Of a DNA stretch of 45,960 bases, positions 1 to 45,960 are shown piece after piece. A model generated the notes under the pieces. That model was not told the origin of the DNA and ran no database searches. It saw only the letters and a program-made list of their open reading frames with translations. Source of the stretch: a virus. The stretch lies in the IMG/VR virus record IMGVR_UViG_3300044712_000189, positions 1 to 45,960 of that record; one strand, written 5' to 3'. The position numbers and the translations under genes are program-made. Each line of letters starts with the position of its first letter. The first letter of the stretch is position 1.

Positions 1-127
1 AGATGGTTGACGTCTACAAGCCTAGCGTGTGTGTCGCGTTCTACAGCGATAACGCTGAGAACCGCGGTACTAACCACGCTGCTGAGTACGCCCGCTCTAA
101 GGACGTACCCGTGCGTATGGTTCGTGA
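1..127. repeat. Terminal overlap copy 1 (identical to 45834-45960)
   Basis: Read directly: the first 127 nt (agatggttgacgtctacaag...gtatggttcgtga) recur exactly as the last 127 nt. This implies a circular or terminally redundant unit of 45833 bp. Confidence 0.95.
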
Positions 128-245
128 GCCGTACGTCCCTAAGGCTCCGACGCCCGCTAACGCGGCGCCTACGCCTACTACTGAGGACGTTGACCTTGCT
201 GTAGCAGCCTTTGCTCAGCAGCCGCTCACTAACCTTTCGTTCTAA
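1..245 (+). CDS. 3' part of a wrap-around gene starting at 45464 (DUF2493/SLOG-like nucleotide-binding protein)
   Basis: ORF 3..245 is in frame with the open frame from ATG 45464, because position 45836 equals position 3 and the offset of 372 nt is a multiple of 3. The joined product is about 204 aa. Stop is TAA 243-245. Confidence 0.75.
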   Translation, partial: MVDVYKPSVCVAFYSDNAENRGTNHAAEYARSKDVPVRMVREPYVPKAPTPANAAPTPTTEDVDLAVAAFAQQPLTNLSF

Positions 246-251
246 TAGACC

Positions 252-296
252 CCTGTAGGGGTGGCGACTACTCCCCCTAGTTGTCACCCCTACAGG
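252..296 (+). terminator. Hairpin just after the stop codon (12-bp stem cctgtaggggtg/cacccctacagg)
   Basis: Perfect inverted repeat 252-263 / 285-296, 6 nt downstream of TAA 243-245. There is no clear U-tract. Confidence 0.55.
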
Positions 297-315
297 CCTA
301 ACGTTAGGATGGAAA

Positions 316-456
316 ATGGAGACACGTTGCGCCGACTGCGGAATGCTTGGTGAAATCACAGGACACATGGACTGTCAGTACCCCGGTGCTTACGCAGATA
401 TGATCGACTGGCAAGACCAACAGAATTACTACAGCAGGCCGTCCTATGGGGACTAA
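316..456 (+). CDS. Small Cys-containing hypothetical protein (46 aa)
   Basis: ORF below the track cutoff: METRCADCGMLGEITGHMDCQYPG... AGGA at 306-309 precedes ATG 316. The stop TAA 454-456 overlaps ATG 446 of the next gene. Confidence 0.4.
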   Translation: METRCADCGMLGEITGHMDCQYPGAYADMIDWQDQQNYYSRPSYGD

Positions 457-763
457 GCCTTTTGTGCCTTATGGTAGTAACCCTAAGCCAGCGCGTTATG
501 TCGCGCTCAAGATTAATCTCTCTGATCCCCTAGGAGGCGTAAAAGAAGAAGACCTGTTTAGGCCTGGTTCGCTGGCATTCTTCGATGGATATGCGGACGC
601 CCGCGAGTCAGGTGAATCGGGTCGCTTTATTCCTACTAACTACACGCTTGAGGATATTCGCCTTTACGATGCAGGCTTTAAGGCTGGGCTCAAAGTAAGA
701 GAACACATCAAGAGTCTATGGTTGGAGCCTATGAGTGCGGAAGCGCCGTCAGGTTCGGGTTAA
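446..763 (+). CDS. Hypothetical protein (105 aa)
   Basis: Track ORF. Its start overlaps the stop of the upstream small ORF, and it has the same orientation as the early block. Confidence 0.6.
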   Translation: MGTKPFVPYGSNPKPARYVALKINLSDPLGGVKEEDLFRPGSLAFFDGYADARESGESGRFIPTNYTLEDIRLYDAGFKAGLKVREHIKSLWLEPMSAEAPSGSG

Positions 764-944
764 TAATCCGAGCGAAACCCCGACGGGCTCTCCTGACTCA
801 ACTCAGCGTGTGAGTGGATATACGCCATTTATCTGTAAGCGTTGTAAGTGCAACGTTTACGGGCTAGTGATTCAGAATAGAAGCAAGATTCAGTATATCT
901 GCCCGGCATGTGATTTTGTCGAAACACTTGACGGAGACAGGTGA
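735..944 (+). CDS. Putative zinc-ribbon protein (69 aa)
   Basis: GTG 735 is preceded by GGAG (724-727). Two Cys pairs are present: CKRCKC and CPAC. The start is uncertain (alternative GTG at 810). Confidence 0.45.
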   Translation: MRKRRQVRVNNPSETPTGSPDSTQRVSGYTPFICKRCKCNVYGLVIQNRSKIQYICPACDFVETLDGDR

Positions 945-990
945 GTCCGATACACTTGCACTTGTCCATCTACCAGAAAGGTCAGTCACT

Positions 991-1707
991 ATGACTGAGA
1001 CTGCCTCGGCGCCTGCCGTCGTCCTTGACGACTTCGGTCAGCAGGCTAAGGATCGTCTTAAGGTCCTTATCGAGTCCCGCAACACTAAGGCCGGCACGAT
1101 TGCGGCTGCTAATGGCGATGCTCAGGGTCTGCTTGAGTCGCTGCGTAGTTCTAGTGACGACCCTAAGGTTGTTGCTCTGAACAAGAAGATTGAGGACCTT
1201 GCTGCTCAGGTTCTTAAGTTCGAGACTGAGCGCGACGAGGTTCTTAAGCCCATCGTCGAGTCGATTAAGTCGGATGCTGCCGCTAAGGTGGAGCCGCTTA
1301 CTGCTGAGGTTGACGAGCTCGATAAGCAGATCCGTGCTGCGAGCAACTACCTCAAGTCCATGTACGGTGCTGGTGCTGTTGAGGACCTGCCCGCTCTTGT
1401 GTCCCGTAAGGGCCGCGAGACTGGTGGCTCTAACGGTGGCCGTCGCGTTAAGGGCTTCGACGTGTACGTGGATGGAAAGATCGCCACGCTGCGCGACGCT
1501 AAGGGTGTGGAGCGTTCTAACCTCGCCGCCGCTGCTAAGGCGATCGGCGTTGACACCGCTACTATCCAGAAGGGTTTCTTCGACGCCCAGGGTACTACTG
1601 AGTCGAAGGACTACAAGAACGAGGTCGAGTTCGTTGTTAACCACGAGGACAAGGCGTACACCGTGCGCTGCGTTCGTGGTAAGGACGACGAGTCCGACTC
1701 CGAGTAA
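991..1707 (+). CDS. Hypothetical coiled-coil-rich protein (238 aa), strongly codon-biased
   Basis: Track ORF 910..1707 trimmed to ATG 991 (MTETASAP...), with gaaagg upstream. Codon use is uniformly CTT/AAG/GCT/GGT, typical of a highly expressed gene. The antisense ORF 982..1719 is a shadow. Confidence 0.75.
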   Translation: MTETASAPAVVLDDFGQQAKDRLKVLIESRNTKAGTIAAANGDAQGLLESLRSSSDDPKVVALNKKIEDLAAQVLKFETERDEVLKPIVESIKSDAAAKVEPLTAEVDELDKQIRAASNYLKSMYGAGAVEDLPALVSRKGRETGGSNGGRRVKGFDVYVDGKIATLRDAKGVERSNLAAAAKAIGVDTATIQKGFFDAQGTTESKDYKNEVEFVVNHEDKAYTVRCVRGKDDESDSE

Positions 1708-1755
1708 TATACGACCCACGAAGGCCGCGTGAGCCTTAGTGGGGAGGTCCTGAGC

Positions 1756-1866
1756 ATGACAATAAACTGCTCTCTTTCTACAGTTGTTGGCCTAGCACTA
1801 GGTAAGAGCGCGTGTATCCGAGAGTGTGCCGTGACACCCGCCGCCAACACCTTAAATCTTCTGTAG
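1756..1866 (+). CDS. Possible 36-aa ORF (MTINCSLSTVVGLALGKSAC...)
   Basis: GGGGAGG at 1741-1747 lies 8 nt upstream of ATG 1756. The stop TAG 1864-1866 sits inside a hairpin arm. The ORF is very short and has no other support. Confidence 0.25.
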   Translation: MTINCSLSTVVGLALGKSACIRECAVTPAANTLNLL

Positions 1867-2314
1867 TGCTCACTCATTGCTGTGCTGACGCTACAGAAGC
1901 GGCGACTAGGCGTCGTTAGGCGAGGGTCTATTAAAGGAGTGCCTCGCTAAGAATTTAAGCCTAGTGCGGCTGGATGATAAGAGCCCCCGGGCTCTGGCGT
2001 AAGCCTAGTCCAGCGTATCCCCGTGCTCGCTGAGGGAGTATAATATCGGGCCATGTACGTGTGACGACACCCTGTAGGGGGAGGACGAAACCCCTACTTG
2101 CCCTCACGTCCTGGGTACATGAACGCACCAGGTAATAGCCTGGTGATTTGTTCCTGAGGCTCCCACTGTTAGCGGATTCCTCAGGTTTTAGGGCGAGGAC
2201 AGCCCCGTTACGAAAAGGTCCGGCCTGTTCAGAGTGTTAATCGGTCGTCGAAGATAAGACGGTTTTACGGTTAACCTAGGCTGACATAGTGTGCATCAAG
2301 GCCACTACAGGCGC

Positions 2315-2343
2315 TTGACAGAAGACACAAGGCATGGTAGTAT
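2315..2343 (+). promoter_or_regulatory. Sigma70-like promoter TTGACA-17-TAGTAT upstream of the SNF2 gene
   Basis: -35 TTGACA at 2315-2320, 17-nt spacer, -10 TAGTAT at 2338-2343. It shares the CTTGACAG context with the sites at 5764 and 42591. Confidence 0.6.
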
Positions 2344-2381
2344 GGCTCATCCAACGATGGGCCATATTGCCATGCCTTTTT
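2329..2381 (+). terminator. Long hairpin plus T5 tract that overlaps the promoter -10
   Basis: Arms aaggcatggtagtatggc (2329-2346) and gccatattgccatgcctt (2361-2378) pair with 2 mismatches. They are followed by ttttt (2377-2381). Confidence 0.5.
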
Positions 2382-2436
2382 GCTATTGCGGGCGGAAGTT
2401 ATGGGTGCTCCCTCGCTAATCCACCGGAGGTCAGTA

Positions 2437-4461
2437 ATGACTGAGCAGTACGAGCCGCTTAATGTCGAGGAACTTACGGATCTCGATAAGGTTGCGGAGG
2501 CTATGGCGCGACTTAACGCTATGGTCGCTAAGTTCGAGGAAACCCTTGCCCCCCTTGAGTCTCAGCAGTCTGAGGTTGAGGCCGATAAGCGTCGGCTTAA
2601 GTCCGAGTACGAAGTTAAGATGCTCGACCTTAACACTAAGTCTCGTGCTATCGAAGAGTTGATGTTTGACACTAAGCGTCAACTGCGTGGAATTAAGCGT
2701 GACGCCGAGTCGCTTACGCGCCAGTACCACGAACTTAACCGCGCTCAGTCGCTACAGCAGGAGTACCTTACCCTTGAGGCTAAGTGGGACTCGCTTACCA
2801 TTGGCGCCCCGTGGCGTGAGTGGGCTAAGGATCACCAGATTGAGGCCGCGCGTAAGATTACGTGGTCGCAGAAGATGATTCTCGGTGACACGATGGGCCT
2901 CGGTAAGACCCTCTCCGCTATCGCTGCCCTTGACATTATCCAGGCCGCGACTAAGGATGCCCGCCCCGATAACCCTTACGGTGGCGAGGACATTGAGCAG
3001 ACCGTCTATAACTACGAGACGGGTGAGTACGAGACGCACACCCGCAACGTCGGCGGCGTTACTAAGCCGTGTGGACTTAAGGTGCTCTACTTCTGCCCCG
3101 ACACTATGATCTACAACGTGCGTAAAGAAGTCCAGCGTTGGGCGCCTCACCGCAACGTTATCGAACTTGGCGGGCAGCCTAAGGCTACGCGCCGCTTCCT
3201 GCTTGATATGATGAAGGATTACCCCGACTACGTTGTGATCCTTAACTACGCTGCTTGGCGTCGTGACAAGACCCTCATTAGTGACCTGATCGACATTGAG
3301 TTTGACACGGTTATCATTGACGAGGCGCACAACGTCAAGGATCGTAAGTCCGTTGCTTACGGTGGAATTAAGCAGATCGTGGATCGTAGCGACGTTCCCT
3401 TTGTAGTGCCCATGACCGGCACGCCGATCCTTAACCGTCCGCAGGAGTTGTTCAGCCTGCTTACGTTCGTCGACCCTAAGCGGTTTAACCGTGAGGCGGA
3501 CTTCCTGTATGACTACTGCCGTCAGGACCCGGACACCGGGAAGTGGACGTTTAAGAATGGCGGCGTCGAGCGACTGTCTAAGGTTATTGGTAGCCGCTTC
3601 CTGCGCCGCACTAAGGAGCAGGCTGGAATTATTCTGCCGCCTAAGACTATCACTGAGCACATCCTTGAGATTGACCGCGAGAATTACCCGAACCAGGCTC
3701 GCGTTCGTGACGAGATGCGTAAGTGGGGCGCCATTATGCTTGACCCGGACAGCGGTAAGTCGCTGGCCGCTCAGGCTATGATTGCTGTCTACACGCGCCT
3801 GCGTCAGATTGAGGTTTGGCCTGCGGGTATCGAGGTTAAGGATCAGTTTGGCGACGTCTACCTTAAGGTTGAGGTCGAAGAGTCTCAGAAAATTGACTAC
3901 ATCATCCACGCTAACGGTGACGGCCCGGTGCCTACCCTTAAGGATGCCGGTGGTCTGCTGCCCGAGATTTGCGAGGACGAGCGCGTTGTAGTGTTCTCGC
4001 AGTTTAAGCCTCCACTGCGGGAACTTAAGCGCCGCTGTGACGAGGCTGGAATTAAGGCTGTCATTATGGATGGTGACACGCCTGACGACGTGCGCCGTGA
4101 GATTCAGAATGACTTTGACGCGCGCACTAAGAAGGAGAACCCCGGTTACGAGCACAAGTGGGACGTTGTGTTCTGTAACTACCGCGTGGGTGGTGTAGGC
4201 GTTAACTTCACCGACGCTACGCAGATGATTATTCTCGACGAGGAATGGAACCCTGGTAAGCGCGATCAGGCTTATGACCGCATTCACCGTATGGGTCAGG
4301 ACAAGCCCGTCACGATTCACGTTATCCGCGACAACGGTACTATCGACAACTGGCTGGAAAAGATTATTAGCGACAAGGAAGAAATGATTGACGGCTTCCA
4401 CTCCGTCGCTGATAACATGGCTCAGCAGATGTTTGACGCACTCAAGAACGGTCTGATCTAA
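2437..4461 (+). CDS. SNF2/RAD54-family helicase with an N-terminal coiled-coil region
   Basis: Track ORF 2380..4461 trimmed to ATG 2437, with GGAGG 7 nt upstream. Motif I is LGDTMGLGKT, motif II is IIDEAHNVK, and there is a C-terminal helicase domain (QAYDRIHRMGQ). Confidence 0.9.
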   Translation: MTEQYEPLNVEELTDLDKVAEAMARLNAMVAKFEETLAPLESQQSEVEADKRRLKSEYEVKMLDLNTKSRAIEELMFDTKRQLRGIKRDAESLTRQYHELNRAQSLQQEYLTLEAKWDSLTIGAPWREWAKDHQIEAARKITWSQKMILGDTMGLGKTLSAIAALDIIQAATKDARPDNPYGGEDIEQTVYNYETGEYETHTRNVGGVTKPCGLKVLYFCPDTMIYNVRKEVQRWAPHRNVIELGGQPKATRRFLLDMMKDYPDYVVILNYAAWRRDKTLISDLIDIEFDTVIIDEAHNVKDRKSVAYGGIKQIVDRSDVPFVVPMTGTPILNRPQELFSLLTFVDPKRFNREADFLYDYCRQDPDTGKWTFKNGGVERLSKVIGSRFLRRTKEQAGIILPPKTITEHILEIDRENYPNQARVRDEMRKWGAIMLDPDSGKSLAAQAMIAVYTRLRQIEVWPAGIEVKDQFGDVYLKVEVEESQKIDYIIHANGDGPVPTLKDAGGLLPEICEDERVVVFSQFKPPLRELKRRCDEAGIKAVIMDGDTPDDVRREIQNDFDARTKKENPGYEHKWDVVFCNYRVGGVGVNFTDATQMIILDEEWNPGKRDQAYDRIHRMGQDKPVTIHVIRDNGTIDNWLEKIISDKEEMIDGFHSVADNMAQQMFDALKNGLI

Positions 4462-4464
4462 TAC

Positions 4465-4490
4465 GGGTGGGGGCCAACAGGCCCCCACCC
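4465..4490 (+). terminator. Hairpin after the SNF2 gene (11-bp stem gggtgggggcc/ggcccccaccc)
   Basis: Perfect inverted repeat with loop aaca, starting 4 nt after stop TAA 4459-4461. Confidence 0.6.
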
Positions 4491-4516
4491 TCAACCCTCG
4501 GTATAGGAGCACTACA

Positions 4517-4855
4517 ATGGCACGCATTACTAAGGCTTCGCAGGAGATTCTCGACACCTTCGGTTTCGAGGTTGGCGAGGCACCGGAGAAGGACACTAGC
4601 CGTCGCTCTAAGTACGACGATATGTGGGAGGCGGCTCGTAACTTCTGCGAGTCTAACCCCGGTACTACGATCAAGGTTCGTACCTACACCAACGCCTCTG
4701 CTGCCTACTCGGACGCTAAGGCTATCAACAACGGTGAGCACCGTCACTTTTCTGACGGCGCTAAGTGGCAGGCTGTTGCCGCTAAGTCGGAGACTGACGT
4801 TTCCGAGGACGACAAGCCGCTTCACGCTATCTGGCTCACCTACAACGGCGAGTGA
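4517..4855 (+). CDS. Hypothetical protein (112 aa)
   Basis: Track ORF. AGGAG lies upstream of ATG 4517. Codon bias is strong and the gene is flanked by hairpins. Confidence 0.75.
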   Translation: MARITKASQEILDTFGFEVGEAPEKDTSRRSKYDDMWEAARNFCESNPGTTIKVRTYTNASAAYSDAKAINNGEHRHFSDGAKWQAVAAKSETDVSEDDKPLHAIWLTYNGE

Positions 4856-4861
4856 CACCCT

Positions 4862-4902
4862 GTAGGGGTGGGGTTGTAATCTGCAGCCCCACCCCTACTT
4901 TT
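4862..4902 (+). terminator. Rho-independent-type terminator (12-bp stem gtaggggtgggg/ccccacccctac + tttt)
   Basis: Inverted repeat 4862-4873 / 4887-4898 followed by tttt 4899-4902, immediately after stop TGA 4853-4855. Confidence 0.7.
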
Positions 4903-4919
4903 CATTGTAAGGGATTGTT

Positions 4920-5084
4920 ATGGAACCCGGCACTATTGTGAGGTACGAAGGTACACTCAAGCATCTTCATGGTGAGGCTGAAATCTTATCGTACGACGAA
5001 CGCCATAACATTTACACTCTCCGTCTTATGAACGGACAGGGTATCCTTACTCATGTTAGGCCAACAAGTTTTAGGGTGATTTAA
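4920..5084 (+). CDS. Small hypothetical protein (54 aa)
   Basis: ORF below the track cutoff: MEPGTIVRYEGTLKHLHGEAEILSYDE... aaggga lies upstream of ATG 4920. The stop TAA 5082-5084 abuts the next ATG at 5085. Confidence 0.45.
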   Translation: MEPGTIVRYEGTLKHLHGEAEILSYDERHNIYTLRLMNGQGILTHVRPTSFRVI

Positions 5085-5210
5085 ATGCCCGACTTTAACA
5101 TGTGGAATTGGGATTGGTTATTAATCCCAGCCTTAGCAATTCTGACTGGAATTATGGGCATGGGCTATGAGTGGCTTCGCCGCAAGATTAGCGGAGATAA
5201 GGAGGAGTAA
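5085..5210 (+). CDS. Small membrane protein (41 aa)
   Basis: MPDFNMWNWDWLLIPALAILTGIMGMGYEWLRRKISGDKEE. It has one hydrophobic span followed by a charged tail. It is tightly packed between neighbouring genes. Confidence 0.45.
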   Translation: MPDFNMWNWDWLLIPALAILTGIMGMGYEWLRRKISGDKEE

Positions 5211-5212
5211 GT

Positions 5213-5767
5213 GTGGCAGTCTGTCTTAAGTGTAGTCGGGGCCTTCACACTTCTTGTCGTGGGCCTTGTGATTGCAGCCATAATCTGGGACCTGTGGTTA
5301 TCACCGCAAGCCCGGAGGGACCGAGCGTTAATGAAGAGGAAGCCGACGACAACGACGACGAGCAACGTGGTCGTACTAGACGGACCAAGCCAGACCATGC
5401 GCTCAAAGATCAGCAATCAACAGGACGAAAGCGGGCCGCACGACTCTATCCTCTAGATAAGGAGGCGCTCTGTGAGTGGGCACTTAGACCCGAGCAGGGT
5501 GGCGGAATTGCTATCCCCGGTTGTGGATTACGTCCAGGAACGAAGCCAGGCAAGCAACAATCAAGGCATCATGGCCCAGACTACAATACTCTTAACAACG
5601 AAGCAGGAAACGTACACCGCATCTGTCACTCTTGTCACAACGCCTGGCACGCAGCCAACGATCCTAATAAGGATCAACGCTATCTAGAGTTGTATGGCGA
5701 TCGTGCTGGTGGGAGTAACTTTAAGAACAGTAAGGTTCTAAAGAGAGACGAAAATAACGAGGCTTGA
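5213..5767 (+). CDS. HNH endonuclease-like protein
   Basis: GTG 5213 follows GGAGGAG (5201-5207). The C-terminal motif is SRHHGPDYNTLNNEAGNVHRICHSCHNAWH (His-Asn-His with a CxxC). There is an N-terminal Cys cluster. An alternative frame, 5211..5456, also exists. Confidence 0.6.
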   Translation: MAVCLKCSRGLHTSCRGPCDCSHNLGPVVITASPEGPSVNEEEADDNDDEQRGRTRRTKPDHALKDQQSTGRKRAARLYPLDKEALCEWALRPEQGGGIAIPGCGLRPGTKPGKQQSRHHGPDYNTLNNEAGNVHRICHSCHNAWHAANDPNKDQRYLELYGDRAGGSNFKNSKVLKRDENNEA

Positions 5768-5792
5768 CAGACGTAAGTATACCTGCTATACT
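5764..5792 (+). promoter_or_regulatory. Sigma70-like promoter TTGACA-17-TATACT
   Basis: -35 at 5764-5769 (overlapping the HNH stop codon), 17-nt spacer, -10 TATACT at 5787-5792. It lies 29 nt upstream of ATG 5821. Confidence 0.65.
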
Positions 5793-5820
5793 CTAACCAC
5801 ACCGTCGAAAGGGGCAACCC

Positions 5821-6309
5821 ATGCTTCACCAGCAGTACGTTGAGAATTGGACTAACAGCACCGCTAATCTTCCTTGGGGTGTTCAGCGTCTTGTTCACGA
5901 TGCTCTGATTCTTGCTTCGGAAGGCAAGATTCGACTCGTACATGGCATTGACTACAGGGATGGTAAGCCGTGCCTGTTTAACGCGATTCGTCAGATGACT
6001 ACGCAACTTGACGACACGCCGGTAAAGTACGCCCCTGAGGTTGTCACTGCGTTTGACGACCTTAACTACGCTCTCTACAAGGAGGGCGTTAACACGGAGG
6101 TCAACTGCGTTAGCGAGATTGCCGCTACCTTCCTTGTTCGTAACTTCGGGCCGCTCAAGCCTGCGCCCACTAACGAGGACCTTGAGCGTCAGGCTCTTGC
6201 TGTAGCGTCCTTCGCAGTTAACTGCACGCCGTTTATTGAGCCGACCGATGAAGAGATGATTGCGGATTGGGTGCTCAACTCTACGCAGAACGATGTTTCT
6301 ACCCGCTGA
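5821..6309 (+). CDS. Hypothetical protein (162 aa)
   Basis: Track ORF. gaaagggg lies upstream of the ATG, and the promoter at 5764 precedes it. Confidence 0.75.
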   Translation: MLHQQYVENWTNSTANLPWGVQRLVHDALILASEGKIRLVHGIDYRDGKPCLFNAIRQMTTQLDDTPVKYAPEVVTAFDDLNYALYKEGVNTEVNCVSEIAATFLVRNFGPLKPAPTNEDLERQALAVASFAVNCTPFIEPTDEEMIADWVLNSTQNDVSTR

Positions 6310-6616
6310 ATTAAACGGCAGCCGCAAAGGCGAGAGCATCGACGACTATCGCCTTCGTTACCTTCGCAGCATCCCGCTGGAAATTAGGCAGCAGATGTGT
6401 CAGTGCCAGCACAGCGTACAGTTGTGGCACAAGACACAGGCTACATCACCCAACGGGCTTGTCTTTAATTGGGAGGGTAAGGTTGCCGTACATTGGGACT
6501 GCAATAAGCCCATGCCTAATTGGACTTACATCGAGACTTGCTTTAACTGTGAGCAACTCTACATTATTAAAACGTTTCCCGATAAGATGATGCTTTGTGA
6601 AGATTGCGGTGGATAA
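6293..6616 (+). CDS. Cys-rich (zinc-finger-like) hypothetical protein
   Basis: Track ORF 6260..6616 trimmed to ATG 6293, which overlaps the stop of the upstream gene. Cys motifs are CQCQH, CFNC and CEDCGG. The start is uncertain. Confidence 0.55.
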   Translation: MFLPAELNGSRKGESIDDYRLRYLRSIPLEIRQQMCQCQHSVQLWHKTQATSPNGLVFNWEGKVAVHWDCNKPMPNWTYIETCFNCEQLYIIKTFPDKMMLCEDCGG

Positions 6617-7503
6617 TGCGACGCATTAGTAACAGTGAGGTTGGTACGTGGCTTAACTGCCGTCAGCGTTACTACCTCGCTTTCGTCAAGCAACTACAGA
6701 AGAAGCAGCAGGGTGAGCCTATCGCTAAGGGTACGCTCGGCCATGAAGTGCTGTCTGTCTACTACCAGCGCATTAAGGACGGCGTTGGGCATGAGCAGGC
6801 TAAGCATGACGCCCTGGACCACCTTATGACTTATCTCGCAGTTGGTAACAGCGAGTACGCACTCAATGTTATCACTGAGGTTCGTCGTATTCTGGAACTT
6901 TATTGGGCGTACTACGCTGAGCGCGACCTTATGAATTGGGATATCATCCACGTCGAGCGCGACTACGATCTGGAACTTAACGAGCACTTCACTATGCCGA
7001 TGCGACTTGATATGCTTGTCTTCGATAAGTCTGATAAGCGTCACAAGTTGATCGACCACAAGTTCTACTACAACATGCCCGATTGGGATAAGTTGGCGCT
7101 GAACGTACAGTTTCCTAAGTACGTGGCAGCCCTTCGTTCCAACGATGTTCCTGTAGACGAGTGTGTGCTTAATGTTCTCCGTACGCGCTCCCTTAAGAAC
7201 CCCGCCCTGCCTGATCTGTTTAAGCGTTATCCTGTAGTTGCTACGAACGCTAAGATCAAGACGGCGGTTCGTAATCATATCCTTGCCTCGCAGGAAATCG
7301 CAGAGTATCGTTCACTTCCTGAGGCCATGCAGAAAGAGCGTGCCCTCCCCCTTATGAACGACTTTGTATGCGGCAATTGTGATTACAAGAGTATCTGTAT
7401 TACTGAGTTTGATGGTGGCGACGCCGACTATCTTATTCAGCAGGATTACAAGCAGAATACCTACGGGTATACGCAGCCTGAGAATATTGGAGATTTGCTG
7501 TGA
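6616..7503 (+). CDS. PD-(D/E)XK nuclease, Cas4/RecB-like with a 4-Cys cluster
   Basis: The N-terminus ISNSEVGTWLNCRQRYYL carries one Cys. The C-terminus has CGNCDYKSIC (C-x2-C-x5-C), the Cas4/AddB-type Fe-S arrangement. It sits next to an AAA ATPase and an SSB-like gene. Confidence 0.8.
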   Translation: MRRISNSEVGTWLNCRQRYYLAFVKQLQKKQQGEPIAKGTLGHEVLSVYYQRIKDGVGHEQAKHDALDHLMTYLAVGNSEYALNVITEVRRILELYWAYYAERDLMNWDIIHVERDYDLELNEHFTMPMRLDMLVFDKSDKRHKLIDHKFYYNMPDWDKLALNVQFPKYVAALRSNDVPVDECVLNVLRTRSLKNPALPDLFKRYPVVATNAKIKTAVRNHILASQEIAEYRSLPEAMQKERALPLMNDFVCGNCDYKSICITEFDGGDADYLIQQDYKQNTYGYTQPENIGDLL

Positions 7504-8354
7504 CAGACGTTGACCTCGGCATTGTCGAGCCCGATACAGAGCCTGTTGAGTCTACGCTTACTGCGGAGCCTGAGCCTACTGTTAGCGAGTCGTTCGCTGC
7601 AGCGCAGGCTGAGGCAGACGACATTCTTAACGCACTGCTCGGTCGCATCACTACTGTTGAGAACAAGAGCAAGTATCTTAAGATTCTGCTCTACGGTCGT
7701 CCCGGTGTTGGTAAGACGGTGTTCTGCGCTACAGCGCCTAACCCGCTGCTTATCGACGTCGAGAAGGGCGCGTTCTCGATTAACAACCACCCCCACCTTC
7801 GTCACGCTAAGGCTCTTGAGTTTAAGAGCATCTTCCAGGTTGAGCAGCTGATTAAGTATCTTGCTGCAGACGCCCCGCAACTGCGCGAGTTTCAGACTAT
7901 CGTCGTGGACTCGTTTAGCGAGTTGCAGAAGCGTGACCTTGACGAGATTGTTGCGGCTGAGGCGGCTAAGGATGCACAGCGTAACAAGTACCTCCCTATC
8001 GGCGCTGACTACAACGTGAACACTGAGCACATGCGACAGATTGCTAGTGCTCTCCGTGATCTTGACCGTAACATCATCGTTACGTGTCATGTTAAGGAAG
8101 AGAAGGACGAGAACACCGGCCGTATGCTTGTGCGTCCTAACCTCACTCCTAAGTTGGCGGGTACTCTGGCTGGAATTTTCGACGTGGTTGCCTACATGGA
8201 GTCCACTAATTCTGGCGAGAGCACTGTTCGTACGCTGCAGGTTCACCCTACGGCTACGGTCACCGCTAAGACTCGCATCGGTAACCTTCCCGCCGTGATC
8301 GAGAATCCCACGTTCGACTTCATTCACTCTGCATTCACTACTAACAAGGACTGA
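7500..8354 (+). CDS. RecA-fold AAA ATPase (phage AAA_24/Sak4-like)
   Basis: GTG 7500 overlaps the upstream stop codon. Walker A is LLYGRPGVGKT and Walker B-like is TIVVDSFSEL. Confidence 0.8.
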   Translation: MTDVDLGIVEPDTEPVESTLTAEPEPTVSESFAAAQAEADDILNALLGRITTVENKSKYLKILLYGRPGVGKTVFCATAPNPLLIDVEKGAFSINNHPHLRHAKALEFKSIFQVEQLIKYLAADAPQLREFQTIVVDSFSELQKRDLDEIVAAEAAKDAQRNKYLPIGADYNVNTEHMRQIASALRDLDRNIIVTCHVKEEKDENTGRMLVRPNLTPKLAGTLAGIFDVVAYMESTNSGESTVRTLQVHPTATVTAKTRIGNLPAVIENPTFDFIHSAFTTNKD

Positions 8355-8359
8355 TTATT

Positions 8360-8806
8360 ATGAGCGACGGCTTCCTTAATGACCTCGGGCTCGACACTGT
8401 TGAGGCTGACCCGAACCACATCGCTAACGGTAAGTACCCTGCCTTCGTTTACAACTCGGAGGTTCGCACTAAGAAGGACGGCACTAAGTCCTGGGTGATT
8501 ACCTACAAGATTGCTCCTGACTCGCCGCGTCACGCTGGTCAGCAGCAGCAGGAGTGGTTCGACCTTGAGCCTAAGGGCGAGAACGCTGATCTTAAGAAGT
8601 CCTTTCTTAAGCGCCGCGTGCTTAGCCTCGGTGTTCCTGAGACGCGCATCAACTCCGTTAACCCGGGCGATCTTATTGGCATCAAGGTGAGCCTTGAGAT
8701 TGTCCACCGCGGTCAGTACCAGAACGTCGGGACCGTTGAGGTTCTCGATGATAGCGGTAGTGTTGCCGCCCCGGTTGCTTCGGCAGCCAGCAGCACTCTG
8801 CTGTAG
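8360..8806 (+). CDS. Putative ssDNA-binding/annealing accessory protein (DUF669-like by position)
   Basis: Track ORF with aagga upstream. It follows the AAA_24-type ATPase, as in known phage recombination modules. Assigning it to a family is inference. Confidence 0.6.
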   Translation: MSDGFLNDLGLDTVEADPNHIANGKYPAFVYNSEVRTKKDGTKSWVITYKIAPDSPRHAGQQQQEWFDLEPKGENADLKKSFLKRRVLSLGVPETRINSVNPGDLIGIKVSLEIVHRGQYQNVGTVEVLDDSGSVAAPVASAASSTLL

Positions 8807-8812
8807 TTAGAC

Positions 8813-8879
8813 CGGTCCCCCTGTAGTGCGCTAAATACTGTTTCGCGGCAGTATTACGCGGGGAAGGCTACAGGGGGAC
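8813..8879 (+). terminator. Long compound hairpin (13-bp outer stem ggtccccctgtag/ctacagggggacc)
   Basis: Outer arms are 8813-8825 / 8867-8879, with an inner stem aatactg/cagtatt. It lies between stop TAG 8804-8806 and the tRNA at 8885. Confidence 0.5.
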
Positions 8880-8884
8880 CGTAA

Positions 8885-8958
8885 GGCCGACTAGCCCAAT
8901 TGGCAGAGGCAGAGGACTTAAAATCCTCGTAGTGTGGGTTCGAGTCCCACGTCGGCTA
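8885..8958 (+). tRNA. tRNA with anticodon TAA (reads UUA, nominally Leu) but a short 5-nt variable loop
   Basis: Hand-folded cloverleaf: acceptor GGCCGAC/GTCGGCT (G1-U72 wobble), anticodon stem GAGGA/TCCTC with loop CTTAAAA, variable loop GTAGT, T arm GTGGG-TTCGAGT-CCCAC, discriminator A. No CCA is encoded. Confidence 0.8.
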
Positions 8959-9052
8959 CGCGGCTCTTGCCGAGGTATGGGGGAAGGATACCGTATTTAC
9001 GTGACGGTGGTACGGTAGGTAGGTAAGAGCCCTCTAATAAGGGGTAGGGATA

Positions 9053-9154
9053 ATGAAAACACTTGATGAACTTATTGAGGAAGAGAACAGGCTAAGGAGA
9101 ATCTTTAGTGGGGAAGATGCAGAAGGCGAAGCCGACGAGCGCCAAGAGCAGTAA
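9053..9154 (+). CDS. Possible 33-aa acidic ORF
   Basis: MKTLDELIEEENRLRRIFSGEDAEGEADERQEQ. ggggtaggga lies upstream of ATG 9053. It overlaps the next candidate ORF. Confidence 0.25.
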   Translation: MKTLDELIEEENRLRRIFSGEDAEGEADERQEQ

Positions 9155-9287
9155 CGATACTCGTAAGAATGGTAAGGCACCTAAGCAGAACCCTAAGGCC
9201 CCGAATAAGGGCGCTACAGGAAGAACGGTTGGCGGGTACTCTCCCGCGGCTTTAGAGCGTAGATCCCTTAGGAGGGGAAATGGTTGA
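9117..9287 (+). CDS. Possible 56-aa lysine-rich basic protein
   Basis: MQKAKPTSAKSSNDTRKNGKAPKQNPKAPNKG... GGGGAAG lies upstream of ATG 9117. The stop TGA 9285-9287 overlaps ATG 9280 of the next gene. Confidence 0.35.
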   Translation: MQKAKPTSAKSSNDTRKNGKAPKQNPKAPNKGATGRTVGGYSPAALERRSLRRGNG

Positions 9288-9660
9288 GTTAAGCCGGTCT
9301 AAGACTGTCAACGCTATTAAGTGGGACGGCGAGAACGAGGCCGAGATTTCGGCTCTTGTTGTTGACGAGGATGGTAACCCGCTGACGGGCGTTGAGCAGA
9401 CCCCGGATCAGGTTAAGCTTTATGTCGCTGACAAGCCTAGCCCTGACGACGCTAACTACCGGCAGTTAGAGGTTCCTGCCGGGCACTACGTTGTTGTTGA
9501 CGCTGATCTTCCTGGTCGTGTGTTCGTTCACTCGCCCGAGGAAATTGAGAGCGAGTTCGGTTACGTCGAGCCTGTTGCCGAGGTTACTGAGCCCGTGGTA
9601 GAGGACACCGCTCCTGTTAATGACGAGCCGCCGGTTGACCCCGAGGCTCCGCAGGAGTGA
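9280..9660 (+). CDS. Hypothetical protein (126 aa) with an acidic Pro/Glu-rich tail
   Basis: Track ORF. AGGAGGGG lies upstream of ATG 9280. Confidence 0.75.
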   Translation: MVELSRSKTVNAIKWDGENEAEISALVVDEDGNPLTGVEQTPDQVKLYVADKPSPDDANYRQLEVPAGHYVVVDADLPGRVFVHSPEEIESEFGYVEPVAEVTEPVVEDTAPVNDEPPVDPEAPQE

Positions 9661-9665
9661 TAGAC

Positions 9666-9735
9666 CCCTGCCTGTAGTTATGTGGACTTAACTCCCTGAG
9701 TCGCTAAGTCCCCCACCCATATACTACAGGCAGGG
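9666..9735 (+). terminator. Long hairpin (13-bp outer stem ccctgcctgtagt/actacaggcaggg)
   Basis: Arms are 9666-9678 / 9723-9735, with an inner stem ggactta/taagtcc. It lies between stop TGA 9658-9660 and the tRNA at 9740. Confidence 0.5.
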
Positions 9736-9739
9736 CTAG

Positions 9740-9812
9740 AGCCGGATCGTCTAATTGGCAGGACGCGGGATTTTGGTTCCCGTTAGTCTAGGTTCGAATC
9801 CTAGTCCGGCTG
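9740..9812 (+). tRNA. tRNA-Gln (anticodon TTG)
   Basis: Hand-folded cloverleaf: acceptor AGCCGGA/TCCGGCT, D arm GTCT-AATTGGCA-GGAC, anticodon stem CGGGA/TCCCG with loop TTTTGGT, variable loop TTAGT, T arm CTAGG-TTCGAAT-CCTAG, discriminator G. Confidence 0.85.
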
Positions 9813-9841
9813 CTTATAATTACTACTCGGTGTAAGGAGGA

Positions 9842-11578
9842 ATGTTGGAATTGCACGCCCTCAACCCAAGCAACGACATTAACACATTCCTCGACTTCTT
9901 ATACACCGACGCTGACGAGGGTTATATTTACACGCCTACTAAGGACGCAGAGTCGGGTGAGTTTCGTCAGGACTTCTTTAAGTGGCCTGAGGAACGCTCT
10001 AAGTTAGTCGAGTGGATTATTGATACTACAGACCGCTCGGAGGTCTATATTGCACCCGCACTCTTTAGCCAGCCGTCGGCTCAGAAAGAGGCGTTTAAGT
10101 CCACCAACGTGCTCTGGACCGAATTCGACGGTAACTATCCAGCGTCATTCGGTGATGTGCCAAGCCCGTCGCTGGTGGTACAGTCCTCTGACGCAACCCA
10201 CGCTCACGTTTATTGGCGGCTCACTGAGCCAATGCGAAACTTCCAAGACGTCGAGGCTTATAACCGGACCATCACTTATAATCTTGGAGCCGATGCAAGC
10301 GCCTGGGACTGCAACCAGGTACTTCGCCCTCCGGCTACCCGGAACCATAAGCGAGACACGGTTACGACAGTTAGTAAGGCATTCACGGAAGCACCGCTGC
10401 CCCTCTCCCTTTTCGTTCCTACTTACGCCGTACCCGTCGTATCGGAGTTTGATACTAGCGTCATTCCTGACGTCACGGATATCATCTACAAGTATGAATT
10501 CCCTCTCGTCGTTAGCAGTCTGTTAAGGACTAAGGATCTCCCTGTAGGCGAGCGTTCTACTGCACTCATGAAGTTGGGGTTCTACCTCGCTGAAATGGGC
10601 ATGAGTGACGCTGAGATTTACAGTGTGATCCGTAACGCTGACGATCGGTGGGGTAAGTTTAAGGACCGTACTGACCGAGAGCGAAGGCTGCTTGATCTAA
10701 TCTCGCGTGTACGTGAGAAGTATCCGTCTACTGATTACCAGACCGATATTATTCCGGTCTTTGGTTTCCAGTCGTTCCTAGAGCACGACATTCAGATCGA
10801 ATGGATTATCGACGGTCTGCTACAGGAACGCGGATACATGCTGCTTACCGGACCTAGTGCTGTCGGTAAGACGCAGTTTACGTTGCGTATGGCTCTCAAC
10901 ATGGCCCTTGGTCGTGGTGAGTATCTAGGTGAGAAGTTTACTCGGCCTGCTAAGATTCTGTTCTTCTCTCTGGAAATGGGTCACGCTGACCTCAAGTATT
11001 TCGCTGAGATTATGGGGCGAGACTTTACGTCAGACGAAATTCGGATGCTAGAGCAGAACTTGATTGTTGTTCCCCACGGTGAAGCGATCTACTTTAACCA
11101 AGAGGAAGGCAAGCAGCAGATTCTTGACATTATCGGGGCTGTCAACCCTGATGGTGTAATTGTAGACTCTCTCGGTTCTACCACAAGTGGTGGTCTGAGC
11201 AACGAAGATATCGTCAAGTCTATCATGGACTTTAACGATCGTATTCGTAAGCAATACAGTATCTTCACATGGTTCATTCACCACATGCGTAAGGCTTCCG
11301 GTGACAACAAGAAGCCGAACAAACTTGACGATGTGTACGGTAACCAGTATATCGTTAACCGTGCTACTACGGTCTTGTGTTTGTGGCCCAACCACAACAA
11401 GATCGACGTCATTCCCCTTAAGATTCGACTCGGCCCGAAGAGGGAAACCTGGACGATCCAACGTATCGGCAACATCGACTTTGAGCGTGCGTCTAGTGTC
11501 ACGTTCATAACGTCTGATCCTACAGAGCCTTACAATCCTGGCGACTCAAAGCCGGGCCTCGCATTCGGAGATATCTAA
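9842..11578 (+). CDS. Bifunctional primase-polymerase / RepA-DnaB-like helicase
   Basis: AAGGAGG lies upstream of ATG 9842. The N-terminal half has AEP/prim-pol-like motifs (LWTEFDG, SSDATHAHVYWRL). The C-terminal half has Walker A LLTGPSAVGKT and a RecA-type ATPase core. Confidence 0.85.
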   Translation: MLELHALNPSNDINTFLDFLYTDADEGYIYTPTKDAESGEFRQDFFKWPEERSKLVEWIIDTTDRSEVYIAPALFSQPSAQKEAFKSTNVLWTEFDGNYPASFGDVPSPSLVVQSSDATHAHVYWRLTEPMRNFQDVEAYNRTITYNLGADASAWDCNQVLRPPATRNHKRDTVTTVSKAFTEAPLPLSLFVPTYAVPVVSEFDTSVIPDVTDIIYKYEFPLVVSSLLRTKDLPVGERSTALMKLGFYLAEMGMSDAEIYSVIRNADDRWGKFKDRTDRERRLLDLISRVREKYPSTDYQTDIIPVFGFQSFLEHDIQIEWIIDGLLQERGYMLLTGPSAVGKTQFTLRMALNMALGRGEYLGEKFTRPAKILFFSLEMGHADLKYFAEIMGRDFTSDEIRMLEQNLIVVPHGEAIYFNQEEGKQQILDIIGAVNPDGVIVDSLGSTTSGGLSNEDIVKSIMDFNDRIRKQYSIFTWFIHHMRKASGDNKKPNKLDDVYGNQYIVNRATTVLCLWPNHNKIDVIPLKIRLGPKRETWTIQRIGNIDFERASSVTFITSDPTEPYNPGDSKPGLAFGDI

Positions 11579-13287
11579 TGGACCTAACCGATGTTAAGCA
11601 GCATGTTATCGCTATGGAACAGGCCGACCTTATTGCTGTGGATACCGAAACAACGGGTATCGACGGCATTAAGACCGGCCGGGACTATGCGATTGGCGTG
11701 TCTGTGGCGTATCGGTTAGGTCCATTAGGCGTTTTTAGCGCCTATTTTCCGCTGCGTCACGACGTCGAAAGTTTACCGCTCAGCCCTACAGTTGACCTAC
11801 TTGCCCCGGTGTTACGGGACAAGCCGCTAGTGTTCCACAACAGGAAGTTTGACCTGTTCAGCCTTAAGACGCTGGGCATCACGGACTTCCGTAAGATTCA
11901 CTACGACACCGCTATCGAAATGGGTATCGTCAACGAAGAATGGCCTACCCGTAAGTTGGACTTCCTCGGTAAGATGGTTCTTAACCGTGGTAAGGATAGC
12001 GAGAAGATCGACGCTTGGACTAAGATGTACGGCTGGGGTACTCACGTTCCCCCGCATGTTATGTCGGACTACGCTAAGGTCGACGCTGAGGTTACGCTTG
12101 AGTCCCACGAGGTTCTGTGGAAGCGTATGATTAAGGAAGATACCGCTCAACTGTGGCCTAGCGAGTATGAGTTTAACAACCTGCTCTACGAAATGGAATC
12201 GCGCGGTGTAGGAATTAACAAGCGATTCTGCGAAGAGAAGTTAGAGACGGGTCTTAAGCGCATGGCAGAGTTAGAGTCTGTCCTGTCGTTCAGCCCGAGT
12301 AAGTCAGGCGAGTTGTCTGACTTCTTCTTTAACGAACTTAAGATGCCCGTGCTTAAGGAGACGCCTGCTGGTAAGCCGTCGCTCGACAAGCACGTTATGG
12401 AAGAGTATGACGAGTTACTTGCTGCGTCTGACAACCCTGTAGCGAAGTTGGTACTTGAGTACCGGGGCTGGCAGAAGGCTACGTCAAGCCTTTACAAGCC
12501 GATGCTGGAATTAGAGGTTGACGGACTCGTCCACTGCAACTTTAATCAGGGCAAGACTAAGACTGGACGCCTTAGTTGCGACAGTCCTAACCTACAACAG
12601 ATTCCTCGTAAGAGCGAAAAGGAGTGGAACGGCGATGCACGCAAGGCGTTCGATGCTAATGACCCGGACTACGACCTTATCGGCTACGACTACTCGCAGT
12701 TGGAGTTGCGTCTCGCAACTGCGTATGGTCAAGAACAGCGTCTTATCGAAGAGTTTCTTAAGGATGATGCAGACCCGTTTACCGCGTACATGGACGTGAT
12801 CGGCTGCACTCGTCAAGAGACTAAGACGTTCTTCTACAGCAACATCTATGGCGCTGGTACGGCTAAGATTGCTTACACCTTAGGACGTGATCTGGATGAT
12901 GTGCGACCACTCCACACAAAGTTTCTTAACTCAATCCCCGGAATTACATTCGCTTCTAAAAGGGCTGGACAACTCGCCGCTGATCGAAAGTACGTACGTT
13001 ATTGGACCGGGCGCCGACGCCACTTCCCCTACGGGGAAGGTAGTTACCGTGCTTTTAACTCTATCCTCCAAGGTGGAGCAGCCGAGTTAGTTAAGCACGC
13101 GATGCTGCGTATGCGTGAGATTGAGAACGACGATATTCAGATGGTGCTACAGGTGCATGATGAGATTGTGTTCCGTGTGCGCCGCGGTACTCTCGATAAG
13201 TACGACGCTCGCATTCGTGAGATTATGACGGACTTCCCTCAGTTTGGAGTGAGGTTTGCTGTAGAGAGCAAGGTGTGGAATGCTTAA
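11578..13287 (+). CDS. Family A DNA polymerase with a 3'-5' exonuclease domain
   Basis: ExoI motif is AVDTETTGI. Pol motif B is RQETKTFFYSNIYGAG and motif C is LQVHDEIVF. The start overlaps the upstream stop codon (TAATG). Confidence 0.95.
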   Translation: MDLTDVKQHVIAMEQADLIAVDTETTGIDGIKTGRDYAIGVSVAYRLGPLGVFSAYFPLRHDVESLPLSPTVDLLAPVLRDKPLVFHNRKFDLFSLKTLGITDFRKIHYDTAIEMGIVNEEWPTRKLDFLGKMVLNRGKDSEKIDAWTKMYGWGTHVPPHVMSDYAKVDAEVTLESHEVLWKRMIKEDTAQLWPSEYEFNNLLYEMESRGVGINKRFCEEKLETGLKRMAELESVLSFSPSKSGELSDFFFNELKMPVLKETPAGKPSLDKHVMEEYDELLAASDNPVAKLVLEYRGWQKATSSLYKPMLELEVDGLVHCNFNQGKTKTGRLSCDSPNLQQIPRKSEKEWNGDARKAFDANDPDYDLIGYDYSQLELRLATAYGQEQRLIEEFLKDDADPFTAYMDVIGCTRQETKTFFYSNIYGAGTAKIAYTLGRDLDDVRPLHTKFLNSIPGITFASKRAGQLAADRKYVRYWTGRRRHFPYGEGSYRAFNSILQGGAAELVKHAMLRMREIENDDIQMVLQVHDEIVFRVRRGTLDKYDARIREIMTDFPQFGVRFAVESKVWNA

Positions 13288-13465
13288 GTGCCCCCATATG
13301 CTACCGTTTCTTTACTGTGGTCAATGTAAGTACGACGACACTAGCCGTATCACGGAGTTGATGGAACGATGGAGGAAGTCGTCTTTACAGGCGAGGAACG
13401 CTACATTTCGATCGACCCCGGGCTTAGTACCGGATGGGCAACCTTCCGAGCCAACGGAGACTTAA
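13280..13465 (+). CDS. Questionable small Cys-containing ORF
   Basis: ATG 13280 overlaps the polymerase stop codon (ATGCTTAA). The ORF runs 97 nt into the RuvC-like gene in another frame. It may be real only in part. Confidence 0.2.
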   Translation: MLKCPHMLPFLYCGQCKYDDTSRITELMERWRKSSLQARNATFRSTPGLVPDGQPSEPTET

Positions 13466-13860
13466 TCCGAACAGGTACGTTACGCAACGGCGCTGAGCAG
13501 TTATATCCATTCCTTAGGCGACTGTCTGTCGCACTTATGGAGAACGATTGGAAGCCTCTCGACGTCATTGTAGAGAACTACAGACTGTACCCGTGGAAGG
13601 CGATGCAGCAGTCGTGGGCCTCGCTCGAAACCGTGAGGTTCATCGGTGCGGTCGATTTCTGGGCTAAGTTGCATGAATATAACGTGCATCTACAAGACCC
13701 TAATATCAAGGGTATCGGATACAAGTGGGCTGGAATTACAGTTCCTAAGAACCACGATTTAAGCCACGAGACAGATGCTTTCGTTCACGGCGTTTATTTC
13801 CTACAGCGCGCCGGGATTCGTAAGCCAATGCAGGGGAGGGCTAATGGAACCCCAATGTGA
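13369..13860 (+). CDS. RuvC-like Holliday junction resolvase
   Basis: Catalytic-type motifs are ISIDPGLSTGWA (Asp), VIVENY (Glu) and SHETDAFVHG (Asp/His). Confidence 0.8.
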   Translation: MEEVVFTGEERYISIDPGLSTGWATFRANGDLIRTGTLRNGAEQLYPFLRRLSVALMENDWKPLDVIVENYRLYPWKAMQQSWASLETVRFIGAVDFWAKLHEYNVHLQDPNIKGIGYKWAGITVPKNHDLSHETDAFVHGVYFLQRAGIRKPMQGRANGTPM

Positions 13861-13975
13861 GGCCGCTGTTTACGGCGACCACCACAACGTAGTTAGGTGC
13901 CCCGAGGTTGCTACTGTCAAGACTGAGGATGGTAGCCTCTACTGTGAGAGCCACAAGAATTGGGACGACGAGTAA
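13844..13975 (+). CDS. Small Cys-containing protein (43 aa)
   Basis: Track ORF 13775..13975 trimmed to ATG 13844, which is preceded by GGGGAGGG. Sequence: MEPQCEAAVYGDHHNVVRCPE...LYCESH. Confidence 0.5.
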   Translation: MEPQCEAAVYGDHHNVVRCPEVATVKTEDGSLYCESHKNWDDE

Positions 13976-14256
13976 TGGGTAGGGCAATCGTCCCGCTTAC
14001 AGGACAGTTTCTTGAGTCCGCACTTATGATGCCCGAAGGCATGAAGATTCTCGGCTACCGGGATAACATGATGTTCGACTCTATCGACATTTATGTAGAG
14101 TCCCCAGATTTACCGGAGACTCCCGAAGGTACGCAAGCCCCTAGATTACCCGTTACTTTCGTAAACGTACATTGGGACCCGTGGCTCTACCCTGTAGGGC
14201 TAGACGAGTCCACGCCTATCTATGAGGGGGTCGCTAGTGATCTGCGAGAAGTGTAA
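13975..14256 (+). CDS. Hypothetical protein (93 aa)
   Basis: Track ORF 13960..14256 trimmed to ATG 13975, which overlaps the upstream stop codon (TAATG). Confidence 0.65.
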   Translation: MGRAIVPLTGQFLESALMMPEGMKILGYRDNMMFDSIDIYVESPDLPETPEGTQAPRLPVTFVNVHWDPWLYPVGLDESTPIYEGVASDLREV

Positions 14257-14440
14257 GACTGCTGGGGATATTAATGAGGAAATGATACAACGTGGCGAAA
14301 TGCTTGAGCGCACTGAACAAGCATTCCGTAACCGTATCACTCAGTTACATGAGCAGTGTACCGACCACGACTGTATGTGTCAGCACCGAGTAGGAGTTTA
14401 CGTTGCGCGAGGACAAGAAGTTAGCAAGGCAGCAGAATAA
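14222..14440 (+). CDS. Small Cys-rich protein
   Basis: Track ORF with CEKCK ... CTDHDCMCQH. The alternative start GTG 14237 has a better GAGGGGG spacing. Confidence 0.5.
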   Translation: MRGSLVICEKCKTAGDINEEMIQRGEMLERTEQAFRNRITQLHEQCTDHDCMCQHRVGVYVARGQEVSKAAE

Positions 14441-14843
14441 ACTCGCTGCGCTGCTTGGGCTTGATGTACCGCCCGCTACAGCACCGCCGCCTAAGGTCCA
14501 GCGCACTACAGCAAGCCGTGACGCCGAGGCAGTTATCGACTTTGTTGCGGCCCCAAATACGTATGCCCGGGTCACCTGTCGCGTCTGTGGACACGACTTC
14601 CTGGTGAACCGGGCAAACGTAAGTTGCTGTAGTGATGCTTGTCGTGCAGCAGAGTTAGAGCGCGTTGGCATTAAGTGGGACTGGAATAAGCCGCCGGAGT
14701 CGCGTTGGTACGTTACTAGTCAGACTGGTAACTTAACCAACGAGCCTCTCGTCGTCCCACCCGCTGCTCTCACTTCTCTGATGAACGCTCTCAGTGTCTG
14801 GAAGAAAGACACGAATGTCGTGGACCTCGTAGACAGTGAGTGA
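14403..14843 (+). CDS. Zinc-ribbon hypothetical protein (146 aa), last gene of the plus-strand arm
   Basis: TTG 14403 follows GTAGGAG. Cys motifs are CRVCGH ... CCSDAC. The 3' end overlaps the convergent WhiB-like ORF by 111 nt. Confidence 0.55.
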   Translation: MREDKKLARQQNKLAALLGLDVPPATAPPPKVQRTTASRDAEAVIDFVAAPNTYARVTCRVCGHDFLVNRANVSCCSDACRAAELERVGIKWDWNKPPESRWYVTSQTGNLTNEPLVVPPAALTSLMNALSVWKKDTNVVDLVDSE

Positions 14844-15110
14844 CATAGCCTCGATTACATCATTGATGATGAAGGGCCTAAGATTACGACGCTCGTCGTC
14901 TGTAGTCCCAGCCCAAATTCCGTCGAGGTTGTAGTAGACGGCGTAGTATAAGCACTGCTTACGAACGGGGCAGCCCTCACAGAATGCTTGTGCGGGCTTA
15001 GGAGATTTGCCTCTACCGATGAAGAATAAGTCGTCTACTTCGTTGGGGTTAAGCGATGCACATTTACCATACTGTCGCCACGGTTGGTGATCCAATTTAG
15101 TATTCCCCAC
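14733..15110 (-). CDS. whiB: WhiB-family Fe-S transcription factor
   Basis: Four Cys with WhiB spacing (C17, then CEGCPVRKQC, i.e. C-x2-C-x5-C). The G[IV]WGG-like turn GIWAG is followed by TTDDERR. It starts at GTG and has its own upstream promoter. Confidence 0.85.
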   Translation of the reverse strand: MGNTKLDHQPWRQYGKCASLNPNEVDDLFFIGRGKSPKPAQAFCEGCPVRKQCLYYAVYYNLDGIWAGTTDDERRNLRPFIINDVIEAMSLTVYEVHDIRVFLPDTESVHQRSESSGWDDERLVG

Positions 15111-15152
15111 CCTTTTCTCCCCGTCGGGCCTCTCCTTCCCGACCTGGGAACG

Positions 15153-15180
15153 AGTATACAGAGTCCAAACCCAATGTCAA
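15153..15180 (-). promoter_or_regulatory. Sigma70-like promoter TTGACA-16-TATACT driving whiB
   Basis: On the minus strand: -35 TTGACA (plus-strand coordinates 15175-15180), 16-nt spacer, -10 TATACT (15153-15158). It lies about 40 nt upstream of the whiB start at 15110. Confidence 0.6.
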
Positions 15181-15212
15181 GAGCCCCTAACCCGTATGGG
15201 TTAGGGGCTCTT
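15179..15212 (-). terminator. Perfect 15-bp hairpin ending the late/lysis operon
   Basis: aagagcccctaaccc (15179-15193), loop gtat, gggttaggggctctt (15198-15212). It lies immediately downstream of the last lysis-cassette ORF and abuts the whiB -35. Confidence 0.65.
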
Positions 15213-15217
15213 GGCGT

Positions 15218-15400
15218 TTACTTCATCGGTAAATTGGGCTTCTCTTCATCATCACTAATGTCTTCGCCGCCCTTACGTGGCAACCACTTATTAATAAGTC
15301 GGATTGACACGATCCAGACAATGCTAGACAGAACAGGGATAAGGCTCTCAATAAGGTGGCTTAGACTAAGTACGAGACTGTTGTCTGCCGACAAGATCAA
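15218..15400 (-). CDS. Small membrane protein with a charged C-terminal tail (60 aa)
   Basis: Track ORF. It has a hydrophobic core LIPVLSSIVWIVSI and then a KWLPRKGGEDISDDEEK tail (holin/spanin-like architecture). It overlaps the end of the upstream ORF by 35 nt. Confidence 0.4.
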   Translation of the reverse strand: MILSADNSLVLSLSHLIESLIPVLSSIVWIVSIRLINKWLPRKGGEDISDDEEKPNLPMK

Positions 15401-15782
15401 CGTGCTGCCCTACCCCCCTGGCTATGCCCGCAGTTACAACGGCCAACCCAAACACCTGAATCACCTGCTCAAACGGTGCCGAGGTTAACGCTAGTTGTAC
15501 GGACACACCAAAGACGAATGCAGAGATAATATCAAAGATCCATTCGTGGTGCTCAACTACGTTAAAGATACCTAAGAGCAAAATGAAGCAGATTACAATA
15601 GCGAATGCTTCGTACAGATCATTAGTATCAGTAGTAAATGGCGGAACAAGTGAAGCAGCGAAGAAGATAAGATAACCAATCTCAGTAATTACAACTGTAT
15701 GCTTGTTGCACTTACTGCTTAGCGCAAACAACGCTGCACCCGTTCCTAATAAAACCCCTACTAAGATGATCCAACTGTCCAT
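15366..15782 (-). CDS. Multi-pass membrane protein (putative holin or lysis accessory protein)
   Basis: Track ORF 15366..15833 trimmed to ATG 15782, which overlaps the endolysin stop codon (TAATG). It has 4-5 hydrophobic spans. The gene is visibly AT-rich relative to its neighbours. Confidence 0.65.
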   Translation of the reverse strand: MDSWIILVGVLLGTGAALFALSSKCNKHTVVITEIGYLIFFAASLVPPFTTDTNDLYEAFAIVICFILLLGIFNVVEHHEWIFDIISAFVFGVSVQLALTSAPFEQVIQVFGLAVVTAGIARGVGQHVDLVGRQQSRT

Positions 15783-16528
15783 TACGGAACCGCAGTAATC
15801 CCATACTGCCGGGAGGCATGAGCCCCGATCCAAGCGAGCCTAGCCAGCCCGTCCTTATCAGAGAGCGTACCGGCCTTCTTCCACGCGCGCTCGGTAAGTG
15901 GACCCCACGTACCAGGAGCAGACGAGTAATCAAGGTCGATACTTGGAATACTAGCGAGAGCCTTCTGGACCTGTAAGACGTCGGCGTTCTTTTTGCCATA
16001 TCCACAATTGGCATAACGCACGAGGTCATGGGACTGCCACAAAAGGTCAGGCCGCCAAATAACGACGTTGTTCTTACCGTCGTTTGCCATGTAAGCGTAT
16101 CGGGTATTGATATCGTAATTGCCACCCCACATAGCAGCGATGTGCAGGTGGGGACCTGTAGCGTTACCCGTCTGACCTGACAGACCTAACTTCTGCCCGG
16201 CTACAACGCGCTGACCCTTCTTAACTTGCGTGTCAAACAAGTGCTGATAATACAGCGTTGCATACCGACCCTTGTAAAGCACCCGAAGCAGGACCCAATT
16301 ACTAGGTGACCCTACAGGCTGCTGGCCGGGCTTATTACCGGGCTTACCAGGAGTGTAATCAACCACTCCATCCCGGCAGTCTAAGACAAGACCCGCTCGC
16401 GCTGCGAATAACGGAGTCTTTTCCTTCATCGTGTAGTCGAGAGCAAAGTGGTCGCCACCGTTGCTGTAGCGCCAACCTGCACTGATAAACTTAAGGTCCT
16501 CAGGAGGCGCAGGAGTAGAGACATACAT
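15782..16528 (-). CDS. M23 peptidase endolysin with a C-terminal peptidoglycan-binding domain
   Basis: M23 motifs are GQTGNATGPHLHIAAMWGG. The C-terminus VLQVQKALASIPSIDLDYSSAPGTWGPLTERAWKKAG resembles PG_binding_1. Confidence 0.88.
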   Translation of the reverse strand: MYVSTPAPPEDLKFISAGWRYSNGGDHFALDYTMKEKTPLFAARAGLVLDCRDGVVDYTPGKPGNKPGQQPVGSPSNWVLLRVLYKGRYATLYYQHLFDTQVKKGQRVVAGQKLGLSGQTGNATGPHLHIAAMWGGNYDINTRYAYMANDGKNNVVIWRPDLLWQSHDLVRYANCGYGKKNADVLQVQKALASIPSIDLDYSSAPGTWGPLTERAWKKAGTLSDKDGLARLAWIGAHASRQYGITAVP

Positions 16529-16869
16529 TACTGACCAGCCTCCGCAATAACCTCGTTCATCGCAGCCTCAGTCTCGTCAACCTCAGGCGGTAAAATAGCA
16601 GGAGCCTCAATCTCGTCAGGAGGCCTAATCACCCGCTCAGGATCGACCTTAAAGCCGAAGTCCAGATCACCAGGGTTAATCATCTTAAGCAGGGCAGCGA
16701 TGATAGCAGTCTTGACCGCATCGTATAATGCGGACGTGTCCTTGCCGTCGTTGAGATACCAAGTAAAACCGGCAGCAGCACCGACAGTAATCAGAGTCCT
16801 AATCCAGCGCGGGATCTTGTTCCAGATCACCGACCACCAGGCTAGAATCTGGATGAACTTCTCCTTCAT
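16528..16869 (-). CDS. Membrane protein (putative holin)
   Basis: It has two hydrophobic segments (ILAWWSVIW, LITVGAAAGFTWYL). Its stop codon overlaps the endolysin start. gaagg lies upstream of ATG 16869. Confidence 0.65.
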   Translation of the reverse strand: MKEKFIQILAWWSVIWNKIPRWIRTLITVGAAAGFTWYLNDGKDTSALYDAVKTAIIAALLKMINPGDLDFGFKVDPERVIRPPDEIEAPAILPPEVDETEAAMNEVIAEAGQ

Positions 16870-16908
16870 CCTTCTATCCTTACTCTTAAAATTACTAGCG
16901 TTTCCCGG

Positions 16909-16937
16909 TTGCGCCCGGTGTATGCCTCCGCTACCCT
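16909..16937 (+). promoter_or_regulatory. Candidate promoter TTGCGC-17-TACCCT for the antisense small ORF
   Basis: -35-like at 16909-16914, 17-nt spacer, TAnnnT hexamer at 16932-16937, about 25 nt upstream of ATG 16962. The match is weak. Confidence 0.25.
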
Positions 16938-16961
16938 GGTGGTAACGAAAGGAGGTCGGCC

Positions 16962-17078
16962 ATGATCCGCACCGTACCCGTAGGCAAGGGAGTCGTTGTG
17001 CTTGGAGAGTCCAAGCCGACCGTTACTTCCATTAAGAGTGGTAAGGCTACTATCGTCTTTATTACGAAGGCTGCTTAA
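16962..17078 (+). CDS. Small ORF (38 aa) oriented against the late operon
   Basis: MIRTVPVGKGVVVLGESKPTVTSIKSGKATIVFITKAA. A strong AAGGAGG (16949-16955) lies 6 nt upstream of the ATG. It sits in a 284-nt gap and is followed by the hairpin at 17118. Confidence 0.35.
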   Translation: MIRTVPVGKGVVVLGESKPTVTSIKSGKATIVFITKAA

Positions 17079-17117
17079 CTACTACTCACAACCCCAGACA
17101 TAACCTACCCTTCCCCG

Positions 17118-17153
17118 CTAGTAGCCCCGTCCCCTAAGGGACGGGGCTACTAG
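17118..17153. terminator. Perfect 16-bp hairpin between the structural and lysis genes (could act on either strand)
   Basis: ctagtagccccgtccc (17118-17133), loop ctaa, gggacggggctactag (17138-17153). It directly abuts the stop codon of the SLT gene (17154-17156). Confidence 0.65.
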
Positions 17154-17768
17154 TCATTTCTGGATGCGTGCGGCTGCGGCACTTTGTCGCATACTGTTCG
17201 CAGTCTCACCAGGGAATTGATTGTAATACTTCATGTAAGCGTTATAGTGCTTTTGCCAACTAGCACGATTGCGCTTGTAGTTATACCCACTCTCGTCAAT
17301 GTCCCAAGCACTCCAACCGCCGCGGGACATTTGGCGTGCTACACGGGCATTGACTGTGGGGTCTAGTAAGTCGCGTTCAGACTTAAGGCCAAACTGCTTC
17401 ATGCGTGCTTTACCCAGGCTACCCAGCATATTAATCTGGAAGAGCCCGTAACTACGGTCGCCCGTTGCAGCGTTGCCATTAAAGGCGCCCGGCCTACCGC
17501 CGGACTCGCGCATCGCTACAGCCCAAGCCTTCCGTAAATCTTCGCCCTGGAAGCCTGCTTGCTTAAGCCAGTTCATTAGTTGCCCACCTGTAGCGGGAAC
17601 CTGGCTAGTGCGAACGGGAGCCGAGGGCACTACAGAAGGAACACTAGGGTCCCTCTCAATTAGCTGCTTAACAATCTTGTTATTAGTAGAGATACGCGCT
17701 TGCGCTGCCTTGTGGGCTGCCGCGAAATCGAAGCCGCCCTCGTTACCGGCTGTAGGCATATTAGCCAT
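17154..17768 (-). CDS. Lytic transglycosylase (SLT domain)
   Basis: Track ORF 17154..17840 trimmed to ATG 17768 (GGAGGT immediately upstream; ATG 17759 is also possible). SLT motifs are AMRESGG and GLFQIN. Confidence 0.85.
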   Translation of the reverse strand: MANMPTAGNEGGFDFAAAHKAAQARISTNNKIVKQLIERDPSVPSVVPSAPVRTSQVPATGGQLMNWLKQAGFQGEDLRKAWAVAMRESGGRPGAFNGNAATGDRSYGLFQINMLGSLGKARMKQFGLKSERDLLDPTVNARVARQMSRGGWSAWDIDESGYNYKRNRASWQKHYNAYMKYYNQFPGETANSMRQSAAAARIQK

Positions 17769-18333
17769 ACCTCCGAATAGACACAGGCTTAGCGTACACG
17801 TTAACCTCACCAATGTTCTTTCCCGGTCGCGGAGCCTCAAGCATCCTCCCGTTACCTAAGTAGATAGCAACGTGGTCAATGCCTCGGTACGTGTCGCGGG
17901 GTCCTAAGTCAAAGAATAAGAGGTCGCCGGGTTGCGCGTCCTTAAGTGACCCTACAGCCGATCCGCCTTGTGCTTGCTTGCCACTGAGAGCCGGAACAGT
18001 AATACCGAGAGCCTCTTTAAGAACATATGCGGTATATCCTGAACAGTCCATACCGCTTTTTGGAGTACGACCGCCGGCAACATAAGGGACTCCAACGTAC
18101 TTTCGCGCAACGTTGATAATCGAGCCATTACCCGCACCGCCTCCCCCGACTGTGGCGACGGACCCAATACCTTCCGTACTGAGTCCGCCGCCAGTAGCCT
18201 CTGCCGAGCCTAAACTTGCAGCCTCGGTCATAAGAGTCTTATTCTTTGCTTGTCGCTTAGCACTACTTGCGTGAGCCTGAGTCAGTAACTTAAAGAACTC
18301 ACCCTGAGGTTGGCTTTGGGGGGAGGGCTCCAT
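17761..18333 (-). CDS. NlpC/P60 cysteine peptidase
   Basis: The catalytic Cys is in GMDCSGYTAYV and the His is in HVAIYLGNG. GGAAGGAGAAGG lies upstream of ATG 18333. Confidence 0.85.
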   Translation of the reverse strand: MEPSPQSQPQGEFFKLLTQAHASSAKRQAKNKTLMTEAASLGSAEATGGGLSTEGIGSVATVGGGGAGNGSIINVARKYVGVPYVAGGRTPKSGMDCSGYTAYVLKEALGITVPALSGKQAQGGSAVGSLKDAQPGDLLFFDLGPRDTYRGIDHVAIYLGNGRMLEAPRPGKNIGEVNVYAKPVSIRRYG

Positions 18334-21300
18334 ATGCCTTCTCCTTCCGCTTAATAAGCTCAGACTGAATCGTCTTGCTGTTATTCTGCGTAAACGTAAT
18401 ACCTGTCAGGAACGATGCTAACTGCTCAGGTGTACCGCTTCCGCTCAACTGCTTCGATGCCATATTACTCTGCGGGAACAGTCCAGTCAAGGCATCCTTT
18501 AAGTTAAAGTCCTGACCGTTCATACGCTGTCCTGATGCTGCTTCGATACCTAACTTAATTCCAGGGTGAAGCATACCGAGCGCCGTGTCACCGGGAGAGC
18601 CAATAGCACGGAGCGCGTCATAGGGAAGTGCGATACCAGCGTAAGTAGTTGATCCGTCTCCCGACATAATCGGAGCCAGCATACGAGCCTGAATCCACTC
18701 GGGAGTCACAATATCAGGAGTAGTACCACCGTAACCAGCAGCCACACCAACTGCGTTAGCAGCCTTCGGGTACAGCATCAACTTACCGGGCTGACTAAAC
18801 AGTGCCTCTGCCATAAGCGGGAACGCCTTACGAGTCCACTTATAGAACGGGAACACTCGGGCGAACAGTAACTTCTCCGTCATAGTGAAGTCAGAGTAAT
18901 CGAAGTGGAACTTACGGACTCGGGCTCCTGCCTCAGCAGATGCCTTCTCAATGTCCTTAATAGGCGACTTTCGCAGTACGTCAATGAAATGGGCCATTCT
19001 GAACACGTCCTCGCGTGCCTCAGAAAAGTGCAGGATGCCTCGGTTAGCAGCAGACGCCTTCTGACCAGCCTTACTAGCACCGAACGAGCCCGGAGTCTTA
19101 AAGACTGCCGAGAATTCTGTGTTAGTGTAACCGCTCAGTAAGCCTTCGTTAACGTAAGCAGCCCACACGTCACCCATCGTGTAGTCTTGCCCGTTCTTAC
19201 GGAACAGAACAGTCTTGTAACTCTCCGGCAGTCCACCAGTACGCTTAGCCGCGCGGTAAGACTCCATCATGTTAGGCTGTCCCATAGCCTTAATTAATGG
19301 GTCATTAGGGTCAGTTAGGTTACGGAACTTCTTGATCGTACGCAGAGCCATACGGTGAGACTGTACGCCGTGCACACCTTGCACACCATCCAGCCAACTA
19401 ACGAAGATATCTCCGAAAGTGTTGCGGCTGTGGAAGCCCGGGTTGTAAACGGTAACGATACGCTTCCATGCCTGCGTAATCTTACCGGCGTACTCACCAA
19501 ACTCTTCCATGCGTTGAGAACTACTCAGCAGTTCCTTAACCTTGTCCAGTTGTGCAGCAGTCTCAGGATCGAAGATGAAAGCCTCGTTACCTAACTTGTG
19601 GGGCCGGTAACCATGCTCATTAATAAGTCGTTCCGCTACAGGATCGTAGACAGTTAACTTCTTACCATCCTTACCGTACCGCCCGGCCGACATACCAAAA
19701 TTCTGAACGATAGACTCGACGGTAGCCTTTCGAGCGAGAGCCTTCTCTGTAGCAATCTGCAAGTCCCAGATTAACTCTACAGGGTCCATGTTCTTAATGT
19801 TGGACTCGTTGAGAGCGTTGATTAGCCAATCAACAGAATCGCTAACCTCGTCCGGCTCGAAATAACGACCCTTAAGAGTGTACGGCTCCTTGCGCTTTCC
19901 GTACCTTAACTTGTTCTGACCAGGGAGCCACATGTTAACTTCGTCAAGGCTTAACGGCTCTCGCATACCAGGGAATGCCTGGGACGAGAACTTATCAGCG
20001 ATTAACTTAAGTTCGTTATGTAACTCGGTCACAAGTTGCGGGTTAGAGTAGGCGTGCATATCCGTACGTGTTAACTGCTGCCACGCTTCCATACGCTCAG
20101 ACGGCTTGTAGTGCTGGAACGTCTGCTGGATGCGCTGTCCGTTACGTGCGATTAACTCGTTCGTCCTGCCAGCCTCACGCGCTCGGATTCGGGCAAGACC
20201 CTTATCTAAACCTGCGCTGCTAACGAGAATCTTATTGTAAATCTTCACGCTAGTGGCAACAACGTTAGCCTTATACGCGGTGTCAATAAGCTTCGACACT
20301 AACTCGGGCATCGCTAAAGACGCTACAGCAGGTCCGTTACCCATGAATCCGATTCGCACAGCGAAGGCCCGGCGAGCCTCTAACGTCATGGACTTCTCCA
20401 TGAGGTCAATGGCCGTAACCATAACCTGCTTGCTGACTTCCTCAGCGTGCTGAGTAGCCTGCATCTGTAAGTCTCGGACAACCTTGTTGTTGCTCGTAAC
20501 AATGCTGTCAATGTCTCGCGGCTCTGCGCCAAGTTGCTTCTTAAGCGTCGGCTTGTAGGATTCGCCAAAGTGAAGGATACGGCTGTCCTCAGGAAGTAAC
20601 TGAGTAAAGTCGTGGATCACCGAGGGATCAGTAACGCCTGCTTCCTTAAGGAAGGCAGCCGCTTCATCAGCCGTTAACTCTCCGTTGTTAATACGGTACT
20701 GTAATTCGCGGCGCAGGTTCTCAAGCGTCTTGTTAACCTTACCTGAGACCTTAGAGCCTAACTCGCCCTTAGCCTTGAGCGCGTTAACAGCACCACCAAG
20801 GTCACCAGCGTCTACAGCCGTTTCGGCGGCAACGTCAGCAGCCTTAGTGGCCTTACGCTCGTCGTTGTAGACCTTCGCATACTGAGCCGCAATAGTCCGC
20901 CAATTCTTAACCTTGCGATACTTAGCTAACCTGCTAACCTCAGGAAGATTAATGTCATTCATCGTGGCGAGGATATGGTCAGTAGCACGCTCGCTAATTC
21001 GCATATCCACGTCGTCAATCTGAGACTTAAGCCGCTCAGCCTTAGCCGCGTACTTCGGCTCCTTCTTAGCCTGAGCCGCGTAAGTCTTGTATTGCTTCCA
21101 AAGATTATTACGAGTAATCTGCAGCGTAGCAATCTCAGGATCAGACTCGATCATACGGGTGACTGCTTGATGAATCTCGGGGTTCCTCATATCAATAGGA
21201 ACCTCGTCGATTAACTCACTTAACTTCTTGTCGATCCCATCAATCTTCTTGTTAAGATGAGTAAAGTCGTCACCGCGAGTCTTGGCTACAGAACGAAGTG

Positions 21301-22537
21301 ACTCTAAACGAGCCTTCTCCTGGCGAAGCATACGAATGTGACCGATAGCCTCAGCCTCAGGCATAGTGAGCGCAGGGTACTTAAGAGTCTCCATCACCAG
21401 TTGCGGGTGAAGGTCTACAGGGTTAACGACTAACCCATCCTTCATGGCAGCCTGTAATAACTCTTGATACTTCTGATCGCGTAACCACGTCTTCATCACT
21501 ACAGAAGTAGACTCGATGAAGGCACTTACGATCTTCTTATGCTGCGCCTTGTAGTCTAAGCCAATCTTTGCCATATCCTTCGCGCGCTCAGGATTGTCAA
21601 TGTTGGCCGTAATGAACCGAGCGATATCCTTAGGGTTAGAGAAGTCCATAACGTCAAGTTGATCTAAGTAGTTAGGGTCGGTGATTCCACCTTCCTCAAA
21701 CCGCTTAGTGATCGCCTCGCGGACCTTCTCACTCCGAGCAAGTCCCTCGTCGCCCTTAAAGCCCTTCGCAATTAAGGCTGCAGTCTTATCAGCCTCGCCA
21801 GCAGTCTTTCCTGCTGTAGCAACAACCTGCTTACTGACTGACTTAATAGCGCCCACGCCAATGTAGGACGTCGGGTCCATAGCCACGTCAAGAGCGAAAC
21901 CCAGCACACCCTTAGCAATATCAGGCATATCCGGGTGCGCCTGGTCTAAGTTTTCAGACCACGTAGTCTTCTTATACCCAGCAAAGCCGTCCCACATCGC
22001 TTGACCGTGGGTAAACGACTTCCAGAAACTAGAACCGATAATAGGAATGTACGCCATATCGTTAATGTCAGTATTGCGAGGACCACCAGCCTTCTGATCC
22101 TCAGTAATCTGCTCATTAAACGCACTGGCAATCGCGTACATCGGTCGGCTAAGAATATCAAAGACGCGCGTAATAAAGTTGGGATCAGCCTCAGTCTGTC
22201 CGGCCTTAGCCATAGCAGCCGAAGTCTGATCGTAGAGTGCCTGAACCTTAGGATCTAAGTCGTTACGGTTAATGCCCTTAAGTTGCTCAGGAGTCCTAAT
22301 ATCACCAACAGCCTGAAACTGATGGAACAACTTATCGTTCTCACTGACAGTCTTGATAATGTCGAATGAAGACGCGCCAACAGCCGGGGTGGCTAAGTTA
22401 CCACCCCGGCTGCGAGCAGCGACTGTGTTGGCGACCAGGATATCTAATGGGCTCGCATAGAAGTTAGACCAATAGGCGTAACTGTGCGGCTTATAGAGAG
22501 GGGCACCCACAGGCTTGTTGCTAGGCATACTTGACAC
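18299..22537 (-). CDS. Very large virion protein (1412 aa), putative internal/ejection protein
   Basis: A single uninterrupted ORF. It lies between tail genes and virion-type hydrolases, analogous to T7 gp16. No catalytic motif was recognised by eye, so the function is inferred. Confidence 0.8.
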   Translation of the reverse strand: MSSMPSNKPVGAPLYKPHSYAYWSNFYASPLDILVANTVAARSRGGNLATPAVGASSFDIIKTVSENDKLFHQFQAVGDIRTPEQLKGINRNDLDPKVQALYDQTSAAMAKAGQTEADPNFITRVFDILSRPMYAIASAFNEQITEDQKAGGPRNTDINDMAYIPIIGSSFWKSFTHGQAMWDGFAGYKKTTWSENLDQAHPDMPDIAKGVLGFALDVAMDPTSYIGVGAIKSVSKQVVATAGKTAGEADKTAALIAKGFKGDEGLARSEKVREAITKRFEEGGITDPNYLDQLDVMDFSNPKDIARFITANIDNPERAKDMAKIGLDYKAQHKKIVSAFIESTSVVMKTWLRDQKYQELLQAAMKDGLVVNPVDLHPQLVMETLKYPALTMPEAEAIGHIRMLRQEKARLESLRSVAKTRGDDFTHLNKKIDGIDKKLSELIDEVPIDMRNPEIHQAVTRMIESDPEIATLQITRNNLWKQYKTYAAQAKKEPKYAAKAERLKSQIDDVDMRISERATDHILATMNDINLPEVSRLAKYRKVKNWRTIAAQYAKVYNDERKATKAADVAAETAVDAGDLGGAVNALKAKGELGSKVSGKVNKTLENLRRELQYRINNGELTADEAAAFLKEAGVTDPSVIHDFTQLLPEDSRILHFGESYKPTLKKQLGAEPRDIDSIVTSNNKVVRDLQMQATQHAEEVSKQVMVTAIDLMEKSMTLEARRAFAVRIGFMGNGPAVASLAMPELVSKLIDTAYKANVVATSVKIYNKILVSSAGLDKGLARIRAREAGRTNELIARNGQRIQQTFQHYKPSERMEAWQQLTRTDMHAYSNPQLVTELHNELKLIADKFSSQAFPGMREPLSLDEVNMWLPGQNKLRYGKRKEPYTLKGRYFEPDEVSDSVDWLINALNESNIKNMDPVELIWDLQIATEKALARKATVESIVQNFGMSAGRYGKDGKKLTVYDPVAERLINEHGYRPHKLGNEAFIFDPETAAQLDKVKELLSSSQRMEEFGEYAGKITQAWKRIVTVYNPGFHSRNTFGDIFVSWLDGVQGVHGVQSHRMALRTIKKFRNLTDPNDPLIKAMGQPNMMESYRAAKRTGGLPESYKTVLFRKNGQDYTMGDVWAAYVNEGLLSGYTNTEFSAVFKTPGSFGASKAGQKASAANRGILHFSEAREDVFRMAHFIDVLRKSPIKDIEKASAEAGARVRKFHFDYSDFTMTEKLLFARVFPFYKWTRKAFPLMAEALFSQPGKLMLYPKAANAVGVAAGYGGTTPDIVTPEWIQARMLAPIMSGDGSTTYAGIALPYDALRAIGSPGDTALGMLHPGIKLGIEAASGQRMNGQDFNLKDALTGLFPQSNMASKQLSGSGTPEQLASFLTGITFTQNNSKTIQSELIKRKEKAYGALPPKPTSG

Positions 22538-23972
22538 CCATATACGTATCGTAGGCGTTAATCAGGTACTGCATGTTCGTTGCGTTCGCTTGATCCGGGG
22601 CATTAGCAGCGAGCCAGTTGCCCATCGCATCAATTGCCTTAGCGCGTTCCTTAGGATCATTAAAATTAAAATCCTCGGAGCGCAGTGCAATACCAAACGC
22701 AGTCGTCAGCAGTGAACTAAGTTGCGGACTACCAACCCGAGTAGGCTGTAAGGAAGCATAGGCGCCAGAACGGTTATACGTAATATCGCCGCTGCTACTT
22801 CCGCCACTTGCCTTGTTACCCGCGTTGATGATCTTAAGCTTCTCAAGTTCTAACGTAGCCTGACGGTACGCCTGATCCGCGTTAAACTTATCCTGACTAA
22901 GATTAAACTTACTGACCGCTAACGAATTCATAAACTGCTGCTGCAGCGCCTCTTGCTGACGGTCGTAAGCCTGCTGCTCTAACTGTTGGAGATACTGCTT
23001 CTCCATCGTCGAACGCTGCATTTCCAGGTTCGTCAGTTGGTTGCCGTACTCCGTGTCTTGAGCAAGTTGGCCCTTGACTAACTCATTAAGAGCGTTGTTG
23101 TTAGCAGTCGTGAAATTAGCATTAGTCTGGACTCCCAGCCCCTTCTCAGCATCACGAATGAAGTTGCCCGTACCAGCAGCGTTACCTGCTTGAGCCGAAA
23201 TCATAAGTGCTGCGTTCTGCCTGTTAGTCTGGGCAAGCATGGTAGCAAAGTTACCATCGGCACCTGCCTGACTTTCTACAGGAGCCGCTAGACCCAGCCG
23301 AGCAGCCTCAGCATTAACCTTGTCAACAGATTGCTGAGTGTTAGAGGTAAGAGAATTAAGTAAGTTAGAGTAGTTTTGGTCAACCTGCTGAGCAGTGTTA
23401 GCATACGCACCCGCCGTCTCTTGCTGACGTGCTGCCAGCATTTGATCCAGGTTCTGATACAAGTAATCAATGTCGTGGCTAACTTGCTTACCACGCTTTT
23501 GATTCTGTGCCTGTAAGTCTGCTTGCTGCTTATCAAACGCAGCCTGCTGATCCCTAATAGCCTTTAACTTAGGGTCTAACTCTGCCGCAACCGCTTCCTT
23601 AGCCTGCTTCTTAGGATCACTAGCAGACGTAGCAGTGGTACTCTTAGTAGATCCAGACTTAGTGCTACCACCCTTAGTGGTGCTGCCGCCCTTAGTAGCC
23701 CCGGAAGTATTAGTTCCCTTGCCACCTGTATAGCGCGTACTAGTAGTAGAGTGCTTAGTAGGCTTAGACGGCTTCTTCTTCTTTTTCTTGACTCCGGTAT
23801 AACCGGCCCCCTTGCCCCGCCAACCTTGACCCTCATAGTCCTTGTTAGAAGTGCTAGAAGAGGACTTCTTATTCTTAGTATCAAAGGGGGACTTAGGCCC
23901 GTTGTAGATAAAATTACTAAACTGGCTAAACGGAGTGCTCTTAGAGCCACCTTCACTACTGCCTGTAGGCAT
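22521..23972 (-). CDS. Gln/Ala-rich virion protein (483 aa) with a basic low-complexity N-terminus
   Basis: AAGGAGGTG lies upstream of ATG 23972. The N-terminus contains KKKKKPSKPTKHSTTSTRYTGGKGTNTSGATKGGSTTKGGSTKSGSTKS, followed by long Q-rich helical segments. Confidence 0.8.
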   Translation of the reverse strand: MPTGSSEGGSKSTPFSQFSNFIYNGPKSPFDTKNKKSSSSTSNKDYEGQGWRGKGAGYTGVKKKKKKPSKPTKHSTTSTRYTGGKGTNTSGATKGGSTTKGGSTKSGSTKSTTATSASDPKKQAKEAVAAELDPKLKAIRDQQAAFDKQQADLQAQNQKRGKQVSHDIDYLYQNLDQMLAARQQETAGAYANTAQQVDQNYSNLLNSLTSNTQQSVDKVNAEAARLGLAAPVESQAGADGNFATMLAQTNRQNAALMISAQAGNAAGTGNFIRDAEKGLGVQTNANFTTANNNALNELVKGQLAQDTEYGNQLTNLEMQRSTMEKQYLQQLEQQAYDRQQEALQQQFMNSLAVSKFNLSQDKFNADQAYRQATLELEKLKIINAGNKASGGSSSGDITYNRSGAYASLQPTRVGSPQLSSLLTTAFGIALRSEDFNFNDPKERAKAIDAMGNWLAANAPDQANATNMQYLINAYDTYMGVKYA

Positions 23973-23983
23973 AAGCCACCTCC

Positions 23984-24991
23984 TTACTTACCCGGAATAA
24001 CTAACTTGGAACCGGAGTAGATACGCCAGTCCCGACTTGCAAGGTTGGGGTTTGCCTTCTTTAAGGCAGCCAGAGAAATGTTGTAACGCTTAGCAATTGC
24101 CGCAAGGCTATCGCCCGACTTGACAGTATACTTAGTAGGCGTCGCAGTCTTAGGTGCCGTAGTCGTAGTCTTAGGCGGCGTAGTAGGTCGCGGTGCAGGA
24201 CGAGGCGTAGGCGTCGTTCCTCCCGGACCAGGGTTAGTGTGAATGTTACCGCTCCCGCTAGTCCCTCCCGTAGCGGGAGGCGTCGGAGTATCAGGTAACT
24301 TATCAATAGGACCAGCGTTAGGATCGTTGGCGATCTTCTCAGCTAAACGACGAGCGGCTTCGCGGTAGATAGCCTCCATCGTACTATCGAGTGCCGACTT
24401 ACCCTGAATCTCTTGACCTTGAGCATTGTTGAGTGCAGCCATGAAGCGCGACTCAATGTCAGTCTTAAGGTTGTTAAAATATTGCTGGGTCTTATCAATT
24501 TGAGTTACGTAGCCGCTGCTTCGCGCCATGCCTCGATAAGAGGCGTTGTTAATATCGCGGCGCTGCTGGTCAACCTCGCCGGTCTGTGCGTCACGTAAAC
24601 CTACCACACGATTCTGAGCAGCAGCGTTACGCTGAGCAGCGATCTGAGTAAGTAAGTCCTGATACTGTGAATTCTGCTGAATACCTTGTAACTGCAAGTC
24701 GTAGTCAACAGGCATCTTCCAACTAATAGCACCAGTCGTACTAGCCTGAGTAGGACTCGGAGTCTGAGTAGGAGCCACTACAGCAGATTGTTGTGTAGTC
24801 TGCTGAGTGTCATTCCTTAACGTAGACAGAGCACCTGCGGCCACCCCGGGAGTGTAACTACCAGGGCTAGGCGTGTTCTCTAATGACCTGTCGATATAAC
24901 CCATAGGGTCCACAGCGCCTTGAGTCGCTGCACTGCTACCGCCGTTGTATACCTTATCCCCTGCGGCGTAGGGGTTCGATTCGCCTGCCAT
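23984..24991 (-). CDS. LysM-domain virion protein
   Basis: AAGGAGGG lies upstream of the ATG. The C-terminal LysM motif is YTVKSGDSLAAIAKRYNISLAALKKANPNL, preceded by a Pro/Thr-rich linker. Confidence 0.85.
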   Translation of the reverse strand: MAGESNPYAAGDKVYNGGSSAATQGAVDPMGYIDRSLENTPSPGSYTPGVAAGALSTLRNDTQQTTQQSAVVAPTQTPSPTQASTTGAISWKMPVDYDLQLQGIQQNSQYQDLLTQIAAQRNAAAQNRVVGLRDAQTGEVDQQRRDINNASYRGMARSSGYVTQIDKTQQYFNNLKTDIESRFMAALNNAQGQEIQGKSALDSTMEAIYREAARRLAEKIANDPNAGPIDKLPDTPTPPATGGTSGSGNIHTNPGPGGTTPTPRPAPRPTTPPKTTTTAPKTATPTKYTVKSGDSLAAIAKRYNISLAALKKANPNLASRDWRIYSGSKLVIPGK

Positions 24992-25004
24992 TCTACCCTC
25001 CTTC

Positions 25005-26756
25005 TTAGGTCACCGCAAGGCTTTGGACATTAGAGAAGTCCGCTCGCTCGTCAAGATAGACGAACATACCGTTGATACGAAACTCGTAACTGCGGATCGT
25101 ATCGTCAATTGTAATGCTCTGTTGGTTCACGTAATAGTATTCGTAGAATAGAGAGAAACTGAGACACCTAAAGGTTCCTCCACCGCGAAGGTTACCGAAA
25201 TGATCGGTAAGGAGGGTTTGTAACTTAGTGGCCGTAGTGCTGCTGACAAGCATATCGGCGGGGTTGATGTATCGAACGCCAAATCCGCCACGGTAGTAAG
25301 TGCTGGTGATACCACCATCACTGATTCCGAGTGAACGGTCGAACTGAACACGGTACACCTTCTTAAAGTCCACGTTGCTGTTAAACGTAAACTGCTTAGT
25401 CTCAAAGTAGTACCGAGGAAGTCGCCGTGCCGTAGGTAATCCGTCAGCAAGACGGTTCGCTGCCTCGTTAAAATTGAGGAACACTAACTGCGTGCCCAAT
25501 TCACTAGTACCGAGAGCATAGAACCCGTGTTGTGGCCCTACAGCCGTACCCATGAATCCTTGGCACGTTACGGTGTCGGTGTCTCCGGCGTCTTTAATAT
25601 GGAACTTACCGCCGTAGACGTCCCAACGTACCCACGCGCCGTTATTGAGGTTCATAGCGTAGTAACGGCTGCTCGACTCAGGGGTCTGAGTAGCAATCAG
25701 AGGCCCAAGCACAAGAAAGTCACTCATAATATGGAGCGACTGAATGACCTGTCCTGCACCTGTAGCCGTACTGTACCCACTGTTGTTGTTAAACAAGTCT
25801 AACTTGTTAGCGATATCTACGAATTGACCGCTGACGTACTCGTAAACTGACTTCTGATCTGACGTGAAGATACGATTACGCCACTCTACTGCAGAGTGTG
25901 CTCCCTGGGTGTCGCTAACCACACGAAGGTAGCCGTCGGTGCCAGGGTCAGTCTGGAACGTAAATCCGAACGTTCCTTGAGACTTAAAGATGTGTAAGGC
26001 GTCACCACTGAGAACCACGCTGGTGATGTAGTTAAGATCGTTAGTGGCATCTGTTCCGACGTCAAAGTAACCTCCCGAGGGTGAGGACCACACCGTAAAG
26101 TTTGTGGCTGCGCTGTAGTAGATTCGATCCTTGTAACAGATGAACAGTCGATCCTTCCAGATGAACGCTAAGTCCACCGAAGGCATGTTCCCTACAGCAG
26201 CCTGCCCGCCCGGCTTAAACAGTAAGCCTTGCGGGATAGTCGTGCTAGTTAACGTAGCAAGGTTAAGACCGATAGCCTGACCCGCTGCGTAATACATAGA
26301 CGTGCTGTCGTAGTTAGGGATCAGGAACACGTCGTTAATGTAAGCAAGAGCCTTGACAATGTAAGGGTTAGTACCCGGCATCACGTAACCCGTGTCAGAC
26401 CACGTAATCGTCTGAGACGCAGTATTCGCTGCCAGGACGCCCTTATAAATTTTGTTAGTCTCCCACTTGCTAGTGCCAGTGTTCCAACTAGCGCGTCCAA
26501 CTAAGAAAGTGGTATCGTTAAGGATTCCTAAAACGTCGAGGCGTTCTCCCAGGTCCCCGCCTCCTGCGGCCCTCAGGGTGGTCCCGATGGTCGCAGGAGC
26601 GATAGCCTGGAAGCCCGGTCGGTTGACGATAGAGCCGTCAGATCGGACAACTACATTGAGCGCGTACGCTAACTCGTCGTCTCGAATTAACTGTGCATCG
26701 GCACGTAAGTTTAACCCACGTCCCCACGGCCCTACAGGAAAGCGTCGCTTAGGCAT
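25005..26756 (-). CDS. Tail structural protein (about 583 aa; nozzle / tubular-B-like by position)
   Basis: Track ORF 25005..26783 trimmed to ATG 26756 (8-nt overlap with the upstream stop codon; gaggcg upstream). The protein is beta-rich. The function is positional inference. Confidence 0.75.
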   Translation of the reverse strand: MPKRRFPVGPWGRGLNLRADAQLIRDDELAYALNVVVRSDGSIVNRPGFQAIAPATIGTTLRAAGGGDLGERLDVLGILNDTTFLVGRASWNTGTSKWETNKIYKGVLAANTASQTITWSDTGYVMPGTNPYIVKALAYINDVFLIPNYDSTSMYYAAGQAIGLNLATLTSTTIPQGLLFKPGGQAAVGNMPSVDLAFIWKDRLFICYKDRIYYSAATNFTVWSSPSGGYFDVGTDATNDLNYITSVVLSGDALHIFKSQGTFGFTFQTDPGTDGYLRVVSDTQGAHSAVEWRNRIFTSDQKSVYEYVSGQFVDIANKLDLFNNNSGYSTATGAGQVIQSLHIMSDFLVLGPLIATQTPESSSRYYAMNLNNGAWVRWDVYGGKFHIKDAGDTDTVTCQGFMGTAVGPQHGFYALGTSELGTQLVFLNFNEAANRLADGLPTARRLPRYYFETKQFTFNSNVDFKKVYRVQFDRSLGISDGGITSTYYRGGFGVRYINPADMLVSSTTATKLQTLLTDHFGNLRGGGTFRCLSFSLFYEYYYVNQQSITIDDTIRSYEFRINGMFVYLDERADFSNVQSLAVT

Positions 26757-27399
26757 ACCAATCAATCGCCTCGCCGTAATCACGCGGCATGGCGGTGATT
26801 CCAGGATAGTAGTCCTGGTTCTCCCAATCCGCGTTATCCTTTAACTTCGTAACACCCGTCTCAAACTGAGCCATTTTCATCTGATAGTGCTGCAGATTAT
26901 CGTCTAATTCCGCAGCTTGCGCGATGCAATACTCAACGATACGCGGGTGATACTGAACAGGTAACTCGGGCGTATCCGTCGTAGCAGTAACCTGAACGGG
27001 CTGACGAGTGTAGTAGATAACCAGGTCAGTCGCGTTACTGGTTGACGGAGTAGGCCATAAGTAAATCTGACGTGCAAACTGCCAGAAGGCGGTAGGAGTA
27101 CCCTGGCTCGTAGTATCGTTCGCCACCATAATGTTATCGGCTTCCTCCATAGAGAGAGCCTGTAACTTAACGCCCTTCCACTTAACAGAGCGAAGGATCA
27201 GTAAGTTGGTGGGAATCGTATACTTCTGAGTGCCAGCCGTCGTCGTTGCACTAGCCGAGACTTGCAGGAGGTCGTTGGCAATAGCAATCTCAGTTTGAGC
27301 GTCGTTGACCCAACGAATAACGTCGGAGTCTGTAATTTGGGCACCAGCCTCGTCGCCAAACTGCCGCTTAACGCGGGTGGCAATCTCAGAGACTAACAC
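26749..27399 (-). CDS. Putative head-tail adaptor (216 aa)
   Basis: GTG 27399 follows AGGGGG. The N-terminus IATRVKRQFGDEAGAQITDSDVIRWVNDAQTEIA resembles connector/adaptor N-termini. This is inference. Confidence 0.65.
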   Translation of the reverse strand: MLVSEIATRVKRQFGDEAGAQITDSDVIRWVNDAQTEIAIANDLLQVSASATTTAGTQKYTIPTNLLILRSVKWKGVKLQALSMEEADNIMVANDTTSQGTPTAFWQFARQIYLWPTPSTSNATDLVIYYTRQPVQVTATTDTPELPVQYHPRIVEYCIAQAAELDDNLQHYQMKMAQFETGVTKLKDNADWENQDYYPGITAMPRDYGEAIDWYA

Positions 27400-27407
27400 T
27401 AGACCCC

Positions 27408-27821
27408 CTACAGGTCAATCTTCCTGCCATTGTGGCGGTACGTGTGCTTGGGCGACTTAATCATGCTAAGTGCCAGATCGTTCATCATGGCAACTTCGTC
27501 CTCTCGGACCTTTCGCTGGTAGTCGCGCACAGCCTTGTTGTGAATCTCTAACTCGTGGCCGACGTTCTTGTCCTTATTATCAGCCGCGTAAATCCGAGCC
27601 AGGAGACGCTCATCCACAAAAGATTCATCCTGAATTAAGAACGCAACATACTCTTGCCCGTTATCGTTCTTCTCGATGATTGCGAAGTGAGCGTCTCCTG
27701 GCTTACGGCGATCCTCAGGAATCCAGCGTAACTCTAAGCGACGGTCGTACTCCTGAATTAACTCGGCGATGCGTGCCGTCTTTTCGTTAATCCAGGAACC
27801 GTCTACTGCTGGGACGTGCAT
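27408..27821 (-). CDS. Hypothetical virion-module protein (137 aa)
   Basis: Its ATG overlaps the fibre stop codon (TAATG). Track ORF. Confidence 0.75.
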   Translation of the reverse strand: MHVPAVDGSWINEKTARIAELIQEYDRRLELRWIPEDRRKPGDAHFAIIEKNDNGQEYVAFLIQDESFVDERLLARIYAADNKDKNVGHELEIHNKAVRDYQRKVREDEVAMMNDLALSMIKSPKHTYRHNGRKIDL

Positions 27822-30523
27822 TACGGAACCTCATTCCAAGTAACAGGCGGGCGGTTAACTTCGACCCAGGTGCTGTTGTTAATAACAGTTTCTGCGTACG
27901 TAGCAGAAACCCTGGTGACCTCAACGAAGCCCGAAGCGTTCCGGGTCACTTCGACCCACAGCCCCGTACCAGGATTATACTCGATCCAGAAGTATCCGCC
28001 AACCTTCCAAATAAGGACTAATTCCTTAGCGGTGGTATTGCGGTCGTTCCAGATAACCTGGACACCCTTGTTAACAAGGGTTCGGTTGTTCCAGATAAAC
28101 TGCAGCGTCTTAGTAGTGAGTGACAGCGAATTCCAGATGCTCTGTAACGTCTTACCAGTCGTGGCTCGGTCGTTCCAGATTAACTGTCGAACCTGTCCCA
28201 CAGTAGTATTGACGTTCCAGATTGCTTGACGTGTGTTACCGACTGTTGCACGAGTATTCCAGATCATCTGATCTGCTTGACCCACTACAGCGCGTACGTT
28301 CCACACTAATTGCAGGTCGCGGTTAATAGGCGTAGTCGCTACGTTCTGTAGTACGTGCCACACCGCTTGTAACGAATTACCAGCGGCTGCGCGAATGTTC
28401 CAGATCACCTGTCTCGTGTTGCTAACAGTAGTATATGCGTTCCAAATTAACTGGCGGCTAGAATTTACGAGGCTTCGGACGTTCCAGATAAGTTGATCTG
28501 TGGCGCCTACGATAGATCGCACGTTCCAGATTAACTGGTCTTGCTGTCCTACTGTTGCTCGCACGTTCCAAATATACTGGTCGGCTGCGTTAACCAGCGC
28601 ACGCACGTTCCAGACTAACTGGTCCTGTGCGTTAACTGTCTGGCGCTGATTCCAGATTAACTGCAGATCGCGGTTAACTGGCGTAGTGGCAACTAACTGC
28701 AGTACGTTCCAAATAGCCTGTAGCGCATTACCCACAGCGGTGCGAGTATTCCAAATTAACTGATCTGCTTGTCCAACTACTGCACGCATATTCCAGATAG
28801 CCTGGACTGACTTAGTTACCGTACTACGTACGTTCCAAATCCACTGGTCAGTATTACCAACAGTTGCTCGCTGATTCCAAATTAACTGCTCCTGCTGGCC
28901 TACAGTAGCGCGGTCATTCCAAATTAACTGTAGAACCTTGCCAACTAAAGTGGTGTCCTTGCTGTTCCAGATCGCCTGTAGCGACTTATTAACAACAGAG
29001 CGCACGTTCCAAATTAACTGATCGGCTTGTCCCACAGTGGCTCGATCGTTCCAGACAAGGCTAAGATCCTTATTAACTTGAGTAAGAGCGATAGCAGGTA
29101 CAATAAGAATAGCCTCGTAGAAACGAGTATCTGCCGAGGTAACAGCAAGAGGCATTACGTCTAAAAAGGCACCCGAGTACGTACCAGCCGTAGGGACCGA
29201 ATCTCGCTTTAACAAAGATGGAGGACCGTTATCTCCATACAAGTAAGTAGAGTACGAACCGATCGAAGTAAGTGAACTATCTCTAAGTTGGAGAGTAGCT
29301 GTAAAGTTATCGCCTTGGAGTCCAACACGTGCTACCAAACCATAGATTACAGAGTTAGCATCTAACTCGAAATCTGGCAGGGTATAACGCACATATCCAT
29401 TAACAGCCGTAGCATCAACATCAAGATAAGTAGAGTTAGACCCATCGCTTAAAACAGTCCAATCATCACCATTAACATATAACTTAGTGCCGATATTGCT
29501 AGTGCTGCTTTCAGCGGTAATTTTAATTAACTTACCACTTAAAGCACTCGCCGCAGATGAATTAGAATCTACAGATAAAGACCCGTCTCCTGCTACGGCC
29601 TTAACAGTATATGTATGTGACGTAGTATCAATAGTGCCGTCTCCGGCATAACTAGTAATACAGGGGACAAAATAAAAGTTAGTTAACGAGTTAACAATAC
29701 CTACAACTTGTCCGGCCTCTACTCCGTCTTTATAGACAATATACTTAATAGGGGTAAGACCACCTACAGGTACGTTCCACGCGGTAAGGACGCCGCCGCG
29801 AACAGCACTCGCGCTGAACGACGCGGGACTATTAATACTCCCTACGCGAATTACAAGAGTAGATGCGGACCAGTCAGTAGATGTGACTGTACCATTAAAA
29901 ACAGCAGTAACAGGTCCTGTTGCAATCTTATACTGGGACTTGTGCTGCATGTTTGTGGCGCCACTACCACCTGTAGTACCACTGGTTAAAGTGCCTACCC
30001 AGGAACCGCCTGTAGTATCTGTATCATCAGTGGGCACCGCAGTACCCTCTACAGCAACCACTCCGACAACAAGGTCGCCTGCTACTGCTTCGGCAGATGA
30101 AGTAACACTCCACGTACCACTAGTACCACTTGCACCTACTGCACCAGCAAAACTTGTCGTACTTGCGTACCTAAATACGCGCCAATCTGCAGATTTAGCA
30201 GTGATAGATGCAGAGTACGTTAATGTAATATCTGTTAACGTACCACCGGAAGTAACCACGCCTGTAATAATAGCAGAACGTACAGCAGCACCCGCAGTTG
30301 CTGATACCGAGTTACTTGTAATACGAGTAGTCCAAGTAATAGCGGCAGCACCTGTGTGCGCGGCTGTAACTGTAGGTGCAGTAGCAGTAGTATTATCAAA
30401 TCCTGTAGTAACTACAACGATATCTCCTGCAGTAACAGAAGACATTCCTGAAAGACTGAGGGTTGTGCCAGCAGTCTTAGAAAATGCAGCATTACCAGTC
30501 TGTACGACTGAGATTGCTACCAT
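27821..30523 (-). CDS. Tail fibre / receptor-binding protein (900 aa) with 25 tandem 14-aa repeats
   Basis: AGGGGG lies upstream of ATG 30523. The N-terminal half is A/T/S/G/V-rich. The C-terminal half is a Q-[LA]-IWN-x-R-x-x-V-G repeat array, followed by (W/F)VEV(T/N)R mini-repeats. Confidence 0.85.
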   Translation of the reverse strand: MVAISVVQTGNAAFSKTAGTTLSLSGMSSVTAGDIVVVTTGFDNTTATAPTVTAAHTGAAAITWTTRITSNSVSATAGAAVRSAIITGVVTSGGTLTDITLTYSASITAKSADWRVFRYASTTSFAGAVGASGTSGTWSVTSSAEAVAGDLVVGVVAVEGTAVPTDDTDTTGGSWVGTLTSGTTGGSGATNMQHKSQYKIATGPVTAVFNGTVTSTDWSASTLVIRVGSINSPASFSASAVRGGVLTAWNVPVGGLTPIKYIVYKDGVEAGQVVGIVNSLTNFYFVPCITSYAGDGTIDTTSHTYTVKAVAGDGSLSVDSNSSAASALSGKLIKITAESSTSNIGTKLYVNGDDWTVLSDGSNSTYLDVDATAVNGYVRYTLPDFELDANSVIYGLVARVGLQGDNFTATLQLRDSSLTSIGSYSTYLYGDNGPPSLLKRDSVPTAGTYSGAFLDVMPLAVTSADTRFYEAILIVPAIALTQVNKDLSLVWNDRATVGQADQLIWNVRSVVNKSLQAIWNSKDTTLVGKVLQLIWNDRATVGQQEQLIWNQRATVGNTDQWIWNVRSTVTKSVQAIWNMRAVVGQADQLIWNTRTAVGNALQAIWNVLQLVATTPVNRDLQLIWNQRQTVNAQDQLVWNVRALVNAADQYIWNVRATVGQQDQLIWNVRSIVGATDQLIWNVRSLVNSSRQLIWNAYTTVSNTRQVIWNIRAAAGNSLQAVWHVLQNVATTPINRDLQLVWNVRAVVGQADQMIWNTRATVGNTRQAIWNVNTTVGQVRQLIWNDRATTGKTLQSIWNSLSLTTKTLQFIWNNRTLVNKGVQVIWNDRNTTAKELVLIWKVGGYFWIEYNPGTGLWVEVTRNASGFVEVTRVSATYAETVINNSTWVEVNRPPVTWNEVP
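28000..29068 (-). repeat. In-frame 42-bp tandem repeat array (25 units) inside the fibre gene
   Basis: ttccagat/ttccaaat (the reverse complement of I-W-N) recurs every 42 nt. Two 19-aa variant units (AIWNVLQLVATTPVNRDLQ and AVWHVLQNVATTPINRDLQ) lie 8 units apart. Confidence 0.9.
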
Positions 30524-30538
30524 GCTCGCCCCCTAAGA

Positions 30539-31096
30539 TTAGGCGGCGGTGTCGCCCTCAACGCGGATCGTGCAACCGTCGTTGTTCAGAGCAGCACGGT
30601 TAGCGGAGGTACGCCGCACCCAAATAGCCTTACAGGAACCGGCAGCGATGTTACCCAGAGATAAACCCTGCGCCTTGCTCGACAGCGCGCCAGCAGCCAC
30701 GTAGTTAGTAAACGTAACACCAGCAGGAGCGGTAGTCTCAGAAGCAATAGCGACAGCCTGAGCAGACGCCGAACCGATAGCAGAAGCAGCAGTCGGGTCC
30801 ACACCTAAAGCAACATCAACACCGTTAGTAACATCAGCAGTTAACCACACTACAGCAGACTGCAGCGTTAACGATGCGTTGCTATTGTGAACGAAGAAAC
30901 AGCGGTAATCCACTACAGCAGAAGCCGCGTTCTCGTCACCGGACACATCATCGAACAAGTTATTAAGCGACGCATCCGTAATCTGCGTCGTAGAGATTTG
31001 ATCGCCCAGCGAACCGGCAGCAGTACCAACAGTAGTGTTACCAGCGGCTGCAGAGACAGAGAACTTAAACAGGATTTCACCTGTGACAATAGGCAC
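30539..31096 (-). CDS. Structural protein (185 aa) immediately downstream of the capsid gene
   Basis: GTG 31096 follows AAGGAG. The protein is Ala/Thr/Val-rich. The function is unknown (decoration or tail component by position). Confidence 0.7.
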   Translation of the reverse strand: MPIVTGEILFKFSVSAAAGNTTVGTAAGSLGDQISTTQITDASLNNLFDDVSGDENAASAVVDYRCFFVHNSNASLTLQSAVVWLTADVTNGVDVALGVDPTAASAIGSASAQAVAIASETTAPAGVTFTNYVAAGALSSKAQGLSLGNIAAGSCKAIWVRRTSANRAALNNDGCTIRVEGDTAA

Positions 31097-31118
31097 AATT
31101 GCTCCTTAGACAAGAGAA

Positions 31119-31161
31119 GGGAGGGGAGAAGTAGCCCTCGGCAGCATACTTCTCCCCTCCC
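31119..31161 (-). terminator. Perfect 15-bp hairpin just downstream of the major capsid gene
   Basis: gggaggggagaagta (31119-31133) pairs with tacttctcccctccc (31147-31161), 9 nt after the capsid stop codon. This is the usual position for a partial terminator that boosts capsid stoichiometry. Confidence 0.65.
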
Positions 31162-31169
31162 AGCCTCTA

Positions 31170-32378
31170 CTAACCCTCGGTAACGTCCGCGAGGACGCCG
31201 TTGGCGTTACGACGGTTCACGCCAATCTCCCAGTAACTGTGAAGCACAGCCTGGAAGGCGTCGTAATCCGCGTACCACTTCCAGATGTTGCCGTCTAAGT
31301 CAAGCCACGACCAGTCCGAAGAACGGTAGATCGTAAGCGACGACTCGTCAAGGAACCACATCTTGTTGGAAGGCGCGTCCACGTCCTCAACAACGGGAAT
31401 CTCACGACCGTTGTTAAAGGCGAGGCCACGGATACCGCCGTTAAACTCCTTCGTGTCCGTGTACCGGCGCTGCTGCGTGAGCAGGTTAAAGTAAGCACGG
31501 CGCACACCGAGAGAGGTTAAGATAAGGGACGTGTCGCCACCGTTCACACGAACGTCGTCCGTTAACTTAATCATTAAGCCCTCGGAGAGAGCACGGTTCG
31601 TACCGGAGTTGTTGTTGTTAATCGCCTTCCACGTCGGCTCCGACGTGGGGTCGATGTTGTAAAGCGTACCCGTGTCGCTAACGATCGAAGCAAGACCGTT
31701 AGGCTCACGGTTAACGGACGACAGGCGACCGTTACCAGTACGAACAAGCGCGTCACCAGCAGCCCAGGTAGCGGTCGTGCTAAGCGTAACCACACCGGAC
31801 GACTTGTTGATCGCGTTGATCGTAAGACCAGTAGCCTTAACCGCACCCGTGGACGGCGTAACAATGTCCACAACCTGACCAACCTCAAGGTACTGAGTGT
31901 TGACCGCGGTGTACGAGGCCGAAGTAGTACCAAGAGCAGTCGTAGTAGCGAGCGTACCCGAACCGTCACCGTAGAAGATGCGGTTAACGTCCTTAGCGAT
32001 ATCGTTCTTAAGGCCGGTGACCTCGTAGTCCATCGCGTTAGCGAACGCCTGCGGGTTCGTCTTTGCTAACTCCATCGTCTGACCCGAGATACGCAGACGG
32101 CCGTAACCGTAGCGCAGACCAACACGAACGCTCGCGTAGGTCTGAGTACCCGGGTTCTGTAACTGCTCTAACTCGTTGCGGTAACCGATCGAGGGGTTAC
32201 GGCGAACGCGAACCGGGAAAGTGACGTACTTACCGCCAACCTCCGAGGTAACACCGTTCGACGACTTCTCGATACGCTTGATACCAACAATCTCATTCTG
32301 TAACTGATCCTGAATTCGGCCCTGGTAGACCTCCTTCATGATGTTGTTAACAGTAGTGAGTGTAACCTCACCAGCCAT
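31170..32378 (-). CDS. Major capsid protein (402 aa)
   Basis: AAGGAG lies upstream of the ATG. Codon bias is very strong. It follows a scaffold-like acidic gene and is followed by a hairpin. The size fits an HK97-fold capsid protein. The fold assignment is inference. Confidence 0.8.
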   Translation of the reverse strand: MAGEVTLTTVNNIMKEVYQGRIQDQLQNEIVGIKRIEKSSNGVTSEVGGKYVTFPVRVRRNPSIGYRNELEQLQNPGTQTYASVRVGLRYGYGRLRISGQTMELAKTNPQAFANAMDYEVTGLKNDIAKDVNRIFYGDGSGTLATTTALGTTSASYTAVNTQYLEVGQVVDIVTPSTGAVKATGLTINAINKSSGVVTLSTTATWAAGDALVRTGNGRLSSVNREPNGLASIVSDTGTLYNIDPTSEPTWKAINNNNSGTNRALSEGLMIKLTDDVRVNGGDTSLILTSLGVRRAYFNLLTQQRRYTDTKEFNGGIRGLAFNNGREIPVVEDVDAPSNKMWFLDESSLTIYRSSDWSWLDLDGNIWKWYADYDAFQAVLHSYWEIGVNRRNANGVLADVTEG

Positions 32379-32381
32379 GAC

Positions 32382-33164
32382 TTACTCTCCTTGTTGCGCT
32401 TGCAGCAGCATCTGTGCTACAAGATCCTTAGTGTCAGAGTTAGAGAGTGCCTTAGGGTCAATGGCCCGGGAAGGAACACCCCCACCTGCCGACATAACCT
32501 TAGGAGGCGCTGCCGGTGCGGGCTTAGTTCCACCTGCACGCTGCACGATTTGCTGATAACGGTTAACAGCTTCGTCTCCGTCTACGCCGTTAGCAAGAAG
32601 CGTAACCACGTAGTCGTCGTCGAAATCACCGTGCTCAGAGTGCAGGTATGCCATGTAAGCATCCAACTCTTCCTCAGCCTTTTCTAAGTCCTGTTGCTGC
32701 TGTAAGGCAACGAGTGCCTCCTGCTGCTCCATCAACTGTTGCTGAGTAAGTTGTAACTGCTGATAAAGTTCGGGGTCGCCCTCAAACTCGTCCGGGTCAA
32801 AGTTCATAGCAATCTCGCCTTCCGTTGCCCCTTGCTCTAAGGAGAAGTTGTAAGTCTGAGCCAGCAATTCCCATACTGCCTTCGGATCGGCCTCAACAGC
32901 CTGCTTAAGGTTAAGTGCAACCTCTAAGTCCTCGGGAGAGTAATCCGCGTACTGCTTAATGGGCTCATACTTAGAGTGTAGGCTTTGGAACCTGTTCTGG
33001 ACGCCCTTATCCCACTTTTCCAGGGTGGGTCTAAGTGCCTCATGGTACTGCTCGGGGACTGCATTTAAGATTTCTTGCCAAGCAGGGTGACCACCTACAG
33101 AAGCGGCCTCTTCTGCTAACAGAAAGTCTGTGCCCTCGTCCGAGCCGGGGTCTTGGACTGACAT
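32382..33164 (-). CDS. Scaffolding protein (acidic, Gln/Glu-rich, helical)
   Basis: The position between portal and capsid fits a scaffold. Coiled-coil-like stretch: QQLQLTQQQLMEQQEALVALQQQQDLEKAEEE. AGGAG lies upstream of the ATG. Confidence 0.7.
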   Translation of the reverse strand: MSVQDPGSDEGTDFLLAEEAASVGGHPAWQEILNAVPEQYHEALRPTLEKWDKGVQNRFQSLHSKYEPIKQYADYSPEDLEVALNLKQAVEADPKAVWELLAQTYNFSLEQGATEGEIAMNFDPDEFEGDPELYQQLQLTQQQLMEQQEALVALQQQQDLEKAEEELDAYMAYLHSEHGDFDDDYVVTLLANGVDGDEAVNRYQQIVQRAGGTKPAPAAPPKVMSAGGGVPSRAIDPKALSNSDTKDLVAQMLLQAQQGE

Positions 33165-33173
33165 TATTTACTC

Positions 33174-33692
33174 CTAGTTGTAAGCGTCGGTCTTAAAGTG
33201 GGAGGCTCGCTTCTCGGCAGCGGCCATAAACCGCTTCTTCTGCCCTTGCGAAACCTTACCCTTGTTCTTCTTTAAGTGACCAACTAACTGCTCCTGGCGA
33301 CGAGCCTTAGCCGCGTTCTTCTTAGACTTGCTCGGGCTAACACCCGCCTCAAGGGCAGATCGAACCTGCTTGGCACGCGCGCTTGCTTGCTCAGGGAGCG
33401 GGTTCTTAAACTTCTTGATACCCTTAGATGCCCCTGCAAGCTTATCAGTCATGCTGCTAAGGTCAGGCTTGGGCTTAACTACAGGCATCGGGGAGCGAGT
33501 AACCGGAGGCGTAACGCTTCGATTAGGAAGCGGCACTAAGTTGCCACCGGGAGCCGACTTAGTAGGAGCAGGAGTAGGCATCGGTCGTAACTGCGGGTTC
33601 GGCACCATCTTACCGACAGGATTTAACCGAGTCGGCATACCGGAGCGACCAACAGAACGGTTAGGCATAGGCACGGGGCCAGAAACAGCCAT
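33174..33692 (-). CDS. Pro-rich and Lys-rich basic head-module protein (172 aa)
   Basis: Track ORF. Its start overlaps the upstream stop codon (TAATG). It has PNRSV repeats and a basic C-terminal half. Confidence 0.7.
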   Translation of the reverse strand: MAVSGPVPMPNRSVGRSGMPTRLNPVGKMVPNPQLRPMPTPAPTKSAPGGNLVPLPNRSVTPPVTRSPMPVVKPKPDLSSMTDKLAGASKGIKKFKNPLPEQASARAKQVRSALEAGVSPSKSKKNAAKARRQEQLVGHLKKNKGKVSQGQKKRFMAAAEKRASHFKTDAYN

Positions 33693-33934
33693 TAGATACC
33701 TGCCGAGTCGTCGTTAAGTCGAAGAGCGTAGATCATATCGTTAACAGTCATAGCGTCGAGGTTAGCAGCGGAGTACGCGGTTGCACTAATAGCAGTGAGT
33801 CGAGTACGCAGCGTCTGAACTGAGGCGTAGTTAGCGGGGGTGGCGATTGCCTGCGTAAGAAGCGGCGTCGGGCCAGTTTGCACCTGACGCTTATCCACCA
33901 CGCTACGAACCACACCAAGTTGGGCATTAGCCAT
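33692..33934 (-). CDS. Small head-module protein (80 aa)
   Basis: Its start overlaps the portal stop codon (TAATG). Track ORF. Confidence 0.7.
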   Translation of the reverse strand: MANAQLGVVRSVVDKRQVQTGPTPLLTQAIATPANYASVQTLRTRLTAISATAYSAANLDAMTVNDMIYALRLNDDSAGI

Positions 33935-35985
33935 TAGGCCATTCCTCCTTGTGGTGCTGCATTAGGATCGGGCTGTCCCGGGGGAGGACTGACCATACCG
34001 CCACCAGGCGCTAAGTCAGGTCCCATCGCTCCGTTAGGCATAGTAGCCGTCACTGCTTGCAGACTCATTTGGTGAAGCATAACGTGTTGCTCAAAAATAG
34101 CCTTAACCGGATCAGGTAATAACTCAAACTGCTGGGTCTTACGGAATCGGTTGTGGGCTAAAATGTGAGCCTGGTGGTTATCCCAAGTGTTCGGCGGTAA
34201 CACGGGCTCCGGCTGAACCGGCTGACCCGTAGTGGGGTCTGTCTTATACTCGCCTGTCATGGGGTCCTTAGGAGGCATAACTAACTCGACAGCTAACATC
34301 GGGTCAATACTTGCCATCTTAAGGTTCTCGCGCTCAGCCTGCCTCTTGTCTACAAGGTAGTCCTCGTAAACCTTCTCGATGCCACCAACATCAAGAATCT
34401 CCAACGCTTGCTGCGGAGGAATTACGCCCAACTTAAGAAGGTCCATAACAAACGCTTGCTTGGCTGCCTTCGATTGGGGGAGTGCAGAGCCACTTTGTAC
34501 GCGAATATCAGTGTTACCACGCAGAGCATTACCAGCCCAATGCTGCGCCTCAAACGCACCATCACGGCCAACTACACGCACTAAGCGCGCCTGATCCCAG
34601 AATTGGGTGACGTACTTAAGGTAGTGCTGGCCTAAGGTCTGTAACGCATCTTCGATACTAGAAACCGCATACGCTAACTTAGTGTCGTCTTGCTCCTGTA
34701 AGTACGTAATAGCAGTAGCAGCCGTAACCTGCGCCGGCGTGTTGCCGCGTGTAATCTCGTGCTGACCACTAATGTCGTCCATATCTTGCTGTAGACGATC
34801 TAACTCTTGCAGTACGTAAGGAGGTAGACTGTCCATCGGTAGCGGTGTCGGCGGGTTCAGACCAGGAGTATACAGGATCACCTGTCCTGGCTCCGAGGAA
34901 ATTTGTCTCGGATTAACGCTACCCCGAGGGGCCATTAACCGAGGCTTCGCCATTAAGTTCTTAGCCTCAATGATCTGGCTCTTAGTACGGTTGTATTCCT
35001 TCTGTAGCGGGATCAGGTCCTTAACGTTAGAATCCGCATAAAACTTACCCGTCGGCACAATGTCGATCTTGTAGAACGGGAACTCGTTATGCTGGTAAGG
35101 GAAGTTACGCAGGACCTGAATAGGCTTACCACCTACAAGGGTAACTAACCCGCCCTGCGGGAAGTCCTTGTGGGCGCCAGCCTTAATCCAGCACTCGATG
35201 ATTACAACTTCGTTCTTAAGAGAGTTGCGAGCGTTCACCATGTTGAGGAACGACTCTTCGATCGGGACCTCAGCCTTAACCGTAGGCAGGCTGTCAAGAC
35301 CATAGGCTGCCTTAACAAACTCGGCAGACTTAGTAGTGACGTGCATGATGTACGGCTGCTTCTGTAGGTCCTCTTCCTCTAAGTTAGGAACGAATAAGTG
35401 GAAGGGGCTCACGCGCTCGATAATAATGTCGCCACGCATAGGCTGCCCATCGGGACCGGGCTCCGTAAGTAACACGTCCGGGTCCCAATACTGCTTGATG
35501 AAACTAGTACCACAGATACTAGCCCACCACACAGACTGACGGATAACCTTGTTAATCTTCTTGTCGCTGTAAGCGGCCTCGAAAATCTGCTCACCGATGC
35601 GAGCCGCTGCTTGGTCCTCGTCCTCTGTAGTAGCAGGGAGCACCGTAAACGTCGGCTTGTTGCTAGTCAGGCGGCTAATCTCGTGGCGAACAATAGGTCG
35701 AATCTTATTGACGATCATACGCACGCGCCACGGGGGAGCAGCAGGCGTACGTAACTGGAAATTACCGGAGTTGGTCTGCGAGATAAACTGAACGTAGTGC
35801 TTACCGAAGTAGAACGCGAGGTTCATGTACCAGTCGCGCTCGGTACTGATTCGGTCGTTCTTAGCCTTCTGATACTCAGCGTAGACCCACGCAGCAATTT
35901 CCTTATCGCGCTGCGCGTCAATAAAACCCTGTAAGATAGAGCGATTAGCGTGAGTGTCCGAGGCCGACTGGTCGATAATACTCAT
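33934..35985 (-). CDS. Portal protein (683 aa)
   Basis: A large ORF downstream of TerL and upstream of scaffold and capsid. Its start overlaps the upstream stop codon (ATGA). The call rests on position and size. Confidence 0.8.
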   Translation of the reverse strand: MSIIDQSASDTHANRSILQGFIDAQRDKEIAAWVYAEYQKAKNDRISTERDWYMNLAFYFGKHYVQFISQTNSGNFQLRTPAAPPWRVRMIVNKIRPIVRHEISRLTSNKPTFTVLPATTEDEDQAAARIGEQIFEAAYSDKKINKVIRQSVWWASICGTSFIKQYWDPDVLLTEPGPDGQPMRGDIIIERVSPFHLFVPNLEEEDLQKQPYIMHVTTKSAEFVKAAYGLDSLPTVKAEVPIEESFLNMVNARNSLKNEVVIIECWIKAGAHKDFPQGGLVTLVGGKPIQVLRNFPYQHNEFPFYKIDIVPTGKFYADSNVKDLIPLQKEYNRTKSQIIEAKNLMAKPRLMAPRGSVNPRQISSEPGQVILYTPGLNPPTPLPMDSLPPYVLQELDRLQQDMDDISGQHEITRGNTPAQVTAATAITYLQEQDDTKLAYAVSSIEDALQTLGQHYLKYVTQFWDQARLVRVVGRDGAFEAQHWAGNALRGNTDIRVQSGSALPQSKAAKQAFVMDLLKLGVIPPQQALEILDVGGIEKVYEDYLVDKRQAERENLKMASIDPMLAVELVMPPKDPMTGEYKTDPTTGQPVQPEPVLPPNTWDNHQAHILAHNRFRKTQQFELLPDPVKAIFEQHVMLHQMSLQAVTATMPNGAMGPDLAPGGGMVSPPPGQPDPNAAPQGGMA

Positions 35986-36338
35986 CGGTCAGTACCCTCA
36001 TAAATAATGTCGCCGAAAGCCTCGTAATCCTCTTGCGTTAACTCGTCACCAAAACCGGGAGAGAAACGCTTAGCCTCAGCGGCATCGCCCATACTAATGT
36101 AATCAGGCTCAGAGGTCACTAAGGATGGGGTCAACGTCGTCGCGTTCAGCGTCTGTAACGTGAACGGGTCCTTCGTCCGTAACTGATTCATCAGGCTCTG
36201 AATCAGATTCTCCCGGTCCTTGAGCATCGACGTCAGGAACCTCGTCTGCGTCTGACTCTGCCGGTAATTCAGCACCGATAACAGTATCACCGATAATAGT
36301 AACGCCACGATCAATAAGGCGCTCAGCCATGAGTCCAT
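35982..36338 (-). CDS. Possible overprinted membrane-anchored protein (118 aa)
   Basis: GGAAGGGA lies 6 nt upstream of ATG 36338. The N-terminus is hydrophobic (WLSALLIVALLLSVILLSVL). It overlaps 36109..36627 by 230 nt in another frame. A shorter alternative starts at ATG 36092. Confidence 0.4.
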   Translation of the reverse strand: MDSWLSALLIVALLLSVILLSVLNYRQSQTQTRFLTSMLKDRENLIQSLMNQLRTKDPFTLQTLNATTLTPSLVTSEPDYISMGDAAEAKRFSPGFGDELTQEDYEAFGDIIYEGTDR

Positions 36339-36627
36339 TTAAGATCCCTTCCGTAGATGCGATCTGGGCATCCTTAGCAACGATATCTGCTTCTAATTGC
36401 AGGATGCGCGCACGCATCGTGTGGTACGGAGCCTCAGGGAACACCGTGGTTAACTCAAACGCACAACTACAGCAGAAGTAAACAACGCCGTAAAACTCGT
36501 AGTCTAACTTCGTGTCTACAAAGCCGTCTTCGTTGTAAGTTGAGCCGCAAACTGCACAGGCAGCAGGAAGCGCCATTTCACCAGCGGGTACGCGAGCAAA
36601 ACGGCCCGAGGGGTCGTAACCGGCCAT
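36109..36627 (-). CDS. Zinc-ribbon protein with an acidic C-terminal tail (172 aa)
   Basis: Its start overlaps the TerL stop codon (TAATG). Cys motifs are CAVCG ... CCSC, followed by a helical segment and a D/E-rich tail. Confidence 0.7.
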   Translation of the reverse strand: MAGYDPSGRFARVPAGEMALPAACAVCGSTYNEDGFVDTKLDYEFYGVVYFCCSCAFELTTVFPEAPYHTMRARILQLEADIVAKDAQIASTEGILNGLMAERLIDRGVTIIGDTVIGAELPAESDADEVPDVDAQGPGESDSEPDESVTDEGPVHVTDAERDDVDPILSDL

Positions 36628-38204
36628 TAGTATTCTCCACCTAAAAATTCATCGTAGACCCACTGTGTACCTAACGAGGCATACTCCTTGTTAGGTCGAT
36701 CAGAGCGTCCGAACGGGTCTGCGACTTCATCCTCGTACGCTGCCATAGATAAGCCTAGCCCCTCAGGCATGGCTGACTCAACCGAATCCTTACTGCCTAA
36801 GCGCGCGTGGTACTCAGACGTTAATTCCGGTCGAGACATAATTGCGTAGCGTAAGGAGTCGGCAGCGTGGTCGTCCTTCTTATGGGGCTGGTCGAAAGCG
36901 TTGTTTTGCGACTGCTGCTTCTTAGAAGCGTAAGTCTTCCAACGGTAACGACGTAATTCCTTAATCAGGTTATAACAGTTAGGAGTAACGTGCCACATAG
37001 CCTGACCGTTCTTACGCGGCTCCATATACTTGGCTACACGCACGATACCCGCAGCAACATCGTTGTTTGCTAACGCAAAGGGTAGTCCGTACTTAGCGTA
37101 CTCTTCGTGGATGCTTGTTCCGGTGATTGGATCGGTATTTCGAATAGAGGGATCTGCGATGAAGATGTCAGGTCCACGACCAAGTTGCTTGTTGATTCGA
37201 TGAATCTCTCGGGCGTGCTTGTCAACAGTCCACCCCTGTTGATAGTGCTCCCTAAACGTAATAACTGATCCTTCTGGATCGACCCCATGCCATAGGGCTG
37301 CAGTAGGGTTGTTAAATCCGTGGTCGAGCGAGAGAATCCAAACCCAGTCCTTCGGAATCTCCGGGTTATCCTTAAGCACATGCAAGCCCCCCGGCTGCGG
37401 GTCAAAGTGCTTATAAATTAGACCACCGAGTTGGATGAACTTACCGTGGATACGGGCGTCCTTCTCTTCCTCAGTTAATCCAGAGATGAACTCCTGGACC
37501 TCAAGGTCTCCCAGGTGAGGGTTGTCTGTCATATCTACCTCAATGACAGCAATGGAGTCATTTGCACCACTTACACCAGGCTCGTAAACTTGATCGTAAA
37601 TCCACGTCATACCGTCAACAGGCGTCATGGTAAACCAGTGGCTACCACCCGTGTCAATAAGACGCGCCTTGTTCTCAGTATAGATTACCTCAGGAGGCTC
37701 CTCGTCAAAGTGAATAAAGTGTCGACTAGTACCCGCAAACTTGTCGAGGTCCTGGTCGTACGACATAAACTCTACAAAGGAGCCGTTAGCGAAAGTTAAC
37801 GTCCTGAGGGTTTTGTCATAACTATCTTCCCATGATCCATTAATAAGGTAACTTGGCGCGCACCATCGGGCAAACTCTGGAAGGATAATCTTCGCAAGAC
37901 CATTGGTAAAGTCGACTGTGACGATACGCCCACGAATCGGACCCTCAGGAATTGCACGGTAAGGGTGGTTCCCGCGGAGCCAGTAAATATCTTCGAGGAT
38001 TCCGCCCGTAGTCTTGCCCGATCGGTTACCACCAATGTAGAGGCGGATACGGGCACTAGAACTATGGAACTTGATTTGCTTGTCATGAGGAATGTATCCA
38101 TGCACGTTAGGGCGGTTACTACTCGCCTTGAGTTTCTCCCCAAGCAGCCTAAAGACTGCCTGGGGAGAGTCTAACTCCGCAGCCTTCTTCGGCCTACCAG
38201 CCAT
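36627..38204 (-). CDS. terL: Terminase large subunit
   Basis: Walker A is YIGGNRSGKTTG and Walker B is HFIHFDEEP. A C-terminal RNaseH-like nuclease region contains ILSLDHGFNNP and KKDDHAADSLRYA. Confidence 0.93.
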   Translation of the reverse strand: MAGRPKKAAELDSPQAVFRLLGEKLKASSNRPNVHGYIPHDKQIKFHSSSARIRLYIGGNRSGKTTGGILEDIYWLRGNHPYRAIPEGPIRGRIVTVDFTNGLAKIILPEFARWCAPSYLINGSWEDSYDKTLRTLTFANGSFVEFMSYDQDLDKFAGTSRHFIHFDEEPPEVIYTENKARLIDTGGSHWFTMTPVDGMTWIYDQVYEPGVSGANDSIAVIEVDMTDNPHLGDLEVQEFISGLTEEEKDARIHGKFIQLGGLIYKHFDPQPGGLHVLKDNPEIPKDWVWILSLDHGFNNPTAALWHGVDPEGSVITFREHYQQGWTVDKHAREIHRINKQLGRGPDIFIADPSIRNTDPITGTSIHEEYAKYGLPFALANNDVAAGIVRVAKYMEPRKNGQAMWHVTPNCYNLIKELRRYRWKTYASKKQQSQNNAFDQPHKKDDHAADSLRYAIMSRPELTSEYHARLGSKDSVESAMPEGLGLSMAAYEDEVADPFGRSDRPNKEYASLGTQWVYDEFLGGEY

Positions 38205-39115
38205 TACTCATAGATCCTATACGTGATGCGTAACTGCGGTTCGCCGGACTCACCGTTACCAGCGAAGTAACCATAATACTCAGTAGCATTGCTGTTAGCC
38301 CAGAGGGCAATGCCCTTCTTAGTGCCCCCCGCCTGCCAGTCTGCTAAAGTACCCCGCACACCAGCAGATAGGGCACACCACTTAGCACCTGTTTTAGTAG
38401 TCCAAGACGTATCCGAGTTACTACTAAGGCTAGTAATGCCAGACCACGTAGAGGGTGCTGTAGTGTTGTTACACGTTCGAATACGTGCTGTACCGCCGGA
38501 GTCAGGACCCCAGTGTAGAGCGTTAAGATACACTTCGACGTTAGTAATATCATACGCACCTGCTAAGTCGGTCTGAATGATAGTGCTAAATCGAATAAAA
38601 CACTTCTGCTGGTCATGAACACTAGACACGTAGCCTTGGTAGATATGAGCGTCGTCATTACGCTGAGTACCGTCGCCGTTGTATGATTGCGTGCTAGTGC
38701 AAGCATACGTAAGAGTGTACGTGTTGAGAACCTTAGCAGCAACGGTAATTGTACCCGACGTAGACGCACTAAATCCGCCAAAACCACTGAATGCAGCATA
38801 AAATGTAGATGATCCAGTAATCTGAGCAGTAGTGTACGACCATGCGCCAGTAGATGGGTTAACAGCTACAGCAACCCCGTATCCAACTCCGTTACGGTAC
38901 ACCTGAACAGTACCGCCACCAGGGTTAGGACTAACGACACCGCTCACCGTAAAGTTGGTACTAGGTTGAGCGCGATAGGTACTAGATGCAATACTCGTAG
39001 TTGTAGCCGAAGCACCTGCAGCGATAACTGCGCCGCTAGGGACGATAGCATCAGGCCGCCACTTGGATCCATCCCACCACTTAAGATTGACACCTAACTG
39101 CCCAATGCTAGTCAT
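38204..39115 (-). CDS. Fibre-associated / carbohydrate-binding-like structural protein (303 aa)
   Basis: The N-terminal half is Ig-like and Thr/Ser/Gly-rich. The C-terminal beta-sandwich-like region ends EPQLRITYRIYE. It is translationally coupled to both neighbours (TAATG overlaps). Confidence 0.7.
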   Translation of the reverse strand: MTSIGQLGVNLKWWDGSKWRPDAIVPSGAVIAAGASATTTSIASSTYRAQPSTNFTVSGVVSPNPGGGTVQVYRNGVGYGVAVAVNPSTGAWSYTTAQITGSSTFYAAFSGFGGFSASTSGTITVAAKVLNTYTLTYACTSTQSYNGDGTQRNDDAHIYQGYVSSVHDQQKCFIRFSTIIQTDLAGAYDITNVEVYLNALHWGPDSGGTARIRTCNNTTAPSTWSGITSLSSNSDTSWTTKTGAKWCALSAGVRGTLADWQAGGTKKGIALWANSNATEYYGYFAGNGESGEPQLRITYRIYE

Positions 39116-40584
39116 TACACCACCCCTAGGGTCATAGTACGAAGATCGCCGTAAGGTACGAAACGACCAATAAACCTAATAAAATTAACGTAAATTCCTG
39201 AACCGCCACCAGCACCGGAAGTTGCGTAGCCCATATGCTTAAACTCTACAGAACCGCCACCAACACCGACGTTATATACCTGTAAGACATACTTACCTAA
39301 AACGATCTCGTCCTTTTCAGACGCCTCGCTCCACGTACGTGCTTGGTTCATATCGACACCGCCCCAGAAACCATACGGAGTAAGGTTACTGTAAGACTTC
39401 ACTGCAGGCTTGTACGCGATAAGTTTGTTAGCTACGTTACCAGTGTGTAGCATACAAGAGTAATCCATAAAGAACATACCCCTACAGGGGAAGTCAATGC
39501 GTACTGTCTCTAATGCAATGTCAACCCATGTACCGTTAACTGTAAAAGCAGTTGCCGAGTTGTTTCCATATAGTACGTGAAACTCTTCGTACTCATCGGT
39601 AGATGTATCCCACCACAGTTGTCCTTGTGCTGGATTAGAGGGCGCACTAGGTCCAACGTATAATGGGACTGTATAGCCCCAATCCGCCTGACCACTAGCG
39701 TCACTGACGAGCACTTTGCCGACGCCTTGGTTACCCGTAGGCAGGAACAGGTTTGTGATGTTGGCCGTGTCCGCGTTCACCTGTGTCGTGTCCAGAGCGG
39801 CCGCAGAGACGGCTCCTTCGACCGTCAGCGGCCCCTCCATGCGCTGCGGAGAAGTGACGCCAACGTACAACTTAGACACCGTAGTTAAGTTAGAAACTAA
39901 CTGCACATCATCGTGGTAGCAGTTAAGTGGGAAGCCTGCTGCAACCGTGTCGTCGTCCCAAACAATCACAAGGCGACCACGTAAAGCAGTAGGGGGCACT
40001 AACCAGCTAAACGCCCACACCTGATCTGCGTTCACTGCAGTAATAGATCGCTGACCGATGAACTCTAAAGTTGTACCAGCATCGGGAGTAAGAGCAGTGT
40101 CTACAGAAGGATCAGTAGTGTCCGCTCGCCATGCAACGTAGACCCTGAGCCGGGTACTTAAGGTGTCACCACGGTAAGTGATGTTGCCCGCCATATCCTC
40201 ATTGGCTACAGGAGTAAAGACGTTGCTTTGCCAAACTACTTCTGAGGTGTCAACTGATAACTGACTGAGGAAGTCTCCCGCTGAGACGGAGCCTGACCCG
40301 TTGATTGTGGAGATAGTCCAGTTAGTAATACCGCTAGAAGCGTCGCCATTGAGAATGAGATTGTCACCAGCAATCTCGGGGTGAGTGTGCTGTTGGAACG
40401 CGTAGGTGTCATCGAAAACCTGCTTTGCTAACGGAAGGGACGTTGCCTGATCCGGGCCGTTACCAATAGTGTGGTGGTGTGCCTCCGGCCCACTATCCAC
40501 GTCGTCGTAAAGGTGATCTTGACGTGACTTAGTAGCCCCACCGTCAACGGTGAAGCCCTCTAACGGACTGAAACCCTCGGTCAT
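39115..40584 (-). CDS. Tail fibre / minor tail protein (489 aa)
   Basis: The N-terminal motif DDVDSGPEAHHHTIGNGPDQA matches the D-x-D...HHHT[LI]G-x-G-x-x-QA signature I recall from actinophage minor tail proteins. The start overlaps the upstream stop codon (ATGA). Confidence 0.75.
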   Translation of the reverse strand: MTEGFSPLEGFTVDGGATKSRQDHLYDDVDSGPEAHHHTIGNGPDQATSLPLAKQVFDDTYAFQQHTHPEIAGDNLILNGDASSGITNWTISTINGSGSVSAGDFLSQLSVDTSEVVWQSNVFTPVANEDMAGNITYRGDTLSTRLRVYVAWRADTTDPSVDTALTPDAGTTLEFIGQRSITAVNADQVWAFSWLVPPTALRGRLVIVWDDDTVAAGFPLNCYHDDVQLVSNLTTVSKLYVGVTSPQRMEGPLTVEGAVSAAALDTTQVNADTANITNLFLPTGNQGVGKVLVSDASGQADWGYTVPLYVGPSAPSNPAQGQLWWDTSTDEYEEFHVLYGNNSATAFTVNGTWVDIALETVRIDFPCRGMFFMDYSCMLHTGNVANKLIAYKPAVKSYSNLTPYGFWGGVDMNQARTWSEASEKDEIVLGKYVLQVYNVGVGGGSVEFKHMGYATSGAGGGSGIYVNFIRFIGRFVPYGDLRTMTLGVV

Positions 40585-41399
40585 AAGTCGTCCACCACTA
40601 CCTCGTTCTTAACTGGCTCGGGTGCCGAGGTAATAACATGCACCTGCTTCTGAACCACCTGATTAGTAGGGCCGCTAGGCAGTGCGCCGGGTTCCGCTAA
40701 CTTCATCAGGTCCGTAGCAATAACGGATTGTAATTCAGGGTTCTGAACGCGCTGCTGAATAATCTCAAGCACGCGCATAACGATCATCATAGCGTCCATC
40801 GCGTTACCGCCCTGCGATGCAGGAACGTAGCGACCCGTAAGTTCGTTGTAATACTTAATGGCGCCCATATCACCGGAGCGCACTCGGTCAATAAGTGCAA
40901 GGTGCGCCTCATGTTGGTTATCGCCGAGGGCGTTCTCAGCACGCGCACGAATGTAATTCTGGAACCCCGGATCACGTAACCAGGACTGGTACGTCTGCGT
41001 GGGGATGCCTAAATCTGCTAACTTCTTCTTAGCCGATCGGGTGTCCGTAAGGTCAAGGAGTACGTTTGCTACAGTAAGTTGTTGCTCACTGAGCATGTAA
41101 CGCTTCCACTCAGCGTGCGTACCGCGACCGATGATCTCTAAGCCACGCAGCGAGATACCGCGCTCCCTACAGGCCGCCCGAAAGTTAGCACTCTTAAAGA
41201 AGTCGTAGTAGTGGTCAGGGACGCCCATTTCCTTAGCGCGCTCGCTAGTGGGAATCAGGCCAAACTCAAACCAGTATTGCTCTAGGAAGTTAAGGAACTC
41301 GTCTTGCTCGTCGGTAATTTCTGCAGCGTTAAACAACGCCTCGTCGTCCTCAAGGAACGGGTTGGCGTTAGGGTTCGGGAGCACTGGCCGATCAGCCAT
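40581..41399 (-). CDS. Terminase small subunit-like HTH protein
   Basis: Track ORF trimmed to ATG 41399 (TAATG overlap; GGAGGG 9 nt upstream). The segment LSEQQLTVANVLLDLTDTRSAKKKLADLGIPTQTYQSWLRDPGF is HTH-like, as in TerS proteins. This is inference. Confidence 0.55.
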   Translation of the reverse strand: MADRPVLPNPNANPFLEDDEALFNAAEITDEQDEFLNFLEQYWFEFGLIPTSERAKEMGVPDHYYDFFKSANFRAACRERGISLRGLEIIGRGTHAEWKRYMLSEQQLTVANVLLDLTDTRSAKKKLADLGIPTQTYQSWLRDPGFQNYIRARAENALGDNQHEAHLALIDRVRSGDMGAIKYYNELTGRYVPASQGGNAMDAMMIVMRVLEIIQQRVQNPELQSVIATDLMKLAEPGALPSGPTNQVVQKQVHVITSAPEPVKNEVVVDDL

Positions 41400-41908
41400 T
41401 AACGCGCCCTCCACTCTGCATAACTAAGCATGAAGTCGGTAATCAGCCGAGGCTCGTAGCCGGAGTCCTTAAGAGCGTCAAGTAAGATTTCCGGGGGAAT
41501 CGCGGGGTGATTCGGTCCCATCACAAACTTGTGCAGAATAGGTAGGTGAAGGCACAATGCCACGCAGACTTGAGTAAGGTTCGTAGCTTTACTGCTGTTG
41601 ATCCACGCTTGTAAGGGGTGAATGGGTCCAGACTCAAACTCGTAATCGGGGTCAAGGATTCCGTAGTTACTTTGGCGCTTGCTTACCTGGTAAGCGTGGT
41701 AATCTTCCACGAACGCTTCCCACGGTAAGCCGTCAGGTAAGAAGGGCATAAACTTAGGTGATGGATCGGGAATGCAGCCCTGCTCAAAGCGTAATAACGC
41801 CATGCGGCTCATTCCCACCTTATACGCGAACGTAGCCTGCACGGTGTCCCCGCGTAAATCACGCACGGGGCTAGACTCAATCGGCAACGTCGCCTTAGTC
41901 GGCGGCAT
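41399..41908 (-). CDS. XRE-like HTH protein, first gene of the minus-strand operon
   Basis: The HTH segment is TVQATFAYKVGMSRMALLRFEQG. The start is set at ATG 41908, which has no SD and may be leaderless. GTG 41953 is an alternative start. Confidence 0.6.
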   Translation of the reverse strand: MPPTKATLPIESSPVRDLRGDTVQATFAYKVGMSRMALLRFEQGCIPDPSPKFMPFLPDGLPWEAFVEDYHAYQVSKRQSNYGILDPDYEFESGPIHPLQAWINSSKATNLTQVCVALCLHLPILHKFVMGPNHPAIPPEILLDALKDSGYEPRLITDFMLSYAEWRAR

Positions 41909-41915
41909 GGGTATA

Positions 41916-41944
41916 ATGGTATCAGGCGTGCTTAGGGGGCACAA
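41916..41944 (-). promoter_or_regulatory. Candidate promoter TTGTGC-17-TACCAT placed for a near-leaderless ATG 41908
   Basis: On the minus strand: -35-like (plus-strand coordinates 41939-41944), 17-nt spacer, TAnnnT hexamer (41916-41921) ending 7 nt before the ATG. The match is weak. Confidence 0.25.
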
Positions 41945-41962
41945 GCCTTTCACTAAGGGGGG

Positions 41963-41995
41963 AGGTATACTACGTAATTATCTCGTAGGTATACT
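41963..41995. repeat. Two copies of AGGTATACT (core palindrome GTATAC) 24 bp apart
   Basis: Copies at 41963-41971 and 41987-41995, just upstream of the first minus-strand gene. Confidence 0.6.
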
Positions 41996-42590
41996 AAGTA
42001 AGTGTTGCCGTAATAGGAACGGGTCCCCCGCTACGCTGCTGTCTGTGGCTCGCTTTACCGTGACGACATACTTCCAGCGTGGTGGTGTGTAACCCTCGCT
42101 ACGCTCGGGAAGCGTGTCTTAATAACGGGGCATGTGACACACACATGCACTGCTTACTGCCTGCGGCAGTAAGGCTGTCGCCCTTGCATGTATACCTAAG
42201 GTAGTTGGCTGGAACTAGTGCTAGTACCAGCACAGTAATTAAACCTAACGCCGGCATTCCCGCATCTACCTTTAATGAAGGGGCCAGCCCCTTCACCCCG
42301 CTTAGGGAGAGGCTACGCCTCCCCTAAGAACCCCTCCCCTTACTCACTTCCGTACTTCTCCAGGCTCCAGCAGGTCTCGAACACTTACCCGATAACCACT
42401 CAGTCGTTCCTCCTTCGTGCTTATCGAATAAGCGTTCGATCCATGCTCCAGTCGCCTTCCAATCTCTCTCTCGGTCTATGCCCCTGTATCCTAAGTCGTT
42501 CCGCGTTGCAGTAAAGTCTCTTCACTTACGCTTCCCTACAGGACGGTGCTCCCGCACCAAGCGACTGGACTTACGCTTAATTGCCGAGAC

Positions 42591-42619
42591 TTGACAGCAA
42601 CGCTCCACTCACTTAGCTC
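42591..42619 (+). promoter_or_regulatory. Candidate early promoter CTTGACAG-17-TAGCTC
   Basis: -35 TTGACA at 42591-42596, in the same CTTGACAG context as the sites at 2315 and 5764. The -10 is poor (TAGCTC at 42614-42619). It lies 86 nt upstream of ATG 42705. Confidence 0.3.
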
Positions 42620-42704
42620 GGGGCTACAAGCCCGCGAGCAGCGTGGGAAAGAGCAATCGAAAAGCCTTAGGGCGAAGTTGCTCTCAGACAACTCGGAGGT
42701 CATC

Positions 42705-43397
42705 ATGACGAAGTTCATCACGGAGCAGTACGGCCTGGACGACTACGACGAGTCGTACGTGACCGCGCGTAACCCGCTGGACGAGAACTACTACACGCGC
42801 TCTCTCGCGGAGGACGCTTACGTCAGCCTCTCGGACATGCTCAACGCCGAGGACGACGACGACCTGTCGCTGCACCTGAACCACAACGTCCAGAAGGACG
42901 ACCTGCAGACCATCACGTACGAGCAGTGGGTGGAGAACCAGCGCGTTAGCACGGACGTCCCCACTAAGACCGTGAAGGTCGAGGGCGAGCCGATGAAGGT
43001 CGTCTCCCTCAACAACACGTACTGGGCTGGCGCGATCGCCGCTAACTTCTTCACGGACAAGGACGGCTTCCTGCGTATCGGTAGCGTGCGCTTCACCACC
43101 TACAACGACACGCAGATCGCGCAGTGCGTCAAGTGCAAGGCGACGCTTACGTACTCCGGTGCTTACGACCGCGAGTCGATGGAGGACTTCACGCTTGCGG
43201 TCTTCCGTCACGGCCACAACCACTCGGCTAAGTGGGTCACCAAGACCCCGATCAGCCAGCCCGTTGCTGTTGCGATCTACAGCAACGACGACACCGTGGA
43301 CCGCTACAACGAGGCGTTGTTCGACCAGCAGGTTGCAGACGCAGTTGCTCCGGCTGCTGCACTTGCGCGCCTCCGCCGTAACGCAGGCCTCGCGTAA
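42705..43397 (+). CDS. First early protein (230 aa) with a strongly acidic N-terminal region
   Basis: Track ORF 42546..43397 trimmed to ATG 42705, with GGAGG 5 nt upstream. There are 15 D/E against 3 K/R in the first ~57 aa. Codons are mostly G/C-ending (CTG/CTC for Leu), unlike most of the genome. Confidence 0.8.
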   Translation: MTKFITEQYGLDDYDESYVTARNPLDENYYTRSLAEDAYVSLSDMLNAEDDDDLSLHLNHNVQKDDLQTITYEQWVENQRVSTDVPTKTVKVEGEPMKVVSLNNTYWAGAIAANFFTDKDGFLRIGSVRFTTYNDTQIAQCVKCKATLTYSGAYDRESMEDFTLAVFRHGHNHSAKWVTKTPISQPVAVAIYSNDDTVDRYNEALFDQQVADAVAPAAALARLRRNAGLA

Positions 43398-43406
43398 GCA
43401 TGACTC

Positions 43407-43446
43407 GGTAGTAGGTGGCTGGCTCCTACAGCAGCCACCTACTACC
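43407..43446 (+). terminator. Perfect 15-bp hairpin after the first early gene
   Basis: ggtagtaggtggctg (43407-43421) pairs with cagccacctactacc (43432-43446), 10 nt after stop TAA 43395-43397. Confidence 0.65.
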
Positions 43447-43535
43447 AGCGCGTGCTTAGCTAGTACCGGCCTGCGGCGCCAATCGAAGAACGTTATGAGT
43501 GCAAGTGGATTTCGCAGAAACTACAGGAGGACACA

Positions 43536-43757
43536 GTGACCCTGCTCAACATCGACGTTGTGGACATTCCGGCTGAGTGTCCCGTCTGCAAGACCAAGTC
43601 GCTTATCCGCGTTGCTAAGACGGACTACGAGCGGTACAAGGGCGGCACCCTTATCCAGAACGCCTTCCCGTACCTTACGCCGGACGAGCGTGAGGCTATC
43701 ATGACGGGCATCTGCCCTGAGTGCTGGAACAAGATGTTCCCGGTTGACGACGAGTAG
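43536..43757 (+). CDS. Zinc-ribbon protein (73 aa)
   Basis: GTG 43536 follows AGGAGG. Cys pairs are CPVC and CPEC. Confidence 0.7.
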   Translation: MTLLNIDVVDIPAECPVCKTKSLIRVAKTDYERYKGGTLIQNAFPYLTPDEREAIMTGICPECWNKMFPVDDE

Positions 43758-43772
43758 CCACTAGGAGTTAGC

Positions 43773-43946
43773 ATGTTCATGTTCATCCCGGACAACTTCC
43801 TCAAGCCTGTCCAGTGCAGCACTACGTTCTGCATGGACACTAGCACTGTGCTCGCAGATGGTATGCCCTTCTGCTTGCAGCACGGTACTAACGTCCTGCT
43901 TACGGGGTCACTCCCTCCTGCTTCCGCGTCAGTCACTTACGCGTAA
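43773..43946 (+). CDS. Small Cys-containing protein (57 aa)
   Basis: ORF below the track cutoff: MFMFIPDNFLKPVQCSTTFCMDTSTVLADGMPFCLQH... AGGAG lies 5 nt upstream of ATG 43773. Stop is TAA 43944-43946. Confidence 0.5.
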   Translation: MFMFIPDNFLKPVQCSTTFCMDTSTVLADGMPFCLQHGTNVLLTGSLPPASASVTYA

Positions 43947-43969
43947 GCAACTCCACTCCCCTCTGGCTC

Positions 43970-43999
43970 CCGGGACCCCCACTACGTAGGGGGTCCCGG
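43970..43999 (+). terminator. 11-bp hairpin ccgggaccccc/gggggtcccgg
   Basis: Inverted repeat 43970-43980 / 43989-43999, downstream of the small early genes. Confidence 0.55.
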
Positions 44000-44013
44000 T
44001 GAGACAGTTTGGG

Positions 44014-44287
44014 GAGAATAAGATTTGAGAATAGTCAAATTTGAGAAAGTTCTCAGAGACTATTCTCAGTGGATAATGGGCATCGTCGCAGGTCAGGGGC
44101 CTATTGACACCTGACCAGCCTACCCACTAGTCTCAGTCTCAGGAAAACCGTGAGATTCTCAGAGACTATTGCCTATGAGACTTTTCTCCATACAGTCTCG
44201 GAGACTGGAACCCCCAATTCCATGATCATTCTCACGATCGACCCCCTCGCTGAGCACGAACCAAGATCATTCTCACTTTCTGAGAAT
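44014..44287. repeat. Array of about 12 TGAGAA/TTCTCA half-sites (iteron- or operator-like)
   Basis: TGAGAA-like sites at 44014, 44026, 44042, 44151, 44176 and 44281. TTCTCA-like sites at 44050, 44063, 44156, 44184, 44229 and 44270. A 15-mer ttctcagagactatt occurs twice (44050, 44156). A 12-mer gatcattctcac occurs twice (44224, 44265). Palindromes include tgagaaagttctca, cagtctcggagactg and attctcactttctgagaat. Confidence 0.85.
44104..44133 (+). promoter_or_regulatory. Candidate promoter TTGACA-18-TAGTCT inside the repeat array
   Basis: -35 at 44104-44109, 18-nt spacer, -10 TAGTCT at 44128-44133. Half-sites flank it on both sides. Confidence 0.4.
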
Positions 44288-44360
44288 CGTTGCTTATCTC
44301 GCTAATTTCAGAATTAGACTGGTAGCACTTACGACTAACCTCAAGCCTTAGGAGCACGTT

Positions 44361-44759
44361 ATGACGAACGCCGCTATCGACTACAACGAGGCCTACAACA
44401 AGGGCTACAGCGACGCGATGAACCTCTACAAGAACCTGCGTGACCAGGACCGTCAGGCGCTGGCTGGAAACATGCTGCTTAACGTGCTGTTCGTTATCCA
44501 CAGCCCGTTGCGTCGTAAGCTTACGCGTCTGTTCGTTGAGGGTCGTAAGATCCAGGGGATCAAGGAGATCCGCCAGATCGCTACTGACTACGACGTTACT
44601 TACGGGCAGACGCTCGTTGACGCCCGTTGGATGTGGGAATACTTTGAGGAGCGTATGCGTAACGCTCAGCGCCACCCTAAGTACGTCATGGACCCGATCG
44701 ACAGGCTCATGGACTACAACTTCATGACCAGCGACTTTAACGAGTCGCTTCCGTTCTAA
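44361..44759 (+). CDS. Hypothetical protein with a segment resembling the ribosomal L7/L12 C-terminal domain
   Basis: AGGAG lies upstream of ATG 44361. The segment KIQGIKEIRQIATDYDVTYGQTLVDA aligns by eye with [26 protein letters not shown] of bacterial L7/L12. The similarity is weak. Confidence 0.75.
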   Translation: MTNAAIDYNEAYNKGYSDAMNLYKNLRDQDRQALAGNMLLNVLFVIHSPLRRKLTRLFVEGRKIQGIKEIRQIATDYDVTYGQTLVDARWMWEYFEERMRNAQRHPKYVMDPIDRLMDYNFMTSDFNESLPF

Positions 44760-44774
44760 TCCCAGGAGGAAATA

Positions 44775-45458
44775 ATGGCCCGCATCGCTAGTGTAGGTGA
44801 TGCCCAGATCGTACTGACGCGCGAGCGGAAAGTTCTAGAAATCCTACAGGCCCACAACAAGCCAATGACAGTAGATGAAATCGCAGCATACGCTAGTGAG
44901 CCGCGATCGTCTACGTACAAGTCGATCGGTAGGTTGTACGACACAGGCGTTCTAATCAGAGGTAGGACAGGCAGCGTAACCGATACGGGTCGAGCCACTA
45001 CAAAGGCCACGTACATGGTTGACCCCGAGCGTTACCGCAACATCACTCAATCGTTTGAGGTTGTTGGTGAACTGCCCAAGTATTACAACCAAATCTCTAA
45101 GCAGCTTTACTCGCTGTTGGACCTCGCCAACCGTTACGAACCCGAGCGTATCACAGGTGGAGTAAAGGCCGCTGGCGCTTATCTTGAGGTTGCAACCCTT
45201 CTGCTCAGTCTCGCTTTGGATCCGGCTGGTGCTGAAAGCGTTGAGAACCTTAAGAAGCAAGCGGTGCTTAGGCAGTACCTGCAGCAAGCAGTACCTGCCG
45301 TTGACAATGTTCGCGCCCAGATGCAGCAGATGCTTGACGACCACAGACTGTGGACTAAAGATCTGTACGTGCTGGGCGCTAATGAGCAAGTGCGCAACAA
45401 TAAAGACAGCATCATTAAAAAGACTGACACCATCTACGTACCCAACTACAAGGACTGA
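44775..45458 (+). CDS. Winged-helix DNA-binding protein (227 aa)
   Basis: AGGAGG lies upstream of the ATG. The N-terminal wHTH is RERKVLEILQAHNKPMTVDEIAAYASEPRSSTYKSIGRLYDTGVLIRGR (MarR/IclR-like). The C-terminal half is helical. Confidence 0.8.
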   Translation: MARIASVGDAQIVLTRERKVLEILQAHNKPMTVDEIAAYASEPRSSTYKSIGRLYDTGVLIRGRTGSVTDTGRATTKATYMVDPERYRNITQSFEVVGELPKYYNQISKQLYSLLDLANRYEPERITGGVKAAGAYLEVATLLLSLALDPAGAESVENLKKQAVLRQYLQQAVPAVDNVRAQMQQMLDDHRLWTKDLYVLGANEQVRNNKDSIIKKTDTIYVPNYKD

Positions 45459-45463
45459 GCCAC

Positions 45464-45960
45464 ATGCCTATTCTCGCTTCGCCCATGCCGAACGCTATCA
45501 AGTGGAATATCATCGAGATTGATGATGTGCCTGATAGCCCTGTTGCAACCATCATGGTTACCGGATCGCGTGAGTACGTTGATCTTAAGTCTGTGACTGA
45601 GACTCTCGTGCCTTACTTTAACGCGTTCATTGAGAAGCATCCTGGTCTGCCTCTCGTGCTTATCTCAGGTCATGCACAGCGCGGTGCTGATGTGCTTGCT
45701 GAGATGGTGTGGTCTGAGTACGGCCCTGTGCTTACGGAGCCTGCGGAATGGCAGGTTCACACGCCTGACCGCTGCAAGTGCCACGACACTAACGCAGAAT
45801 ACTGTAAGCTGGCCGGAATTATCCGCAACGAGAAGATGGTTGACGTCTACAAGCCTAGCGTGTGTGTCGCGTTCTACAGCGATAACGCTGAGAACCGCGG
45901 TACTAACCACGCTGCTGAGTACGCCCGCTCTAAGGACGTACCCGTGCGTATGGTTCGTGA
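45464..45960 (+). CDS. 5' part of a wrap-around gene: DUF2493/SLOG-like protein (continues at 1..245)
   Basis: AAGGA lies upstream of ATG 45464. The frame is open to the window end: MPILASPMPNAIKWNIIEIDD...IMVTGSREY...ISGHAQRGADVLAE. It is missing from the ORF track because it has no stop codon inside the window. Confidence 0.8.
   Translation, partial: MPILASPMPNAIKWNIIEIDDVPDSPVATIMVTGSREYVDLKSVTETLVPYFNAFIEKHPGLPLVLISGHAQRGADVLAEMVWSEYGPVLTEPAEWQVHTPDRCKCHDTNAEYCKLAGIIRNEKMVDVYKPSVCVAFYSDNAENRGTNHAAEYARSKDVPVRMVR
45834..45960. repeat. Terminal overlap copy 2 (identical to 1-127)
   Basis: Same 127-nt string as the window start. It lies inside a coding sequence, so it looks like a contig-closure overlap rather than a functional end. 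Confidence 0.95.

Follow-up and report, generated by a model that had tools for sequence, protein, structure and literature searches.

Sequence-specific initiation sites are known for the primases gp4 of phage T7 (5′-(G/T)(G/T)GTC-3′), ORF904 of pRN1 (GTG) and RepB′ of plasmid RSF1010 (ssiA/ssiB), the last of these being the closest to the locus described here among the primase-site systems compared. Chi, the hotspot of RecBCD/AddAB, is dictated by the host enzyme, is common to the host's own genome and shows a replication-related skew. The uptake sequences (DUS/USS) of Neisseria and Pasteurellaceae occur at approximately 1–2 copies per kb, in both orientations and at synonymous positions within genes, and are often paired in inverted orientation as terminator hairpins at gene ends. 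The stoperators of cluster A mycobacteriophages are repressor sites of 13–14 bp that number a few dozen per genome, follow the direction of transcription and belong to temperate phages. In T7, 177 pentanucleotide primase sites have been counted and the Okazaki fragments range from 1 to 6 kb (PMC12839067), while the RepB′ catalytic domain specifically binds six ssDNA nucleotides (PMC8567376). Known nick sites of phages such as T5, phiKMV and tf/LUZ24 are 9-mers or longer, present in 5–14 copies on a single strand at conserved positions (PMC3517423).

The window analyzed here is a 45,960-nucleotide stretch of viral DNA, whose last 127 bp (45834..45960) exactly duplicate bases 1–127, representing either terminal redundancy or an overlap from circular assembly. 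The over-represented unit is the hexamer 5′-CTGTAG-3′ and not, as in the preliminary description of this DNA, an octamer; a preceding C is weakly preferred. Since the ends of the window are duplicated, one hexamer is counted twice: there are 103 copies of CTGTAG/CTACAG in the window and 102 in the unique 45,833-bp genome (1..45833; approximately 1 per 450 bp), with only a mild strand asymmetry (39 on the plus and 63 on the minus strand). The excess carried by the hexamer core, put earlier at about 95 copies against about 22 expected, was borne out by the exact count (103 in the window vs 22.3 expected from base composition), and CTGTAG stands out alone among the hexamers (z 9.5; runner-up 5.4).

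The word is found in every reading frame, on both strands and also between genes. With respect to gene strand, 42 copies are sense, 41 antisense and 20 intergenic, and these raw counts show no bias towards the transcribed strand; sense opportunities are used more often than antisense ones (31% vs 18%, p 0.006), which priming alone would not predict. The excess is evident in sense frame f1 (36 observed vs 7.6 expected), antisense f0 (13 vs 2.2) and antisense f1 (18 vs 5.2), as well as in strictly intergenic DNA (11 vs 1.6, approximately 7-fold), and 23% of the synonymous opportunities for the hexamer are used. Codon preference, as argued previously for the octamer, fails to explain it, as codon shuffling yielded 38–41 expected copies against the 103 observed. 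In the strictest null, with protein sequence, codon usage and junction dinucleotides fixed and 11 avoided restriction-type words forbidden, 55.6 copies (sd 3.9) were expected (z 12).

It is very unlikely that the word is a functionless by-product of restriction-site avoidance (CTGAAG, CTGGAG and CTGCAG are neighbors of CTGTAG), codon-pair bias or context-dependent mutation bias. Many words are extremely avoided in this genome (CTGAAG, 0 observed vs 25–33 expected; CTGGAG, 3 vs 20–28), the CTGNAG sum equals its expectation (129 vs 122), and junction bias accounts for CTTAAG and GTTAAC, while with junctions preserved in the shuffles the CTGTAG null rises from 41 to 53–65 copies. However, the null remains at 46–56 when all 11 avoided words are forbidden, the largest excess falls in frames that offer no synonymous route from CTGRAG to CTGTAG, and the sites are conserved above matched hexamers. 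Moreover, two loci (L026 and L010) show the excess without CTGRAG avoidance, and the Arthrobacter phage Jasmine avoids CTGAAG, yet its own word, CTGTGG, does not fit CTGNAG. Since only the restriction-type CTGRAG neighbors are depleted, no word stands out as a mutational donor. The excess is genuine and operates at the level of DNA: selection maintains approximately 2 sites per kb throughout the genome, on either strand and regardless of the encoded genes.

The octamer CTGTAGGG, on which the preliminary description was centered, occurs in 15 copies between 253 and 42541, all of which had been placed correctly in position and strand; 10 lie within or overlap coding sequences and five (253, 288, 2072, 4860 and 42534) are strictly intergenic. 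Equally accurate were the 11 copies of the C-preceded form CCTGTAGGG and the frequent reading of the motif as GTA-GGG (6 of the 9 coding copies). The octamer count is approximately 9-fold above a naive null and exceeds that of dinucleotide shuffles (mean 1.64, maximum 6), but Markov models predict from 7.0 (order 5) to 9.6 (order 6) copies, so that the over-representation stands and the octamer as an independent unit does not. The favored 3′ extensions of the hexamer are CG (16 copies), GG (15) and TG (12), and neither TGCTGTAG (24 copies) nor CTGTAGCG (16) is less frequent than CTGTAGGG. The latter represents those hexamer sites that by chance have GG as the next two letters, and several of these lie in terminator hairpins.

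Four of the five strictly intergenic copies (253, 288, 2072 and 4860) are placed in or beside gene-end hairpins, and the fifth (42534) lies in the divergent region ahead of the gene at 42546. The hairpin at 252..297 (plus strand; −38.5 kcal/mol, z −7.0) has a 19-bp stem with arms containing CTGTAGGGG and CCCCTACAG, i.e. the copies at 253 and 288. The 5′ arm of an intrinsic terminator at 4862..4898 (plus strand; 17-bp stem and U tract, z −6.9) overlaps the copy at 4860. Two further gene-end hairpins on the plus strand, GGTCCCCCTGTAG...CTACAGGGGGACC (8813..8881; z −3.9) and CCCTGCCTGTAG...CTACAGGCAGGG (9666..9736; z −5.9), each contain two copies of the word (8821+ and 8868−; 9672+ and 9724−, respectively). 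The genomic anatomy of the word, including these hairpins, resembles that of DUS/USS; the latter, however, are 9–12-mers of competent bacteria serving an uptake machinery, whereas here a 6-mer is found in lytic-looking phages.

The octamer had been compared with transcription-oriented stoperators or a pause signal, and a stoperator-like, pause or termination function now appears most improbable. Co-orientation with the local genes holds for CTGTAGGG itself (13 of 15 copies), and one of the hairpins with intergenic copies is a clear terminator, but the octamer follows from the hexamer, and the latter is strand-symmetric relative to genes. Per coding opportunity the octamer bias is marginal (8/37 sense vs 1/32 antisense, Fisher p=0.03), the sibling octamer CTGTAGCG tilts antisense (9/50 opportunities vs 4/30 sense), and positions are not kept at moderate distance. 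The likeness to stoperators is confined to an asymmetric word being scattered in many copies over an actinophage genome: the word described here is 6 bp long, has approximately 100 copies, lies in all frames within genes and shows no orientation with transcription, and neither a repressor nor an integrase was found in the window genome, which is lytic-looking. The suggestion of a packaging signal is not supported either; the sites are spread genome-wide and nothing ties them to packaging.

Comparative analysis revealed a word family, CTGT-N-G with A, G or C at N, that is characteristic of one clade of actinophage-like podovirus genomes, to which the cultured Arthrobacter phages Jasmine and Adat belong; CTGTAG, CTGTGG or CTGTCG is present in the relatives at approximately 2 sites per kb. 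CTGTAG holds rank 1–4 among 2,080 hexamers in 14 TerL relatives and ranks first in the close relatives L106–L108, while CTGTGG is enriched in Jasmine (101 observed vs 38 expected, z 15) and Adat (90 vs 33, z 14). No CTGTGG enrichment was detected in four unrelated phages of the Jasmine/Adat host strain. The enrichment is therefore a trait of the phage lineage and not of the host, and a host Chi-type site, another of the earlier suggestions, is not supported. The word shares with Chi its shortness and over-representation, an apparently strand-specific reading, a density-type signal and the turnover of sites, but differs in following the phage lineage, in not occurring in other phages that share the host and in having no clear skew.

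In close relatives, site conservation is 2–3 times that of matched hexamers (21/35 conserved sites vs 9.1 expected from frame-matched hexamers, p 2e-5; 7/12 vs 2.1, p 0.002; 10/25 vs 5.8, p 0.05), and it falls to background at larger distances. Judging from this pattern, individual sites are under selection. Spacing was also more even than random within single strands: in Jasmine the per-strand CV was 0.62 and 0.70 (P<=0.009), and the Stouffer Z was −3.8 for the CTGTAG loci (32 strand-sets) and −5.5 for the CTGTGG sets. No such regularity was seen in the window itself (CV about 1). Evenness is usually greater within one strand than in the pooled sites, and since the word is spaced more evenly than chance per strand, its reading appears to be strand-specific.

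This spacing bears on the idea that the word provides duplex sites for a phage DNA-binding protein acting in genome organization or in global control of transcription or replication, since an orientation-blind reader would not predict greater regularity per strand than in the pooled sites. The word is used in both orientations and is enriched in intergenic DNA, as such a protein would allow, and there are two candidates, a small protein (5213–5767) and a wHTH protein (44775–45458). Among the non-structural proteins, the former is the one best conserved between the window and Jasmine (52% over 91 aa), and it has homologs in most word-bearing loci, but also in L148, which has no word. The word is, moreover, non-palindromic and has very low information in its flanks, and we regard duplex binding as unlikely.

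The best candidate for a reader of the word is the primase-helicase encoded at 9842..11578 (plus strand). Its N-terminal half (approximately 9842–10798) comprises a RepB′-like AEP primase catalytic domain plus a helix bundle, with residues 11–181 matching the PHROG family “DNA primase” (E 5e-19), and its C-terminal half is a RepA/DnaB-like helicase matching Pfam AAA_25. The AF2 model of the primase (pLDDT 87) is structurally closest to RepB′, the best Foldseek matches being RepB′ 3h20 (E 7e-10), the S-2L PrimPol AEP domain 6zp9 and the RepB′-DNA complex 3h25. The gene is collinear with Jasmine gp38; few non-structural genes are common to the two phages. It adjoins a gene for a family A DNA polymerase with a 3′-5′ exonuclease (11578..13287, plus strand), and a probable single-strand DNA-binding protein, a further replisome component, is encoded at 8360..8806 (plus strand; PHROG 378, E 1e-4). 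A phage-encoded primase fused to a helicase and placed next to a family A polymerase is reminiscent of the T7-type replisome.

The distribution of the CTGTNG word (scored as present at z>=5) was compared with that of the primase domain across loci. The word was present in 43 of the 61 loci with a RepB′-like domain (42 in the top 3) and in none of the 6 without it (Mann-Whitney p 6e-6; Fisher p 0.001). Sixteen of the 61 primase-positive loci gave a weak signal (z<4), and some weak-signal loci have shifted or different words, e.g. TGTAGG, CATTAG or TGTAAG. In L175 and L148 the primase domain is Pfam Prim-Pol PF09250, joined to a homologous helicase half, and the word is missing, yet PolA, the PD-(D/E)XK nuclease, AAA_24 and SNF2 (the last by tblastn) are retained. 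The association is not phylogenetically independent, as it rests on these two domain-swap genomes and one genome in which no primase adjoins PolA. With PolA 29–36% identical, all three are distantly related, so other small genes could co-vary with the primase domain.

The same contrast weighs against a phage-encoded Chi-like “self” mark, read on one strand by a phage helicase-nuclease (SNF2 with the Cas4-like PD-(D/E)XK nuclease, or an AAA_24 recombinase system), which would attenuate degradation of phage DNA or load recombination proteins on it. The phage encodes a SNF2-family helicase (2380..4461) and the nuclease with the AAA_24 ATPase (6604–7503 and 7500–8354; 6604..8354, all plus strand), and its nuclease, helicase, recombinase and resolvase set is shared with Jasmine. 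The word also behaves as a density-type signal on both strands with regular per-strand spacing, and a TAG-containing word would be scarce in a high-GC host. However, L148, L175 and L144 keep the PD-(D/E)XK nuclease and SNF2, two of them also AAA_24, and none of the three has the word; furthermore, in Jasmine and Adat, which have defined genome ends, the word was not seen to switch orientation relative to these ends. We know of no precedent for sequence reading of this kind by SNF2 or Cas4-type phage nucleases, and consider such a mark improbable.

Still less probable is a target of phage sequence-specific nicking, as in T5, phiKMV and tf/LUZ24, or of partial base hypermodification. The genome type is similar (approximately 45 kb, podovirus relatives, two convergent gene arms and terminal repeats), and distant TerL relatives with the same architecture, the tf/LUZ24 group, are nicked at 5′-TACT/RTGMC-3′, a lineage-specific consensus that is also G/A-variable at one purine (PMC3517423). 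In addition, a function could be assigned to only part of the genes in the window. The word nevertheless differs from nick sites in length, copy number, strand and position: instead of a few fixed sites on one strand it is a 6-mer with approximately 100 copies on both strands and positions that turn over, and no CTGTAG extension is restricted to one strand. The tf consensus occurs at chance level in the window, and no methyltransferase, glycosylase-type or other modification genes were found in its genome.

Taken with the domain association, the data point to CTGTAG as a set of lagging-strand priming sites for the phage’s own primase, which we regard as the best and a moderately probable reading. 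That an enzyme reads a short word on DNA had been foreseen in general terms in the preliminary description; its named candidates were not sustained, and a primase was not among them. Like primase recognition sites, the word is non-palindromic, occurs on both strands and is evenly spaced per strand at approximately Okazaki fragment size; its density of approximately 1 site per 0.9 kb per strand lies near the lower end of the T7 range. The differences are that T7-type sites have 3–5 nt and the word six letters, and that calculation from the T7 count indicates no clear excess there. RepB′ uses two complex 40-nt ssi sites, including a hairpin, in a leading-strand mode plasmid, and is not known to use a bare hexamer, whereas here a bare hexamer is apparently needed, the genome has been reshaped to supply the putative site, and the fifth letter depends on the lineage.

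The primase-helicase would read the word on single-stranded DNA, the sites would act as primer-initiation signals for discontinuous synthesis, and the family A polymerase and the SSB would complete the replisome. By chance, a six-letter site would be supplied approximately once per 4 kb per strand; selection at synonymous and intergenic positions may have raised this supply to approximately once per 0.7–1.2 kb per strand, and specificity at position 5 would have drifted between lineages.

All 15 exact copies of the octamer CTGTAGGG counted in the preliminary description were recovered, each on the strand and at the position reported there, as were the 11 copies preceded by C (CCTGTAGGG). In dinucleotide-preserving shuffles the octamer reached a mean of 1.64 copies and a maximum of 6. 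In an order-1 model, other octamers proved equally or more extreme (TGCTGTAG, 24 copies; ATCTGGAA, 17 copies), and Markov models given the counts of shorter words predicted 7.0 to 9.6 copies of CTGTAGGG. The claimed over-representation of its core, the hexamer CTGTAG/CTACAG, was confirmed, with 103 copies in the window compared to 22.3 expected from base composition; since the first 127 bp of the window recur at its end, the unique genome comprises 45,833 bp and carries 102 copies. The information content around these 102 sites amounts to six letters plus a weak c-t-S upstream, the favoured dinucleotides being CG (16), GG (15) and TG (12) on the 3′ side and TG (24) on the 5′ side. An octamer-specific role was rejected, GG being one among several favoured 3′ extensions: the octamer is a sub-form of a shorter word and not the unit.

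Co-orientation with transcription, as originally proposed, holds for the octamer, which uses 8 of 37 sense opportunities vs 1 of 32 antisense (Fisher p=0.03), but does not extend to the hexamer, whose copies are divided in the first gene model into 42 sense, 41 antisense and 20 intergenic. The sibling octamer CTGTAGCG leans the opposite way, i.e. towards antisense. For genome scanning, the lesson is that an octamer that seems oriented with transcription can be one form of a shorter word neutral with respect to gene strand. The stoperators of cluster A mycobacteriophages, with which the octamer had been compared, are 13–14 bp long, oriented with transcription, and part of systems that include an immunity repressor and a temperate lifestyle. 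The word, in contrast, is 6 bp long and not oriented in this manner, and no integrase or repressor family was found among the ~45 window proteins scanned in a Pfam-type search (an absence that is suggestive only), so the stoperator reading was abandoned.

The intergenic octamer copies at 253, 288, 2072 and 4860 (four of the five that are strictly intergenic) are located in or beside gene-end hairpins, one of which is a clear U-tailed terminator (4862–4898). Another hairpin (43407–43446; −40.5 kcal/mol, z −6.7), placed directly 3′ of the gene at 42546–43397, contains CTACAG in its loop and not in its stem.

The statement that codon preference does not explain the motif was upheld for the hexamer by shuffling synonymous codons with protein sequence and codon usage kept, which yielded 38–41 copies where 103 are observed (z about 15). 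Every frame on both strands shares in the excess, and 80 of 346 synonymous opportunities for CTGTAG/CTACAG are used. Because the genome has strong codon-junction biases, a stricter, junction-preserving shuffle, in which all dinucleotides are also kept, was applied; it yielded 53–65 copies (z 8–10), and CTGTAG was the single outstanding hexamer under this null (z 9.5, the next hexamer reaching 5.4). Relative to opportunity, sense sites are used above antisense sites (p 0.006). Strictly intergenic DNA (3.3 kb) contains 11 copies, compared to 1.6 expected.

The junction bias itself is a property of all window genes taken together: a T-ending codon is followed by AA (NNT then AAN, creating an off-frame TAA) 655 times vs 444 expected, the antisense strand mirrors this effect, and off-frame TGA is depleted. 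Such a general off-frame stop/TA-junction bias is real and accounts for the apparent excess of CTTAAG and GTTAAC, which are unremarkable in the junction-preserving null, but it does not account for CTGTAG. As rival words, ATCTGGAA and TCTGGAAC were rejected, since they come from a single 900-aa protein (27821–30523, minus strand) containing ~24 tandem 14-residue repeats (...Q(L/A)IWNxRxxVGxxx..., 42-nt period). The over-representation of the octamers ATCTGGAA, TCTGGAAC and ATTTGGAA is due to these repeats, and in the codon shuffle the first octamer was accounted for by the protein sequence. The repeat protein matched no Pfam family.

No nucleotide-level match to the window genome was detected among deposited phages, and its large terminase (TerL) shares 44% identity with the TerL of Arthrobacter phage Jasmine and relatives. 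In a word survey of eighty TerL-anchored IMG/VR loci, CTGTAG was found at 3–5 times expectation in many relatives, and in 14 of these it was among the top four of the 2,080 hexamers; three relatives (L056, L061 and L079), whose replication modules lie outside the survey, showed no word. Loci covering the replication arm confirmed the enrichment on that arm, including in a relative of 61% GC. The complete genomes of Jasmine and Adat have no CTGTAG excess. They carry instead a one-letter variant, CTGTGG (101 copies vs 38 expected in Jasmine, z 15; 90 vs 33 in Adat, z 14), and CTGTGG/CCACAG shows the same anatomy as the word of the window, occurring genome-wide, in both orientations and in all frames. 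The paper describing Jasmine mentions no motif (PMC5513430), and no description of the word was found in the literature searched (CTGTAG in phages; motifs in the Jasmine paper).

Four unrelated phages of Jasmine's host strain, Arthrobacter sp. ATCC 21022 (BarretLemon, CapnMurica, Galaxy and PrincessTrina) are not enriched in CTGTGG; the word therefore follows the phage lineage and not the host, and a host Chi site was ruled out. Moreover, a Chi-type hotspot has a strong orientation skew with respect to replication or DNA ends, whereas the word is split between the strands 39/63 in the window; in Jasmine the split is 58/43 and in Adat 49/41, and no genome has a switch along its length. The earlier suggestion of Chi-type host recombination was not borne out on either count.

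Several relatives have dominant words outside the CTGTNG form: CATTAG in L012 and L087 (42+23 copies; two pieces of one IMG/VR contig), TGTAGG in L110, TGTAAG in L159 and a GAATG-containing family in L037 (CATTCG, 44 observed vs 20 expected). These may represent shifted primase specificities.

Two side observations concern the genome ends and small genes of these phages. Positions 1–127 and 45834–45960 of the window are exactly identical, owing either to a terminal repeat or to overlap in a circular assembly; the junction is spanned by a YspA/SLOG-family gene (45464 to 245, 204 aa). In Jasmine, the direct terminal repeat is 1,330 bp long and carries an Lsr2-like gene instead. Small genes of the replication arm in two close relatives (L108, 9399–9626; L112, 1148–1351) gave Pfam anti-CBASS matches (Acb2/Tad1 hairpin, and Acb5, weak), and no such match was seen in the window.

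Many short words are extremely avoided in the window (1–45833) under gene-aware nulls. With paired expectations referring to the codon-shuffle and junction-preserving nulls, respectively, these are AGCT (23 observed vs 176/122 expected), TTSAA (0 vs 63/41), CTGAAG (0 vs 33/25), CTGGAG (3 vs 28/20) and GAGGAG (3 vs 29/25), together with AGTACT (0 vs 15), AGTACA/TGTACT (0 vs 18), GAGATC (5 vs 29), ACCAGA (4 vs 22), ACTGGG (5 vs 20) and GAACTC (7 vs 22). Several of them are recognition sites of restriction enzymes (AluI, AgsI, Eco57I/AcuI, BpmI/GsuI, BseRI, ScaI, TatI-like and BmrI), and avoidance of this kind suggests the imprint of numerous restriction systems. Relatives differ in which words they avoid: CTGCAG, normal in the window, is absent in many, and AGCT is avoided in some only. 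Jasmine and Adat avoid CTGAAG (2 vs 38 expected) and GAAGAC (2 vs 31 expected).

Since CTGAAG and CTGGAG each differ from CTGTAG by one letter, and the summed count of CTGNAG matches expectation (129 observed vs 122 expected), the word was tested as a possible by-product of avoidance. With the avoided words forbidden, the null produced 46 copies (codon moves) or 55.6 copies (sd 3.9; junction-preserving moves), compared to 103 observed, and the largest excess was located in frames with no synonymous route from CTGRAG to CTGTAG. Relatives, L026 and L010 among them, have a CTGTAG excess without CTGRAG avoidance; Jasmine avoids CTGAAG, yet its word CTGTGG is not of the CTGNAG form. On the strength of the constrained shuffles, the per-frame analysis, these relatives and the Jasmine word, a by-product of restriction avoidance or codon context was rejected.

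Conservation of the sites depends on the distance between genomes. At ~77% amino-acid identity, 2 positions are common to 21 window sites and 33 sites of a relative, and fixed regulatory sites were rejected on the basis of this poor positional conservation. Among closer relatives, found via the primase, 21 of 35 sites are conserved vs 9.1 expected from frame-matched hexamers in the same alignments (p 2e-5); by the same measure, the second and third close-relative alignments gave 7 of 12 (2.1 expected, p 0.002) and 10 of 25 (5.8 expected, p 0.05). Being conserved above matched hexamers in close relatives, the sites are therefore selected but replaceable. At one position, CTACAG of the window is aligned with CTGTAG of the close relative L106: two substitutions flip the orientation, so the site is still present.

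The median density of the word is 2.2 sites per kb, counted on both strands. The sites of Jasmine and Adat lie at more regular intervals along each strand than random placement would give (CV 0.62–0.71, P <0.001 to 0.014), and the largest gaps in Jasmine are shorter than random (P about 0.01). The combined spacing Z is −3.8 for 32 strand-sets of CTGTAG-type loci and −5.5 for six CTGTGG strand-sets. The window itself displays no spacing regularity (CV about 1). The spacing of words is usually more regular per strand than when pooled, which may point to a reader seeing one strand. Locally, the word is skewed at 36000–45833 of the window (~14 minus vs 1 plus) across genes of both orientations, and, upstream of the terminase gene, relatives are skewed likewise but less strongly (172 vs 114). 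Fork direction close to an origin or to the end of a genome is a possible cause of the skew at 36000–45833.

Two further known types of element were compared with the word. The tf/T5-type nick consensus is a 9-mer present on one strand in few copies at conserved positions (PMC3517423), whereas the word has ~100 copies on both strands with positions that turn over. The tf consensus occurs in the window at chance level, and no extension of the word confined to one strand was found; a nick consensus of the tf/LUZ24 type (T5, phiKMV) was rejected on copy number, strand distribution, turnover and the chance-level tf match. DNA uptake sequences are alike in genomic anatomy, including inverted pairs that form terminators, but they are 9–12 nt long and belong to a naturally competent bacterium with uptake machinery, whereas the word is 6 nt long and resides in a phage genome, as identified by its terminase, portal, capsid and lysis genes.

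With regard to a protein that may read the word, a scan of ~45 window proteins revealed neither a methyltransferase nor a base-modifying enzyme. The non-structural genes common to the window and Jasmine encode an SNF2 helicase, a small unknown protein, a Cas4-like nuclease, an AAA_24 ATPase, a primase-helicase, the adjoining family A DNA polymerase (PolA), a resolvase and WhiB. The primase-helicase (9842–11578, plus strand) has a PHROG primase match and is collinear with Jasmine gp38. Relatives were retrieved with alignment-built queries, a single primase or PolA sequence as query having retrieved none; the primase has at least 533 homologues. A sequence search of solved structures returned weak helicase matches only. 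The AF2 model of its N-terminal half is confident (pLDDT 87), and the best structural matches of this model are full-length RepB′ of plasmid RSF1010, the AEP domain of the cyanophage S-2L PrimPol and the RepB′ catalytic domain in complex with initiator DNA (3h25). RepB′ is a site-specific primase; in ssiA, its catalytic domain contacts single-stranded DNA next to a hairpin, binding the first six nucleotides (PMC8567376). The sites of RepB′ are complex, whereas the window word is a hexamer. Priming by other AEP primases with helix bundles is also reported to be sequence-specific.

The relation between the word and this domain was examined in eighty PolA-anchored loci of the wider clade. Nearly every genome has one dominant hexamer, and these belong to a single CTGT-core family (CTGTCG, CTGTAG and CTGTGG, with shifted forms such as TGTGGC, TGTCGG, GTAGCG and TGTAAG). 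Where the RepB′-like domain is present, a CTGTNG word reaches a z of at least 5 in 43 of 61 loci and is among the top three hexamers in 42 of 61; where the domain is absent, it was found in none of six loci (Mann-Whitney p 6e-6, Fisher p 0.001), figures that come from loci that are not phylogenetically independent and include few informative domain-swap cases. The word types are CTGTCG (18), CTGTAG (17) and CTGTGG (10), and never CTGTTG; the word is weak or shifted in 16 of the 61 loci that encode the primase domain. In the primase tree, CTGTGG genomes form one clade and CTGTAG genomes the other.

The domain swap is exemplified by L175 and L148, in which the PolA-adjoining gene still encodes a primase-helicase, with an N-terminal domain belonging to the Pfam family Prim-Pol (PF09250). 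Its helicase half aligns with that of the window protein (24% identity, E 1e-7), and both loci keep PolA, the PD-(D/E)XK nuclease, AAA_24 and SNF2, but have no CTGT-type word. High GC content is not the reason for this absence, because word-bearing relatives of 60–64% GC exist.

The word is real, selected, lineage-specific and associated with the primase domain. The best-supported reading of these data is that CTGT-N-G serves as the template word at which a RepB′-like primase-helicase would start primers. The usual view is that two or three template letters suffice for a primase; because sites this short arise often by chance, priming would not be expected to mark genome composition. We file the word as a variant of the primase recognition site, with a hexamer strong enough to dominate genome composition and a lineage-specific fifth letter. 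Under this reading, the genomes would be selected to carry approximately one site per 0.7–1.2 kb per strand, where chance would provide one per 4 kb. T7, with a primase that requires only 3–5 letters, carries 177 pentanucleotide sites in its lagging-strand regions, and its Okazaki fragments measure 1–6 kb (PMC12839067). Several observations weigh against the priming reading: the scarcity of independent domain swaps, the lack of regular spacing in the window, the 16 loci in which the word is weak or shifted, the heavier use of sense than of antisense opportunities, and the complex sites of RepB′ itself.

The joint claim is broader, and we consider it evenly poised between holding and failing: in a clade of ~45-kb podovirus-type genomes of Actinobacteria, including the cultured Arthrobacter phages Jasmine and Adat, the RepB′-like primase-helicase would prime only at CTGT-N-G, the genomes would have been reshaped, and the fifth letter (A, G or C, never T) would have co-evolved with the primase. 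If primers start only at the six-letter word, each genome would have had to be reshaped, through changes at synonymous positions and between genes, until each strand offered a site roughly every kb. Since Jasmine and its host are in culture, the hypothesis is directly testable.

In dozens of phage genomes, a single hexamer is the strongest compositional signal and is under purifying selection, and this signal is lost when one primase domain is replaced by another. Should the link prove causal, the sequence alone could reveal the specificity of the primase, the A, G and C forms at position 5 would constitute a natural specificity series for template recognition by RepB′-type AEPs, and synonymous engineering of these phages would be constrained, because recoding could remove priming sites. 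If the joint claim is true, priming specificity would be a previously unrecognised force acting on phage genome composition.
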